Shown here: positions 1 to 64,000 of the stretch, in pieces | Position numbering within the stretch: the stretch's first letter is position 1 | Layout of the letters: the number at the start of each line of letters is the position of its first letter | NCBI RefSeq assembly: GCF_964355755.1 | Contig: NC_092673.1 | Coordinates: forward strand, 19,093,648 to 19,157,647 | Length of the DNA stretch: 64,000 nt | Source: Antedon mediterranea | Lineage: Eukaryota; Animalia; Echinodermata | Reading direction: 5' to 3' | Translations under genes and position numbers: made by a program | Notes under the pieces: model-generated | The model's input: only the letters and a program-made list of their open reading frames with translations | What the model was told of the DNA's origin: nothing | Databases searched by the model: none

Positions 1-369
1 CGAAAATGAAAAGTTCTAACTAACTTTATACTACACAGTGTATTACTAAAACAATTTCAGCATATAAAACCGATCAGATTTATAAATTATTTTCACATTT
101 ACGTGAATAAAATTAACAGCAACGAAGTCTTTTTTAATCCAATTTACTCATAATTATGTAGAAAGTGCGCCCTCTATTGTCTAAATTTGTTTTATTTTGA
201 TTAATTTCGGCTCTCAAAAATCAAGATTTTAAACGTTTATATCTTTAAAAAGCCCCCACGTTAGTCCGATCAACAACCAGATTCGTAATCTACGTCAAAA
301 AATGCACTAGAAAAAGTTGGTTTGGAAAATTCTGCAGAAAAGTGACACCTGCCTCCAGATCCGACTGGT
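1..369. mobile_element. End of an unclassified insertion nested in the Kolobok transposase
   Basis: Non-coding sequence ending ...ccagatccgactg abuts mid-transposase codons without a splice acceptor; the other end is outside the window. Confidence 0.45.
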
Positions 370-740
370 CTATTATTAATCATTTCGCTCCTAAAATGTT
401 CCACTTTTCATATAGTGGAATGAAGAGTCGACTTTTCATAGCTGCTCTTCACTATAATGAGAACAGTACCAGAGAACAAATGGTAAATAAGGCTGGAGAA
501 AAGCAATACGTAATATCATTTCCTAAGTACAAGAAAGGGGGTTACATTGTTAAAAAACTTTTAACAGAATGTACATATAATTATGTTGATGAGTTATTCA
601 AGAGTCTTCTTGAGATTGTTATGGAACCAAATCTAGATGCATTTACAGAGACCATACCACCATCATTGTGCGCAGCATTTGAAAGACCTGAAAAAAGTGC
701 TGCAGTTGCCCAACATACAAGCCGGTTTAAAAACCAGTAA
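370..740 (+). pseudogene. Kolobok transposase C-terminal fragment, interrupted upstream
   Basis: SIINHFAPKMFHFSYSGMKSRLFIAALHYNEN..FPKYKKGGYIVK..TYNYV..PPSL..SRF is a typical Kolobok transposase C-terminus; similarity starts abruptly at about 370. Confidence 0.8.
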
Positions 741-1015
741 TAACTTGACACCATGTTTATTAATCATATAAATGAATTGAACACAGCATATTATTGTAGA
801 CATAATAAAATTGTTGAAATATTCACAATGTACTGTATTTTCAGACTATTTCATTTTTTCCCCAATAACAATGTATTGGAGATGTATATGAATGAGAGAA
901 GCAATAAAATCAAAATGAGTTACAAATTGTATAAATTATTACTTTATTTAATTTCCAAAAATTACTAAACTAATACTAAATAGTATAAGAAAATTAAAAT
1001 GCTGCTATGGCTGTT

Positions 1016-2063
1016 TTAATTTAGGTCAGGTAATTTAAATCCTGTAAACACCGGGTCATCTCCAGGTGGTGGGAAATGTGCTCTTATGCAAGAGACAACA
1101 CAAGACGGAAGCACTATACGGATATTTTTTCCGACATATCCATGTATCCATCGGGCATACTGTCTGTACGATATGTGACGGTACTTTTTGTTTTTTGGTC
1201 CGTTATAGATAACTTTCTTATCATAGTGTTGCTTATACGAAAGCCATGCTACTTCCAGCACCCAAGGGTCAAGAGCAACAGACTTGAAACCTGGATGATT
1301 TGTGATGCAGGAGAATGGAGCATCATTGTTGAACAGATTGACATTGTCTTCAAGTTTAGCACTTGTGTTTTCGCACTCCTTGCAGCAGATGCACTCTTCC
1401 CCTGAGCCCATGATTTGGCAATGTTCACAGGAACACCTGAACAAGATGAAAACATGTATTTAGTCATTATAAAACTAATTATTATGATTATAATTAGTTG
1501 ATCATATCAGCAGTCACTCAAGCAAGTGAAATTCAAATGCCCATTTGAACTATGACCAGAATATTAATATTAATACTTTAGGCCTAGTCCATCTATTATT
1601 ATAACCAAACCCAAGCCCAAGGAGTAGCCTATTATTAAACCACCGTCCCAAATCCGACCCATCTAATAATCATCAAACAAATTACGATGGGGACTTTATA
1701 TTAACGTATGGCATCTCACAAAATTTGAAAAAAAAAAACCGATTGTATATTTAGAATTTAGAAACACTGAGGTAGCTCTAGCTTCGATTGATTAATTAGG
1801 CCTAGCCCAATCAAGCAGACGCTTCACTACAACAACCACAAGGGGAACACCTACCATTCTAAATTATCCAGGCGTGCAGCCATCATGTCAACATCTTCAC
1901 CTTGGGCTTCTTCATCAATGTCTTGTAATTCATGTTCCTCAAAACGTGGTTCGAAATTATATGGTATTATAAGGCCAGTACCATTTTCCTCATCACTTGA
2001 TGATGAACTACTACTACTAGGTCTATCTGATGAAACACTTTCTAAATCGCTTTCGGAATCCAT
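1016..2063 (-). CDS. KolX / P2X7 cytoplasmic-ballast (Nanor-like) protein, 2 exons (1855-2063, 1016-1436), 209 aa
   Basis: Phase-2 GT-AG intron joins ..PYNFEP..RLDNLEW to CSCEHC..ECICCKE..CITNHPGF..YRHISYRQY..WIHGYVGKNIRIVLPSCVV..IRAHFP..FTGF; the frame is intact. Confidence 0.88.
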
Positions 2064-2345
2064 AACAAATATTCAGTAAGCTTGTTGTGATCGCCGCGGG
2101 GTGTGTTATAAGGCGCAAGATGCAGGTTAGTTCCTCCTCGCGATCGTCGGTGTTCTGGCTGTGACGTCACATACAAATGTCGAAAGGTAACATTTCGTGA
2201 CCAAATAACGACACACATATTGCTTTTTTTTTCATATATATAACAATTTATTATTGAAACTCAATTTAACACAGTATCTACATATATTATTCTTGATACT
2301 GATAATAGTAAATGTCGTATTTGTCGAAAGTGTGGCACTAGCACT

Positions 2346-4632
2346 TTAATGGATTTCAGTATACAGGAGCAAATCTGTCATGCTTATTAAACTGCAAAAA
2401 CTACCCTACAGTATTTAGGACATTTTTTTTTAAATTGCCTTACAATTCATTAAAAATAAATTGTATATTCGTTGTAATGCTAGCGACTAGAGTGTTTAAA
2501 CTTAGAATATCTTTTTTTATATTTATATTGTACACATAAGGCCAAAATATATATATTTGTGTAAATACTTTATTTGTCACTCTCATAATATAAAAATATA
2601 AAATAAAAACTTCATTAACAATTATGACAAAAAAGACCAAAACAAATCAGCTTTCCCTATTCAAGTTTTGGCCTTTAACTTAAAATGCATTAATTATTGA
2701 CACAATTGATTGTAAAATTAAATTGAATAAGTAAAGTTATATACTTGTTAAGTGTCAATTTCAGGGGAGGGAGAGTGTACTATATTGTAATAGGTCATCG
2801 ACATTGATTTATGCTACCATTTTGAAATAAACTGACACCAACTCTTTCAAACATGAACAAATGAATCGCTATACTGACATACATTTTAAACTAAAGAAAA
2901 AATATTTAATGCAATATTAAAATTGTTTCTGTACATTGGTAAAATCATCCATATAACAAAGATTAGTTGCCCAAATATTAGACGACTTGCCCCAAGTCTG
3001 TAGTTAATATTCTCTTTTTTATGTTAGTCCACCGGATAGCGTTTCAATTTTTTTTTTCGATAATCGATAAATTAGCATATGTATGAAACACCATATGTGG
3101 CAATATATTTATCTTTTTACTAAAATTATGTCAAAACACATTCTAGAACCTACCTGTAGACTACCCAAATATCTGAAGTTTACATACTAAACTAATTGAA
3201 AGGAGAGAACTCACTCATTAGACAGACGTGATGAAGAAAATAACAGAAATTGCTTGACATGAAGAGAAAAGGAAAAATTAAATGTGAAAATACTTTCGAT
3301 GTTTGTTCATTATAAAAATTTCTGTTTCTGCATGTAACCATACATATGGGGTATCAAAATGATCGCAATTGTACCGGGAAGGTTTTAAACTACATTTCAA
3401 AAAGTCCGGGGATTTAGTGGGAGAGGTGGGTGGGGAGATAGGGTGTGAGAGTTGGGGTTCAGGGGATAGTTGAGATTTTGCTTAGGGTAGGGGTGGTAGG
3501 CTATAAAATTGACCAGAATTGTGGTAGGAAATTGTTAAAGTATTTTAATTATCACTGGGAAGGGGCTGGGAGTTTGGGGTGAGGATGTAGGCCTATCACC
3601 ATGACTGAAACTATACTGGGAACGTTTTAAACTACATTTGAAAACTGCCACTGAGGGATTATGGGTTGGAGTGATGGCTAACATTATTAGTACTGGAACC
3701 GTCTAAACACATCACCCAGTATCTGGGGTGTGTTGGGAAGGAGGAGGGGAGGAGGGAGGAGGGGGAGCCAAAATACTGGCGTAATGAAGTTACTACATTT
3801 GAACTGTCCTGGGCTAGAGTTAAGGTTAGTTAATTGTGGCTGGGATGGCTAAAAAAGAAAGAAGGCGGGGGGGGGGGGGGGGAGACACAATACCAAAATT
3901 AGATATTTTAATTATCAGCCAATGACACCTATTCATTCACAGTTTACAACGTACTTAAACCATAGGCATATCATAGCTATGTATACCCCTCTAATTTTGA
4001 AGCTAAAGTTGAATTGAATTTGTTGGGGGAAGAATTTATTTTTTAAAAAAAAGAGTGTGGGGTGTTATTGAAGAGGGGTGGGGGTTGGTGAGTATAGGGA
4101 GATACTGGAGTCGGGTGTTATGTACTGAGAAGGCTTTAAACTAAGTTTGAAACCTCGGGCGGGTAAAATTGCTAGTATATTATAAGGTCAATTTGACAAT
4201 GATAATTATTAAATTGTCAATTCCCAAAGTGATTTATTTTTAAATGTTCATTCTTATAATGATTTTTTTGTCTATTTTGTAATAACATATTGATTGATAT
4301 TCATATTTAGTTATTGTTAACAATTACTTTATCAACTGGAATTTATTCCAACTTAACAATATAAACGGCCTGGTTATTTGATATTAGATTCCAATATTTT
4401 TAGTTAAATTTCCTGCCGAAAACGAGAAATATGTTAATTTATAAATTTTTGGAATGTATATCATTATTATTTAGTATTTTTTCAGAACAATAATAAACGA
4501 TATATTGGGTACATAACATATTATATATTGCATTTTTTATGAATTCATTTTTTTACGTCTCTTTGGTGTACCAATGGAAGCCTCTGGTTCCAAAAAAACG
4601 TTTTTTACCACCTTTTTTAAACCTAATCATCA
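2346..4632. repeat. Segmental duplication copy 1 (paralogous to 50972-52990)
   Basis: Colinear high similarity from 'ttaatggatttcagtatacaggagc' to 'tttaaacctaatcatcat'; this copy carries an extra insert at about 3292-4180. Confidence 0.93.
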
Positions 4633-4668
4633 TCATGATGAAAATTGCATCAATAAAATGGCACAGAT

Positions 4669-5375
4669 AATGAAAATTGTATTGATGGTGAAAATTGTAT
4701 TGATGGTGAAAATTGTATTGATGGTGAAAATTGTATTGATGGTGAAAATTGTATTGATGGTGAAAATTGTATTGATGGTGAAAATTGTATTGATGGTGAA
4801 AATTGTACTGATGGTGAAAATCGTACTGATGGTGAAAATCGTACTGATGGTGAAAATCGTATTGATGGTGAAAATTGTACTGATGGTGAAAATTGTACTG
4901 ATGGTGAAAATTGTACTGATGGTGAAAATTGTACTGATGGTGAAAATTGTATTGATGGTGAAAATTGTATTGATGGTGAAAATTGTATTGATGCTGAAAA
5001 TTGTACTGATGGTGAAAATTGTACTGATGGTGAAAATTGTACTGATGGTGAAAATTGTATTGATGGTGAAAATTGTTTTGATGGTGAAAATTGTATTGAA
5101 AATTGTATTGATGGTGAAAATTATATTGATGGTAAAAATTGTATTGATTGTGAAAATTGTATTGATGGTGAAAATTGTATCGATGCTGAAAATTAAATTG
5201 ATGGTGAAAATTGTATTGATGGTGAAAATTGTACTGATGGCGAAAATTGTATTGATGGTGAAAAATGTATTGACGGTGAAAATTGTATCGATGCTGAAAA
5301 TTATATTGATGGTAAAAATTGTATTGATGGTGAAAATTGCAGATGATGAAAATGGCATTGATGATGAAAATGGTA
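4669..5375. repeat. 18-bp minisatellite (atggtgaaaattgtattg)n, about 37 copies
   Basis: Direct periodicity; absent at the paralogous position near 52990. Confidence 0.97.
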
Positions 5376-5583
5376 TACTGTACACCTGCCAACTCTTATG
5401 CATAATGCATGAGTCTCACACATGAGGTCCAATTTTGTTATGCCTCACGCATATGTAGCTATTTCTTACGCATCAAAAAAAAAATATTCAGAAAAACATT
5501 ATTTTGAAATTAACTTGCCTATTTTGAAGGGAAAATAGTCCAAGACTACATTTCATTTAATTTGAGCATAAATAGCCTAAGCG

Positions 5584-6597
5584 GGTCAGTCTAATTACCG
5601 AAAACAACCGAAAATAACCGAAAACAACCGAAAACAACCGAAAACAATCGAAAACAAACCAAAAACAAAATAAAAAATTAATATTTTTTTTAATGTCGCT
5701 CTCTATTGATGAGTGTTTCTAAAGCTAAGACCGTACAGAGAGAAAACCACACGCGCAAAAGCCAAGGAAGATCCTACGAAATGGTAGTGTGCACAAAATA
5801 CAACTTAAAAAAATCGTACAAATTCAATGATATACACCATAGACTATATTTACTTCCAAAATCTATAAACACATTTCGTTTTTAGTCTTTAGATTTTCAA
5901 AAACAAAGCATGATTTTACCTAACTTTGCTTTTTCGTCACTATACTGAAGTGATTAAGGATAAAAACGTTATTTACTCGACTACAGTAATTTTACTGAAT
6001 AGATTTTATTGAATCCTTTATCGTGAGCTTGTTTTATTTTTTAAGTATACTTTATTAAGTCTCTAATATTATCAATATTCTTAAAATATCATTTTTGTAT
6101 TATTATCTTTGATAATCTATAATTAAATTGATCATGATTAACCATAGTCAATTTACTTTCTATACTATGGATTAACGTATTCACAATTATTGTGAGGAGT
6201 AAATGCGTTGGTTTCTGGATCAAAAATCGAAATGACTAAAATTAAAATATTTTCATAGATTCTGTATGTAAAGTAAATGCGATGTTATCATTGATTGATT
6301 GTACGATTTTTAGTTGTATTTTGTGCACACTACCATTTCGTAGGGTCTTCCTTGGCTTTTGCGCACGCGGTCTCAACCTTCTCTCTGTCATGGTCTTAAC
6401 TCAGTAGAGGGCGACATTAAAAATGTATATACAAATTTGTTTTCGGTATTTAGATTATTTTATTTTGTTTTCGGTTTGTTTTCGGTATTTAGATTATTTT
6501 ATTTTGTTTTCGGTTTGTTTTCGGTTGTTTTTGGTTGTTTATGGCTGTTTTCAGTTGTTTTGGTTGTTTTCGGTTGTTTTCGGTAATTAGACTGACC
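5584..6597. mobile_element. Non-autonomous long-TIR element (MULE-like)
   Basis: TIRs of about 250-300 bp: ggtcagtctaattaccgaaaacaaccg... and ...cggttgttttcggtaattagactgacc; no clear TSD. Confidence 0.8.
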
Positions 6598-9500
6598 GGC
6601 CTATTAAAGCCTATGTTTATTTGTATTTTATGGTTGAGGTACAGTAGTACAGGAAAGCCAAACTCAATTCGGCGAAAAATTTAACATACAGCTCAGGGCG
6701 TTTTTCAAGTTATTATAACATAGAGGGCGCTATATACAATTTAATTCTCACGCATTGGCCACTGAAAAAGTTGGCAGGTTTGAGATACATGTATTAAATT
6801 AGACAAAAAAAGCAATTCAATTTATAGCTTTAGATTGTTTTTATGATTTTGATTAATTAATCTCTTAATTTTTAATCTCTACAAGACATGAAATCTTGTT
6901 TAGTTAGTTTTTAGAATTAGTAGATAAGTTTCAGTTGCTTGTCGAAATTTCGTAATAGAATTGCTGCCTTTCTACCTTGCTAGGCCAATTGCTATTACTA
7001 GCTAGGCCTATAGGTGCTTTAGCATAGGCCTAGGATTGTTTGGTCATTTGTTGACATATTAACACTAGATGCCATTGTTTGTACCATTAGAATATAAAAC
7101 ATTAATTATTTGTATAAATACTGTTTGATACTAAACGATCATTGTACAATTACAACAAGTAAAAATACAGTAATTATAAAATGAAATAAATAAGTATACT
7201 ATTACAACTCACATTTACACACTGAATCTAAAGAAACATACATGATAAAACAACATTACATTCAAAATTGCACAGTCCGATCATAAAGCTGCCTATTATA
7301 AGATGCTTATTGTTATACAAAGGGCCAACACCCTATTTCCTTATTCTGTGAATTACATTACTTCCTCAATCAGTCTTGCCTTCTTTAAGGTTAAGTGATC
7401 TGCATTGAACCTGTTGTGATTGTCAAGAATCTTTTTTTTTTATCAATGTTATTTTTTTTTCTGTTGATTTAGTGCCTGCCATTCTCTAAAATTTGTGGAT
7501 AGAACATCTTATAAACCTGGTCAACATACAGTAATACGATAAACCTATGCTGTGAAAATAATTTTTACTATGGTATAATAAATAAAATATTAACAAGCTT
7601 TAATATCATTTATTTAGATAAATTAGTATAATTATCTAGGGACGATTAAAGTGATGCAGCTTGCTTATATGCAATTTTATGCAAAACCAGCATACAGTAC
7701 ATAGTATAAACATCAGTAGTAAATTAGCTTGAATTTACCATGAAGATTGTACAACTAAGCTCTCTTCGATGTCATAACTGAAAACTTTAATTAACATCAA
7801 GCGGAACACATTTTGGTGATACCAGAATCTATGAAACTTCGCTTACGCAAGTTATTGGTTATGATGAAAATTGCATCAATGAAATTTCTATCAATGATGA
7901 ATAGATGATGAAAATAGAATAGATGAAAATGGCATAGATGATGAAAGCTGAATATATCATTAAATTAAAGGGGCTGTTTATACAATTAATTACACTATAG
8001 TAGATGACATATACATTGATTGGATAGTGAAGGCAGCTAATAAAATAATAAATAATAAATCACCCCCTTAACCCTTCAGCACCTGAAGCAATAATGTAAT
8101 GTTTTATATATTACTTCCTGTACAGTTATTTAAATATGTAGAAAATCAGAGACTAATTACAAACAAAATACAACATTTTTTTTCTAGTTCATAAGTTTGC
8201 ATTACAAGTTGTATTTATTTGAAAGAATACTAAATAAATAGTATTATTTTGTGGACATTTGACATTCTAATCATGACCATTTGACGATATTAGGCCTATA
8301 TAGGGTAGACAAACTAGCCTATCTCGTTCGTAGCCTGGTGGAGGACAGGCTGCATGTTTTCGCCAAATTGAAGGCTGGCTTACTAGAGGAAGGCCTAGCT
8401 GGGCTTGAAATAATAAATTATGACCTAAAATTTACTAATTTCAATAGCATAATATACTACTTATTTGTGAAACATCGATATCACAATTGGCAGATAAATC
8501 TAAATCGTTATTTTGACTAAAAACCCTATCTTCTTTCTCTAACAAATAGAGAGCTTACTGCGCGCTCATGCGGTTCAGGTGAGTGATTTTTTAGCAATTG
8601 TCAAGGCGTTTAGTGTACCCAAGATGGAAAACCAACAGGATGAGAAACTTGTTTCTCCCTACTGCAATGAGGCAATTCAATGAAACATGGAAACAGTAGT
8701 CATTTTATGCTATTCCCTTACACACACCAATCTTACTTGTATTTTGTATTTTAAATGATGTATTTTATCTGAATTTATGAGTGCTTTATCTGTATTTACC
8801 AAATTTTAACCTTTTTAACTGATTTTTTTATTTTTTTTTTAACAAAATTAATTTCAAACCATGTACAATATTTTACTGTGTTTGACCATAAATAAATGAA
8901 TATTCACCAAATACAATACTGACTTCCTCAAACAATCTTGCAAAATATTTAACTGCAAAAACAGGAAGTTAAAACATTTACAACTTCAATTATTCAAAAA
9001 GAAAGGAAACGAATGCTAGTGTTTAAATCATACTCTATATATTATTGAGGTTTCACATTTTAGAATACCTGTTTATAAGGTCAAAAAATATAATACTTTG
9101 TTAAGCATCAAGGACGTTTTTTTTTCTTTTACTAAAGTACTATGCTTTAATAGGTCATCAACATTGTTTTATGCTACCATCTTGAAATAAAGTGATACTA
9201 ATTCCTTCAAACACGAACAAATGAATCACTATATTTTCAACTTTAAGAAACTATTTAATGCAATAAAATTGTTCCTGTTGGTAAAATAAAATGTAATGAT
9301 TTATCGTAATTGTTAGTTATTTTGTTGTCACTCAGAAAAGAAAAAGAGAAGAGGCTAAAAAGATCAGGGAAGAGTGGTAACTTAACAATATATTTTGTCT
9401 GGCCTAATTAATTATTTCAACTTGTAAACCAAAACCACAATATGTTTCTTTTGTATCCATTATTAATGAACTTTACTATTTAATCTCAATAACAGTAGTA

Positions 9501-10195
9501 TGGTGATTGAGTGAAAGCTAAGAAAAAAACGTTTTGGGGGCTTCAAAGTCATACTAAAGACTTTTGGGCTCCACAGATCTCTTATAATAGGCCTAATTTG
9601 TTATCTCACATTTGATCTGGACTGGTCCAGGGGGCTATAGACAGTCATATTAAAGACTGTAGGTAATTTGTTATCTCACATTTAATCTGGTCTGGTCCAG
9701 GGGGCTATACAGTCATATTAAAGACATCAGCAAACATTTATTATCTTAATTCTGCAAGATGGCTTCCGTAGCACGAAAATCGTCTATTGGTTTAAGTTTC
9801 TCTGATCGTCTTATTACTATTACTAGACCTAACTAGTAGGCTAGGCCTAGTTACTAGTATTATGGGCGTAGGCCTAGCGCCGTATTGGCTGTCTGTGTAG
9901 GCTAGGCCTAGCTTGGCTAAATAAAAAAGTCTAGGTCTAGGCCCTTCTTAAGAAAGCCCTGCCATTAAAACAATAGGATCAGGTGCCGTTTTCGGCCACC
10001 TCGACTTGTATGGACTATACCATTATAAAAAGATTTACATTTAACATTAACTGTATCCGGTAATCAGTAAAAAACAATTAAACACATAATTACGTCAATG
10101 AATCTGTTACCATTTTGTTTAACTACGGTATCTATATTCGTTTCATTTATTTACATTTAACATTAAATGTAAATGTATCAGGTAATCAGTAAAAC

Positions 10196-10221
10196 CATAG
10201 AGATATTATAGTATCTCTATG
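10196..10221. mobile_element. 26-bp P-element-like footprint (CATAGAGATA...TATCTCTATG) with 7-bp TSD gtaaaac
   Basis: gtaaaac at 10189-10195 and 10222-10228; the insert is absent from the neighbouring degenerate repeat units near 10070 and 10345. Confidence 0.6.
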
Positions 10222-10653
10222 GTAAAACAAATAAACATATAATTACGTCAATGAATCTGTTACCATTATGATTTTGTTTCTGTATCTACATTCGTTTCAT
10301 TTATTTACACTTAACATTTAATGTAAATGTATCAGGTGATCAGTAAAACAAACAAAAAACATATAATTATGTCAATAAATCTTCAATTATGCTCGTCCGA
10401 TTGTGATATTTAGTTTAGTTGTTTTGTAGTTTAACATATTTTAAATTTAATTAATTGTATTGTTTGTAGTATTTAAGATGTTTTAATTCCGATTGTACTG
10501 TAGTTTTTAATATGTTTTGATTTTGATTGTACTGTAGTATTTAGTTTAGTTGTATTGTAGTTTAACATGTTTTAATTCTGGTTGTATGTATGTATATACT
10601 GTAGTGTTTAGTTTAGTTTGTATATACTGTAGTAAGTAAGTATAGGCCTAGGC

Positions 10654-11274
10654 CCCGGGGGGGGGGGGGAGGGGGGTCACTTGTATATAAACCAAACAAG
10701 GGGGTGCCGCAGCCACTTCAAGACATGAGGCACTTGCGCTACCTGTTTTACTGAAAAATACTACGGACTTAAACTACCATTTACCAAAATCAAGGCCACG
10801 CCAAAGATGGCGCAATATTTGTACTGGTTCCCAGCATGATCTGCGCATGGCCAAAGAGACCTCCACCGTTCATGGCAAATTTTGACGCGTTTGCGGTAGT
10901 GCACACCACCGATGATCAAGAGTGGTCACAGTTGAATGATTTTGTCCTAGGCCAGCTATGTTTCGTGTTATACTGATGATGCGAAAACTCTCGGGGAAAA
11001 CTCTATTAAAAGGTATTTAGCGATGGGCTCCTCGATGGGCTTATATAGCCGGGCTTATAGCATCCAGTAAGCTAAAATTCCTGCAAAATTTGGCGATAAA
11101 TCGTGAAATTTTGACACGGGTGGGCGACCAGGGACTTAAACTACTAATTTCACCCTGTCATTTCCCACACTTGTGCTACCAACTCCCAATATTTGTGCTA
11201 CCAGGCCCTCGAAAATATACCCGTAAATGCGGCACCTCCCTCCGTATGGAAATATTTAAGAGTGACCCCCCGGG
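10654..11274. mobile_element. Non-autonomous element with CCCGGGG termini (CACTA/CMC-like), 3-bp TSD ggc
   Basis: cccgggg...ggggggtcact and agtgaccccccggg; ggc on both flanks. Confidence 0.75.
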
Positions 11275-11663
11275 GGCCTAGGCCTAGGCCCTAGTTATAA
11301 TACTTTTTATTTAATAAAAAACGATATTTAAAAGCAATTTTAAACCCAGAATCCCCCTTTAAAACATCTTCATCCATCCATGTGTTATGTTCGTCTTAGG
11401 ACCAATCACAATGCAGTTGATATGTTCTTTAACGACATGTTGTGGAGACTCCCTCAGCTTTCTACTCTAGCCTAGGCCTAGGCCCACTAAAAAGCCTTTT
11501 TTGATAGCTAGAGGTAGGGCCTGCCCCAGCTACTTAGAACTAGCCTAGCTAGGCCTATCTAGGCTGATATAATATAGTACTAAGTAGGCAGGCCTAGGAT
11601 ACAGTATATACCGTATACCGTATATGATATGGTATATGATAATATTATGAAACAAAAACTTAC

Positions 11664-11750
11664 TTCTTGTGTTTGACATTCTTCGACATGTTGTGAGTGG
11701 TTTGTTGGTGGTGGGTGAATAAACTTTTATTTTTTATAGAGGGCGCAACC
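11664..11750 (-). promoter_or_regulatory. Putative promoter and first exon of a further paralog transcribed leftwards out of the window
   Basis: 'acttac...acatgttgt...aaacttt(t)att...gagggcgcaa' matches 53508-53542 joined to 54637-54696; donor gtaagt at 11663-11658. Confidence 0.5.
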
Positions 11751-12329
11751 ACTATTTTTCTACGTAACATTATATGTGTAATTATCGAAGAACTTTATTA
11801 CTCTCTGGATTGGTGGAATGGATATTTTGTATAATATACGATGAATAGCAAAGCACGTACATTTTGATACAGTATAATGATCACCTCGATGTTAAAATCT
11901 CCCCCTTCCAAACAAACACACAATCCTTACAAACAAAAAAAAGCTTTTCATTCATTAGTATTTATTATAAAAATATGAATATAAACATTAAAACACAGCA
12001 GCATAAATACTTAATTGAGTTTTAATTTACAAAATTGAATTAAAAGTGAAAAATATCAAAATATAAAACATTTCATTTTCAACAAATAGGTATTAGAAAA
12101 TTCATTCATATAAAAAACATAATTCAGTTCTGTACAAAAAAATGTACAATTTATTCAATTCATTATATTTAAACACCGTTCTGTACTTCCGTTTACCTGG
12201 TCTCATTTGCATAATATGCACATGTTAGTTATTTATAATTAATGTAAATATGTTCAAAATTACAACAAAAAAACAGAACAAACACATATGTGTTTGTCAT
12301 GTTTTGTTTTTGTAATTTTACAAACTTAG

Positions 12330-14108
12330 AAAAGAAAGAACAAAATATTAATGTTAATTGACTTATTCTATTTATTGTTAGGCCTAGTACAGTAGGCCGC
12401 ACTTTAATTAAGAGAGAACAAAATATTAATGTGAATTGACTTATTATATTTATTGTTAGGCCTATTAAGTACAGTAGGCCACACTTTAAATAAGAGAGAA
12501 CAAAATATTAATGTGAATTGACTTATTATATTTATTATAGGCCTATTTAGTACAGTAGGCCAAACTTTAACCAAGAGAGAACAAAATAGTAATGTGAATT
12601 GACTTATTATATTTATTATAGGCCTATTAAGTACAGTAGGCCACACTTTAACCAAGAGAGAACAAAATAGTAATGTGAATTGACTTATTATATTTATTGT
12701 TAGGCCTATTAAGTACAGTTGGCCAAACTTTAACCAAGAGAGAACAAAATATTAATGTGAATTGACTTATTATATTTATTGTTAGGCCTATTAAGTACAG
12801 TTGGCCAAACTTTAACTAAGAGAGAACAAAATATTAATGTGAATTGACTTATTATATTTATTATAGGCCTATTTAGTACAGTAGGCCAAACTTTAACTAA
12901 GAGAGAACAAAATATTAATGTGAATTGACTTATTATATTTATTATAGGCCTATTTAGTACAGTAGGCCAAACTTTAACCAAGAGAGAACAAAATAGTAAT
13001 GTGAATTGACTTATTATATTTATTATAGGCCTATTAAGTACAGTTGGCCAAACTTTAACCAAGAGAGAACAAAATATTAATGTGAATTGACTTATTATAT
13101 TTATTATAGGCCTATTAAGTACAGTTGGCCAAACTTTAACCAAGAGAGAACAAAATAGTAATGTGAATTGACTTATTATATTTATTATAGGCCTATTAAG
13201 TACAGTTGGCCAAACTTTAACCAAGAGAGAACAAAATATTAATGTGAATTGACTTATTATATTTATTATAGGCCTATTTAGTACAGTAGGCCAAACTTTA
13301 ACCAAGAGAGAACAAAATAGTAATGTGAATTGACTTATTATATTTATTATAGGCCTATTTAGTACAGTAGGCCAAACTTTAACCAAGAGAGAACAAAATA
13401 TTAATGTGAATTGACTTATTATATTTATTATAGGCCTATTTAGTACAGTAGGCCAAACTTTAACCAAGAGAGAACAAAATAGTAATGTGAATTGACTTAT
13501 TATATTTATTATAGGCCTATTAAGTACAGTTGGCCAAACTTTAACCAAGAGAGAACAAAATATTAATGTGAATTGACTTATTATATTTATTATAGGCCTA
13601 TTAAGTACAGTTGGCCAAACTTTAACTAAGAGAGAACAAAATATTAATGTGAATTGACTTATTATATTTATTATAGGCCTATTTAGTACAGTAGGCCAAA
13701 CTTTAACTAAGAGAGAACAAAATATTAATGTGAATTGACTTATTATATTTATTATAGGCCTATTAAGTACAGTTGGCCAAACTTTAACCAAGAGAGAACA
13801 AAATATTAATGTGAATTGACTTATTATATTTATTGTTAGGCCTATTAAGTACAGTAAGCCAAACTTTAACTAAGAGAGAACAAAATATTAATGTGAATTG
13901 ACTTATTATATTTATTGTTAGGCCTATTAAGTACAGTTGGCCAAACTTTAACCAAGAGAGAACAAAATAGTAATGTTAATTGACTTATTATATTTATTAT
14001 AGGCCTATTAAGTACAGTAGGCCAAACTTTAACCAAGAGAGAACAAAATAGTAATGTTAATTGACTTATTATATTTATTATAGGCCTATTTAGTACAGTA
14101 GGCCAAAC
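12330..14108. repeat. 81/82-bp minisatellite, about 21 copies
   Basis: Unit aagagagaacaaaatattaatgtgaattgacttattatatttattataggcctatttagtacagtaggccaaactttaacc. Confidence 0.97.
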
Positions 14109-14236
14109 CAAAAAGCAGCATGAAGGATGACAACATTGATATTGCAAAATATGAATTAAAAAGGGTGACAGTTAACACAGACTGACAATTGCACATCACT
14201 AATATAATAACATCATTATCAATTTGGTCATTTTTT

Positions 14237-15612
14237 GTAAAAATTCCTGTACTATAAATACAGTGATTCCTACAGCTTTTAGATTTATCCACAACAAATT
14301 GTGTTGTTAAAATCCCTGTACTATAAATACAGTGATTCCTACAGCTTTTAGATTTATCCACAACAAATTGTGTTGTTAAAATCCCTGTACTATAAATACA
14401 GTGATTCCTACAGCTTTTAGATTTATCCACAACAAATTGTGTTGTTAAAATCCCTGTACTATAAATACAGTGATTCCTACAGCTTTTGGATTTATTCACA
14501 ACAAATTGTGTTGTTAAAATCCCTGTACTACAAATACAGGGATTCCTACAGCTTTTAGATTTATCCACAACAAATTGTGTTGTTAAAATCCCTGTACTAT
14601 AAATACAGGGATTCCTACAGCTTTTAGATTTATCCACAACAAATTGTGTTGTTAAAATCCCTGTACTATAAATACAGTGATTTCTACAGCTTTTGGATTT
14701 ATCCACAACAAATTGTGTTGTTAAAATCCCTGTACTATAAATACAGGGATTCCTACAGCTTTTAGATTTATCCACAACAAATTGTGTTGTTAAAATCCCT
14801 GTACTATAATACAGTGATTTCTACAGCTTTTAGATTTATCCACAACAATTGTGTTGTTAAAATCCCTGTACTATAAATACAGTGATTCCTACAGCTTTTA
14901 GATTTATCCACAACAAATTGTGTTGTTAAAATCCCTGTTCTATAAATACAATGATTCCTACAGCTTTTAGATTTATCCACAACAAATTGTGTTGTTAAAA
15001 TCCCTGTACTATAAATACAGTGATTCCTACAGCTTTTAGATTTATCCACAACAAATTGTGTTGTTAAAATCCCTGTACTATAAATACAGTGATTCCTACA
15101 GCTTTTGGATTTATTCACAACAAATTGTGTTGTTAAAATCCCTGTACTATAAATACAGTGATTCCTACAGCTTTTGGATTTATTCACAACAAATTGTGTT
15201 GTTAAAATCCCTGTACTATAATACAGTGATTTCTACAGCTTTTAGATTTATCCACAACAAATTGTGTTGTTAAAATCCCTGTACTATAAATACAGTGATT
15301 CCTACAGCTTTTGGATTTATCCACAACAAATTGTGTTGTTAAAATCCATGTACTATAAATACAGGGATTCCTACAGCTTTTAGATTTATCCACAACAAAT
15401 TGTGTTGTTAAAATCCCTGTACTATAAATACAGTGATTCCTACAGCTTTTAGATTTATCCACAACAAATTGTGTTGTTAAAATTCCTGTACTATAAATAC
15501 AGTGATTCCTACAGCTTTTGGATTTATCCACAACAAATTGTGTTGTTAAAATCCCTGTACTATAAATACAGTGATTCCTACAGCTTTTGGATTTATCCAC
15601 AACAAATTGTGT
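14237..15612. repeat. 69-bp minisatellite, about 20 copies
   Basis: Unit aaaatccctgtactataaatacagtgattcctacagcttttagatttatccacaacaaattgtgttgtt. Confidence 0.97.
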
Positions 15613-16089
15613 GGAAAATGTTGTTGTCTTGGTTACAATACACTTAGATTGTCATGGGTCTAAATTATTACAGGATTTCTTGATTTAAAATACAATTTAG
15701 CATCATTAATCATAACTACCGCATTATTAATACAAAAAAATAGCAACATTATTATCATCAGTATCATTATATCAAACACCCATTTGCTTCCCTCATACCC
15801 CATCGCGTCCTCTTATTAATTTGAATTTTCTTCATTTATCAAATTTTTATTTTACTTTAACATGTTTATAGCTGCAGGGGCATCTCTAATTTTCCATCCA
15901 ACTAAATATTGTATCAATATTAAAAAAAACCCACTTTTTGTTCCCATATCCTACCAATCAAAATGTGTATGCTAATTATGTAACAGATATCTAAACTGTA
16001 ATCATACAATACTATTTGAAAATGGACAGACAGACATGCTTACTATTTTTATAAGATTAATTGGTTTTCAATATGAAATGACAAAATAA

Positions 16090-16580
16090 ATGAGTAGAAT
16101 TGACAACTGAGTTACAGCTTCAATATGTTGACAACTGTCTACTACAGCATTGAGTACACAATTGACAACTGAGTTACAGCTTCAATATGTTGACAACTGT
16201 CTACTACAGCATTGAGTACACAATTGACAACTGAGTTACAGCTTCAATATGTTGACAACTGTCTACTACAGCATTGAGTAGACAATTGACAACTGAGTTA
16301 CAGCTTCAATATGTTGACAACTGTCTACTACAGCATTGAGTACACAATTGACAACTGAGTTACAGCTTCAATATGTTGACAACTGTCTACTACAGCATTG
16401 AGTACACAATTGACAACTGAGTTACAGCTTCAATATGTTGACAACTGTCTACTACAGCATTGTGTACACAATTGACAACTGAGTTACAGCTTCAATATGT
16501 TGACAACTGTCTACTACAGCATTGAGTGCACAATTGACAACTGAGTTACAGCTTCTATATGTTGACAACTGTTTACTACA
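16090..16580. repeat. 62-bp minisatellite (dimer of ttgacaactg-led subunits), about 8 copies
   Basis: Direct periodicity 16099 to 16161 and onward. Confidence 0.95.
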
Positions 16581-17133
16581 GGATGTTAAGCTTAATAAAA
16601 CTAAATATCAAACATGAGTTATTATTTAAATACATAATACAGGCATTGCATTACCTACTTTATTTCATTTAATGATTTCTTTTTTCTTTGGTCCTTTTTT
16701 GGTCAATTACACAATTTCCTTGAGGCAACTAAAAAGTCTAATTTTATTTTTTTATTCTTTTTATAAAATCAATAATAGAATTTGGAATGGTAATAAACTG
16801 AAATTTGTAAAGTTCTTTTTTAAGAAAGCTGTATTTTACAAAAATTCTTAAATCAATGTTGTCGTTTCATCTGACAAGCATGGCTGAATTTCTTGAGGGG
16901 AAAATAATTTTTTTGTTTATTTGGTTTTTTATAAAAAGAGGGGTGGTGGTAGCGGATTGTAACTTTGACTCCGATGGCAATAACTCCCTGGATCTTTAGT
17001 CATTTGTCATTGTGTCAAAACTCCCATAGGCTTTCATATCTTTATAATTTCACATCTATCTTCAATATTATCCATACAATGCCTTTAAAATGTATGAAAT
17101 CTACTGTTAGATTGGTGAAGAGTGTACTGTTTT

Positions 17134-19095
17134 TCATCTGTTGCATTTTTTGACTGAGTAAGAGACCTGGTCACTATGTACACACCAGATACTGCAGCCA
17201 CCAACAGCAGTTAATCCATCATATATACAGTAACTACCAACCAGTAATCTAAAAGAGAAAAATGTTTCATAAATCCTCATCTTTTTAGAAATATTCTTGA
17301 GTGCTTTCATTTAAAGTTGTTTTAAAATACTGCAAATGACTACAACAAAAAGCATTTTATAGGTTTTGTAGGAAAAAAGACAAATGATTTCTTACATTTT
17401 GAAACTACATTAGTCTTTGAATAGAAAAACAATGCAATGACTTTAGAAACAAATTCAAATTTAAAGTTTAATACTATACCTTATAACAACTTGCAACGTC
17501 TCTTTTTCTTTCGACTAGAAATAACAAGGTACAATTAAATAATTAAAATTCTAATAAAGTATTAAAATTGTTGTTTCTTTCAACTTGATTGTTTTCAAAC
17601 AATCGTGTTGAAATCGAATAACGTAGACTAGAAAACAGGCTTTAGTTGATTATCACCAGCCCTGTAGTGACCTTGACGAGAGCCACTAGACAGTATTTAC
17701 TTATGCTTTTGGTAATCCTGTCGGCCTTTGTGGGGAGGCAGAGTATAATGTTTTTCTTTTTTATTGATTTTGTTTTCTTTTAATTGTTTTTTATACATTT
17801 TATATGGCAAAATATATGAAATGAAAATAAAAGTTTAATGTATTCTGTAAATCACACACAAAGTGCCAATTTATTAACAAAATTAATTTGATCAAATAAC
17901 AGTACATATGTGGAAAATACTTACCCGCCATGATGCATACCTGAAATAACAACAAAGTAAGCTCATTAAGTAATAGATATGGTGAGAAATAATTAAACAA
18001 TTAAACACCCTAACCCTTAATAAAGTATGAACACAGTTAAACCTAAAACATTTAATAGTATGTTAAAATTAAATAAATTTGATTAAATAAAAAATAAATA
18101 GTTTGGATGTTTGTTGATTTAAAGATGTATTGTCCCCCTGAAAATATTTTTTTTAAATTTTTGTTGTTGAATATGCCATTTTAATGTCACTAATAGTTAT
18201 TGACTTTGACCAAAAATTGGATCGAAAACAAAATTATTTACCTGAAAAAACTGGAAGTTAAAGCAAAAAATGGTCAAATTGGCTGCCAGCCAATGGATTT
18301 TTGGTTGAATTTAACCATTTATCATGTTATTTTATAAGTGAAAACATTATTTTTTCCCGTTTTTTTTCTTCGGAAGTGATTTACTTTTTTAAAACTACAT
18401 AATAACCTATTCAAAGTCTGATTTAATTAATCTTCATTTTTCATGTTTTTGGGGGACAATACGTCTTTAAGTATATGCTATACGATAACTGCTGACTATT
18501 ACATAGAAACATTCATATAAACTTTAAACGAACATTTGTGATAACATTTTGGAAAGTTTAATTATCTAAGCTGATATTGTGTGAACAATAAGCAACAAAC
18601 AGGATTAATGTATAATGTCTACCTGAAAAAGAAATGAATGGAATAGATTTGGAGAAAGTCAAAGAAAAACTTTATTTATTTATTTATTTTAAGGTTGCCT
18701 GATAAATATAGATTTTAATCAATTTAGATTACACCCTACATAAACAACTACAATCACTTAGCATAGAATGGTAATAAAGATTTCTAGTCTATTTTAATAT
18801 TGTATACAAAAACTCCTGGCTAAATATCAACAATAATATATTTTTTTGCTGTAGAGTGTTGCTCTAGTGCCTTGATAGTTACCTTGACATTCACCTGTGT
18901 CAGACGAAAGACCTGCACCTGAAGACACACCTGCACCAGAAGACACACCTGCACCAGAAGACACACCTGCACCAGAAGACACACCTGCACCAGAAGACAC
19001 ACCTGCACCAGAAGACACACCTGCACCAGAAGATGCGCCTGCACCAGAAGATGCGCCTGCACCAGAAGACATACCTATACCAGAAGACATATATA
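17134..19095 (-). CDS. Tentative terminal exons of the Roco gene: (SSGAGV)n exon 18895-19095, micro-exon 17925-17940, last exon 17134-17248
   Basis: Phase-compatible GT-AG boundaries (1-1, 1-2, 2-stop), but the acceptor at 19096 is weak. An alternative terminal exon starting near 19205 is also open. Confidence 0.35.
18123..18466. mobile_element. About 345-bp TTAA-flanked MITE (Kolobok-type AG..CT termini), family A
   Basis: ttaa|agatgtattgtccccc...gggggacaatacgtct|ttaa; related copies at about 27237-27568, 28595-28905, 47563-47872 and 50750-50971. Confidence 0.85.
18910..19090. repeat. 18-bp repeat (cacctgcaccagaagaca)n, about 10 copies, possibly coding SSGAGV on the minus strand
   Basis: Direct periodicity; GC-rich relative to its flanks. 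Confidence 0.9.
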
Positions 19096-20149
19096 CTTAA
19101 GACTTATTTAGAATAAATCTAATTATGTAGACTACTTGTTGACTTCTTGTTTGTTTTTTTTCATTCTGCGTAGGTGGATGCTTCCGTGAAAGGTCAAGGT
19201 CACAACCTACTATAAATGTTTTCTTTATATATCCTGCCAGGCCACACTTTTAAACTGAAATTTGGCCAAAATTATCCATCATAATGTAATTCAATTTTGA
19301 ACAGGCAGGGTCAAATGTCAAAATTTACAAAAAAATTATTAAAAAAAAAAGAAATGATTAAAAAAGACTCCCTTCTTCAGCCCAATTTGAGGCAGGATTT
19401 CAACCATGGAAAATTCACATTAATTTGTTATGCAGTGCAATTAGGCCAAATTACCTTACTGAAAAAAACAAACCACTTTTCTCAGGGAGAGATTTTAATG
19501 TGTAGGAAAATTATATTGTAGGTGGAGTTTTGCATTCTCTAGTTTCAGTAAGTTATTAATGGGATAGGCAGAAGTCACATAATCTAAACTCTAAGTTTAT
19601 GAAGTGTCCGGGTGCATTAATTGGCATGGAGGTGGTGATGGGTACGCTGTCAACCTGTGGCTTTCTTATACAACTTAATGATCCTCTTGCAATAGTAAAG
19701 ATCTGAATCAGCCCCAGAGTCGGTCTTTTGACCCTCAAATGGTATGCTGGGCTTTGTAGGAATTGAGAGGCATTCACAAATTTAAAATGCAGATTATTAT
19801 TATGTTCCAAAGGTTTGGGTCAATCTGATTGATAGGGATAATAGCATGGAATACACACATACGTTTCAGTTCAGCTCATTTTCCATTGGACTCATTGAGC
19901 ATATTATTGTTATTTTACTAACTTGTCATTCAATTCAGCTGAATTGCCATTTAACCGAATGTTGGTTGATATCCTTAATCCACTATAATAGCAGACAGAC
20001 AGAAAGGGACATCATAATAATTTGAATCTGCCTAAAATGTTTAATTTGTTACAGTACTTTTACTTGATTGTAGTGTACTACAGTATGTACTATATGTTTT
20101 AACAATGAACCATGATGATGAACTAAAACAAATAAACCAACCAACCAAC

Positions 20150-20686
20150 CATCAATGAAAATCTTCCTAGCTTTTGTCATTCCATTTTGTTCTAAAACTT
20201 TAAGAAACTCAACCAACTTTGTGAAATCCTTATCAATGATCCCTCTATGTTCAAAGTCCATAATCATACTCCAGCTGTCTTGATATGTCTTTACCAATAT
20301 ATTGTTAAATAACCTGGCAAGTTTTGATACTTCATCCTTCGTAAGTTCCACTCCCAGTTGATAAACCTTCTGTCTGAAAGGTGTCAACATTGATACTACA
20401 TGATCCTTAATATCTTCAGAAGGTTGATTCTCAACGTTTGACTGGAAGCCAAATTGCTTGGTTACTGTTATTGTGTCATATAGAATAGTAAGGTTTGATG
20501 GACTCAAACTTCCTGAGGCTCTTAAATCCTGTAGCAGATCCCAAACACTACTAGCTCTTTCCACCTCTACATTCGATTTTGAAAGATGGTCTTTGTATAA
20601 AACTTTCAATATTTTGAGATATCCAAGTCCATCAAACCATGCTGCTGTATCAGTTAACAGTTGCAGGAATTCATTCTCTGAGATTT
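20150..20686 (-). CDS. Tandem death-effector-domain (DED-DED) exon of the Roco gene
   Basis: EFLQLLTDTA..LKILKVLYKD..ERASSVWDLLQDLRASGSLSPSNLTIL followed by PFRQKVYQLGVELTKDEVSKL..DSWSMIMDFEHRGII. The pattern resembles caspase-8/cFLIP tandem DEDs. Phase-1 acceptor at 20687 and candidate donor at 20149. Confidence 0.75.
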
Positions 20687-23600
20687 CTGGAATGAAAAAA
20701 TGAGTATGATACCATCAATATAAGTACACACAAAAAAGTTTGAAATAATGAGAGAGAGGGAGTTCTTCTTAAAGAAATTAGTAGAGTAATAGTATTACCC
20801 AAATTTTATTTATATTAAATTTAACATACCTTGATTTGAACCGGATGTCCCAACATCATCCGCTGTAACAAATGAAATAATGATAAAACAATAATTCATT
20901 CAATACTATATGCTAGGATGCAAGCTATGACAGATCATGTTATCACAAATGTAACTGTTGTTTTATAGGCAACAATTTACTTTTGTGAACACCACATTTA
21001 GCAGGTATTGTCACTGCAGAGTGACATTATTGCTATTATATATTGATTCTGATAGTACTACTACTGGTAAGAGGAATGAAGATATCACAGCTAATAGCAG
21101 CATGTTGTAACAATGTATAGATTATCAATAATGATTCTACTAGTACTACTACTGGTAAGAGGAATGAAGATATCACAGCTAATAGCAGCATGTTATAACA
21201 ATGTATAGATTATCAATAATGATTCTGATAGTACTACTACTGGTAAGAGGAATGAAGATATCACAGCTAATAGCAGCATGTTGTAACAATGTATAGATTA
21301 TCAATAATGATTCTGATAGTACTACTACTGGTAAGAGGAATGAAGATATCACAGCTAATAGCAGCATGTTGTAAAAATGTATAGATTATCAATAATGATT
21401 CTGATAGTACTACTACTGGTAAGAGGAATGAAGATATCACAGCTAATAGCAGCATGTTGTAACAATGTATAGATTATCAATAATGATTCTGATAGTACTA
21501 CTACTGGTAAGAGGAATGAAGATATCACAGCTAATAGTAGCATGTTGTAACAATGTATAGATTATCAATAATGATTCTGATAGTACTACTACTGGTAAGA
21601 GAAATGAAGATATCACAGCTAATAGTAGCATGTTGTAAAAATGTATAGATTATCAATAATGATTCTGATAGTACTACTACTGGTAAGAGGAATGAAGATA
21701 TCACAGCTAATAGCAGCATGTTGTAACAATGTATAGATTATCAATAATGATTCTGATAGTACTACTACTGGTAAGAGGAATGAAGATATCACAGCTAATA
21801 GCAGCATGTTGTAACAATGTATAGATTATCAATAATGATTCTGATAGTACTACTACTGGTAAGAGGAATGAAGATATCACAGCTAATAGCAGCATGTTGT
21901 AACAATGTATAGATTATCAATAATGATTCTACTAGTACTACTATTGGTAAGAGGAATGAAGATATCACAGCTAATAGCAGCATGTTGTAACAATGTATAG
22001 ATTATCAATAATGATTCTACTAGTACTACTATTGGTAAGAGGAATGAAGATATCACAGCTAATAGCAGCATGTTGTAACAATGTATAGATTATCAATAAT
22101 GATTCTGATAGTACTACTACTGGTAAGAGGAATGAAGATATCACAGCTAATAGCAGCATGTTGTAACAATGTATAGATTATCAATAATGATTCTGATAGT
22201 ACTACTACTGGTAAGAGGAATGAAGATATCACAGCTAATAGCAGCATGTTATAACAATGTATAGATTATCAATAATGATTCTGATAGTACTACTACTGGT
22301 AAGAGGAATGAAGATATCACAGCTAATAGCAGCATGTTGTAACAATGTATAGATTATCAATAATGATTCTGATAGTACTACTACTGGTAAGAGGAATGAA
22401 GATATCACAGCTAATAGCAGCATGTTATAACAATGTATAGATTATCAATAATGATTCTGATAGTACTACTACTGGTAAGAGGAATGAAGATATCACAGCT
22501 AATAGCAGCATGTTGTAACAATGTATAGATTATCAATAATGATTCTGATAGTAGTACTACTGGTAAGAGGAATGAAGATATCACAGTTAATAGCAGCATA
22601 TTGTAACAATGTATAGATTATCAACAATGATTATGTTGTACTACTACTGGTAAGAGGAATGAAGATATCACAGTTAATAGCAGCATATTGTAACAATGTA
22701 TAGATTATCAACAATGATTATGTTGTACTACTACTGGTAAGAGGAATGAAGATATCACAGTTAATAGCAGCATATTGTAACAATGTATAGATTATCAACA
22801 ATGATTATGTTGTACTACTACTGGTAAGAGGAATGAAGATATCACAGTTAATAGCAGCATATTGTAACAATGTATAGATTATCAACAATGATTATGTTGT
22901 ACTACTACTGGAAGAGTATTATCAAATATGTCTATTTTCAAATAAGGTACAGTATCCTCTTTTTCTATTCTATAATTATTTAAACATGTCACTTTTTTGC
23001 AGAAATAGGTCACAAATTGTTTATAGAACAGAAATAGCCTTTTGTTTTTCAGTTTCCTGTGCTCTAGGGATGAGTGAGAGTCCTTCATGAAGAAAGTAGT
23101 GTATTAATGAAAATGTACTTAATAAAAATAAATAAATTTAATGACTCTTACCTCCAAACAGCCGCTTGTAACATGTGACATCCATCGTAACAGACTTGCC
23201 AGTTTCTGTGCATGTAAACTTCCTGCATTGGAAATCTTTAAGAATTTGAAAATGCTTTTTGTCTAATTGATCACTACACCGACAAGGAATGCATCTCTTG
23301 AATGGAATCCCTCTTCTACCACCATCTTTAGATTGCTCGAATGCCTTCTCAACTGTTGACAAAACCTAAAGATATAAATTTAATGTTGATTTGAATTTAA
23401 TTGAATTTAACACAAATCATATCAACAAATATGAAAGCATCAATGATGCAGTAGCTTACAAAGTTAGACATTTTATGTAATGTGAGGCAGGCAATGTTTT
23501 CAGATTTATGGTGTAAATCTGAATTGATTGGGAATAAATCTTTTAATAGGCAGATACATATTAAAATTACTTACTAATTCAATTACAAAAATAAAAGAGA

Positions 23601-26600
23601 ACATGGATGTAATTTGTTTACGCTGTTTACGGTTCTACTCCGTGTCCAAAGTTGGATCACCGCCTTTTTAAATGATCTAGCTTCCCGGGCCTAACATTCG
23701 TCACTGATTTACGATGGATAAATTTAATAAAAAATAGGTGTGTTATAAAATAAATAATGAGTGTTTTGTATTCGTTGAATGGAGAGAATATGTTATTCAT
23801 TGACTGCTCTATTTTCGGCTCTGCTTTGTTAAAAATAGTGCAGTCAATCTTTCAACTCATAAAATATTCTTACCATCCATCTCATAAACATTCATTATTA
23901 TACTATACAATGCAATGTTGGAAAGTAATATGTAATTGGTTTTTAAAATCAGTATACATTGTAAATATGCAGACATTTTCAGACATCAAGCAAATCTGAC
24001 AAAAAAATTGAGGAGAAAACTTTTTACATGTATTTTCATAAACTACCTCCAAATAGATAGATAACGTAACTGGTATAGATACATACCAATTTACATGCTT
24101 CAGCTGAAGGCTCCTCTTTACTCGTTTCATCAAAAGAATCTGTTCTTTTAATAGCCATCTAGAAAGTAAAAATAGATGTAATGTTTTGTTATCAGAATTT
24201 AATTTTAGTTTTATATGCATTTAAAGTGGATTCTGACATGACAGATCAGGGAAAGACTAAGCAACAATATTTAACTTTCATAATTTAGTGATATTTATTG
24301 AACATTTGAGATTATATATTACCTTTAACAAGAACTTTCGCTCATCATTCTTAGTAATAAATTTGTCAAGAGACAAAGTCACATGATGATTTTCGTCGAG
24401 GTAAAGTTCTGCATAATTACATGCGAGAATTGGGTTAACTCCTTCCTTTTGAAATTTGTTAAGGAATTCAATAATTAAATACGGAAACAATACGTCTGGC
24501 AGATATCCCTCAAAGTCGTAATAGATAGGTCTGCTGATAGATTGTGAATCATCAGGTACTTGTCTCACTTGACTTGTCTTGATAGCAATTCGCAGTGGCA
24601 CAAAAAAGGATCGTTTTCGAACTGATTTCTGAAATTGTTAATTCGTAACAATGCCATTTAGATTACTTTAAGCAAACTAAAGATACTCTATCATTTAGAC
24701 ATTTTCACTAGAAAGTTTATTCAAACTTTGTCTGAACATTTAAATCCAAACTATTAGAATAATACTTTTTATTCCAAATCTTACATGCATCAAATGAAAG
24801 ATTAAAGAAACATAACCTACTATAGATGTACTTGCCACATCTTGGCTGCTGGTTGTCTTTCTCTCACATATGAAACCGAATTGAATCATCAGTGCTACAA
24901 GGAACTCAAAATTCTTTCCGTCATCAACTTTACTATCTTTCCATAATTTTCGCAACAAGTCTTCTTCCAGTATGCCTTTGTCAAGCTTATCAAAAGATCT
25001 TCTAAATTTAGCGGCCTAAAAAAAACACCAACTATCAAGTATGCGCATCGTATTTTGTGTTTATAACAGTTGTGAGGATGACGGCAATAGATACAGTAAG
25101 CATTTAGAATATAGATGAACCATGTGTTGGTATAATACAGTATCGTGGTTTAACCCTTTCACAGTGCGTAACATTGAGACAGGTGATTTCTAATAAATTG
25201 TAAAAACATACTAAATGAGATCATTTTGTAAATATTTTTGTGGTGGGTAAAAAGTTGGTCTACGGTTTGGAGTAAAAAAATGGTAATTTGCATAGTAATG
25301 ACATCATTACAGAAGACAATATTAAAAAATATAGAGGTCGCTTGTAGTGCAGAAAAATAGTTTTATACCGCACCCGGTAATGATGGTTATATGAAGTTCG
25401 ACGACATGTTTATACCCGGTAATACCGGGTACACGCATTGAAATTAACTGTGAAATTACTCCAAGTTAGTTTGCTTTTCTAGTGCTTCAATTATAATAGA
25501 TTGAAAGCAGAATATTAAAAGTGAAATAATTAAAACTTTAAAAAATTACAGTAAATTACAAATGATGCCTTACAGCATACTTTTATTTTATTTATAGAAA
25601 ATGTTAAGCATCTCTAATAAATTTATCAACTACAAATTCGTTGCTAAAGAATAATAAATTACACAGAACAGGAGTAATTATACTACGGTAACACGTTTTT
25701 ACAATGCAAAACATTTATGAGTATACTTACGGGATATTTTGGGGGAACCACAGTTACAAATTTGGTGACAATTTCAACCAGCCTCATCGGATCTAGCACC
25801 ACTTTATCGCTTAATAATTTGTTGTCAGGCATGTAAACAATTTCACCAAGATCATACAAGAAGTTAAGCAGGCCCGATTTGTTTTTTTCGTCAACAATAC
25901 CATTCTTACTTGTCAGAATTTTGATCTAAAAGAAATAATAATTAGTATTATTCAGAATTAAATAAAAAAATATGAAATTATATTCAGTTTTTGTAACATG
26001 TGGATATTACATGAAAAAATAGTTTGAAATATTGAATTTCAATGGCTAATTACCTTAGTATTTTCAAACACACAATTTATAAATAAAACAATGGCTGCAA
26101 ATATCTGAGATGAAAATATGATTTTGGATATTGTAATCTAATTGGCTATGGACATTTTTTAATTAAAGGGTACTTATATTTAGAATTGTTAACTTTTTTT
26201 TTAGATACTTGATAGAAACTTGCGACTTAATATTTTCAAAAATGTTCTTTTCTGAAAAAAAGAACAATTAACATTTACCTCTTCTAAAGGACACAAAGAA
26301 AAGAAGAGCTGTTTTTGTCCTCTTAGATCATGTAGATCACATCGAAAACGCATCCACTTTAAAGGAAAAGGCTGTTCTAATGCTTTCATAAGTGTATCAA
26401 TAACTTGTTTGAGATCACTAAAGCTCTTATCTGTTGTTGGTTGGCTGTTTTCAATGGCAAAATATTTGTGGTAGACATGATTTCCATATGGTTTTGTTTT
26501 AAGAACATCTTGAATAATTTTAAACACCTTTTCTGCCTGTTTGTAAATAATTTTAATAACAGTTTACGCCTATATCACAATAAGAATGTGTCAATTTGGT

Positions 26601-29600
26601 AATTTATTTAAAGTAATATTTAAAAACAGTTACAACTGCAATGTATCTTTGGTTGTGGCTATTTATAATAATATAGAAACAAAAGAAGTATTAACCTCAT
26701 CATTTTGCTGTTTTTCAGTCCAGCCAAGCTTACCCTTGTGTGTACCCACAATAAGGATAGTTGGTTTGTCAACTTCATTTTCCTCATCTTCTTCCACAAT
26801 ACGACTATGAGAATAAACTGACAGGATGTAAGATAATATGAACTGGAGATTGGTCCAATGATGTTGAAATTTCCTCTGAAAAGAATTACAGAACAATTAA
26901 CCACAGTTAAACTTAAAATGCTTAGTTTTTAAAAACCTTATCTGGAAGGTATGAAATATTAAATCTTTTAAAATAGTCAAACTGTTCTTATAAATTAGAA
27001 GACTTGTTCAATCACAATGCCTTACTGCTGCCATGCTCTAGAAATACTTACTCCAGATGAATCAATGAAAGTAGCAAGATCATCCAAGGGTTTACTGAGA
27101 TCAAACACAACAATATATAGTGCTTGAAGTGTCATGAACATCTGCAAAAATATTTAAGTATTGACTGATTAATATTCTTGAAGGCCTTTTGACAACATAT
27201 GAACAAATATTATTTTTAATTGTATGTGGACCTTAAAGATGTATTGTCCCCCAAAAACATGAAAAATGAAGATTAATTAAATCAGAATTTGAATATTTAT
27301 TTTGTAGTTTTAATAAAGTTAATCACTTCCATTGAAAAAAAAAAACGAAAAAAAATAATGTTTTCACTTATAAAATGACAAAATATAAAAATCCATTGGC
27401 TGGTAGCCAATTTGACAATTTTTTGCTTTAAATTACATTTTTTCAGGTTATATAAATTTTTTTTTTCGATCCAATTTGTGGTCAAAGTGGATAACTATTA
27501 TGTTACATTAAAATGGAATATTAAAAAAAAAATTTTTAAGAATTATTTTTTCAGGGGACAATACATATTAATATAATTCAATTCAATTCAATTAAAAAAC
27601 TTTATTATCCCCATGGGGAAACTCTGTTGGCCTTTTCAAAAGGCCAACAGACTTTCATAAAGGTAAAAGGTAAAGGTATTAATAGTTGTCCTCAAGCTTA
27701 ACTGAAAAGTGAGCTTGACCACTGACACTGACCAACGGCAGCCAGCAGTGAAGCGCCTACCAGATCAGCACAACGGGAGACGTCCAACTATACCTTGGCC
27801 ATACAATCATGTTAGTCTGTACAGAAACCTACTTACCCGATGTAGACCATGGTATATTAATTGCCCCCCATGGTCCCAGATGTTGAATGTTTCTTCCAAA
27901 GTCTCCTCCTTATTTTCCTCAACTTTCTTGATTACATCCTTATCTAATTGTTGATCTGTATCAAATGGAACAGCTTGAGTAGCTGTATCAGTACCTGTAG
28001 TGGAAACAAATTTTTTGGTCATTCCACAAACAGCGTAACAAGCATAATTTTATTTCAAACATTTTAATTCATCATATTTAATCAGTCAGTTAAAAAGTTA
28101 CTATGAGTATAGTTGTCTTCATTATCATCATGAGCTTTCGCACCGGGAAGGTAAGCGAAAGGGGATGGTAGATATGAAAGGATACTTTAATATGTACAAA
28201 CTATTAATCTGCACATTTGTATAAGCCCAGTATATATTTATGTATATTATATAGTAGGTGTAAACTGTGAATTCACTTTGATTCTTCTAGATTCATACAA
28301 AAAAATAAGCATCTTTGTCCCTTTTAAGGTTTTAATTAGGTGTTTTAGAAGTTCATCTTTGTTTAACTTTGCTAACTAAGAAACATGCCCATCAAGCCTG
28401 CATGTACAGCGTCTTTGGACTGTCTAGGAGTGGGATGGCCGCTGCCATGTTTTCTCTAAATTACCGTCACCATAATTGTTACACAGATAGGTTGCCTCTA
28501 AGTTATAAATCTGATAACATAATTTTATACTTCTTTAACTCCATTAAATAGGAAAATCTAATTAATAATCTTATTATTTTAAATAACTATGAACTTAAAT
28601 ATGTCCCCTTGAAAAAATAATTCTTACAATTTTTTTTTAAATATGCAATTTTAATGTCACCTAATAGTAGACCAAAAATTGGATTGAAAAAAAATGTATT
28701 TACCTAAAAAACTGTAATTTTAAGCAAAAAATAGTCAAATTGACTGCCAGCCAATGGGTTTTTGCTTGAATTTAACCATTTATTTTTTGTTATTTTATAT
28801 GTGTTTCCTTTTTTTCTACAGAAGTGATTGACTACAAAATAATCTATTCAAAGTCTGATTTTAATAATCTTTATTTTTCATGTTTTTTGGGGACAATAAA
28901 TGTTTAATATGACAGAAATTGTTAAACTTATTTAGTGCTTTTACTACAAAAATGTAAGAATAATTAGAATTTAAGGTCAAGTTACATACCATCATTGTTG
29001 CCATGGTTATTGTAGTCAACAACAATACCATCCTCATCATCATCATCATCTACAGGTGGTTTCATGTCAATCTGACACATAAAACAAAAACAATATATAG
29101 ATAGAAAAAAGAAATAAATGTTTATTCAAGTTAAATACAGTATTGTTTACAATTTAATATAAGAGAAAACTAATATTATTTACTCTCAAACAAAAAACCA
29201 AATACTTTTTAGAGTAAATTTTAAAAGGATTGAAGCAAAAAAAATGAAATAGCTGCTAATAATGCCTCATTGATTCATTTAGAAAGAAAGCCTAAGTGAC
29301 TGGTTTGCAATAGTCCTGTAGGTGCTACTTTATTCATTACACTATTACTGACATACGTTTACATTTTTCTTTTCTCTCAATTTGTCAGTGACCATTTTTG
29401 TATACTGTTTTGAAGGATTACCTGTAGAGAAAGAGAAAGTGTGTACATATTATTTCAGTACATACGTTCATATGTGACTATACTTTGGATATTTTACTAC
29501 TGTCGAAGTAAAATTACAATTACAGTACATCATCATAAAATGTAACATACAGTAACTTGCGCGTTATAAAGGGATCATAGAGTAACAATTGTGAAAATGT

Positions 29601-32600
29601 GACACCATACTACAGTTGTATGCATTGAATTCAATTCTATGTCTCCATTTCATTGTGAACTTGTCTGTGTCTATGATAATAATTATTATTGATAATATTG
29701 TTACATAACGTATGATGGTGGGAAGAGTAATATGCTAAATGTATTCATGTTTACCACTATCAGCTTTAGCCTCTGTCCATGTTGTGCTTGCTGTTCTTAT
29801 CACCGCTATGCCATCTGTAACTACATGCTTTTCCTCAAATCTGGCAAAAATATTTGAAACCAACTATGAACTTCAGTCATTTTAAGTACAGGTACTGTAA
29901 AACATGCACTTTTCTCCTTTTACTTCAAAACCATTTAAATATATTCATTAATTATACATTTAGGAAGTCAAGTTATCCGACCATTCGTATGATCTTTTTT
30001 TTAAATACAAGCCTAAAAGTAAATTCTATAATCAATAGAAAATTTGATGGTGTTATGATTATTGTAGAAACCGATTTATATATTTATAGACGTTTTTATT
30101 CAACTATTGTTATCTATCACTGCAATATTTAAAAAGTGGTAGTTTATCAAAAACAAATCAATAAAAGTTGGCTGGCTTGTAATTCTTAGTTGACTCAAAA
30201 ATATTTTGTAATGTTCATTTCACTGTCCTACTACTACTACTTACTCTTTTCCAAGACAGGCATTGATGAGGCATGTTTTACCCACTCCTTCCTGCCCAAT
30301 TACTTTAAGCATTCCAAGATTGACTGGAACGGATCCATCTTTCAAGGCTTCATTGTATGCTTTCTGAAAATCTAATTCACGTGCAGCAATATCTGAAAAT
30401 TGAATCAAGATTTTAATAGATTTTTTAAACATCTGGAGTAAATAAAGTAAAAAAAAACTAGAATTAGGTTATATGCATTGATTTAAATAAAGATAATTGA
30501 TTTTTAAAAGATATATTGATTGATTGATTTTCTCAGAATCTTTAATTATTTATAATATAGGATCTTGCTAACGCGAATACAATAGCCGGTATCACAATCC
30601 GATCAAAGATCCCTCCGCGTATAATGTCATACAACATTGTTACATAGTAATAAAGACATTACTTACTTTTTATCTAGATTTCATTATAAATTATGTGTAT
30701 AATCTATACACTAACAAATAAAATTGAACAAACAATACGGATAATAAAAAAAAATCTTATTTCCTTTCCCAATGTTAGACTCGATCTCGGTACCTTGAAT
30801 GCCATAGACACGAGCACAGACCACCGAGCCATACACAACTGACTAAAAGTTGTAGAAAGATTCCTCCGTGTATTTACTATGCAGTAACCACTTTGGCGCA
30901 GATAGATTATTACATAACGCATTGAATTATAATTTTTTACTATGATGACATCTTTAAAAATGTTAAAAAACGATGCACTGTCAAACTATATACTTTTAAC
31001 TTTAATATATGAACTTTTATTTTGAAGGAAGAAGTTAAAGTTTGTTATTTTGGCCTTAGAAAATGTCAGAAAATTTTTGATTGTCGAAATAAATTTTTTT
31101 GAATTTAAAATGCAATTAACGATGACTTTATCAACTTTTGTACTCTTAATTTCATAATAAATCATACATATGATACATACACTTCAAGGAAATGAAATAA
31201 AAAATATGTGTTCCCGAGCATTCTTGGAAATGGAAACAATCAACTGTTATTATTTATGATAAATAAAATCTCTCCATTTGTTATTTGTTATCAGTTGGAC
31301 ACTTTTTCGCATTTTTACAGTACCGCTCAGAAATGATTTTTTAAATAACATTAGCGTCTAATTCTCTCTTTACTGAAATCCCATTTTAATCACAATTCTG
31401 TTAAATTATATATAGATACATTCATAAAACATACAGCAGCTCTTATTCTTAAACTTACCACTCTCTGGCTTAAGAAGTTTTGTTTTCTGTTTGTCACTTG
31501 TCTGTTTCTGAAATTGCTCATCAACAGTACTTGGTAAATCTAAAAAAATGCACAAAACCAAAATATTACATATTATATATTTTCATAAAAAACACTATAT
31601 TAAAAGTCATAGCTTTTTTTTTTCAATGGTATAAGGTTATATAAGGCTCTGTGTGATACAAAGCCTTACAAAAACTTGTGGGTGATTGTGTACAAGCAAT
31701 CATTCATTCTGAATAATAATAATAACAATGTATATTTTTAACTACAATGTATACAGTTAACAACTACAGTTATTAATTTAAATTATGTCCTAAAAAAAAT
31801 TGTGGAACTCAAACTCATCCAAACATATAGACGTTTGCAACATTTTTTGACAGCGATCCTGAATCTAAATCGTTGAAATTATAGCAATATACGGTTGATT
31901 AGCATGGTTTCAATGGGTAAAGTGCAAATAAAGTAATCCTGAAATGAATAACTGGTATGATTCAGAATGAGGCAGTAGGAAATGCGATTAAAAACATCTA
32001 TTGTAAGTTTTCAATATGCTTTGAACTTTTTGAATGTTTTTATTTATATTCTGTTTTATGACCAGAAATCAATTTTGTTTTTATACCTGTTTGTCAAAAC
32101 ACAATAAAGATAACTCGAGCCCAACCATGGTTTAGGCTGATGTCAAACAATTTTGTCAATATAGACCTGGAATTGCACCTTTAAAGACTTACAATAAGGG
32201 CGCTTTTCTGGTCCTACTAAAACACGCTCAGAAAACGTGCCCACTGTCCCCAGTTGTTAGTTCCCCATTATGTGTATACGCTACACTTTTGTAAATATTA
32301 ATTGTTAAAAAATTAAAAATTTAAACATCAGCCTAGAATGTACAATGTGTCATACTTGCTTGCTTGCATAATTGATTAAAAACTCTAAATGTTTGTATAA
32401 TATAAATATTTGTAAAACATACACTTTATACACTTGGTAGAGCTTAGTTATACTTTGAAGGGCTTGGTGTTTAGAAGAACACCGCCCCTCCCCCCACCAC
32501 CAATGTAATGAATATACAGTACAATTAGTTATTAGCAGTACAGCCAAGGACTATTTTAGCCTATTGAAGCAACGTTTCAGCTGGCGCTAAATTTGAAAAC

Positions 32601-35600
32601 AAAATAAATATTTGGTAAGCCTAGCCCAGTATATATATATATAGGGGCATGTCTCTAATTCCAATTCTTGGCAAAATATTTTTAAACATCATTAACACTA
32701 GAATAACTAACCACACTGAAAACAATAACATTATTTAACAAGAACAATCGGGTTTTCGCAAGGGATTCCGCACATTAGATAATATTTTCATTCTTAACAG
32801 CATAATTCAAAAATATCTACGTAAAAAAAAAAAAAGGGGTTGAATATTTAGTTGCTTCGTTGATCTAAAACGTATAAATCATAATTTTCTATTATTCAAA
32901 TTAAGAATAGGCGTAAATAATAATATATATGACGTCATATATATTATTATTTAGTTTCCAATTATTAGCGCATGTAAAAATAGGAAACTCATTAACGCTC
33001 CTATTTGAATGTTCAATTGGAATACAACAAGGGTCACCCCTGCCATTATCTCTATTTAATATATTTATGAATTACTAGCTAAATCAAAATAACGAAAAAA
33101 TACCATTCGGGGATTGCTTTATAAACCATCTGCTATATGCTGCTGATTTATTACTATTCGCAGACACAGTAAAGGCTTACAAAATTTAATAATTATATTG
33201 GAAATATTTTGTGACACATGGGGTCTTAGTGTAAATGTAAACAAATAAAAAATAATGGTATTTAAAAAAGGTGAAAAATTAAGAAAATATGAAAAATGGT
33301 ACAGTATTACATAAACATTAAAATGGAAGTTGTTAAATCGTATACTTACTTGGAAGTGGTTTTCAATTCAAATGGTAAGTGGAATAACACAACTGAACAC
33401 AATTGTCAAAAAGCAAATAATGTACGTACTATTTACAATCAATTAATAGCAAAACAAAATACCTACCAGAGAATATATGGAAACACATTTTTGACAAAGT
33501 TTTAACAATTATAATTTACGGGAGTGAGACATGGGGCTTTTCGAATTTATCACCAATTGATCATTTACAGACACGTTTTTCAAGATTTATTTTAGGCATT
33601 GGAAACAGCGCACCCAGCGTGGCTGTCAGATCAGAATTAGGCAGACTATCCTTAAACATTGATTGCTTTATTTCTATTATTCATTATTGATTACAAATCA
33701 TTGAAATGGATAAAAATAGATTTTCTTTTAAATGTTACACGTTTCAACTAAGAAAAACTAATAAAAATGAACATTGTTGGGCTAAACAAGTGAACGATTT
33801 GCTTTGTTCCACTGGCTATGGCTACGTCTGGTACGATCAGAAAGTATCAAATATATAATAAGTTTATTAATGATTTTAATAAACTATATAATAATAAATA
33901 AACTGCGAGCTACTTAGGTAAAGTGCATAATTGTTTCTCTCATTTTATCATAAATTACCATAAAACGTACATCTAAGACAAGGAATAACCTGGTTTAATG
34001 TTTTTAAAGTAATATTGCATTATTTTTACAAAACGTCGAAAATTGTAAGGAATGGGTCTTTGAAATAGATTTTTAACTCTTACTTAATGGTTTAAACTTG
34101 TATGTCAATACTAAGAAAGTTCCTTAGACTATAAAAGTTTGTTCACTTTTGTCATACATTACTATCAGATTTGGTTCTGTATTCTCAACCTTTTTTAGTA
34201 GGCCTACACCAAGCCAAGGATAAATATTTGCAATTAAATTCAATTTGTTTATGCAATATTCTATAGATATTGAATAAATATTCTCCACACACATATTAAA
34301 AATACATAAAATAATAATTATATAAACATGTAAGATAATAATTAATAAAACATAGTATGTGTGGAAGGAAACCTTAAAAGTATAACATTTTAAGCCTAGG
34401 CTCCCAGAAAAAAGTAACAAAAAGTTGGGAAGAAATAGAAACAAAATATGAATGCAATATTCTATTATTCTGTGTGTAAGTACTCTACTGAAAACTCATT
34501 AATTTATAACAACTTTTACAATTATTTAAGCGTTTATGCTCAAATATTACTTATTATTTTGTGCCTATTTGCATGGGAAGTCATAAGATAATACAATTGT
34601 AGGAGCCAAGGTAAAATACATTATGTATGATGCTTAATTTTACATACAGAGAAATAGTATTCTTAAGCTGGCTTAAAAGTATGTGAAGAAAATTCATTCA
34701 TTGTGGAAACAAAAAATGGGATTTAACAAGAGTAGTTAGTCACGTGCAACGCCACTCTACAACTCACTATGTCGGTCGGTTGGTAAACACTAACTTGAGC
34801 AAGCGACTGCAGCCATCGATATGGCCTTGTTAAATTCAATATTTATCTCCTCCTATTGTAAATTGTTTGCCTCGATTGCAAATACATATTTTAAATAATA
34901 CCATTATATATAAAATAGATTACATTTAAAAAAAAAATATTCTACATTTACATTTATATGCAATTAATAAAGATCAAATATTCCTTAACAATGCACATCC
35001 CATGTATTTGTCTATACAGGATTTTTTATTAATTTTATTAATTTATTTTTTGTATGTCTTTTTTGTAACTAGCTTGGGGTTTCTTGGAGGTCTCTTTCAT
35101 CTTCACATCTTTATTTTTTTTATGTGTAATTGTTTTGATGTATTGATGAATAAAGAGATTGATTTGATGTGAAAAATGATGTTCCATAAAAAAAACGTGT
35201 GGCTAAACTTATTCAATATTGTTAATTCAAAGTTTTCATTTTTGTGTATTTTTATTGTAATGGCAAAATAATTTTTCTAATTTATTTGCAATTTTCAAAT
35301 CATAAAAAATAAGGTTTTTACATCTTGCAGTGACATATCACAACTTCCATGTTTACTACAATCCCAGTGGATTATTTAATCTATTGCTACCTGAACATGT
35401 GAATGATATCATAAATGCTAATTTTCTAGTTTTGATTCTTCTTCATTTGGGACAAGAAATCAAATCTTTATCGCTTGTAATGAAAACTAGTTGATTCCAA
35501 AATTTTAATAATTAAAACTTCACTTACTTTTAAAGAAGTTTAAAATTTCAGTTTTTCTCTGGTCCCCTATCCACCTGTTACTTTCTAAAACAGATACAGG

Positions 35601-38600
35601 TGTATTTCCATCCTATTAAAAAAATAGGTTTAGTTACTATTAGTAGTTTTTCAGAAATTATTGATATACAATATAACACACTCTATACTCATCACATACA
35701 TACAGTATTATATCATGTCTCAAACATTTACCATCTAGAGATTGGATGAAAGAGCATCACGTGATAACACGTAGATTTACTATTTTTTAACATTGGTTGT
35801 AAATTAGGACGTGAATAGAAATTACTATTTGCTAATAAATGACATCAACTTGTACAGTGCGCCACCTATAACTCATGTATCCAAACCAAAACTTAAACGC
35901 TGCCGTTTATAGTCTACCGCCTTCAACATTGAAAGATGGGGGAGAGAGAGAGAGATAAATTGAATAAAAGTTTACTTTGGAACAGTAGGTAGATGTGTTA
36001 AAATGTTTGAGCCATAATATAAAACAACAAATAGTTTTACTATAAACTTTCAAAGCAAATAAGATTTGGATACTATCCAGAAACAAATGAAATAGGCCTG
36101 TTAAGTGACAGACCCAATCCTTCAAATTGTGATAACATTCTGAAGAAACTTTGCACAGTTATTCATTAGGGTGTCAAAAATATGAAATGGAAGGGTTGCA
36201 CAAAATTTGGTCAGGGGAAAGCCGCCATTTTGGATTTCAAAATGGCGGACCCAAATTGTTCACTTTTCAGGTATATCTCTGCTAAATAGGCACCTAGAGT
36301 TCTGAATTTAGGTGCAAATTATATGGTAATGGGGTCACCAAAGATATTGGTATAACTAACATTTTAATTGCATGGCGGCCATTTTAGATTTCAAAATGGC
36401 GGACTTAAAATTTTCACTTTTTAGGTATATCTCTGTTAAAGAGGCACCTAGAGTTCTGATTTTAGGTGCAAATTATATGGTAGTGGGGTCACCAAACATA
36501 CTGGTATAACTAACATTTTGATTCCATGGCGGCCATGTTGGATTTCAAAATTTCATTTTTCAGGCATATCTCTGCTAAAAAGGCACCTAGAGTTCTGATT
36601 TTAGGTGCAAATTATATATTAATGGGGTCACCAAACATATTGGTATAACTAACATTTTGATTGCATGGCGGCCATTTTGGATTTCAAAATGGCGGACTTC
36701 AAATTTTCACTTTTCAGGTATCTCTGCTAAAAAGGTACACAGAGTTCTGATTTTAGGTGCCAATTATATGGTAATGGGTAACCAAACATATTGGTATTTA
36801 ACTGACATTTTTATTGCATGGCGGCCATTTTGAATTTCAAAATGGCGAACTAAAAATGTTTCAGTACGGTACCTACAGTTATAATTTTAGGTACAAAGTA
36901 TAATATAGTATTGAGGTCAACAAACATATTGGTATAACGTCTTTGATTGCATGGCGGCCATTTTGAATGTAGCTCAACCCGTACTGGCTTTACACTATTT
37001 GTGTTGTTCATAATTACATGCATTTAACACGGACACTTATTGTAGGTCACATTTTCCCTGGCAACCACACAGCTCTGTGCATCGTAAATCACTCTTTCTG
37101 CATTTACAGCATCCAAGATCACAGTCGGTGTGTCCACAGCGAATTAAAACCTTTGTGACATCTGAAAGTTCCGGCAATGAACTGCAAGCTGGACAAAATT
37201 TGTTGCCGTCCTTCCTCTATCCCCAGTTCGCTGGGTCCTGTTAAACCCAGAATGCATCTAGACAGTCGTACCACTTCCTGGCTTCCGTTTCACATGTTCT
37301 CTTAATGCCGCAGATGTTGGGGGATATTTTCAATAGTCTTTCTCTTGTTGTAAAAAGATATCGTCTTGCATCATTAAATGTTCTGCAGTAGACATAGTTA
37401 CAACAAACTGTTCTAGATAATCTGTGTCTGTTTCACTAACATGCCCTACAGACAATTACATCCTCTCAAAAACTGGAGTCATATATGGCATCTTTTTCAA
37501 AGTCTCGGTAGCCTAAATGTAGCTTTACCTTTTCCTTAAACAGATGAAGTTCTATCACAACCGCTAATGGTATGAAAGAACAAGTAAGCGGCTGATGCTT
37601 GTGATCCAAGAGAAGTAATCTTGTGTATTGAGAAACGGTCTTTTCTACAAGCCAGAAAGTGGTACAACTGTCTAGATGCATTCAGGGTTGAACAGGACCC
37701 AGCAAACTGGGGATGGAGGAAGGACGGCAACAAATTTAGTCCAGTTTGGAGTTCATTGCCGGAACTTTCAGATGTCACAAATCGCTGTGACACACCGACT
37801 GTGATCTTGGACGCTGTAAATGCAGAAAGAGTGATTTATGATGTACAGAGCTGTGTGGTTACCAGGTTTGAGCTACATTCAAAATGGCCGCCATGCAATC
37901 AAAGACGTTATACCAATATGTTTGTTGACCTCAATACCATATTATACTTTGTACCTAAAATTATAACTGTAGGTACCGTACTGAAACATTTTGAGCTTGC
38001 CATTTTGAAATTCAAAATGGCCGCCATGCAATCAAAATGTTAGTTAAATAGCAATATATTTGGTGACCCATTACCATATAATTTGCACCTAAAATCAGAG
38101 CACTGTGTACCTTTTTAGCAGAGATATACCTGAAAAGTTATTGGGGTCCGCCATTTTGAAATCCAACATGCAATCAAAATGTTAGTTATACCAATATGTT
38201 TGGTGACCCCATTACCATAATTATAATTTGCACCTAAAATCAGAATTCTAGGTGCCTTTTTAGCAGAGATATACCTGAAAAGTGAAAATTTGAAGTCCGC
38301 CATTTTTAAATCCAACATGGCCGCCATGCAATCAAATGTTAATTATACCAATATGTTTGGTGACCCCACTACCATATATTTTGCAGGTAAAATCAGAACT
38401 CTAGGTGCCTCTTTAGCAGAGATATACCTGACAAGTGAAAATTTGAGGTCCGCCATTTTGAAATCCAAAATGGCGGCTTTCCCCTGACCAAATTTTGTGC
38501 AACCCTTCCATTTCATATTTTTGACACCCTAATGAATAACTGTGCAAAGTTTCAAAATGTTATCACAATTTGAAGGATTTGCCTAAAATATGCTCCTTAA

Positions 38601-41600
38601 CATGCCTACTATGTATAATCCCTGTACATTACCTTCTTTGCAATGTTGCTGGTGTATAATACTGACAACAAACATTATGTGAAATTGGGTTTTTTTTTGT
38701 CAACCCAAACCATAGCAAAAATTACTGCTAAATAATGTGGTAAATAATCATAAATGTCGACTATTGATAAATGAAAACAAAATATAATATCTTACCATGG
38801 ATCAAATGTAGTATAGTGTCATTAAAATCTACTTACTGTACAATATCAATCACAAAATTTGAACATTAATAATTTAATACATATTTTATAAAATTGTACA
38901 AACAAATGTTTAGATGTTAAACATCATGTATGAGGCCAATATAAGCAGTTAAATGAATTTACATATAAATTTAGGTAATGGGAAATTTCAGTAAATTAAG
39001 TGCAACTTCTAGAATTTTTACTCAATGGTAGAGAAAGTTGGTACATACTTTTGGTACTGATTTTTAACACCCAATGAAGCCATTATCATAATTTAGCTAT
39101 TAAGATATTAGATATTAACGATTAAAACAAATTTAGGTTAAACCATTTTCCTCAATGAAGATCATATCATATCATGAAGCCTGATACCATCCCATCATCA
39201 AATGTACCAAGACAGGAATTTGGTGAACAATACCATGCAATAAACAAAATTAAGCTAATTCTCTGGGTGACAATTATATTTGAATACATAAATTCCATCA
39301 TATCTGTATTCATTTGCTTTGTGTACAGTGCAATTTCAGTTATTTACCAAAATTCATGTATTCGAGAACCATCTGTGGGCACTTACTAGTATATAACATT
39401 TTAACTGGCAACTTTATAGAATCATTTTTTCCAAAAAGTCATAAGATAAGATACGGCACTGTTTGAAAAGAATAATTTCATGTTAAATTTCTTTTTCCAA
39501 TTGCATTGCTCAAACATTTTTAGATTTTGGAAACCACTATGAACTAAACATTATTTACATTTCTCTTCCATTTGTGACAAAATGTTTGCAAAAAAAAAAT
39601 CTGGAAAAGGATCTCTTTAAGGCCATATTCAAACTGTAATTAGCTGGATATACTGACAGAAGTATTTTTTTTTGGAAGGTAAGGGAGGGAGCAGGTTATT
39701 AACAATTACTAATTCTTTTTTATTAAAATCAGATTCTATTAATTTTGTTAACAATAACACAAACATATTTGTTTGCTATTTTATTATTTGTCAACATACT
39801 GTAGTTGTCCAATTTTATTTCATATTTATAATTAATTAGACCATTTTCAATTGTTGTTATCTTTACAGCTACATATGAGCAATATGTATTTATTTTATGG
39901 TAAAAAATATTTAAACAAAATTATACTAATTCACCTGAATATAAAAAATTACAAGTAGATTGTTTTTGTTCATTAAGAAAAAAGATATATGTTATTTGAT
40001 GGATAACTGTATACTTTAAATCAGGAGTGGAACCAGAAATAAACATTATATATAATTGCTCTTTTTGATGACAAATTCAAAATGGAACTGAAATCAGGGT
40101 ACCCAGGAGCGGAACCAGAAATAAACATTATATATAATTGCTCTTTTTGATGACAAATTCAAAATGGAACTGAAATCAGGGTACCCAGGAGTGGAACCAG
40201 AAATAAATCAAAAGCGGGAGCAAAGATTACTTTTGGCTGGGGGTCATTTGCTTTCTGAGCAATTTAGTTTGTTTCAAATGGTTTAAGCACATAACTATAG
40301 TATAGTCAATTTCCAATATACTAATAATCATAATCATGAAGTTTATAAATACTGACAACAGACATTATGTGAAATTGTTTATCTGTAAATAAAAAAAACA
40401 GCAATAATTACAGCTAAATAATGTGGTAAAAATCCTATTTGTTCTTATTGATAAACAAATAGAATGGTTTACTGCAGAGAATGGTAGCCTACTACACTAG
40501 CAAATACCTGTGGATTACCTTATTTTGCAATGTTACTGCAGATCCATTATGCTTTAAGAGACAAGTCACTATATCTAAGGTAGGATTTACTGTACTCAGA
40601 TATTCATGTAATGGAGTGTTCCCATCCTGGAAAGGAATAAAAATAATAAAGTTTATAAATACTGACAACAGACATTATGTGAAATTGGTTTTCTGTCAAT
40701 ATAAACAACAGCAAAAATTACAGCTAAATAATGTAGTAAAAAATCATATTTGTCATTATTGATAAATAGAATGGTTTACTGCAGAGAATGGTAGCCTATT
40801 ACACTAGCAAATCCCTGTGGATTACCTTATTTTGCAATGTTGCTGCAGACGCATTATGATTTAAAAGACAAGTAAGTATATCTAAGGTAGGATTTACTGT
40901 AATCAGATGTACATGTAATGGAGTGTTCCCATCCTGGAAAGGAATAAAAATAATAAAGTTTATAAATACTGACAATAGAAATTATGTGAAATTGGTTTTC
41001 TGTCAATATAAACAGCAGCAAAAATTACAGCTAAATAATGTAGTAAAAAATCATATTTGTCATTATTGATAAATAGAATGGTTTACAGCAGAGAATGGTT
41101 ACCTACTACACTAGCAAATACCTGTGGATTACCTTATTTTGCAATGTTACTGCAGACGCATTATGCTTTAAAAGACAAGTAGGTATATCTAAGGTAGGAT
41201 TTACTTTACTCAGATATACATGTAATGGAGTGTTCCCATCCTGGAAAGGAATAAAAATAATAAAGTTTATAAATACTGACAACAGACATTATGTGAAATT
41301 GGTTTTCTGTCAATATAAACAACAGCAAAAATTACAGCTAAATAATGTAGTAAAAAATCATATTTGTCATTATTGATAAATAGAATGGTTTACAGCAGAG
41401 AATGGTTGCCTATTACACTAGCAAATCCCTGTGGATTACCTTATTTTGCAATGTTGCTGCAGACGCATTATGATTTAAAAGACAAGTAAGTATATCTAAG
41501 GTAGGATTTACTTTAATCAGATGTACATGTAATGGAGTGTTCCCATCTTGGAAAGGAATAAAAATAATAAAGTTTATAAATACTGACAATAGAAATTATG

Positions 41601-44600
41601 TGAAATTGGTTTTCTGTCAATATAAACAGCAGCAAAAATTACAGCTAAATAATGTAGTAAAAAATCATATTTGTCATTATTGATAAATAGAATGGTTTAC
41701 AGCAGAGAATGGTTGCCTACTACACTAGCAAATACCTGTGGATTACCTTATTTTGCAATGTTGCTGCAGACACATTATGATTTAAAAGACAAGTAAGTAT
41801 ATCTAAGGTAGGATTTACTTTACTCAGATATACATGTAATGGAGTGTTCCCATCCTGGAAAGGAATAAAAATAATAAAGTTTATAAATACTGACAACAGA
41901 CATTATGTGAAATTGGTTTTCTGTCAATATAAACAACAGCAAAAATTACAGCTAAATAATGTAGTAAAAAATCATATTTGTCATTATTGATAAATAGAAT
42001 GGTTTACAGCAGAGAATGGTTGCCTATTACACTAGCAAATCCATGTGGATTACCTTATTTTGCAATGTTGCTGCAGACGCATTATGATTTAAAAGACAAG
42101 TAAGTATATCTAAGGTAGGATTTACTTTAATCAGATGTACATGTAATGGAGTGTTCCCATCTTGGAAAGGAATAAAAATAATAAAGTTTATAAATACTGA
42201 CAATAGACATTATGTGAAATTGGTTTTCTGTCAATATAAACAGCAGCAAAAATTACAGCTAAATAATGTAGAAAAAAATGATATTTGTCATTATTGATAA
42301 ATAGAATGGTTTACAGCAGAGAATGGTAGCCTACTACACTAGCAAATCCCTGTGGATTACCTTATTTTGCAATGTTGCTGCAGACACATTATGATTTAAA
42401 AGACAAGTAAGTATATCTAAGGTAGGATTTACTTTACTCAGATATACATGTAATGGAGTGTTCCCATCCTGGAAAGGAATAAAAATAATAAAGTTTATAA
42501 ATACTGACAATAGACATTATGTGAAATTGGTTTTCTGTCAATATAAACAGCAGCAAAAATTACAGCTAAATAATGTAGTAAAAAATGATATTTGTCATTA
42601 TTGATAAATAGAATGGTTTAGAGCAGAGAATGGTTGCCTACTACACTAGCAAATACCTGCAGATTACCTTATTTTGCAATGTTGCTGCAGACGCATTATG
42701 CTTTAAAAGACAAGTAAGTATATCTAAGGTAGGATTTACTTTACTCAGATATACATGTAATGGAGTGTTCCCATCCTGGAAAGGAATAAAAATAATAAAG
42801 TTTATAAATACTGACAACAGACATTATGTGAAATTGGTTTTCTGTCAATATAAACAGCAGCAAAAATTACAGCTAAATAATGTAGTAAAAAATCATATTT
42901 GTCATTATTGATAAATAGAATGGTTTACTGCAGAGAATGGTAGCCTACTACACTAGCAAATCCCTGTGGATTACCTTATTTTGCAATGTTGCTGCAGACG
43001 CATTATGATTTAAAAGACAAGTAAGTATATCTAAGGTAGGATTTACTTTAATCAGATGTACATGTAATGGAGTGTTCCCATCCTGGAAAGGAATAAAAAT
43101 AATAAAGTTTATAAATACTGACAACAGACATTATGTGAAATTGGTTTTCTTTCAATATAAACAGCAGCAAAAATTACAGCTAAATAATGTAGTTAAAATT
43201 TTAAATTTTTAATTTCAATGAAAAGAATTTTTTTAATTATTATGAAAATATATATATATTTTTAATACCTCATTGATAGATGTCACAAGATCTGGCTGTG
43301 TTCTACAAATGTGTTTAATTGTTTGAAAATCATTCCTATGCAAAGCTTCTTCTAATTCGTTCCTGTTTAAATGATTATAAAAGGTTATAATGAACTGTTA
43401 CATTATTTTATGAAAATGACGATTGATGGAAATAATATCATCACTAGAATTTAATTCGTCACTTTGACGAATTATAGGTGATCATTTTTATCATTTTACT
43501 GATATTAATTTTTTTTTTTACATGCACGTACGTTAACATACGATCGGAAAATGTTGATGTATGCCATCCTATTATACGCTTATAGTGCTGAGTTGTGCCT
43601 ATTATATGCCATATACAATAATGTACAGTATATAATGTATATCTATATACAGTGTAGCATAGGTGAAATTATGGGACACATCATGTTCTAATTTTTTGGT
43701 ATGATGGAATTATCAAAATAAACTCGAAATGGCAATTTCGAAAGATAATAAATTGAGCAAATAAATATAAGAATTGGAAGCGAATTTGGCACATAGAAGC
43801 GCTGTGCGCGCTCTTTGAAATTTGTATAACTTTGACGAAAAAGATGAAAAAACTACTTTTTAAATTCAACTGGCCATATGTTAACGTCACAACATCCGAT
43901 AGGCTTGATTTTTATATGAATTCATATCTATATTTCATCAGCTTTCATAATAAATTGTAATCATCAAGGTAACCGTCAATTCTGAAGAGCTGTAAAATAT
44001 TCAAATTTACGGCGAAGGTGAAATTACACGACCTACATTATTCAAGTTTATACGCGTGATGACGTCATCGAAATAAAAATAGTGGGAAATCATGAGAAAG
44101 TCAATTAATTGAGCAATCACATACTAAAATTTGAGCGAAAATCGGGTACAAAATAACAGAGATGCGTTCTATTGAATGTGACAAAATATGACGAAAGAGA
44201 AAAAAAACTTAATTTTAAATTCAAGTGGCCATTCGATGACGTCAAAACATTTTGTACGTACAATGTGTACATGTATTCATATCTACAACTCAATGGCTTC
44301 CAGAATAAGTTAAAAAAATTGGGGGTCATCGTGCATTCTGGAGAATTATTTTCATTTTAAAAATGCCTTATTTTTCACCATTTTCAGAACTTTGATGCAA
44401 TTATTTTGCTCATTTTGTCATTTTGAACCTGCTCGTATAGCGTTATTTTAAGTCGGAACTGACTCAAATTTGGTGAATGTACTAAGGATGGTGAGTAGAA
44501 TGCGATTTGTAAAAAAAAATCGTATTTTTACGCTTTTTAAGTATCGCTTTTTAAGTGGAGCACTGTGGCGCAGTGGTTAGAGCATTGGACTTGCAATCAA

Positions 44601-47255
44601 GAGGTTGTCGGTTCAAGCCCCGGCTTGGTCACTGCAGTGTTGAGTCCTTGAGCAAGATTCTTTATCCACATTGTTCCTCCCCACCCAGGTGATAGAAATG
44701 GGTACCGGTATGTAAAAAAGTACTGGGAAGGTAAATCAGACTCGTTTGTGCGGGAGGAGTGGCGTACCCCCCACAACATACACACTTAGTGGAGTCTGGC
44801 CCAAACGCTATGGAAATGGAGATGGGCACCACGGCCGTTAGCATTAGCTTAGGTTTCGACTTTACCTTTTTTTTTTTTTTTTTTAAGTATCGCGCGCGCA
44901 AAAATTATTTTTTGCGCAGTAATTTTTTGAAAAACGCAAATTCATTGATCAAAACTTAATTTTGAACTTTTTAAATTTTTAAAGAGCGATTTCACGCGCA
45001 TGACCCTACGTACGTATTCGTTTTTTATTTGGTAATATTTTTAGCCTTGACCTGAAGTTTACGTGTAGTGAATTTCATTAATATGTGATAATGAATTATG
45101 GAGATATGATTGATAATGTGATTTCACAAAATGGCGTATAAATGACGTCACGGATGAGTGATCACGCTGAAAAGCTTATTAGGATTAAGTTATATTATTT
45201 GAAAGATACTAGATGGCACGCTCGCTTCGCTCGCGTACCATCTAGGGGTGCTCACAGATGGTTCTCGAATACAGTAGAATCCACGGACGGGGACTTTTTT
45301 GGGACACTAAACAAAAACGGAAGTGTCCCCCTAATTCAGAAATAGAGACAACAAAACCAATACTGGATTCCATAAAGGACAATTAATTTATGTGGATTAA
45401 AGAAATTAGGGAGAAATGGAAATGTATGTACGGGAATTGGGCGGCACGTGGTGGTGGTGATGGAACCGCAGTAATAAAGTTGATTGTATTTATATATTAT
45501 AAGAACCAAACTAAATAAATAGACCTAGACATTCTGCGAAATGGAAATCGGAAATTCAAGCTCCTATTCAGTGAAAAATTAAACTGTAGTCTACCTAAAT
45601 ATTTAGGGCAAATCATCGGTTGTGGTGTTGAAATTCCTGTAAACATTTGTGTGAACCAAACTGGGTCGAATTTCTGTCATGAGTACTGATTTGTTGGCCT
45701 GTGATTTATGACGCCTAAGGGATCTATCTAGACTTATTTTTTAGAATAATGTACGTACCTGTCAGATACAATTGTCTTGTGTCGTATAATAAATAAGTAC
45801 TGTAATAGTTACTGAAGTTACTATTACAATCTCGTCAATGAAAACACGAAAATGTATATGCACTTACTTATGAAAACGTATACAGTATTATACTCAGTTA
45901 TTGAAACAGTATGTTTTAAAAAAAGTTTCGTTTGTCTGTAAAATGATGTAATCAAGCTGTTTACATGAGTCTTAATTTATAAGCACATCAATAATAAAAT
46001 AGTTTATCTATCCTGTAATTGGCGAGATTATGGTCGCTGTTGAATGAAATAAAGCCAATCGGTATCATATTTGTACAGAAACGTTTTCGCGGCCGAAGGG
46101 TGTAACCTAAATTCGTTGTATTATCGTCAAAAACTAACTGTAACTAAACTTACATAGAAAGTAGGGTATCATAAATTTGGCCTTAGCACTCGGGGGAGTG
46201 GCTAAGATGAAGTCCGTGGGACTACTAAATATAAATTGTAATGAACCTCGAGGGACATAAATAGGAATATTTCATGTTTCATTATCAATGTATAATAAAT
46301 GGAAACTGTTTACCGATTCAAATAATAGAAATTGGTTTTTAACATATTCCGAACCTATTGCAAGTTTATTCTCAAAGGGCCCATATATTTACCTACCGTA
46401 TGTGTTAAACCAAGGGCTCATAAATTTACCTACAGTACTTGTGTTAAACCAACTCTGGCAGACTGAGAGATTGGGATGTTCCATTCATCGCAAATCAATA
46501 CATTTGTATAATCGTATATTAAATCTATCAAAATAGTATTTTTTAAAGAAAATCGGCCTGTCTTCAACATTATGATGGTGTACTCTAGCTGTTCAACCGG
46601 TTTTCAGCTATTAAAAACAATTATCGTAGGAGGAGATAGAAAAATGCGAAGCCTCCTCGCATTTTTTTGGCGGGTATTTTTCAAGATGGACATCCATTAG
46701 ACAGTGTATACCACGATCGGAAAACACCCCTATTTGGGGCAAATCGTTGAACCTAAATTCGTTTTAATCGTCAATAACTAATTATCTAACTCAATTTAAT
46801 TAGTAAACAGGGTTACATCAGGCGGTTAAAATCAGTACCGAAAGTACGAACCAACTTTACATACCATCGAGTGAAAATTCTAGAAGTAAGGCGCGATTTA
46901 CCGAATTTTGCCCTTACGTAAATTTATATATAGATTATGAAATTTTGGTAATCATTGACATTAAACTTTTTGAGATAATTGTTACACAAAATAGTGTACA
47001 GAAACAATAACATTAAAGATTTGATACAATAACAATAGCTGATCATTTTATTCTAAATGATCACCTAATTAAATTTGATGAGAATGGGCCCTTTAATTGT
47101 AATATTTATGTCGTAATCTTTTAAGAAAATTTGAAAAGTAATTTTTCTCAAAATAATATCTTAAATTGTTATCTTTTTCATTTAAACTATAAATTAATTG
47201 AAGGTTAATCTGTTTGATTTGAAATAAAAAAAATTAAAAAAACGTACCTTTCCAT
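20150..47255 (-). CDS. Multi-exon kinase-less Roco protein: ankyrin repeats - Roc GTPase - COR - tandem DED (about 1210-1290 aa to the end of the DED exon; 3' end uncertain)
   Basis: Hand-spliced GT-AG exons, phases all compatible, no stops: 47248-47255 (ATG), 43269-43362, nine 108-nt ANK exons in 40519-43082 (two with mutated acceptors), 35528-35612, 31459-31539, 30245-30392, 29755-29840, 29357-29421, 28990-29071, 27837-27994, 27052-27141, 26696-26875, 26279-26536, 25731-25925, 24821-25015, 24323-24628, 24087-24158, 23152-23365, 20830-20862, 20150-20686. Motifs DGNTPLH, GQEGVGKT, TDGI, WDHGGQ, VGTHK, LNFLYDLGEI..VVLDP. Confidence 0.88.
21040..22912. repeat. 88-bp intronic minisatellite, about 21 copies (variant units at the right end)
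   Basis: ORF track repeats every 88 bp; unit gtaagaggaatgaagatatcacagctaatagcagcatgttgtaacaatgtatagattatcaataatgattctgatagtactactactg. Confidence 0.97.
23152..25925 (-). CDS. COR domain exons of the Roco gene
   Basis: LLNFLYDLGEIVY..LSDKVVLDPMRL, GILEEDLLRKLW..FLVALMIQFGFI, FFVPL, YYDFEGYLPDVLFPYLI and the Cys-rich end RCIPCRC are typical COR signatures following Roc. Confidence 0.85.
26279..30392 (-). CDS. Roc (Ras-of-complex) GTPase exons of the Roco gene, with an acidic insert between G2 and G3; the last exon runs into COR
   Basis: G1 LKVIGQEGVGKT (30245-30392), G2 VTDGI (29755-29840), G3 FNIWDHGGQLIYHGLHRMFMTLQALYIVVFDLS (27837-27994 and 27052-27141), G4 ILIVGTHKG (26696-26875), G5-like YFAIEN and PLKW (26279-26536). 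Confidence 0.9.
27237..27568. mobile_element. MITE family A copy (opposite orientation)
   Basis: ttaa|agatgtattgtccccc...ggggacaatacat; the body is the reverse complement of 18123-18466. Confidence 0.8.
28595..28905. mobile_element. MITE family A copy (degenerate)
   Basis: tgtccccttgaaaaaat...ctgccagccaatgg...catgttttttggggacaata. Confidence 0.75.
32700..33900 (+). mobile_element. Degraded non-LTR retrotransposon reverse-transcriptase fragment (RTEX/CR1-like)
   Basis: Frameshifted motifs EQSGFRKGFRTLDNIFILNSII, GIQQGSP, NHLLYAADLLLFA (YADD equivalent), YGSETWG, RSELGR. Confidence 0.85.
36093..38608. mobile_element. Foldback derivative of an Academ DNA transposon
   Basis: TAGG..CCTA termini; inverted arms of about 1 kb with aaaatggcgg subrepeats; internal remnants FFHTISGCDRTSS.GKGK, QDPANWGW..LPEL and CKCRKSDLRCTELCGC. 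Confidence 0.85.
38620..38790 (-). pseudogene. Relic of the 307-bp ankyrin unit with most of the exon deleted
   Basis: ccctgtacattaccttctttgcaatgttgctg joined directly to intronic atactgacaacaaacattatgtgaaattgg; acceptor and TPLH codons are missing. Confidence 0.7.
40021..40206. repeat. About 88-bp tandem duplication, about 2.2 copies
   Basis: caggagtggaaccagaaataaa recurs at about 40022, 40105 and 40186. Confidence 0.8.
40340..43195. repeat. 307-bp tandem repeat, about 9.3 copies (108-nt exon plus 199-nt intron)
   Basis: Exact 307-bp periodicity of 'ggattaccttattttgcaatg' and 'gtgttcccatc'; intronic parts are near-identical between copies. Confidence 0.97.
40519..43082 (-). CDS. Nine tandem phase-0 ankyrin-repeat exons (108 nt, 36 aa each) of the Roco gene
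   Basis: Exons 42975-43082, 42668-42775, 42361-42468, 42054-42161*, 41747-41854, 41440-41547*, 41133-41240, 40826-40933, 40519-40626. Consensus DGNTPLHV[HY]L[IS]KVNPTLDILTCLL[NK]HNASAATLQNK, bounded by tttccag| and |gtaatc. * marks acceptor cag changed to caa. Confidence 0.9.
44557..44884 (+). mobile_element. tRNA-derived SINE, apparently full length
   Basis: A box TGGCGCAGTGG, B box GGTTCAAGCCC, core gtccttgagcaag...cacccagg...aaatgggtacc, tail actttacct(T)n, flanking duplication tttttaagtatcgc. Confidence 0.9.
45208..47070. mobile_element. Possible Helentron-associated/unclassified non-autonomous element
   Basis: 5' hairpin ctagatggcacg..cgtaccatctag and 3' stem-loop tgatcattttattctaaatgatca; no coding remnant recognised. 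Confidence 0.3.
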
Positions 47256-47562
47256 TGCAAAAATACAGTGTCTTCATTTAACATTTATTAATGCCGATAG
47301 CTTCTAGTGTAAAAGTAAGCCTACTCATTCTCTTCTGAAAATAGAAAAGGTAAACATTTAATCTTTCCTGGTATGTAAACTATCTGTATTTCTATCTAAA
47401 CTATCTAAATGCCTATTGAAGTAATATACCATAATATAGATGTTTCTGATGCTGGCTGTTTTACTTTGTCGTTTGGATTTAGCTTTTGCTTATTATATGT
47501 GTACATTGAGATACAGCTACTGATACTCACAACAATGTCATTTTGTTAAAATATAAGTTTAA

Positions 47563-47872
47563 AGATTGTCACCCAAAAACATGAAAAATGAAGATTAATT
47601 AAATCAGACTTTGAATAGCTGGTTTTGTAGTTTTAATAAAGTTAATCACTTCTGTAGAAAAAAAAACGAAAAGAAATAACGTTTTCACTTTACACAAAAA
47701 CCATTGGCTGGCAGCCAAATTGATTAATTTTTGCTTTAAAATACCATTTTTTCAGGTAAAAAAATGTTTTCAATTAAACTTTTGGTCAAAGTGGATACCT
47801 ATTATGGGACATTAAAATGGCATTCAACAAAAAAAAATAATTATTATTTTTAAATGGGGAATAATACATCTT
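47563..47872. mobile_element. MITE family A copy (opposite orientation)
   Basis: ttaaagattgtcacccaaaaacatgaaaaatgaag...ggggaataatacatcttta. Confidence 0.75.
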
Positions 47873-47910
47873 TATAGCTATCAAATTGTCTGATACTATC
47901 TTGTATGATT

Positions 47911-48373
47911 TTAAATGTTCATATCTCCAACTCTGTAGCCTGAGGTTTTTAAATGTTCATATCTCCAACTCTGTAGCCTGAGGTTATTAAATGTTCATAT
48001 CTCCAACTCTGTAGCCTGAGGTTATTAAATGTTCATATCTCCAACTCTGTAGCCTGAGGTTATTAAATGTTCATATCTCCAACTCTGTAGCCTGAGGTTA
48101 TTAAATGTTCATATCTCCAACTCTGTAGCCTGAGGTTATTAAATGTTCATATCTCCAACTCTGTAGCCTGAGGTTATTAAATGTTCATATCTCCAACTCT
48201 GTAGCCTGAGGTTATTAAATGTTCATATCTCCAACTCTGTAGCCTGAGGTTATTAAATGTTCATATCTCCAACTCTGTAGCCTGAGGTTATTAAATGTTC
48301 ATATCTCCAACTCTGTAGCCTGAGGTTATTAAATGTTCATATCTCCAACTCTGTAGCCTGAGGTTATTAAATG
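47911..48373. repeat. 38-bp minisatellite, about 12 almost identical copies
   Basis: Unit taaatgttcatatctccaactctgtagcctgaggttat, head-to-tail with no spacers. Confidence 0.97.
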
Positions 48374-48639
48374 CATAGCTTTTGTTAGACAACCCTCAGC
48401 TCTGTCTACAATATCAAACTTGACAAAGAAATTGTTATGTTCTCAAATAGGGTAGTGATATGACCTCATCATGTCCATATATGGTGGTGTAGACAGAGCT
48501 TTACAAATAATTTTCAGGAAATAAAAGAAACTAGTGCGAATCATCATTAATTCCTAATATGTGTGTTGTATTCAAAACAATGCAATGCAAAAAATACCAA
48601 TTGTTTGTGTCACAGTAACTGTGTGGTACAAAGACAATA

Positions 48640-49138
48640 CTTCGGCCCTGAGACGATTCAGCACACTTACATTTATCGGCTTTGATGCATTTTATAAGCA
48701 TAAAATAAGCTTTTTTCCCCAAACTTTATTTTTAGAGAGACTGGGGTAGTACTACTAGGAATAAAGATGCAATAAAGCAAACATTTTGAAAACATTGTCG
48801 AAAATGATCATTTTTTAGTCATGTGAACGATGTAAACAAGTTACGCCCTCTGTTGGCCGATTGGCGAATGCACGAAATAAACGAAGGTTTTCGAAGTAAT
48901 ATATTGAATATAAAATTACGTTTTTTTAGTAATTTATTATATATATTATATCAACATTGTCAATATTAATAAAATACGGATTGTTAAACACCTTTAAAAA
49001 CTTGATAAATACCCAAAAAAATGAATATGAATTTGGTCTAAAGTGAGACGTTTCGGCCCAGTGGGCCGAAACGTCCTACTAAAAGTGGGCCGAATAGTCC
49101 CGGGCCGAATCGTCTCAGGGCCGAATCTTCCCTGAACC
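48640..49138. mobile_element. MITE remnant with ggccgaa subterminal repeats
   Basis: Right end gggccgaatcgtctcagggccgaatcttccctgaacc; inverted partial ttcggccctgagacgattc at 48641. Confidence 0.6.
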
Positions 49139-50334
49139 GCTTACTGGATATACAAATGGAATGGAAACTTCAGTATTATCAGACTGTTGAACATAAAACT
49201 GGTGAAAGTGTATACATACTGACAAGCTATTCCAGCAGAAACATTTTATATTTCAATATTACTGTATGCGTTTCATACATACAACATGTATAAAATATAA
49301 TCCCATCAGACAAAAACATTAAAGGCTACGACAATTAACTTGCATCTGTATGCTGGTGTTACTGAATGAAGATGAAAATTGTAGTCTTTGTTCTCACACT
49401 ACATACTTCTGCTGGATTAGATCAAGCAAAATTTATGTGTCTTGTGTTGTTTAACTGTACTGTTTATTTGTAACCTTCAAATGACAAAGAGCTTAAAACG
49501 TCAAATTACTGTAATGAAATAAAAACACACACAGTCACTAACAATAAATTCATAAAGAGTTGGTGGTATTGGTAACCATAACTTACCCTTGTAGGTTCAT
49601 GTCTGAATATTCCTCCAATCCCTGGTCCATCGTCAAAGGTGTTTATTGTTATGCTAAGTGCCAACACCCTGTTTACAGCGTTCTGTGTGTCACATGACTT
49701 TGTGAGTCAGTCTTGCATACTAGAAAATAACAGAAAATATAAGTTGTCAACTTATATTATTATTATAAGTAGTTTCTATATACAGTACTTCATATTAACA
49801 AAGAACAACCTTTTGTAAAGAACATGTTAACTAGAGCATATGAAATCATTTTACTACACAATTGGCATCTGGATATTGTCCAGGCAAGTTGGTTAAGTCA
49901 ATAAAAGAGTGTATACACAATAGCAAGGCACACTATGATATCATGGTGGAAATAAATAATGTAATTTTTTTTATTTCCTTCATGATATTACCAAGTATTT
50001 AAATTCACAAATGATTATTCTTTGTGTTAGTTGTAAACAACATGACATTTTTTTAATGAATATTTCAGTGATACCCTCACAGCATTCTAATTCCGATTTC
50101 AACTAATCCTCTTCTGGATGTCACCATAGGAAATAGAATGCTGAGGATGGTGATAGGTGACACTGAAATATTTGTCAACAATTGTTGACCAGTTTTATCC
50201 GTATCCTGATATTTATATTATTTATTAACTTAATTATTAAATAATTTATATAAATTTAAATGATATATAATAAACAAAAACCACAACAAGCCTGTTCACT
50301 GTGCATTTTACCATTACCGTTTCTGAACCAATCA

Positions 50335-50596
50335 AAATAAAACTTACACCTAAATTCCCCATTAGTATGGAGTGTGTCCTTATATAAAATGTATCACTTA
50401 ATTAACAATCCATATGAACAATAAAAACTTACACCTAAATTCCCCATTAGTATGGAGTGTGCCCTTATAAAATGTATCACCTAATTAACAATCCATATGA
50501 ACAATAAAAACTTACACCTAAATTCCCCATTAGTATGGAATGTGTCCTTATATAAAATGTATCACCTAATTAACAATCCATATGAACAATAAAAAT
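50335..50596. repeat. About 86-bp tandem repeat, 3 copies
   Basis: aacttacacctaaattccccattagtatgga occurs three times. Confidence 0.9.
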
Positions 50597-50971
50597 GTAT
50601 TTACTTTACTTTTTTATTTCAAATTTTTACCATGACAATAACAAATAAATCCTAACTGTCAATCATCAGTCAATAAGCTTTATTTTATTTTTGCTTAAAT
50701 ATAAACATTAATTATTATTCTTAAGTTCACCAGGTTCAAATTTATTCAACAGGAAAAAAAACATCATAAATGAAGATTAATAAATCAAACTTTGAATAGG
50801 GAATTCTGCAGCTTCAACCCATTGTCTGATAATTTGACTATTGTTTGCATTATTTTCAAGTAAATAGTTTTATTTTCGCTCCAATTTTTGGTCAAAGTGA
50901 ATAACTATTATGACATTAAAACTGCATATATTCAAGAAAAATATATATATTTTCCGGGTGATGATATATCT

Positions 50972-52990
50972 TTAATGGATTTCAGTATACAGGAGCAAAT
51001 CTGTCATGCTTAAAGACCCCTTCCCTGCAATTTTGGACGTTTTTTGGAAAATAATACATATATATCACTTTAAAAACATTAAACCATGTCATTCCTTGTC
51101 TTAAATGTACGTTTTATGGTAAATTATGATAAAAAGTGAGAAACAATGCACTACCTAAGTAGCTCGCGGCGATCGACCTCTCGTGGACGGTCTTAGGCCT
51201 AGCCTAGCTAGGCTTAGTTTTGTAGGCCTAGCTTGTAAACATCGATAACGTACGAACATCGTACGCTAGCTATATACCTAGCCTGACGTTGTATAGTTGC
51301 TGCATTAATTGTCTTTTTATTTTTGCCAGACTCCGTTGATACAAATTGGGGAAAACCCGGTATTTTCGCTGAAAAGTTAGGAGTCTTCCATTTGTTTTGG
51401 CTTCACGATCGATCGAAAAGTGGGCGAATTACAGGTGAAAAACAAAAATATCAATCCGCGCGCAATGCATTTTGGGATTTATAGCGGGCCGCTATAATTA
51501 TTAGAATCGATTTATTTTTCACATTTTTAACCGTTTAAAGACGAAAAAAGTTATCGCAATAGGACCATATAGTATTATTTTTACATTAAATATAGTTTGT
51601 GATCTTAAATTAGATCTAAAAAACGTAGGGAATGGGGCTTTAAATTAAACTGCAAAAACTATCCTATTTAGGACATTTTTTTTTAATTGTCTACAATTCT
51701 TTAAAAAGAAATTATATATTCTTTGTAATGCTAGCGACTTGAGTGTTTAAACTTAGAATATCTTTTTTTAAATTTATATATTGTACACATAAGGCCAAAA
51801 TATATATATTTGTGTAAATACTTTATTTGTCACTCTCATAATATAATAATATAAAAACTTCATTAACAATTATGACAAAACAGACCAAAACAAATCAGTT
51901 TTCGCTATTCGAGTTTTGGCCCTTAACGTAAAATGCATTAATTATTAACAAAATTTATTGTAAAGTTTAATTAAATAAGTTAAGTAAAGTTATATACTTG
52001 TTAAGCGTCAATTTCAGGGGAGGGAAGGTGTACTATATTTCAATAGATCATCGACATTGATTTATGCTACCATTTAGAAATAAACCGACAACTCTTTCAA
52101 ACATGAACAAATGTCAGAATCACTATACTGTATACATCTTTAAAAACTAAAGAAAAAATATTTAATGCAATAAAATTGTAACAAAGATTAGTTGCCCCAA
52201 GTCTGTAGTTTATATTCTCTTTTTTATGTTCGTCCACCGGATAGCGTTTCAATTTTTTTTTGGAAACTACTGTGTTTTTTTTCTCGATGATCTATCAATT
52301 AGCATTACACGTATGAAACGCCATATGTGGCAATATACTTAGCTTTTTACTAACATTATGTCAAAACACATTCTAGAACCTACCTGTAGACTACCCAAAT
52401 ATCTGAAGTTGACATACTAAACTAATTGAAATGAGAGAACTCACTCATTAGACAGATGTGATGAAGAAAATAACAGAAATTGCTTGACATGAAGAGAAAA
52501 GGAAAAATTAAAATGTGAAAAAATATTAATAGGTCAATTTGACGATGATAATTATTAAATTGTCAATTCCCAAAGTGATTTATTTTTAAATCTTTAGTAC
52601 ATTCTTGTAATGATATTTTGTCTATTTTGTAATAACATATTGATTGATATTCATATTTAGTTATTGTTAACAATTACTTTATCAACTGGAATTTATTACA
52701 ACTTAACAATATAAACACCCAAGAAAATGGCCTGGTAATTAGATTCCAATATTTTTAGTTAAATTTCCCAACAAAAACGAGAAATATGTTAATTTATACA
52801 TTTTTGGAATGTATATCATTATTATTTATCATTTTTTCAGAACAATAATAAACGATATAATGGGTACATAACATATATATTGCATTTTTTTATGAATTCA
52901 TTTTTTTACGTCTCTTTGGTGTACTATGGAAACCTCTGGTTTGCAAAAAAAAAATGTTTTGTATCACCTTTTTTAAACCTAATCATCATT
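50972..52990. repeat. Segmental duplication copy 2 (5' intron of the Roco gene)
   Basis: Same colinear match to 2346-4632; this copy carries an extra TTAA-flanked element at 51014-51639. Confidence 0.93.
51014..51639. mobile_element. TTAA-flanked non-autonomous element (Kolobok-type), absent from the paralogous site
   Basis: ttaa|agaccccttccct...agggaatggggct|ttaa; the empty site is at about 2383-2392. Confidence 0.88.
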
Positions 52991-53339
52991 GTCTTGCTAG
53001 AATCATATTGCGCATATGGTATGACCGACCCTGGAGGAAAAAACAAAGGAAAATATACATAAGTCATAAGGCATATACGCGACCGATTCAAAACGTGACC
53101 GATTGGAAACGCGACCGATTTCAAATGCTGTCGTGGATCAGTGCCGGACTGGTCTTCCTGTAAAGCAGGGCCTTCTAGCCTAATAATAGACCATAGCACA
53201 CCTTAGGCCTCCTACTCCACTAATCTGTAGTCTTACTAGGCCTAGCCATATCTAACTTCTACATGCTATGCCCTCTCCTCCTAGAGTAGCCTACTGTAGT
53301 ACTAGAGATAGGGACTAGCCCTCCTAGGCCTAGCTAGCC

Positions 53340-53416
53340 TAGATAAGATAGATCATCTGGGCTAGTCCAACATAATAATATTATGTTGGACTAGCCCAGA
53401 TGATCTATCTTATCTA
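53340..53416. repeat. Perfect 38-bp inverted repeat with 1-nt spacer
   Basis: tagataagatagatcatctgggctagtccaacataata-a-tattatgttggactagcccagatgatctatcttatcta. Confidence 0.95.
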
Positions 53417-53542
53417 TGAGTACGATAGGTTTAATGATGCCTATCAATGAATATTATCTGCCATTCTAAAGAATTCCGTTCGCTTTTAAGTTCATAATAA
53501 GATAAATACTTACTTTTTTTATTCAGATACATGTTGTCAAAG

Positions 53543-54626
53543 GGGTGTCACGAAAGCTCAGACCACGAAAGCTCAGACCCCCTAAGACCTAAGATCACGA
53601 AAGCTAAGACCCAACGCCTAAGATTACAAATACTAAGATATACTACAGATTAAAAACAATACTTGTTTATCCATACATAATTTTAAACACAGTAGGTTTC
53701 ATTTATTACCATAAATATAATTTAATACTACCGCAAAACATAGATAAACTCACATTATTTTCGCCTGTTGAGTAAATGTATATTTTTTCTTTACAACAAA
53801 CAAACTTGACGGGTTGTTTGTTGGTATATATTTACTCCATTGTGTTGGTTCAGAGGATGTTTTTCTTACGCACCTGCCTTTCTTGTATTTTGACTCCAAA
53901 TTTGTTGACTAACTTTATCCTGAACACCAAACTTTAAAATTAGGACTTATAAGTACTTTCAGAAGGAGAAACACATAATAACAAATAAATAAATCCTTTA
54001 AATTGATGATTTTACATATGTGTTTCTTTGTATACTGTAATGTAACTCCTCGAGCTCCCACCATGCTCAATGTTTTTGTTTCCATGGAGCGCCAAAAGAG
54101 CAACAATAATAGTACAAGCATAAAAACAGAAAGAAAACGAAACAAAAAAACTTATCATGATTTTTAAATTAAAATTTATTTGCCAGTATTTATTTCTTCG
54201 TACTTGCATGATTATACTATTATCATTACAATTTTAATTTTACATTGTTCCATCCACTCCACACTGTAGATGGACTCCACAGAGTTTTCAGCCCTCTATA
54301 TAATTTTTGCTCTTTTGACGTTCCATAGAAACAAAAACATTGAACATGGGGTAGGCCTACTGTAGTACTGTAGGCTAGTCATTTTGTGTGCGAGAAAAAC
54401 GTCTGTAAAATCATCAATTTAAAAATGTATTTGTTACTTTTTATGCGGATTCTTTTTCATGAAAGTGCCAATTCTAAGGTGTGGTATTCAGAATAAATGT
54501 TGGGAGTTAAAATACAAGGCAGGTGCGAAAGATAAATATTTGTAATCTTAGGTGTTGGGTCTTAGCTTTCGTGATCTTAGGTCTTAGGGGGTCTGAGCTT
54601 TCGTGGTCTGAGCTTTCGTGACACCC
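53543..54626. mobile_element. MULE-like non-autonomous element with 10-bp TSD gttgtcaaag
   Basis: About 90-bp near-perfect TIRs gggtgtcacgaaagctcagacc... and ...ggtctgagctttcgtgacaccc; TSD at 53533-53542 and 54627-54636. Confidence 0.92.
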
Positions 54627-55800
54627 GTTGTCAAAGTTTGTTTATGGTGTGTGTGTGTGGTATGTTGTTGAAATTAAACTTTATTGAGGGCGCAATCAAT
54701 GTTTATATCAAAATTAAAGAGTCTTTAAAAAAATAATACATTTACAATGATTTACTGTAATTGGCCCCATTGGCCACATCGCGGTAACATAAAAACTCCG
54801 GGTTAATAATTAATATCATATTTCTCCATGGTAAAAATATTATATTGCTATAAATTTAATTAGGCCTACATTTCTCTTCTTCTAGTCTTCCAATTAAATC
54901 CTTCCTTACAAATTTGTATAAAGAATAATATCCAGTTTTATATATGATTTTGTGATCTTGTCCTGTTTTGTTTTTGTTCTTCAAACAATGAAGAATGAAG
55001 AATTAATTCTAATTCCAAGTTATTTTTATTCTTTTTTATACTCGCATTTTATTAGAAAGGAAAAATTTAATTGATTTGTTTTATATTTTTGTATTATGGC
55101 AGATAAAACAAAAAGCAGCTTCAAGGCTGAAAATGTCTAATTGCTAAATAAGAAAAAAAGAAATTTTGATTCTAGACAAATGTAACTAACACCTATTATA
55201 TAGAGCTCTCCTTATAGAAGCCAAACACACTTGATCAAAGCTAAAAAGTATGATTTCTTAAAAGCATTTTATAAAAGAATGAACTTGAATTCTGGTCTTT
55301 AAAATGGTCTTGATGAGTTTTTATGAATGTTCTGGGTTGGGAGAGTTGCCTGTATTTTAGTAGTCTGGGTTCCAGACGGAGTTTTGTCTTAATATTAGTA
55401 AAAAGATAAATATTTTGGCACATATGGCGTTTCATACGTATACTACTTGATTTTGGATACTATTTTCAGACAAAAATCGCGGTCGAAATAAAAACAAATA
55501 AATAAAAAAAAAAAGATAATACAGACTTGGGGCAAGTCTAGTATTTTAGTTACAAAATCAATGTAGCAGACAATGTAACACACACAAGTAATCCTTTATA
55601 TTGCTATACACACAAAACACAATGACTGATAAAATGAATCAAAATATAAATTATTTATTGTTACAATTTTCTTTATACAAAAATAAATCATCTTATTCAC
55701 ATTTTATATTATATTATTTCATCACTGTAATGTGCAAATGTATACAAAATAGCAGATAATCTCTATTATTCTCTGACAAGAAAAACTCACAGCTTTATCA

Positions 55801-56316
55801 CTTTATGCATAGAGATATTGTAGTGAACTATTATATATAGTTATAATATCTCTATGCTTTATGTATAGAGATATTGTAGTGAACTAATATTATATATAGT
55901 TTTAATATATCTATGCTTTATGCATAGATATATTATAGTGAACTATTATCTATAGTTTTAATATATCTATGCTTTATGCATAGAGATATTATAGTGAAGT
56001 ATTATATATAGTTTTAATATATCTATGCTTTATGTATAGAGAGATATTATAGTGAACTATTATATATAGTTTTAATATCTCTATGCTTTATGTATAGAGA
56101 TATTATAGTGAACTATTATATATAGTTTTAATATATCTATGCTTTATGTATAGAGATATTATAGTGAACTATTATATATAGTTTTAATATCTCTATGCTT
56201 TATGTATAGAGATATTATAGTGAACTATTATATATAGTTTTAATATCTCTATGCTTTATGTATAGATATATTATAGTGAACTATTATATATAGTTTTAAT
56301 ATTTCTATGCTTTATG
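55801..56316. repeat. About 56-bp minisatellite, 9 copies; unit is a palindromic CATAGAGATA..TATCTCTATG element plus 7-bp ctttatg
   Basis: The array starts and ends with ctttatg; unit termini match the 10196-10221 footprint. Confidence 0.92.
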
Positions 56317-56625
56317 TAAAATGAAAATAATTAAAAATAAAATAAACAAATCCCAGTGATTGCTTGTATTGCTGCTCTTAAATATTCCAGTATTGTTGTT
56401 ATAATAAAATTACTTAAGTCATTTTTGTTGTTTTTTTTTAATTACTCAATTCACTTTTCTTCTGATTAGTTTTAATTTTAACATCTTTTACTTATGGGTA
56501 CTTCCCATTTCTTTTCCCCTTTCTCATTGTTTAATTTAATATTGTCTGTTTTTGTCACATTTTGTGTCACTGATTCAAAGGTGAAAGGTCAACAAATAAA
56601 TAAACTGCATTTAAACCAATAAACT

Positions 56626-57563
56626 TTTAAATGTTGAGCTACTCACTAGATAGGTACAAAGGGTGGGTCATTTAAATGTTGAGCTACTCACTAGATAGGT
56701 ACAAAGGGTGGGTCATTTAAATGCTGAGCTACTCACTAGAAAGGTACAAAGGGTGGGTCATTTAAATGTTGAGCTACTCACTAGATAGGTACAAAGGGTG
56801 GGTCATTTAAATGTTGAGCTACTCACTAGATAGGTACAAAGGGTGGGTCATTTAAATGCTGAGCTACTCACTAGATAGGTACAGGGTGGGTCATTTAAAT
56901 GTTGAGCTACTCACTAGATAGGTACAAAGGGTGGGTCATTTAAATGCTGAGCTACTCACTAGATAGGTACAAAGGGTGGGTCATTTAAATGTTGAGCTAC
57001 TCACTAGATAGGTATAAAGGGTGGGTCATTTAAATGTTGAGCTACTCACTAGATAGGTACAAAGGGTGGGTCATTTAAATGTTGAGCTACTCACTAGATA
57101 GGTACAGGGTGGGTCATTTAAATGCTGAGCTACTCACTAGAAAGGTACAAAGGGTGGGTCATTTAAATGTTGAGCTACTCACTAGATAGGTACAGGGTGG
57201 GTCATTTAAATGCTGAGCTACTCATTAGATAGGTATAAAGGGTGGGTCATTTAAATGTTGAGCTACTCACTAGATAGGTACAAAGGGTGGGTCATTTAAA
57301 TGTTGAGCTACTCACTAGATAGGTATAAAGGGTGGGTCATTTAAATGCTGAGCTACTCATTAGATAGGTACAGGGTGGGTCATTTAAATGCTGAGCTACT
57401 CATTAGATAGGTACAAAAGGTGGGGTCATTTAAATGTTGAGCTACTCACTAGATAGGTACAAAGGGTGGGTCATTTAAATGCTGAGCTACACATTAGATA
57501 GGTACAGGGTGGGTCATTTAAATGCTGAGCTACTCATTAGATAGGTACAAAAGGTGGGTCATT
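56626..57563. repeat. 45/43-bp minisatellite, about 21 copies
   Basis: Unit tttaaatgttgagctactcactagataggtacaaagggtgggtca. Confidence 0.97.
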
Positions 57564-58308
57564 TATGCTAAATTGAAATGTTGAAGTTGTAAACATAAAA
57601 TGAATTCTTAATTGCATTATCGTTTTATGCCGTTAGTTTGTTTTCATTTAAAAACAATTTCCCAAATAATGTTAAGGGTGATTAAACATAATAGATAGCT
57701 AATGTTATTCAAATTCATTTAAATAAGCAAATACTAAATTAATATAAAATGGAAACCAATAACAAAAAAAAACAGCATTAAGCAAAGCTTTAATCTTGTC
57801 GTGTCAGAAAAAATTGCATAAAATATGTATAGTAATATATAAATCCAAAGGCAAATTACTGAAAAAAATGACAATACTGTGGGTATCAGTGGCTGGATCT
57901 CAATGGAGATACAAAAATAAAAAGCGAAAAGCTAAATCAAAACGATAAAGTAAACAGCCAGAAAAGTTAGCAGAGCTTTCGGGCAACACTAGCCCTTCAT
58001 CAGTAATATATAAAACAATGACAAATAAATGGCTGCTCACACAAGATAAACTATAGTGTACAACCTCCATTGTGGTATTACAATACATACACTGAGGTAT
58101 GACACGCTAACACTACATTGACAAATAAATGGCTGCTCACACAAGATAAACTATAGTGTACTACCTCCATTGCAATATTACAATACAGGACATCATTACT
58201 AAAGAAATGACAGCTCAATTTGGAAAGTTTCTAGTGATTAATATTTCCAAAAAATAATAACAGTAAACATGAATATGGCTTTAAATCTCATTAGCTGCAA
58301 TAGGCCAT

Positions 58309-59583
58309 TGTTAAAAGCCATACCAAAAGAGTGGAAAGAAATTATTGAAAAAGGTACTACAAAAAAGGAAGACAATAGTATTCCTAGTCTACGACTTTAT
58401 ATGAAAAATAAAGGAACCGTCTTCTATAATCATTTTATTAATAGATGTAGTCAAAAATACCAAATTCACAAACAAAATGGGAAATAGAACTAGGTAAGGT
58501 AGACATTGATTGGAGTAATGTTTGGTACTATAAAGTTTATAGACTAAAACATATACCCAAAGTTGCTCAATTTAATTTTAAAGTTCTGCATAGAATACTA
58601 CCATGTAAAAAACGATTGAAAATCTGGAACTTAGCAGGTAATGATTTATGTGATAAATGTATAAACAAGGTTGAAACTGAAAAACACATGTTATATAAAT
58701 GCAGTGTAATTCAATGGATATGGCTTAAATTTAAAAATGTCATAGCTAAGAGCTTTTCAAACGAAGACCCAATAACTTGGTCTACAATGATTACTGGATC
58801 AAATAACATAATTGTAAATGAATTGATTTCATTATTTGTATTCTCTATATATAAGTTGCTTAGGCCTATATTAACAAAACCTGAAAAAAAAGGAAACTAC
58901 TATAAAAAAAAGATCTGGAATCTTTTTATTACTGAAGTAAATAAAAAATGAAATAAAAAAATGCTATTTGTATCTCTTAAATACATTGTATATAGGCCTA
59001 GTAACTATATTACTTTTAAGATATGTCATCCGGGTATGAAGCGTCTCACATACACACAGAGCCAAAATATTACCTTGGACTTGCACTGTGTATGGACTCT
59101 AACCTTACGGTTTTCATTATATATATCATTCCATCCTATCCATTCTAAACACCCTTTTTTCAAGCTTTTGCATTCTTCGTTTTCATCTCATCCATTTTTT
59201 TTCTTGGTGAAAAGGGAAGATTCTTTATATTCTTCCCCTGAGTTTATAGCCTCTCTAAACAGACACGGACACGAACAGAATAAAACAACAATAATCACTT
59301 TTTCATAAGTACGTTTTTTTTAAATCAATTTTTATCGTCATTTTATTTCCATCGACATATTTTAATTAATTGTATTTTTAAAAATGTGTATGAATGTAAA
59401 TGTGGTTACTTTTTAACATCAAAATAATCTTAGTCTTATGTATATACTGTTCAAAAGATATGTATTTTTTTAACAATGTACCTTATAAATAAGAGAATTA
59501 TATAAATGTGCATATATACATATATTATTATATTTATAGAACTATAATAAAAGTGGGACGAACCCACACAAGACAAAAAAAAA
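58309..59583 (+). mobile_element. 5'-truncated L1/Tx1-clade LINE (ORF2 C-terminus with zinc finger, 3' UTR, short A tail)
   Basis: LLKAIPKEWKEII, KWEIEL..DWSNVW..FNFKVLHRILP..LCDKC..ETEKHMLYKC..W (CCHC); A-run at about 59575-59583. Confidence 0.82.
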
Positions 59584-60480
59584 GTTGTCAAAGTGGTCCC
59601 TAAATAAAAACAGTAAACATGAATGGCTTTAAATCTCATTAGCTGCAATAGGCCATGTGAAGTGTGTAAAGTTGCCAAAGTGTTCCCTAAATAAAAACAG
59701 TATAAACATGAATGGCTTTAAATCTCATTAGCTGCAATAGGCCATGTGAAGTGTGTAAAGTTGTCAAAGTGTTCCCTAAATAAAAACAGTAAACATGAAT
59801 AGCTTTAAATCTCATTAGCTGCAATAGGCCATGTAAAGTGTGTAAAGTTGTCAAAGTGTTACCTAAATAAAAACAGTAAACATGAATAGCTTTAAATCTC
59901 ATTAGCTGCAATAGGCCATGTGAAGTGTGTAAAGTTGCCAAAGTGTTCCCTAAATAAAAACAGTATAAACATGAATGGCTTTAAATCTCATTAGCTGCAA
60001 TAGGCCATGTAAAGTGTGTAAAGTTGTCAAAGTGTTACCTAAATAAAAACAGTAAACATGAATAGCTTTAAATCTCATTAGCTGCAATAGGCCATGTGAA
60101 GTGTGTAAAGTTGCCAAAGTGTTCCCTAAATAAAAACAGTAAACATGAATAGCTTTAAATCTCATTAGCTGCAATAGGCCATGTGAAGTGTGTAAAGTTG
60201 TCAAAGTGTTCCCTAAATAAAAACAGTAAACATGAATAGCTTTAAATCTCATTAGCTGCAATAGGCCATGTAAAGTGTGTAAAGTTGTCAAAGTGTTCCC
60301 TAAATAAAAACAGTAAACATGAATAGCTTTAAATCTCATTAGCTGCAATAGGCCATGTGAAGTGTGTAAAGTTGTCAAAGTGTTCCCTAAATAAAAACAG
60401 TAAACATGAATAGCTTTAAATCTCATTAGCTGCAATAGGCCATGTGAAGTGTGTAAAGTTGTCAAAGTATTCCCTAAATA
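59581..60480. repeat. 87/89-bp minisatellite, about 10 copies
   Basis: Unit taaataaaaacagtaaacatgaatagctttaaatctcattagctgcaataggccatgtgaagtgtgtaaagttgtcaaagtgttccc. Confidence 0.96.
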
Positions 60481-60593
60481 ATTATTAGTTTCATTATTTC
60501 TTTTTGTTATTGCAGTCCATTGTTTATTTGCATCGTTATATAATTGCATTAATGTTGAACTATAAACCACTGCAACATCACCTCTACTTTTTC

Positions 60594-63500
60594 TCATCTT
60601 TTTAACAACTTCTCAATGGATTCAATTTGGTCTTCACTCAGCAACCCTCGTGATTCCAGATCCATAATTAAACTCCAGCTGTCGGCATACTTCCTAAGGA
60701 CAGGGAAGTTGTGTTGTACATCAAGAGTTTTGATATCTGCGTCACTAAGACTTTTCCCCATATTAAATATCTTTATTGTCCGTCGTGAAAATGATGCTAC
60801 CTTACGTTTCTTGATATTCTTGAAAGTGGGAAGCTTTTTTGTGACACATGACTCAAAGCCAAATTGTTCAGTTTTTTTTATTGCATCATACAAGACAGTA
60901 ACATCTGTTTTACTCAATTGCCCATTGGCAGATAAAAAGGTTAACAAATCAATTGTACTGGTAACCCGTTTCACCTCTTCAATGTCATCTACTATTCCTA
61001 TGAATAGAACTTGTAGTCTGTTAAGGAGTCCACGATCATCAAACCATTGTGCAAAGTCTCCAATCAACTGTTTAAAATCATCCTCTGAGAAATCTATGAA
61101 GAAAAGCAAGGTTTCATATCATGTAATACATTCAGTATAATATCATTTAAATCATAAATTATCTTGAAATTTTAAGAATATGGTTATGAATATAATTTGT
61201 TAGTGGTTTAGATCTATATTCAGCTATAGAAACAAGAAAAAACAATTAATACCTAATGTGTTTTATTCTTAACTTAAGATTAGATATTAAATGTACTCTA
61301 GTAACTTACCTTCACTTTGTTGGCATCGACTCAATGATGTGCCCTCACTTTCATCTTCACTACTGCCTATAATTAACACAATAATTAGTTTATATTACTT
61401 TACTACTACTTTATAGGCATTTATTTAAACATGGCACTTTACTATGGAATGTCTTTTTACAGTTTCTTTGCTTAAAATGGTGACAAGGAGTTCTTCATGA
61501 AGAAATTCGAGTGTATTACTTAATCTTCACTTAATCTACAAGGCGGCGGAACGTTTTGATTATTAAATTCACTATACACTAATACAATATTTTGTATACA
61601 AATTCTGAACTTTGACTTTGAATTTTATTATATCTTGGTATAAACTAGTAAAACTCTAAAAACATAAGACTGAATGCAAGTTGTTCAGAGCATTTATTTT
61701 TATATTTGATCTAATGAATACTGTATTTTTTTAAAGTGACTGGAAACATTCCTATTTACCATTTTAGAAAAATATGACCAGACCAGACCAATATTTTATA
61801 CCATATATGAAACCAGATGAAATTTTTCAATTAAGTTTGGAATACACATTTATCAAGCAGATAATTTAGACAGGATTTTATTCAATGGAAGACTTACTGC
61901 TTGGTCTGGGTTAAAGAGGAGCAATGACCATAAAACAGACAATTAATTGATGAATATTTCAAAGTTTTGGTAGATGCAAAAGAGCGGAAAAATATTAGTA
62001 GTTAAGCTTGGTTCTCACTACGACGCACCGCAAGGACGTAAGCCGCAATGCAAGCAAATTAATCATAATAATTAATTGAATAATAAATTTGTTTTTAATT
62101 GGTCAATTTGCTTGTGAACCAAGCTTTAAGATGGTGTTGGTTTGACATTTCTGGTGCACCAGCAGACCATACTCTAGAATAGTAACCAACCTATTGTACA
62201 GCCACAATATGGGGACAGAAAAAATAGTTCCTGTTTCTGTTTATTGACACTTGGTTTGCTTTAGAAAGACATTGGTTTGGAATCTTCGAAATTGTCGATT
62301 ATGTTTAGTTTAACATCTCAATTTGCTCGCCTTTAAACAAGTATAAAGGTTTAACCAAGTTACACTTTCTGGTGATATACATTAGTAGCTTTTTAACATT
62401 AGATTTTATTTGATTCTTGTCAGCCCAATTAAATAAAATGTCACTTTAAAACATTACATATCATTTTACTTTGAATACCAAATTACAGTATTGTGTTAAC
62501 AAGGACGTTATTGTGCTGGGACCATCAATCATCAAGTTATACTAAAGGAGTGTTCTTCAATTTAAGGCGCATATGACATTATACACATGTGCCACAGTGT
62601 TTGGCATCTATGCCTACCTATAACCAGGGAGGTGAAAAAATAATAATATTAGCTCCCTGCTATAATCAAGTAAATCAGAAATAAAAAGGTTTTCTGATGC
62701 TTTAAATGCCCTAAAAGCCAAACGGTCACTGAGTGGCATGATTGGTGACAAACCTGAAAGAAAGTATATTCATTTCAAAGTCCAGAGCAACCTGTGGTGT
62801 CCTGTTACTATTGTAAAACAGTAATGATATTATATACCTCAAGATTAAATTATGAGATTTTAATTTAGTCAAAATCAGACAGTAGTTTAACCCTTGTCAT
62901 ATTTACCTTGTTCTGATCGATGCTTTCGTTTAATTTTCTTTGGGGATTTTTTATCACCTAAATGTGGATAAATTTGTAATACATTCAATGATACAAACAG
63001 GCCTATGTTTAAAGTAATTATTAATTAATAATTATAAAATCTCTTTTGCAAAAAATACATGTTAAAACAGATATGATAACAGTGTTCTTAAGGCCAATTT
63101 ACACAGACAAGCGGTAACGGTACAGTAAGTGGAAAACCATGTAGCTTGTCCATATAGAATCTGTATCTATCCTGAGTGGAAACCGCCCGTCCGTGTTGTG
63201 TGTAAATGGTCATAAAGAGTATCATAGATTCTATATTTTTTATTACCGTTACCGCTTGTCTGTGTAAATCGGCCTTAAAGCTGATAAAACTATTTATGTG
63301 TCCATAGATTTCCTTTGGGTATTTGTTGAGTTGTGATACAACAATATTGTTTAAATAATTGTGAGCAGTTCATTTTTTTTCATTATTGCCTACAGAACAT
63401 AGTGTTTATGAAATATAATAACATAATTTTTTGGTGATTGAGTAAAGGGTGCCTGAAATTCCTGATTTTAATTTCAAATATCAAAAATGTTTAAAAACGT

Positions 63501-63977
63501 AAAATTAACTTTTATATACAGTATTGCTTTTAAAAATAAATTTTAAAATTTGTATCGAATATAATTGAATAAATTAGAATTGTTGTACTGTACTGAAGTA
63601 AATAATTTTTGTTTAAAATAATTTGAGATTCTAATACTGAATAGTTCATAACAGTTTGTGTGTATTGATATATTACTATCTACATCATTACCAAAATAAA
63701 CATAACATACCTGGATTTGAACTTGCTGTCTCACCTTTAACAAAAAAAAAACCAATATTTCAATAAATGCTAGACAAATTACAGATTCTTCCTGGTAACA
63801 CTATAGCTATACTAGTGCAAAAGGATCAATGCTTATTTAAAAACGACAACAACATGAACTTTCAATTGGGAACAGTTAGCATATATATACTTACAAAACA
63901 CTTTCACTGGAGGAATATCATTTGACTCTTGTGAGAGTAAAAAGTTTGCCTTTAGAAGATTTGTTGATGTATTATTT
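60594..63977 (-). CDS. 3' part of a neighbouring gene ending in a tandem-DED exon paralogous to 20150-20686 (5' part beyond the window)
   Basis: Exons 63895-63977, 63711-63734, 62907-62957, 61310-61366 and 60594-61093 (TGA) are phase-compatible. DFSEDDFKQLIGDFAQWFD..LYDAI..QFGF..YADSWSLIMDLESRG aligns by eye with EISENEFLQLLTDTAAWFD..LYDTI..QFGF..YQDSWSMIMDFEHRG. AATAAA lies about 70 nt after the stop. Confidence 0.8.
63091..63275. mobile_element. PIF/Harbinger-like MITE
   Basis: TIR aggccaatttacacagacaagcggtaacggta and taccgttaccgcttgtctgtgtaaatcggcct, with TTA/TAA flanks. Confidence 0.8.
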
Positions 63978-64000
63978 CTGAAAAAATTAAATGTCCTTGA

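Follow-up and report, generated by a model that had tools for sequence, protein, structure and literature searches.

Roco proteins have already been proposed as NLR-like receptors in brown algae, bacteria and placozoans, as set out in the available parts of four accounts (PMC3341825, PMC11378527, PMC8195603, PMC4104024). As described in the portions available, the LRR-ROCO proteins of brown algae, which are candidate immune receptors (Zambounis 2012, PMC3341825; Teng 2024, PMC11378527), are kinase-less, occur in gene clusters, carry one repeat per exon and show exon duplication, broken copies and positive selection. The AP-GTPase (Roc)-COR counter-invader proteins (Kaur 2021, PMC8195603) combine an N-terminal repeat sensor, a Roc-COR switch and a variable C-terminal effector, and the available text explicitly compares them to NACHT/AP-ATPase receptors. 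Architectures in the part of the Fig. 4 source data consulted (PMC8195603) include sponge DED+TRADD-N+Ankyrin+APGTPase+COR+Death and APGTPase+COR+DED+TRADD-N+caspase. The Trichoplax expansion, in the available account (Civiero 2014, PMC4104024), likewise comprises animal Rocos with repeats and CARD or death domains. Invertebrate DED-NACHT-LRR NLRs (Zhang 2008, PMC2575513; Yuen 2014, PMC3879445; available parts) join a DED-pair cassette to a logic of repeat, NTPase and death fold, with effector shuffling. DAPK1 has the order ANK-Roc-COR-death fold, preceded by a kinase. Marin 2008 and Huang 2008 reportedly deal with proteins of cnidarians and amphioxus that contain death-fold domains; some of what follows may be anticipated there.

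The window analyzed here is a 64,000-nucleotide stretch of the feather star Antedon mediterranea (NC_092673.1), and all positions are those of this stretch. An earlier note had read from it a frame-consistent minus-strand CDS of 28 exons (47255..20150), encoding a kinase-less ANK-Roc-COR-DED-DED protein with NLR-like logic. The features of the gene are as follows.

47248..47255, minus strand: coding exon 1, ATG at 47255 (from the rebuild; start as in P0006)
43269..43362, minus strand: exon 2, capping the ankyrin module at its N-terminus (exons 1-2 94% identical to P0006 1-34)
40332..43198, minus strand: tandem array of nine 307-bp units (Pfam Ank and rebuild)
43082, 42775, 42468, 42161 (AA), 41854, 41547 (AA), 41240, 40933, 40626, minus strand: starts of the array exons
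38617..38772, minus strand: eroded tenth ankyrin unit, most of its exon deleted
35528..35612, minus strand: exon 12, C-terminal ankyrin cap ending in phase 1 (caps in P0006/P0024 are similar)
31459..31539, minus strand: exon 13, linker ahead of Roc, starting in phase 1 (also in P0007-P0009)
26279..30392, minus strand: exons 14-21, Roc with an acidic insert (Pfam, motifs)
30245-30392, 29755-29840, 27837-27994 and 26696-26875, minus strand: exons holding the Roc motifs G1 GQEGVGKT, G2 TDGI, G3 WDHGGQ and G4 VGTHKG, respectively
23152..25925, minus strand: exons 22-26, COR domain (Pfam COR-A; P0009 model)
20830..20862, minus strand: exon 27, short phase 1-1 linker (rebuild)
20150..20686, minus strand: exon 28, phase 1-1 tandem-DED cassette (Pfam DED; AF2; same borders in NLR carriers)
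17480..19074, minus strand: probable 3' extension (AG/GT sites and phases fit)
18895-19074 (Ser-Gly-Ala repeat), 17925-17940 and 17480-17514 (TAA stop at 17483-17481), minus strand: exons of that extension

The gene was rebuilt independently, giving an open chain of 28 exons from the ATG at 47255 to 20150, with 1,286 codons and no stops. Donors were GT at 27/27 junctions and acceptors AG at 25/27, including 18/18 outside the ankyrin array. The start methionine is common to the paralogue P0006 (32/34 residues identical). The reported CDS stood as an open chain and required amendment. First, the ankyrin units starting at 42161 and 41547, two of the nine, have AA in place of an AG acceptor; since the AG one base downstream leads to a stop at codon 152, a product of 26 exons with seven ankyrin units is likelier. 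Second, position 20150 is a GT donor and not a stop codon, and the frame continues beyond it, probably, as judged from sequence, through three further exons, with its stop shortly ahead of a decayed membrane-anchor exon. Exon 28 could instead be read through as far as a stop at 20051, adding 33 residues, but this is less likely, because five close carrier copies continue beyond the corresponding border with residues compatible with a phase-1 donor. A candidate exon near 28455 was not retained, since exons 17 and 18 are already in phase when joined directly. Over 19500-34900, contigs of X1, X2 and X4 covered introns in 29, 30 and 29 of 30 bins, so that they behave as DNA; no modelled intron matched any of the 15 contig joints listed of 437.

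No kinase was detected among 2,044 six-frame segments of the window (best E 0.86), using profiles that recovered 8/12 spiked control kinase pieces at E<=0.5. The kinase-less reading held for the window, and six codons 5' of the ATG there is an in-frame stop. NACHT gave no match in six frames of the window, the core being Roc-COR, and LRR gave none in the exons scanned, the repeats being Ank. The gene thus differs from DAPK1 in the absence, within the window, of an N-terminal kinase and in having a tandem DED where DAPK1 has a single C-terminal death domain.

Per-exon Pfam searches returned Ank, split weak Roc matches, COR-A (2.6e-7) and two DEDs (9.8e-11). Roc is followed directly by COR, which starts at the end of the exon at 26279-26536, and G1 (GxxxxGKT), the G2 Thr and G3 (DxxG) are all intact. 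G4 departs from what had been claimed of the G-motifs: VGTHKG does not carry the aspartate that reads guanine in (N/T)KxD, as stated in the available part of PMC7952092, and for this reason the GTPase label and GTP specificity are uncertain and the protein does not class as a guanine-specific TRAFAC GTPase. The last G4 residue among 85 matched motifs was D in 34, G in 17, N in 16 and E in 9. A predicted model of P0009 (95% identical) aligned over ~700 columns with CtRoco and LRRK2 (6hlu/3dpu/LRRK2) at E about 1e-14, pointing to a complete Roc-COR fold. Roc-COR is known to dimerize, whereas NLRs form STAND rings, and the Roc-COR cycle is described in the available part of PMC6337361 as nucleotide-dependent monomer/dimer switching. 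A COR-COR dimer prediction for P0009 385-745, in which the alignment was not used, was uninformative (score 0.00).

The C-terminal DED pair claimed for the gene was upheld by two Pfam DED matches and by the predicted fold. The AF2 model of exon 28 (pLDDT 86) matched the caspase-8 tDED with Z 16.1 over 164 residues (rmsd 2.6, about 20% identity), consistent with two DEDs in a rigid caspase-8-like arrangement; cFLIP and vFLIP were also among the best fold matches. Here the pair is C-terminal and has no caspase domain, unlike in caspase-8. Searching PDB sequences with exon 28 as a single sequence gave no match at E<=1, and the RxDL motif was not present when looked for in the exon 28 sequence.

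Exon 28 is 65-73% identical to the DED pairs of the NACHT-LRR NLRs P0001/P0003 and 79% to that of Roco P0002. Its identity to the sisters grouped with it by Roc-COR core (92-96% identity) is only 20-40% for P0008, P0009 and P0015, and the fourth sister, P0014, gave no BLAST match. Cassette borders are identical in five carrier copies, NLR carriers included, and the most similar DEDs found were in NLRs and other Rocos, in a comparison set without crinoid caspases. In the DED tree, exon 28 and three DED pairs from NLRs share a starred clade (support 100/96). AU tests, run after the tree was seen with labels fixed beforehand, reject a single NLR clade (p 3e-57) and a single core-sister clade (p 1.5e-4). 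The trees reject separate NLR and Roco DED lineages; note that RefSeq models of tandem arrays can be chimeric, so the swap signal among paralogues could be inflated. The proposed NLR-like logic is strengthened in that near-identical DED cassettes occur in this Roco and in A. mediterranea NACHT-LRR NLRs. It is qualified by the absence of NACHT and LRR, by a reversed domain order (the death-fold effector is the cassette of P0001/P0003, but C-terminal) and by the analogy having already been published.

By its relatives, the gene belongs to a Roco family that is expanded in Antedon-like feather stars. Its Roc-COR-DED part is 70% identical to RefSeq P0002 over 888 columns, its Roc-COR core is 95-96% identical to P0008/P0009, and an uncharacterized twin architecture, ANK(8)-Roc-COR-DED2, occurs in A. 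mediterranea RefSeq (XP_071964198.1), a paralogue whose G4 does carry the Asp. Pfam searches of 40 hand-picked relatives found Death, TIR, CARD, caspase, HEPN, GT4 and NACHT, with kinases in only 2, suggesting flanking domains of immune type. Among the 150 best relatives, home-made profiles found no kinase-ANK-Roc-COR-DD protein. Two neighboring features belong to this family.

60594..61093, minus strand: tandem-DED exon of another type, from an upstream paralogue in a tandem cluster (Pfam DED; 68% identical to P0008, 38% to exon 28)
17060..17248, minus strand: decayed exon with frameshifting deletions, related by homology to the membrane hairpin at the C-terminus of paralogues

The decayed exon scored 87 against the P0011 tail, a value reached by 0/539 control windows (maximum 65), and 72 against the P0002 tail (control maximum 71); its match to the P0012 tail was not significant (11/539 control windows). 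This copy has probably lost the membrane anchor of the family, in which case the protein would be soluble.

The ankyrin head is likely spliced to Roc-COR through a predicted junction 35528 -> 31539. Ankyrin modules of the same kind precede Roc in P0006, P0024 and P0070, those of P0006 and P0024 standing before a different Roc-COR subtype, and none of the 13 RefSeq copies of this gene's subtype has ankyrins directly before Roc-COR. In an unlikely alternative, the ankyrins are a separate unit or an orphan that an ANK-Roc-COR gene belonging to the other subtype left behind, and the functional gene starts in intron 12 and encodes a Roc-COR-tandem-DED adaptor or helper that has no sensor. One further feature lies in that intron.

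33570..33659, minus strand: intronic stretch, 97% identical to the first exon of RefSeq models P0008/P0009 (rival 5' end)

P0007 begins with intronic sequence near 32244, and exons 12 and 13 would agree in phase by chance one time in three. Against this, cap exon 12 has a strong donor (9.5) and no stop, the donor at 33570..33659 scores -0.6, compared with 6.6-12.2 for the modelled donors (themselves the training set), and a Roc-COR remnant of the other subtype was looked for between exons 12 and 13 and none was found. RefSeq 5' ends are unreliable, because first exons differ among paralogues and 5/13 models do not contain G1, and the P0008/P0009-type first-exon segment has pLDDT under 50 in the P0009 model. 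No Pfam family was found for the intronic ORFs 33421-33687 and 37588-38040, the former possibly, by resemblance, a LINE remnant.

Each array unit consists of an intron and one 108-nt phase-0 exon encoding one 36-aa ankyrin repeat; one repeat per symmetric exon, in clustered genes, is a trait that the gene shares with the exon-shuffled ROCO receptors of brown algae. Variable sites make up 6.5% of exons and 7.5% of introns. Exonic variable sites are 9 non-synonymous and 3 synonymous (expected synonymous 23%; p 0.71), or 7 and 0 in the first eight units (p 0.16). In these counts the young array gave no signal of selection; positive selection is reported in the available parts of the brown-algal studies (PMC3341825, PMC11378527). 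Among 23 distinct repeats drawn from 5 genes, variation is maximal at positions 11-13 (2.0-2.95 bits). The window also holds many other tandem arrays.

The neutral-looking variation, 19/78 site pairs failing the four-gamete test, the dead acceptors, the eroded unit, the broken membrane exon and the abundance of other arrays would all suit a recent duplicate now decaying within a birth-and-death cluster, its array produced by neutral unequal crossing-over like other intronic tandem repeats and its protein without selected function. We regard this as still less probable, given 1,286 codons without stop or frameshift, intact G1-G3 and AG at all 18 non-array acceptors. Equally improbable is a cFLIP/vFLIP-like brake or decoy capping filaments seeded by cassette-sharing NLRs, or a non-immune scaffold: the tandem DED without a caspase domain, the fold matches and Atlas feature matches for the P0002 DED pair that include cFLIP/vFLIP (0.90) suit it, but a fold match does not distinguish activator from inhibitor and in NLRs the cassette sits at the effector position.

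From the demonstrated parts (open exon chain, Roc-COR and DED homology, cassette sharing and tandem cluster), we favor, at a probability of about 0.5, a kinase-less crinoid Roco with an NLR-shared tandem-DED cassette and a likely ankyrin head, which together make it a likely, putative, intracellular immune or cell-death sensor. In such a sensor, the ankyrin stack would bind a variable ligand via the variable end of the first helix, and binding would shift the nucleotide-dependent Roc-COR monomer/dimer cycle, its GTP specificity uncertain. The tandem DEDs would then cluster and seed a DED filament, in which the partner would be either a caspase-8/FADD-like protein or NLRs and Rocos carrying a near-identical cassette, the output being cell death or inflammatory signaling. 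Direct recruitment of caspase-8 by the DED pair, as the earlier note suggested, is speculation. A broader feather-star kit is doubtful, although less so than the alternatives above: NACHT and Roc-COR would be interchangeable and trade one DED cassette, ankyrin-Roco and NLR would co-polymerize into one common network of DED filaments, duplication and skipping of one-repeat exons would diversify the ankyrin head, and the Roc, lacking its Asp, may work with ATP or with any nucleotide.

The architecture would thus be a variant on the already-proposed Roco immune receptor, set apart from brown-algal LRR-ROCO, as partly consulted, by its animal host, ankyrin rather than LRR exons and tandem-DED effector. 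ANK-Roc-COR-DED-DED is absent among the 11 'APGTPase' rows in the part of the Kaur 2021 source data consulted, Roco-NLR cassette exchange was not found in the available part of that paper (PMC8195603), and neither a DED pair nor one-repeat-per-exon ankyrins were found in the available Trichoplax account (PMC4104024). What appears new is a DED cassette common to Roco and NLR. The Roc-COR immune-receptor idea has so far rested on analogy; a DED exon that moved recently between genes for Rocos and for genuine NLRs within a single animal is direct genetic evidence that either switch can lead to a common output. An animal Roco that is free of a kinase and has DED polymerization as a simple readout may also help to define the role of the Roc-COR cycle, a question still open for LRRK2. 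Immunity in crinoids has barely been studied.

Exons were read on the minus strand by eye and their borders were set by script. The Roco gene is real: from the ATG at 47255 to 20150, 28 exons keep 1,286 codons open, with 27 GT donors and with AG at 25 of 27 acceptors. Pfam, run on 20 gene-related and 2 other segments (exons shorter than 22 residues were excluded), detected Ank, Roc, COR-A and two DEDs exon by exon. No kinase was found anywhere in the 64-kb window. The domain content and the missing kinase of the earlier note are both upheld, and its 28-exon chain needs amendment. Exons 3-11 are nine phase-0 exons of 108 nt, each coding for one ankyrin repeat, as in the one-repeat exons of brown-algal LRR-ROCOs, and each housed in a 307-bp tandem unit (~95% identity); a tenth, eroded unit is also present. 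In units four and six the acceptor reads AA. Because the next AG shifts the frame into a stop at codon 152, skipping of both units is likelier, giving 26 exons and 1,214 codons to 20150. The coding sequence had also been taken to end at 20150, which is a donor site and not a stop; three more exons in compatible phase probably carry the frame to a TAA at 17483 (1,362 or 1,290 codons). Beyond it lies a frameshifted relic of the exon for the C-terminal membrane hairpin of paralogues P0002, P0006, P0011, P0012 and P0016 (P-numbers denote database protein relatives), and this relic outscored all 539 control windows for two of the three paralogue tails tested. This copy therefore appears to have lost its membrane anchor.

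The weakest step of the architecture is the splicing of the ankyrin head to Roc, to which we assign a probability of about 0.7. The splice sites are strong and phase-matched, the cap exon (exon 12) has no stop, and the same ankyrin module precedes Roc in P0006, P0024 and P0070, although the Roc-COR subtype differs in these three and the RefSeq starts of the closest paralogues fall in sequence equal to intron 12 here. Across five genes, the most variable repeat positions are 11-13, at the end of the first helix, which contributes to the surface by which ankyrins bind. Variation inside the gene's own array looks neutral and recombined. Local tandem expansion is common in the window, and an adaptive reading of the array is therefore tempered.

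Other features of the window
249-2076: ORF with P2RX7_C (1019-1459, minus; E 4.9e-11) opposite an unassigned ORF (249-737, plus), resembling a KolobokP-type transposon
12332-16648, 21040-22916, 47911-48373, 55801-57565 and 59581-60481: young tandem arrays, numerous in the window (38-88 bp units, 93-99% identity)
about 36170-38530, intron 11: insertion bounded by matching inverted ends and containing 153-bp repeats, probably a DNA transposon
49676-49723, minus: probably the last exon of the Roco gene upstream, judging by 14 of 16 identities to the C-terminal 16 residues of P0012, a paralogue
58242-58948, plus: LINE fragment, zf-RVT
60594-61093: DED exon of the upstream paralogue

The predicted fold of exon 28 (pLDDT 86, 10-row alignment) aligned with the tandem DED of caspase-8 along 164 residues (Z 16.1, rmsd 2.6); all top nine structural matches were tandem DEDs, and Foldseek concurred. 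The predicted model of P0009, whose core is 95% identical to that of the gene, is a complete Roc-COR. Of the claimed GTPase switch, motifs G1-G3 are intact, but G4 reads VGTHKG. It lacks the guanine-specifying Asp (PMC7952092), as do all members of this Roc-COR subtype and 51 of the 85 matched motifs, so “GTPase” should be considered an assumption.

Exon 28 has phase 1-1 and appears to be a cassette exchanged between Roco and NLR genes. Its best database relatives include the NACHT-LRR NLRs P0001 and P0003, in which the similar block has the same start and end residues; P0001 carries two, head to tail. The Roc-COR core clusters with P0008, P0009, P0014 and P0015 at 92-96% identity (quick tree, 21 rows), and the DED pairs of these sisters split over two clades other than that of exon 28. 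In the DED tree (25 rows: every DED pair of at least 120 residues in P0001-P0024, P0026 and P0070, plus two window exons), exon 28 lies beside P0002, P0004 and three NLR copies. AU tests rejected both an NLR-only clade and a core-sister clade. The paralogue gene models could be chimeric; in the window DNA the COR and DED exons adjoin. A 724-nt contig of sequencing run X1 (record 1) matches exon 28 at 20421-20685 with 7 differences, the match ending at the exon acceptor; the contig is perhaps another cassette-bearing locus or a spliced molecule.

The nearest relatives are uncharacterised RefSeq proteins from the feather stars Antedon mediterranea and Anneissia japonica, and one 36-Mb Antedon contig carries 13 of 19 Roc-COR hits. 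Searching 1.84 billion representatives with a profile yielded 436 matches at 1e-30. Among the best 150, home-made profiles, which are less sensitive than Pfam to distant DED and Death domains and overlook some of them, found Roc and COR in 111, with ankyrins added in 9, DEDs in 15 and both in one, P0024 (XP_071964198.1), whose order is ANK(8)-Roc-COR-linker-DED-DED and whose repeats are of the type found in the gene. Pfam was applied to 40 of the 144 new matches, picked for long flanks; these included ANK-Roc-COR-Death in hemichordate and amphioxus, fusions with Neuralized (Neuralized-Roc-COR-Death-TIR), caspase, HEPN, GT4, OTU, Macro and NACHT, and kinases in only two. From such sequence comparisons, the gene falls into a broad group of invertebrate Rocos that bear immune-type flanks and mostly lack a kinase.

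Among the Roc-COR relatives, CBP/p300-type N-terminal domains occur on P0150 (XP_071945975.1; TAZ and KIX), an Antedon protein with a C-terminal DED pair, P0170 (TAZ) and P0253 (Creb_binding). Plant NLRs carry integrated decoys, which these N-termini could resemble, or they could be gene-model fusions. P0006, a single predicted A. mediterranea protein, starts with the ankyrin head of the gene, there of only two repeats, continues with two Roc-COR modules that differ in subtype, and ends in a membrane segment. NACHT is fused to Roc in P0281 (Montipora coral), and caspase domains to Roc-COR in P0242 and P0256.

In listings and abstract openings of the openly searchable literature, no paper on ANK-Roc-COR-DED-DED or crinoid Rocos appeared. 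Rocos as immune receptors have been proposed in brown algae, bacteria and placozoans (PMC3341825, PMC11378527, PMC8195603, PMC4104024). Rows listed in the source data of Kaur 2021 (PMC8195603) include sponge Roc-COR-DED and ANK-Roc-COR-Death fusions; Roc-COR-TIR/Death is reported in Aplysia and anemones (PMC9334734, PMC5094078). One supplement of Teng 2024 (PMC11378527) mentions neither DED nor crinoid, and extracts of PMC11507063 and PMC6321704 had nothing to add.

Most likely, the gene encodes a soluble sensor-switch-effector protein, for which we infer four steps. The ankyrins would bind a ligand, Roc-COR would shift its monomer/dimer state with nucleotide (such a change is described in PMC6337361), the tandem DEDs would cluster, and a filament would form with caspase-8/FADD-like proteins or with cassette-sharing NLRs. 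The product is not a DAPK1 member. As the earlier note proposed, it may work like an NLR, yet by class it is a Roco.

Follow-up and report, generated by a model that had tools for sequence, protein, structure and literature searches.

The window analysed here, a 64-kb stretch (64,000 nucleotides) of the crinoid Antedon mediterranea, carries on its minus strand a predicted Roco gene with a 307-bp tandem array in its N-terminal part and, upstream of it, an exon that probably belongs to a paralog. The features are listed below in window coordinates, with the basis of an assignment in parentheses.

60594-61118, minus strand: DED-DED exon, likely a late exon of an upstream Roco paralog (tandem cluster)
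47248-47334, minus strand: likely start exon with 5′ UTR and ATG at 47255, ending in phase 2 (AG/GT boundaries; first residues match the P0012 N-terminus)
43269-43362, minus strand: N-cap ankyrin exon, phase 2 to 0 (identity to P0012)
40332-43198, no strand assigned: whole tandem array, unit of 108-nt exon plus 199-nt intron (TRF, unit spacing)
42975-43082, minus strand: ankyrin exon 1, type A
42668-42775, minus strand: ankyrin exon 2, type B
42361-42468, minus strand: ankyrin exon 3, type B
42054-42161, minus strand: ankyrin unit 4, type A, acceptor AG to AA, likely skipped
41747-41854, minus strand: ankyrin exon 5, type B (Pfam Ank scan, PDB search)
41440-41547, minus strand: ankyrin unit 6, type A, acceptor AG to AA, likely skipped
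41133-41240, minus strand: ankyrin exon 7, type B, carrying a Leu20Pro change in the predicted second helix
40826-40933, minus strand: ankyrin exon 8, type A
40519-40626, minus strand: ankyrin exon 9, the last of the array and the most divergent, with 8-11 differences to the other units
38617-38770, minus strand: relic unit, intron part and exon end retained, acceptor and most of the exon deleted (blastn)
35528-35612, minus strand: C-cap ankyrin exon, phase 0 to 1 (phases; identity to P0037)
31459-31539, minus strand: linker exon, phase 1-1
26696-30392, minus strand: ROC GTPase region in seven exons, including P-loop, G3-like and G4-like motifs
23152-26536, minus strand: six COR exons (Pfam COR-A, E = 4e-7 on one exon ORF; identity to P0001)
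20150-20862, minus strand: 33-nt linker exon (20862-20830) and tandem DED-DED exon (20686-20150), the last assigned

TRF resolved the array into 9.3 copies of 307 bp with 95% matches and 0% indels, and the unit-to-unit spacing is exactly 307 bp in 8/8 intervals. As the preliminary description had stated, there are nine units, each with an open 108-nt minus-strand exon (from 43082-42975 down to 40626-40519) that is in phase 0 in 9/9 cases and codes for one 36-aa repeat; the GT donor is intact in all nine. The predicted domain is ankyrin, judging from the TPLH motif at the start of each repeat, from Pfam Ank matches just below the cut-off in both unit ORFs scanned (E = 5e-4 and 7e-3), and from DARPins as the top PDB matches of one array exon (best E = 0.003). 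The nine repeats comprise only six distinct peptides, and their mean identity of 90% (n = 9) exceeds the threshold for HIC repeats (>85% identity over at least 100 aa; PMC4986451). Exon 9 has E8, T12, and V20 in common with paralog repeats. In a tblastn search of the repeats across the window, the nine minus-strand units were the sole significant matches, none lying on the opposite strand or elsewhere, and an Rfam scan of the window returned no match.

Two of the nine units (42161-42054 and 41547-41440) have lost the acceptor (AG to AA), which leaves only seven canonical cassettes; the AG one base downstream, if used, would lead to a stop at aa 151, and skipping of these two units is likely a side effect. 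The relic unit at 38617-38770 matches the array at 81% over 113 nt and at 89% over 36 nt (blastn). Neither the two acceptor-dead units nor the relic had been recognized in the first reading of the array.

The flanking N-cap and C-cap exons join the array to the Roco exons, and the array is thus in frame with them. Start and N-cap exons together are identical to P0012 at 32/34 aa, the model beginning three residues ahead of the N-cap as P0012 does, and the C-cap is identical to that of P0037 at 20/28 aa. The proteins closest to the gene model come from A. mediterranea, and over 714 aa it is 95% identical to P0001; its exon ORFs give weak Pfam Roc matches, and the near-identical P0001 lies above the Roc cut-off. 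GTPase motifs (P-loop, G3, and G4) fall at aa 374, 508, and 594 of the model, and the DED-DED exon at 20686-20150 matches Pfam DED in two stretches (E = 2e-10). No N-terminal kinase domain is present in the model. With nine, seven, or no repeats the model runs without a stop (1286, 1214, or 962 aa); the claim of a frame kept by every exon takes no account of the two units with dead acceptors. The attribution of the array to an animal Roco was borne out: as predicted from sequence, the gene is a crinoid Roco of the layout ANK-ROC-COR-DED-DED, stop-free, with ROC then COR in one reading frame. The DED-DED exon at 60594-61118 (68% to the P0001 C-terminus; Pfam DED, E = 9e-6) was considered as the N-terminus of the array gene and rejected, since it matches paralog C-termini and the start exon matches P0012.

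Two contigs assembled from reads bear on splicing. One X8 contig skips exactly the 186-nt GT..AG intron between the N-cap and unit 1, and in one X9 contig the end of an ankyrin exon is joined in frame to the start of an ankyrin exon; each joint is a single contig in one of four runs, not listed for the other three, with a shorter side of 25 letters (the bridging mark being 31) and placed at 80% likeness. Neither run is recorded as RNA (for X8 an RNA origin is a guess), the contigs may stem from paralogs, and they were compared with the N-cap and unit 1 only. An X8 contig (study P3) also covers the 307-bp period with an intron variant unique to one array place, and the amino-acid states at positions 8, 9, 11, 20, 25, and 28 recur in contigs from both organisms compared.

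The units of the array are recombinant mosaics. In units 1-8, 19 of 78 informative site pairs were incompatible by the four-gamete test, and units differed on average at 5.8 sites at distance two vs. 10.7 at distance one, giving a two-unit period. Mean pairwise identity among units is 97.0% for introns and 96.0% for exons, in agreement with the earlier statement that introns are as similar as exons and that amplification was recent, with exchange between units. Such identity is not the mark of a special device: ten other tandem arrays with 91-99% matches (9.3 kb together; TRF) share the window, one of them (88 bp x 21) inside the array gene, and because of them intron identity only dates the expansion. 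Variable sites are equally dense in exon (7/108) and intron (15/199) of the array (P = 0.82), and none of the seven exon changes is synonymous (0/7, P = 0.16), which amounts to no selection signal. Variable array residues do not cluster on the surface (P = 0.18-0.73), the surface and turn residue sets having been chosen after inspection of the alignment, a choice of which the sliding-window test alone is free. The two dead acceptors, the Leu to Pro change, and the relic suggest weak constraint. The array is young and nearly neutral in its behaviour.

The same cap-repeat-cap layout was found in three paralog models obtained by a ROC-COR profile search: P0012 (two repeats), P0037 (two, without an N-cap), and P0080 (eight, on another contig, with ROC-COR-DED also present); these counts come from automated models, some of which may be partial or fused. 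When a single repeat was used in a word-based search, it gave one candidate and no match, an insensitive result that missed all three. On a single A. mediterranea contig lie 24 of the 41 family matches, and this repeat type occurs in only 2/24 RefSeq models there; most RefSeq models of the closest paralogs lack the ankyrin part, and two of the closest begin in an apparent retroelement fragment. Pfam ankyrin matches were found in 8/41 relatives scanned; domains seen in others were kinase, DED, Death, TIR, CARD, Macro, or Neuralized. A FastTree built from 21 repeats recovered one group for each of P0080, P0037, and P0012 (support 0.90, 0.94, and 0.79) and another for window units 1-8 (0.63), and unit 9 adjoins the P0012/P0037 repeats. 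This grouping by gene supports separate amplification in the paralogs. The window gene itself looks chimeric in comparison with automated protein models: its N-cap matches P0012, and its C-cap and ROC match P0037 (the ROC start is identical at 86/100 to P0037 vs. 27/79 to the ROC behind the P0012 N-cap).

Variation in P0080 is localized. Its repeats are 82% identical over residues 16-36 vs. 47% over residues 8-15, and the most variable five-residue window is 11-15 (permutation P = 0.004), the repeats being nonindependent samples and loops being tolerant of change anyway; P0080 is known as a protein only, which precludes dN/dS. In its AlphaFold model (pLDDT 81.6; best Foldseek matches ankyrin-1 and AnkB), the variable block maps to the end of helix 1 and the following loop. 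P0080 serves as a structural stand-in for the array, its repeats being ~72% identical to those of the window. The proposal of ligand-surface diversification accordingly fared unevenly, the array giving no selection signal and P0080, rather than the window array, supplying its best sign in the form of a variable block.

The analogies drawn earlier with the repeats of brown-algal ROCOs and fungal NLRs, both candidate immune receptors, hold in the accessible parts of the two reports (PMC3341825, PMC4986451). Brown-algal LRR-ROCOs are described there as a multigene family with one LRR per 72-nt phase-2 exon (Zambounis 2012, PMC3341825; Teng 2024, PMC11378527), for which positive selection and splice variants have been demonstrated (PMC3341825, PMC11378527). 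As far as these excerpts go, they share with the array gene repeats N-terminal to ROC-COR, symmetric exons that each hold a single repeat, active exons interspersed with inactivated ones, paralogs that differ in repeat number, and membership of a multigene family; the array gene differs in having ankyrin instead of LRR, 108-nt phase-0 exons, C-terminal DEDs, exon and intron coamplified as a near-perfect satellite, and no inverted exons found in the window. Fungal NLRs carry ANK, TPR, and WD repeats with high internal conservation (Dyrka 2014, PMC4986451; PMC13449251, both in the portions available). With the crinoid genes they have in common near-identical repeats that group by gene, possible signs of intergene exchange, localized variable residues (in the crinoid, in paralog P0080), and an NTPase switch with an effector domain. 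However, their switch is NACHT/NB-ARC, whereas the array gene has a ROC-COR GTPase, an N-terminal sensor, a C-terminal death-fold, and repeats split by coamplified introns; variable sites lie at the helix-1 end and the helix1-helix2 loop in P0080 vs. inner helices and hairpin in the fungal proteins; and repeat-number polymorphism has been measured in fungi, the crinoid contigs available being collapsed. Sea-urchin SpTransformer (Sp185/333), so far as the sources available describe it, is likewise a clustered, repeat-rich echinoderm family with mosaic internal repeats, but it is an unrelated protein of small two-exon genes with a demonstrated immune role. DAPK1 is a single polypeptide with a kinase, ankyrin repeats, ROC-COR, and a death-fold domain. 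The array gene has the last three in common with DAPK1 and other metazoan ankyrin/death-fold Rocos and differs in a model without kinase, in a tandem DED, and in belonging to an expanded gene cluster with ankyrin cassettes that are nearly identical. ROCO diversity in Trichoplax (PMC11378527) and a TIR-ROCO in Aplysia (PMC9334734) appear in the accessible parts of other accounts. In the main texts of the open-access literature, we found no report of ankyrin-exon Roco arrays in crinoids or echinoderms.

We think it fairly probable that the array is the N-terminal ankyrin domain of this gene, and that germ-line recombination resets how many repeats it has and in what mix. The 307-bp units, each of exon and intron, would undergo unequal crossover and gene conversion, and the changed repeats would give this predicted intracellular sensor a different binding surface; the process would be ordinary tandem-repeat turnover, as in the neighbouring intronic minisatellites, acting on a frame-neutral coding unit. 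Crossover between paralogous arrays may also move the sensor between ROC lineages, and over longer times variation would gather at the helix-1 end and the lengthened helix1-helix2 loop. By analogy, ligand binding might operate the ROC-COR GTPase switch and send a DED signal to death or immune adaptors. Possible, though tentative, is the wider proposal of a crinoid NLR-like variable-receptor system on a GTPase chassis, in which the satellite-like ankyrin exon cassettes of a Roco-DED gene cluster multiply, undergo conversion, and are exchanged among paralogs and ROC lineages, a hypervariable loop is under selection, and the repertoire of intracellular recognition differs per individual, hidden by repeat-masked annotation.

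The ninefold expansion in a real ANK-Roco may instead be just another minisatellite burst at a locus rich in satellites, tolerated since exons in phase 0 leave the frame intact, with repeat number nonadaptive. The matching density of variable sites in exons and introns (P = 0.82), the dead acceptors, Leu20Pro, the relic, and the ten other young arrays fit such a neutral by-product, which we nevertheless consider rather unlikely: a paralog encoded on another contig has its own amplification of the repeat type, with a localized variable block and a conserved second half, and the states at the six amino-acid positions recur in contigs of both organisms. That the array is misassembled or its exons unused, as the RefSeq models without an ankyrin part might suggest, is very improbable given structured differences among all eight full units, the X8 contig with its place-specific intron variant, the intact reading frame, and the same modules in paralog models.

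Other sources of diversity would act within one animal. Combinatorial alternative splicing of cassettes as the main source would be helped by the common phase 0, by which any subset is in frame, and has a parallel in LRR splice variants of brown-algal ROCOs (PMC11378527, in the part available); we regard it as improbable, since the six peptides are on average 90% identical, near-identical splice sites and introns leave little for regulation, and ordered skipping would chiefly alter length. Programmed somatic rearrangement in immune cells, as hypothesized for Ectocarpus ROCOs, draws on analogy (PMC3341825, as far as available) and on how well a near-identical tandem array would lend itself to mitotic recombination. 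Such rearrangement seems the least probable of all, as tblastn of the repeats gave no significant match beyond the nine units on either strand of the window, signal sequences were not noticed, and germ-line turnover accounts for all observations.

If the variable-receptor reading is true, a deuterostome would share with fungal NLRs and brown-algal ROCOs a sensor strategy based on repeat shuffling, here with a Roco GTPase as carrier of the ankyrin cassettes, and the poorly understood expansions of invertebrate Rocos would gain a testable role. On the more modest reading, too, a sensor domain can be mistaken for satellite DNA, and because so few cluster models (2/24) contain the repeat type and two of the closest start in an apparent retroelement fragment, such domains may be underannotated.

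We examined the tandem array at 40332-43198, for which Tandem Repeats Finder returned a period of 307 (9.3 copies, 95% matches, no indels) and in which unit-to-unit spacing is exactly 307 in 8/8 cases. On the minus strand, each unit consists of a 108-nt open phase-0 exon encoding one 36-residue repeat and a 199-nt intron, with a GT donor in 9/9 units; together with the Tandem Repeats Finder result, this exon reading confirms the nine single-ankyrin-repeat exons of the preliminary description. Both unit ORFs scanned (n = 2) matched Pfam Ank just below the cut-off, and the best PDB matches of one array exon were DARPins. Introns are indeed as similar as exons (average identity among units: 97.0% and 96.0%, respectively). 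The acceptor AG is replaced by AA in units 4 and 6, and a shift to the next AG, one base downstream, would introduce a stop codon at residue 151, so that splicing likely passes over both units. The proposition that any repeat number keeps the frame holds for the reading frame itself, with stop-free models of 1286 aa (nine repeats), 1214 aa (seven repeats), and 962 aa (no repeats), but is qualified by these two dead acceptors.

The array is immediately preceded by an N-cap exon (phase 2 to 0), with a start exon farther 5′, and is followed by a C-cap exon (phase 0 to 1). The full model comprises start, N-cap, repeats, C-cap, linker, seven ROC exons, six COR exons, and, at its 3′ side, a DED-DED exon. 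GTPase motifs are kept in the joined model, which is 95% identical over 714 aa to the RefSeq protein model P0001; the window gene is a Roco with an ankyrin domain. Its N-terminus, deduced from sequence, was later met independently in the RefSeq model P0012, where an equal start and N-cap (32/34 aa) are followed by two repeats of the window type and a C-cap. The first residues of P0037 correspond to translated sequence from the end of the intron preceding the window ankyrin exons (41855-41869), an indication that this paralog shares the exon boundary and has a homologous intron. The first 30 residues of P0001 and P0004 match 33570-33659 (minus), inside 33421-33858 (plus), where plus-strand ORFs antisense to this start resemble a LINE reverse-transcriptase tail; the first exon of both models is likely false, standing in place of the ankyrin part. 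The DED exon at 60.6-61.1 kb is likely part of an upstream paralog, and an exon-like stretch at 49587-49723 (minus; 14/16 aa match to the last residues of P0009) could represent either a 5′-UTR exon of the window gene or a 3′ exon of that paralog. Candidate 3′ exons after the DEDs occur at 18882-19095 (minus; low-complexity ORF of 18-bp repeats) and about 17140-17250 (minus; hydrophobic stretch with in-frame stop). The C-terminal tails of P0012, P0014, and P0009 are hydrophobic and transmembrane-like.

Relic unit and other elements in the window
38617-38770: relic unit, most of exon deleted
36116-38579: element of ~2.4 kb composed of 153-bp subrepeats and remnants of Cys-rich ORFs; inverted arms long, 84-89% identical
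249-1459: convergent ORFs; on plus, a transposase-like C-terminus; on minus, an ORF with a P2RX7_C domain (E 5e-11)
2386-3290 / 51644-52521 and 4177-4633 / 52523-52989: interspersed duplication, two blocks, 84-89% identical
58451-58951, plus: zf-RVT retroelement fragment (E 1e-8)

Between the relic unit and the C-cap exon, the insertion at 36116-38579 resembles what is left of a foldback DNA transposon, and the convergent layout at 249-1459 is reminiscent of Kolobok-type transposons.

Among units 1-8, 19 of 78 informative pairs of the 22 variable sites failed the four-gamete test, and mean differences were 5.8 between units two apart and 10.7 between neighbors. Both results fit growth as a dimer of two unit types, A and B, with exchange among units. 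Unit 9, at the array edge, is the most divergent and the nearest to paralog repeats. As a control, ten further tandem arrays were found within the window (9.3 kb in total, 91-99% matches), one of which (21 x 88 bp) sits in an intron of the window gene; intron identity therefore dates the expansion but marks no special device. The window is rich in young minisatellites, which occupy 12332-16648, 21040-22916, 47911-48373, 55801-57565, and 59581-60481 and have periods of 38-88 bp, 8-22 copies, and 93-99% matches. For the proposed diversification of a ligand surface, no selection signal was detectable in the array: variable-site density did not differ detectably between exon (7/108) and intron (15/199; P = 0.82), all seven exon changes alter the protein, yet P = 0.16, and variation was not concentrated on the presumed ankyrin surface (P = 0.18-0.73). 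The register for this last test came from the DARPin PDB matches of one exon and from DARPin positions. The dead acceptors and Leu20Pro point to weak constraint. Expansion as a neutral by-product is a possibility to be taken seriously, although we doubt it.

Parts of the Roco region are present in nine runs; no record marks any of the nine as RNA, and for one of them, X8, RNA is a guess. Contigs of four runs were compared with the N-cap exon and unit 1 only. A single X8 contig omits precisely the 186-nt GT..AG intron between them, and in a single contig of run X9, as we read it, the end of one ankyrin exon continues in frame into the beginning of a second, whose helix 1 is variant. Their agreement to the base with predicted boundaries hints at splicing at these exons; each joint is absent from the listings of the other three runs compared, both contigs have a short side of 25 letters, under the bridging mark of the tool, and both may derive from paralogs. 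Splicing as the main device appears improbable. An artefact or pseudogene is less credible still: another X8 contig, from a run in which DNA is possibly present, extends across the 307-bp period and carries an intron variant that occurs at a single place in the array, which disfavors misassembly. Somatic rearrangement of cassettes we rate as the most remote of these explanations.

All 11 proteins retrieved with a COR-region query are Antedon mediterranea RefSeq models that lie on a single 36.2-Mb contig (identity up to 91%), which assigns the window to a feather star of Antedon or a nearby genus. Searching with a ROC-COR profile yielded 41 hits (32 in A. mediterranea, 24 of them on one contig; seven in Anneissia japonica; one in Ptychodera; one other), and 150 best hits against a representative library. 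The window repeat type occurred in 3 of 180 proteins examined: P0012 (two repeats), P0037 (two), and P0080 (eight), the last an A. mediterranea ANK-ROC-COR-DED protein from a different contig. The Pfam scan covered 41 of 44 proteins with at least 90 residues before the P-loop; ankyrin hits were found in 8/41, and other domains were kinase, DED, Death, TIR, CARD, Macro, Neuralized, KIX/TAZ, FN3, NHL, and LRR. Domain shuffling is wide among relatives of this ROC-COR clade (including Neuralized-ROC-COR-Death-TIR, CARD-FN3-ROC-COR-TIR, ROC-COR-caspase). Whether paralogs have independent arrays, a check proposed earlier, was addressed with a 21-repeat tree in which repeats cluster by paralog, window units 1-8 likewise together, as expected from separate amplification or homogenization. 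In P0080 repeats (37-38 aa), identity is 47% at residues 8-15 vs. 82% at 16-36, the most variable five-residue window being 11-15 (P = 0.004). An AlphaFold model (pLDDT 81.6), for which Foldseek ranks ankyrin-1 and AnkB highest, places this block at the helix-1 end and a lengthened helix1-helix2 loop; it is only suggestive of diversification, since loops tolerate change and repeats are non-independent. The window N-cap resembles that of P0012, but the ROC behind the latter is distant (27/79), and the window C-cap (20/28) and ROC start (86/100) resemble P0037. Judged from automated protein models, which may be fused, the window gene looks chimeric, as crossover between paralogous arrays would make it.

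The likeness to one-LRR-per-exon ROCOs of brown algae (PMC3341825, PMC11378527) and to NLRs of fungi whose ANK repeats are highly conserved (PMC4986451, PMC13449251) is upheld as an analogy of working. The window gene has neither LRR nor NACHT/NB-ARC and hence belongs to neither group. NLRs of the highly conserved repeat type also occur outside fungi, animals included, according to PMC13449251. The literature searched (mostly open-access main texts without supplements) held no crinoid report of such arrays.

With cassettes of this anatomy, a frame open at any repeat number, mosaic units, and gene-specific repeat groups, we consider it reasonably probable that array turnover and sensor swapping serve a predicted ligand-GTPase-DED signaling pathway. 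Unequal crossover and conversion in the germ line would reset the number and composition of the repeats, and the same processes would exchange sensors between paralogs; the ankyrin domain would bind a variable ligand, the ROC-COR switch would react to binding, and the DEDs may then recruit death or immune adaptors.

Follow-up and report, generated by a model that had tools for sequence, protein, structure and literature searches.

Nine ankyrin exons in a likely ROCO gene of Antedon mediterranea, best read as a young, near-neutral expansion in a modular candidate immune-receptor family

DAPK1 combines an N-terminal kinase, ankyrin repeats, a Roc-COR module and a C-terminal Death domain; P0235, P0242 and P0259 are amphioxus and hemichordate examples of ANK-Roc-COR-Death proteins. 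Two other described systems come close to the locus reported here in how their repeats are built. In brown-algal LRR-ROCO genes each repeat has an exon to itself, and these exons share one phase; the papers on them (Zambounis et al. 2012, PMC3341825, and Teng et al. 2024, PMC11378527) describe clustered paralogues that are candidate immune receptors, with inactivated repeat exons devoid of splice sites and positive selection detected by site models. Fungal NLRs whose repeats show high internal conservation, such as HET-E/NWD of Podospora, have near-identical repeats, unequal crossing-over and mosaic copies according to the available text of PMC13449251. No description of the present ROCO family or of its exon arrays was found in searches of an open-access library, and the accessible parts of PMC8195603, PMC6321704 and PMC2575513 contain no description of this family. 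Domain architectures of invertebrates are tabulated in the supplements of PMC8195603, which could affect how new the family is.

The window (the whole 64-kb stretch of Antedon mediterranea DNA that was analysed) contains, on its minus strand, a gene model with the order N-cap, nine ankyrin repeats (ANK), C-cap, Roc, COR and tandem DED. Traced on genomic DNA as far as the DED exon at its 3' end, the model is open over 28 exons and 1286 amino acids; its donors are all GT and its acceptors AG, except those of copies 4 and 6 of the ankyrin array. The probable first coding bases (ATG GAA AG followed by a GT donor, 47248-47255) are a hand-picked prediction. The ankyrin N-cap exon (43269-43362) has 41% identity to its counterpart in P0013, and the C-cap exon (DGNTPVSVLESN..., 35528-35612) 71% identity to that of paralogue P0142. 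The linker and Roc GTPase exons (26279-31539; their 96-97% identical relatives P0001/P0004 score above the Pfam Roc cut-off) carry the P-loop GQEGVGKT in exon 30392-30245 and WDHGGQ in exon 27994-27837, motifs that are intact in the model. One of the COR exons (23152-25925; 94-95% identity to P0001/P0004) matches Pfam COR-A with an E value of 2.6e-7, and the single tandem DED exon (20150-20686; 79% identity to P0133) matches Pfam DED above cut-off over two stretches (E 9.8e-11). The P-loop, WDHGGQ and the COR-A match thus place Roc directly before COR, as in ROCO proteins. The closest relatives of the model, Antedon mediterranea proteins 94-97% identical to it over Roc-COR, pass the Roc and COR-A cut-offs.

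Like DAPK1 and the ANK-Roc-COR-Death proteins, this gene model puts ankyrin repeats and Roc-COR into the same chain as a death-fold domain. Unlike them, it has a tandem DED in place of the Death domain, near-identical one-repeat exons and a longer, variable loop between helix 1 and helix 2. No kinase was found in the gene model, which opens with the ankyrin N-cap and carries DEDs and therefore does not qualify as a DAPK1 orthologue. By analogy, the gene is a predicted candidate for an intracellular immune or cell-death sensor: a ligand bound by the ankyrin solenoid would flip the state of the Roc-COR GTPase dimer, and caspases or adaptors with DEDs of their own would then dock on the tandem DEDs.

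The array (40519-43082) consists of nine 108-nt phase-0 exons, each encoding one 36-residue ankyrin repeat, and 199-nt introns. The exons run from 43082-42975 to 40626-40519, with 5' ends at 43082, 42775, 42468, 42161, 41854, 41547, 41240, 40933 and 40626, so that the spacing is exactly 307 bp in all eight gaps, without indels; none of the nine exons contains a stop codon or an indel. Since every exon is in phase 0, the gain, loss or skipping of a copy would presumably leave the reading frame unchanged. The repeats bear the TPLH motif of ankyrin and its helix-loop-helix solenoid fold, the latter assigned through paralogue P0013, whose ankyrin domain, folded from an alignment, reaches a pLDDT of 90 and matches ankyrin structures. 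Folded from its single sequence, the same domain reaches a pLDDT of only 40. Pfam Ank recognizes copy 9 above cut-off (E 1.3e-4) and copy 1 below it. The motif order given in the preliminary description (VHLIK, VYLSK, VYLSK, VHLIK, VYLSK, VHLIK, VYLSK, VHLIT, EYLST) was reproduced exactly, and the two VHLIK copies flagged there, copy 4 (42054-42163) and copy 6 (41440-41549), both have AA in place of AG at the acceptor. In copy 4, an AG lies one base downstream of this AA, and its use would shift the frame and lead to a stop at codon 10; judging from the sequence, copy 4 is likely skipped or degraded. Because the units of copies 4 and 6 differ at only 1 of 307 bases, their AA acceptors represent a single event that was then duplicated. 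Copy 9 (40519-40626) is a diverged terminal repeat (EYLST, Val20, Gly28). Beyond it lies a dead relic unit (38617-38772), in which an intron piece is fused to the final ~20 nt of an ankyrin exon, donor included, the acceptor and most of the exon being deleted; its junction is also present in public runs X5 and X6 (organism B), as a joint at 42994-43114 and as a loose end. Tandem arrays of another kind, with 38-88 bp units of 93-99% identity and a non-coding appearance, are abundant in the window, and one of them (88 bp x 21) sits in an intron of the ROCO gene model.

The locus shares with the brown-algal LRR-ROCO genes, as described in the accessible text, a Roc-COR core behind a domain with one repeat per exon in the same phase, clustered paralogues with candidate immune function, and inactivated repeat exons (here the two AA acceptors and the relic). 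It differs from them in being animal, in having a tandem DED, in including the introns in the repeated unit, and in its repeat. Because that repeat is an ankyrin repeat and not an LRR, the Antedon gene resembles the brown-algal exon-shuffling ROCO genes but is not a member of the group.

Copies 1, 4, 6 and 8 differ from one another by 1-5 of 307 bases and from copies 2, 3, 5 and 7 by 8-14. The copy haplotypes are mosaic: four-gamete violations occur in 19 of the 78 informative pairs of sites. Unequal crossing-over and gene conversion are the probable means by which the 307-bp exon-plus-intron unit was recently multiplied. The VHLI and VYLS classes would go back to a single old split whose two products were amplified together as a dimer, and would therefore reflect a few events that were copied, not many independent ones. 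In the fungal NLRs (PMC13449251), too, unequal crossing-over keeps the repeats near-identical and the copies are mosaic; exchange between paralogues has been suggested for them. They have, however, a NACHT/NB-ARC core where Antedon has Roc-COR, and repeat-number polymorphism and positive selection are described for them. I consider it reasonably probable that the array is the ankyrin domain of a likely ROCO gene, formed by recent multiplication of a 307-bp unit whose exon and intron diverge alike.

The preliminary description had proposed diversifying selection on the binding surface of the nine copies. The counts on which it relied were confirmed: among copies 1-8, 7 of 108 exon sites are variable and all seven are non-synonymous, against about 2 synonymous variants expected. 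The chance of such an outcome is however P = 0.163, 0.117 and 0.083 at kappa 1, 2 and 4, respectively, and 9-12 all-non-synonymous sites are needed for P < 0.05. In these copies, the non-synonymous density (7/83 = 0.084) is the same as that of intron changes (15/199 = 0.075, Fisher P 0.81), and the mean pairwise differences are 0.033 and 0.030. Synonymous change is indeed confined to the last copy, but copy 9 has three such differences (codons 20, 23 and 28), not a single one. With this copy included, 10 non-synonymous changes over 83.3 sites (0.120) face 3 synonymous changes over 24.7 (0.121), a pN/pS of 1.0; copy 9 compared with copies 1-8 gives 0.080 for replacement and 0.121 for silent changes; and 26 alleles in four public runs (all contigs, none recorded as RNA; X8 is presumed to be RNA) comprise 18 non-synonymous and 8 synonymous, or 20 and 6, a pN/pS of 0.67-0.99. 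The preliminary description had named as refuting its proposal a dN/dS that stays at or below 1 once data are added, and all three comparisons gave such a ratio. The differences between copies are no more protein-changing than chance allows, and the selection finding as first stated is small-number noise; the surrounding gene is of more interest. Ratios near 1 over whole exons would equally be expected if the framework were under purifying selection and a few codons under positive selection; in the brown-algal genes positive selection comes from site models, whereas the values for the Antedon array (0.67-1.0) are whole-exon ones. Summed contig depth in the public runs is strongly reduced in the middle of the exon relative to the intron flanks; this was rejected as evidence, as contig depth does not measure copy number. 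None of the 40 entries inspected out of 49 for these runs carries the AA acceptor allele, and no weight is placed on this.

Selection acting at present on the helix-1 binding residues of the nine copies is therefore unlikely, even though the lack of synonymous variants speaks for it, as does a nominally significant clustering after TPLH. Codons 8-12 hold three of the seven variable codons of copies 1-8, and four of nine with copy 9; P is 0.040 and 0.009 for this fixed window, but rises to 0.56 and 0.19 when any window is allowed, and the clustering is weak. Codons 11 and 12 match positions varied in DARPins, public contigs add probable Arg11 and Asp8 alleles, and the same segment is hypervariable in paralogues. 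On the other side, besides the equal exon and intron densities, codons 20, 25, 28 and 31 (four of the seven) map to helix 2 or beyond and outside the canonical binding positions; the seven sites include a Leu-to-Pro change in helix 2 and one CpG transition. Codons 9 and 11 vary in complete linkage across the nine copies; His9 replaces a Tyr present in 23 of 23 repeats of relatives, and two of the four His9-Ile11 copies have no AG acceptor.

The array could instead be a functionless, minisatellite-like expansion, in a region that makes tandem arrays whatever their content, one of them having by accident taken in an exon, with most copies skipped or decaying. The many arrays of short units in the window, one inside an intron of this very gene, the similar divergence of exon and intron, and the dead acceptors, Leu-to-Pro change and deleted relic all point that way. 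This is nevertheless improbable: P0013 and P0039 are annotated with multi-repeat domains of the same ankyrin type (8 and 13 repeats), the solenoid of the former is confidently folded, ANK-to-ANK splicing occurs in family members, and, a weak point given the few changes, all nine exons are free of stops and indels. Assembly errors, to which near-identical tandem units are prone, are a very remote explanation of the copy differences or copy number. In their favour, the four public runs contain little or no His9 and Ile11, but the uniform 307-bp spacing without indels, the finding of both alleles in more than one copy at 13 of 22 variable sites and the presence of Lys25, Val28, Val31, Thr12, Val20 and Glu8 in public contigs argue against them. 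The reading that fits best is that of a young exon expansion, close to neutral, within a modular candidate immune-receptor family.

At the level of that family, the location singled out by the selection idea is upheld, in contrast to the nine copies. In paralogues and public contigs, no part of the repeat varies more than the one that follows TPLHxYL, which is hypervariable (codons 11-17) in both sequence and length (loops of 5-20 residues) and includes canonical ankyrin binding positions. In P0013, 15 of 35 extra residues fall in 7 of 38 columns (any-window P 0.024), and 10 of 32 contig pieces among those listed end at codon 14/15. Codons 11 and 12 at the end of helix 1 and codons 1 and 3 in the hairpin, variable in the family, match the DARPin and canonical ankyrin surface (PMC1261162, PMC9611651, PMC8229355), although the family repeat, of 36-38 residues, carries inserted residues between its two helices. 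Over longer times, codons 11-16, where helix 1 ends and the loop follows, would diversify and likely set ligand specificity; the stretch after TPLH may determine what these proteins bind.

The modules of the family may also be mixed. P0013 has the full ANK-Roc-COR-DED order and P0142 independently joins ANK-ANK-C-cap-Roc. The nearest paralogue differs for ANK, Roc-COR and DED: the ANK framework is 81% identical to P0013 (Roc 28%) and 61% to P0142 (Roc 77%), these being pairwise identities between automated gene models. A tentative, somewhat less than even possibility is that crinoids possess modular ROCO receptors in which ankyrin exons with hypervariable loops are amplified, skipped and swapped between distant paralogues, DED modules are swapped at the other end, and positive selection acts at the loop, an animal counterpart of the brown-algal exon-shuffling ROCO receptors. 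Invertebrate deuterostomes lack antibodies, and a Roc-COR family whose ankyrin modules are each the size of an exon, whose loop is hypervariable and whose DED tails are apparently exchangeable offers a concrete, testable candidate for the way in which they diversify intracellular sensors; chromosome-scale contigs are public for a close relative. Metagenome contigs matched the 19-nt exon-donor pattern at 16 loci, but all 16 matches cover only 19-27 bases and were dismissed as chance. A protein search with copy 9 gave 4 candidates, one of which is a relative. The public contigs show ANK-to-ANK splice junctions from members of the family, but no isoforms; these junctions occur as loose ends in run X8 and, having Leu8-Tyr9 or starting with Tyr1, derive from alleles or paralogues other than this gene's copies.

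A tandem-repeat scan of the window revealed an array of period 307 at 40332-43198. Read on the minus strand, each unit comprises an exon of 108 nt, which codes for a single ankyrin repeat of 36 aa (DGNTPLH...LQNK), and a GT-AG intron of 199 nt. Nine such exons follow one another in exact 307-bp steps from 43082 to 40519 (minus strand), and a relic unit with a deletion occupies 38772-38617 (minus strand). The order of motifs given in the preliminary description (VHLIK or VHLIT, VYLSK, EYLST) proved correct when the nine exons were re-read. The splice acceptor is AA in place of AG in copies 4 and 6, where the nearest AG lies one base downstream and its use would lead to a stop at codon 10.

Joining 28 exons by hand, from 47255 to 20150 (minus strand), gave an open frame of 1286 aa ordered as N-cap, nine ankyrin repeats, C-cap, Roc, COR and tandem DED; single exons of this ROCO (Roc GTPase plus COR) model matched Pfam Ank, COR-A and DED. 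With one Roc/COR exon as protein query, the 12 proteins found were all from Antedon mediterranea, 11 of them encoded on one 36-Mb contig, and none of the 12 models contained ankyrin repeats. The assignment of the array to the GTPase exons is nevertheless supported, because the same joins occur in two relatives: P0142 links two repeats of the array's type, the same C-cap (71%) and Roc in one protein, and P0013, from another contig, has the entire ANK-Roc-COR-DED order. A local profile found ankyrin-like matches in 11 of the 150 best relatives of P0001, an Antedon protein; those looked up came from Antedon, Anneissia, amphioxus and a hemichordate. In one public contig set (X8), seven contig ends, from both sides of the exon, join ankyrin exon directly to ankyrin exon; this demonstrates splicing in family members but does not extend to the nine copies themselves. 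P0133 (A. mediterranea) and P0148 carry tandem DEDs ahead of Roc where others carry ankyrin repeats; in this family, then, one N-terminal module can stand in for another. In the abalone Haliotis rufescens, P0014, which bears a caspase-family Pfam label, is of similar design: it has 28 ankyrin repeats of 33 aa that are nearly identical and vary most at position 11.

Pairwise identities, calculated on automated gene models, differ from module to module. The array's repeat framework is 81% (up to 94%) identical to P0013, whose Roc, COR and DED reach only 27-30%, and 61% identical to P0142, whose Roc reaches 77%. Over Roc and COR, identity to P0001 and P0004 is 94-97%, but over the DED pair just 40% and 22%; that pair is 79% identical to the one in P0133, whose Roc reaches 67%. 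Since ANK, Roc-COR and DED are each closest to a different paralogue, these comparisons suggest that ANK and DED modules have been exchanged between paralogues.

It had been proposed that differences between array copies are almost all amino-acid changing and reflect diversifying selection on the binding surface. Among copies 1-8, 7 of 108 exon sites vary, and all seven changes are indeed non-synonymous (codons 9, 11, 12, 20, 25, 28 and 31). However, because about 77% of exon sites are non-synonymous anyway, this outcome has a chance probability of 0.163 (0.083 at kappa 4); P < 0.05 would take 9-12 sites, all non-synonymous. In the introns of these copies 15 of 199 sites are variable, a density that matches that of the non-synonymous exon sites (0.075 versus 0.084; Fisher P 0.81). 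Averaged over pairs, divergence comes to 0.030 for introns and 0.033 for non-synonymous sites. Synonymous change is confined to copy 9, as described, but amounts to three differences and not one. All nine copies together give 10 non-synonymous changes over 83.3 sites and 3 synonymous over 24.7, a ratio of 1.0, and copy 9 differs from copies 1-8 by a pN of 0.080, a pS of 0.121 and an intron divergence of 0.099. As a rough check that pools alleles, paralogues and species, contigs of four public runs (from three studies, under two species labels) were aligned to one array unit. Among 40 matches listed of 49 there were 37 exon alleles; 11 of these were dropped, as their sole source in a run was a single contig, gapped and divergent. 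The 26 kept show no non-synonymous excess among the matches listed (18 non-synonymous and 8 synonymous, or 20 and 6, by codon background; pN/pS 0.67-0.99). Divergence of the array is thus neutral-like: the original observation is partly confirmed, and diversifying selection on the nine copies is unsupported by the ratio with copy 9, the density of non-synonymous change or the public runs.

Clustering past TPLH, as reported, is weak. The stretch of codons 8-12 contains three of the seven variable ones (P 0.040 with the window fixed, 0.56 for any window), or four of nine with copy 9 (0.009 and 0.19). AlphaFold2 modelling of the ankyrin domain of P0013 (pLDDT 90, 52-row alignment) places helix 1 at repeat positions 5-11/12 and has helix 2 begin at the Leu of TLDI. 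Mapped onto this model by alignment, codons 9, 11 and 12 would lie in helix 1; helix 2 would take in codons 20 and 25, and codons 28 and 31 would come after it. The variable residues of DARPin repeats, one ahead of T and two past TPLHLAA, correspond to codons 3, 11 and 12 when counted from TPLH; this register is my own reading, HMMER having set a two-residue gap directly past the His. Published position numbers are offset by two from the array codons. The excerpt of PMC1261162 gives 2, 3, 5, 13, 14 and 33 as specificity-determining, and the canonical binding positions host two of the seven variable sites. At codon 9, P0013, P0039 and P0142 have Tyr in every one of their 23 repeats, and Tyr-bearing contigs account for 97-100% of summed depth in each of the four public runs. 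The His9-Ile11 class therefore resembles a local, derived departure from a conserved residue. Two of its four copies have lost the acceptor.

Copies 1, 4, 6 and 8 are 1-5 bases apart over 307, versus 8-14 from copies 2, 3, 5 and 7. Codons 9 and 11 vary in complete linkage, Val28 is common to copies 3 and 5, each just ahead of an AA-acceptor copy, and the four-gamete test is violated by 19 of the 78 informative pairs of sites; the copies are mosaics. I infer that a two-unit block was duplicated, with conversion in addition, and the alternating motifs would therefore go back to a small number of events that were then copied. Contigs of organism B, the source of two public sets, share the junction left by the relic's deletion, so this type of locus predates the present copies. 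The 64 kb are unusually rich in tandem arrays of recent origin (12332-16648, 21040-22916, 47911-48373, 55801-57565 and 59581-60481), built of 38-88 bp units that are 93-99% alike, and one of them lies within an intron of the ROCO gene; the region therefore expands repeats readily. The intron between copy 9 and the C-cap contains a palindromic element (36145-38553; long inverted arms 92-95% alike, internal subrepeats of 139-154 bp) that looks like a non-autonomous DNA transposon.

Across the family, 15 of the 35 extra residues in P0013 repeats fall in the seven columns past TPLHxYL (permutation P 0.024 for any window; 0.001 for that window itself, which was picked after the data were seen), and the segment is 5 to 20 residues long across 31 repeats. 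Among 32 listed contig pieces (of 327) from the public runs, ten end at the codon 14/15 boundary, nine of them going on with unlike sequence, and eight start within codons 7-11, from the opposite side. Such variability is not proof of selection, as relaxed constraint also yields variable surface loops. In the working scheme proposed here, phase-0 units would be gained, lost or skipped in frame and codons 11-16 would diversify in the long term; by analogy only, the ankyrin domain would bind a ligand, Roc-COR would act as a switch and the tandem DEDs would recruit caspases or adaptors. The gene would thereby work like the exon-shuffling LRR-ROCO genes of brown algae and the high-conservation repeat receptors of fungi, as excerpts of PMC3341825 and PMC11378527, and of PMC13449251, respectively, portray them. 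It encodes a ROCO protein outside the algal group, its repeat being ankyrin and theirs LRR, and is no orthologue of DAPK1, the model containing no kinase.

The last exon of an upstream neighbour (60597-61118, minus strand; Pfam DED, E 2e-5) encodes a tandem DED pair that shares 68% identity with the DED tail of P0001 and 40% with the ROCO gene's own type. A tandem paralogue probably has its 3' end here. Just upstream of the gene, a 16-codon piece (49676-49723, minus strand), 88% identical to the C-terminal end of P0008, a paralogue, may be the last exon or a remnant of another member. Past the DED exon, an 18-bp repeat encoding ten GAGVSS units in an open frame up to a GT donor (18884-19089, minus strand) is a possible low-complexity exon. 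With two small candidate 3' exons (17940-17925 and 17514-17480, minus strand), the protein would finish on a polybasic segment followed by CKLL-stop, a combination resembling a prenylation (CaaX) signal. Another candidate exon, hydrophobic and located at 17248, is interrupted by a stop in frame; hydrophobic, membrane-anchor-like tails end several relatives (P0008, P0010, P0133). Open frames on both strands at 249-2072 (249-737, plus; 1459-1019 and 2072-1854, minus) look like transposon-derived coding pieces.
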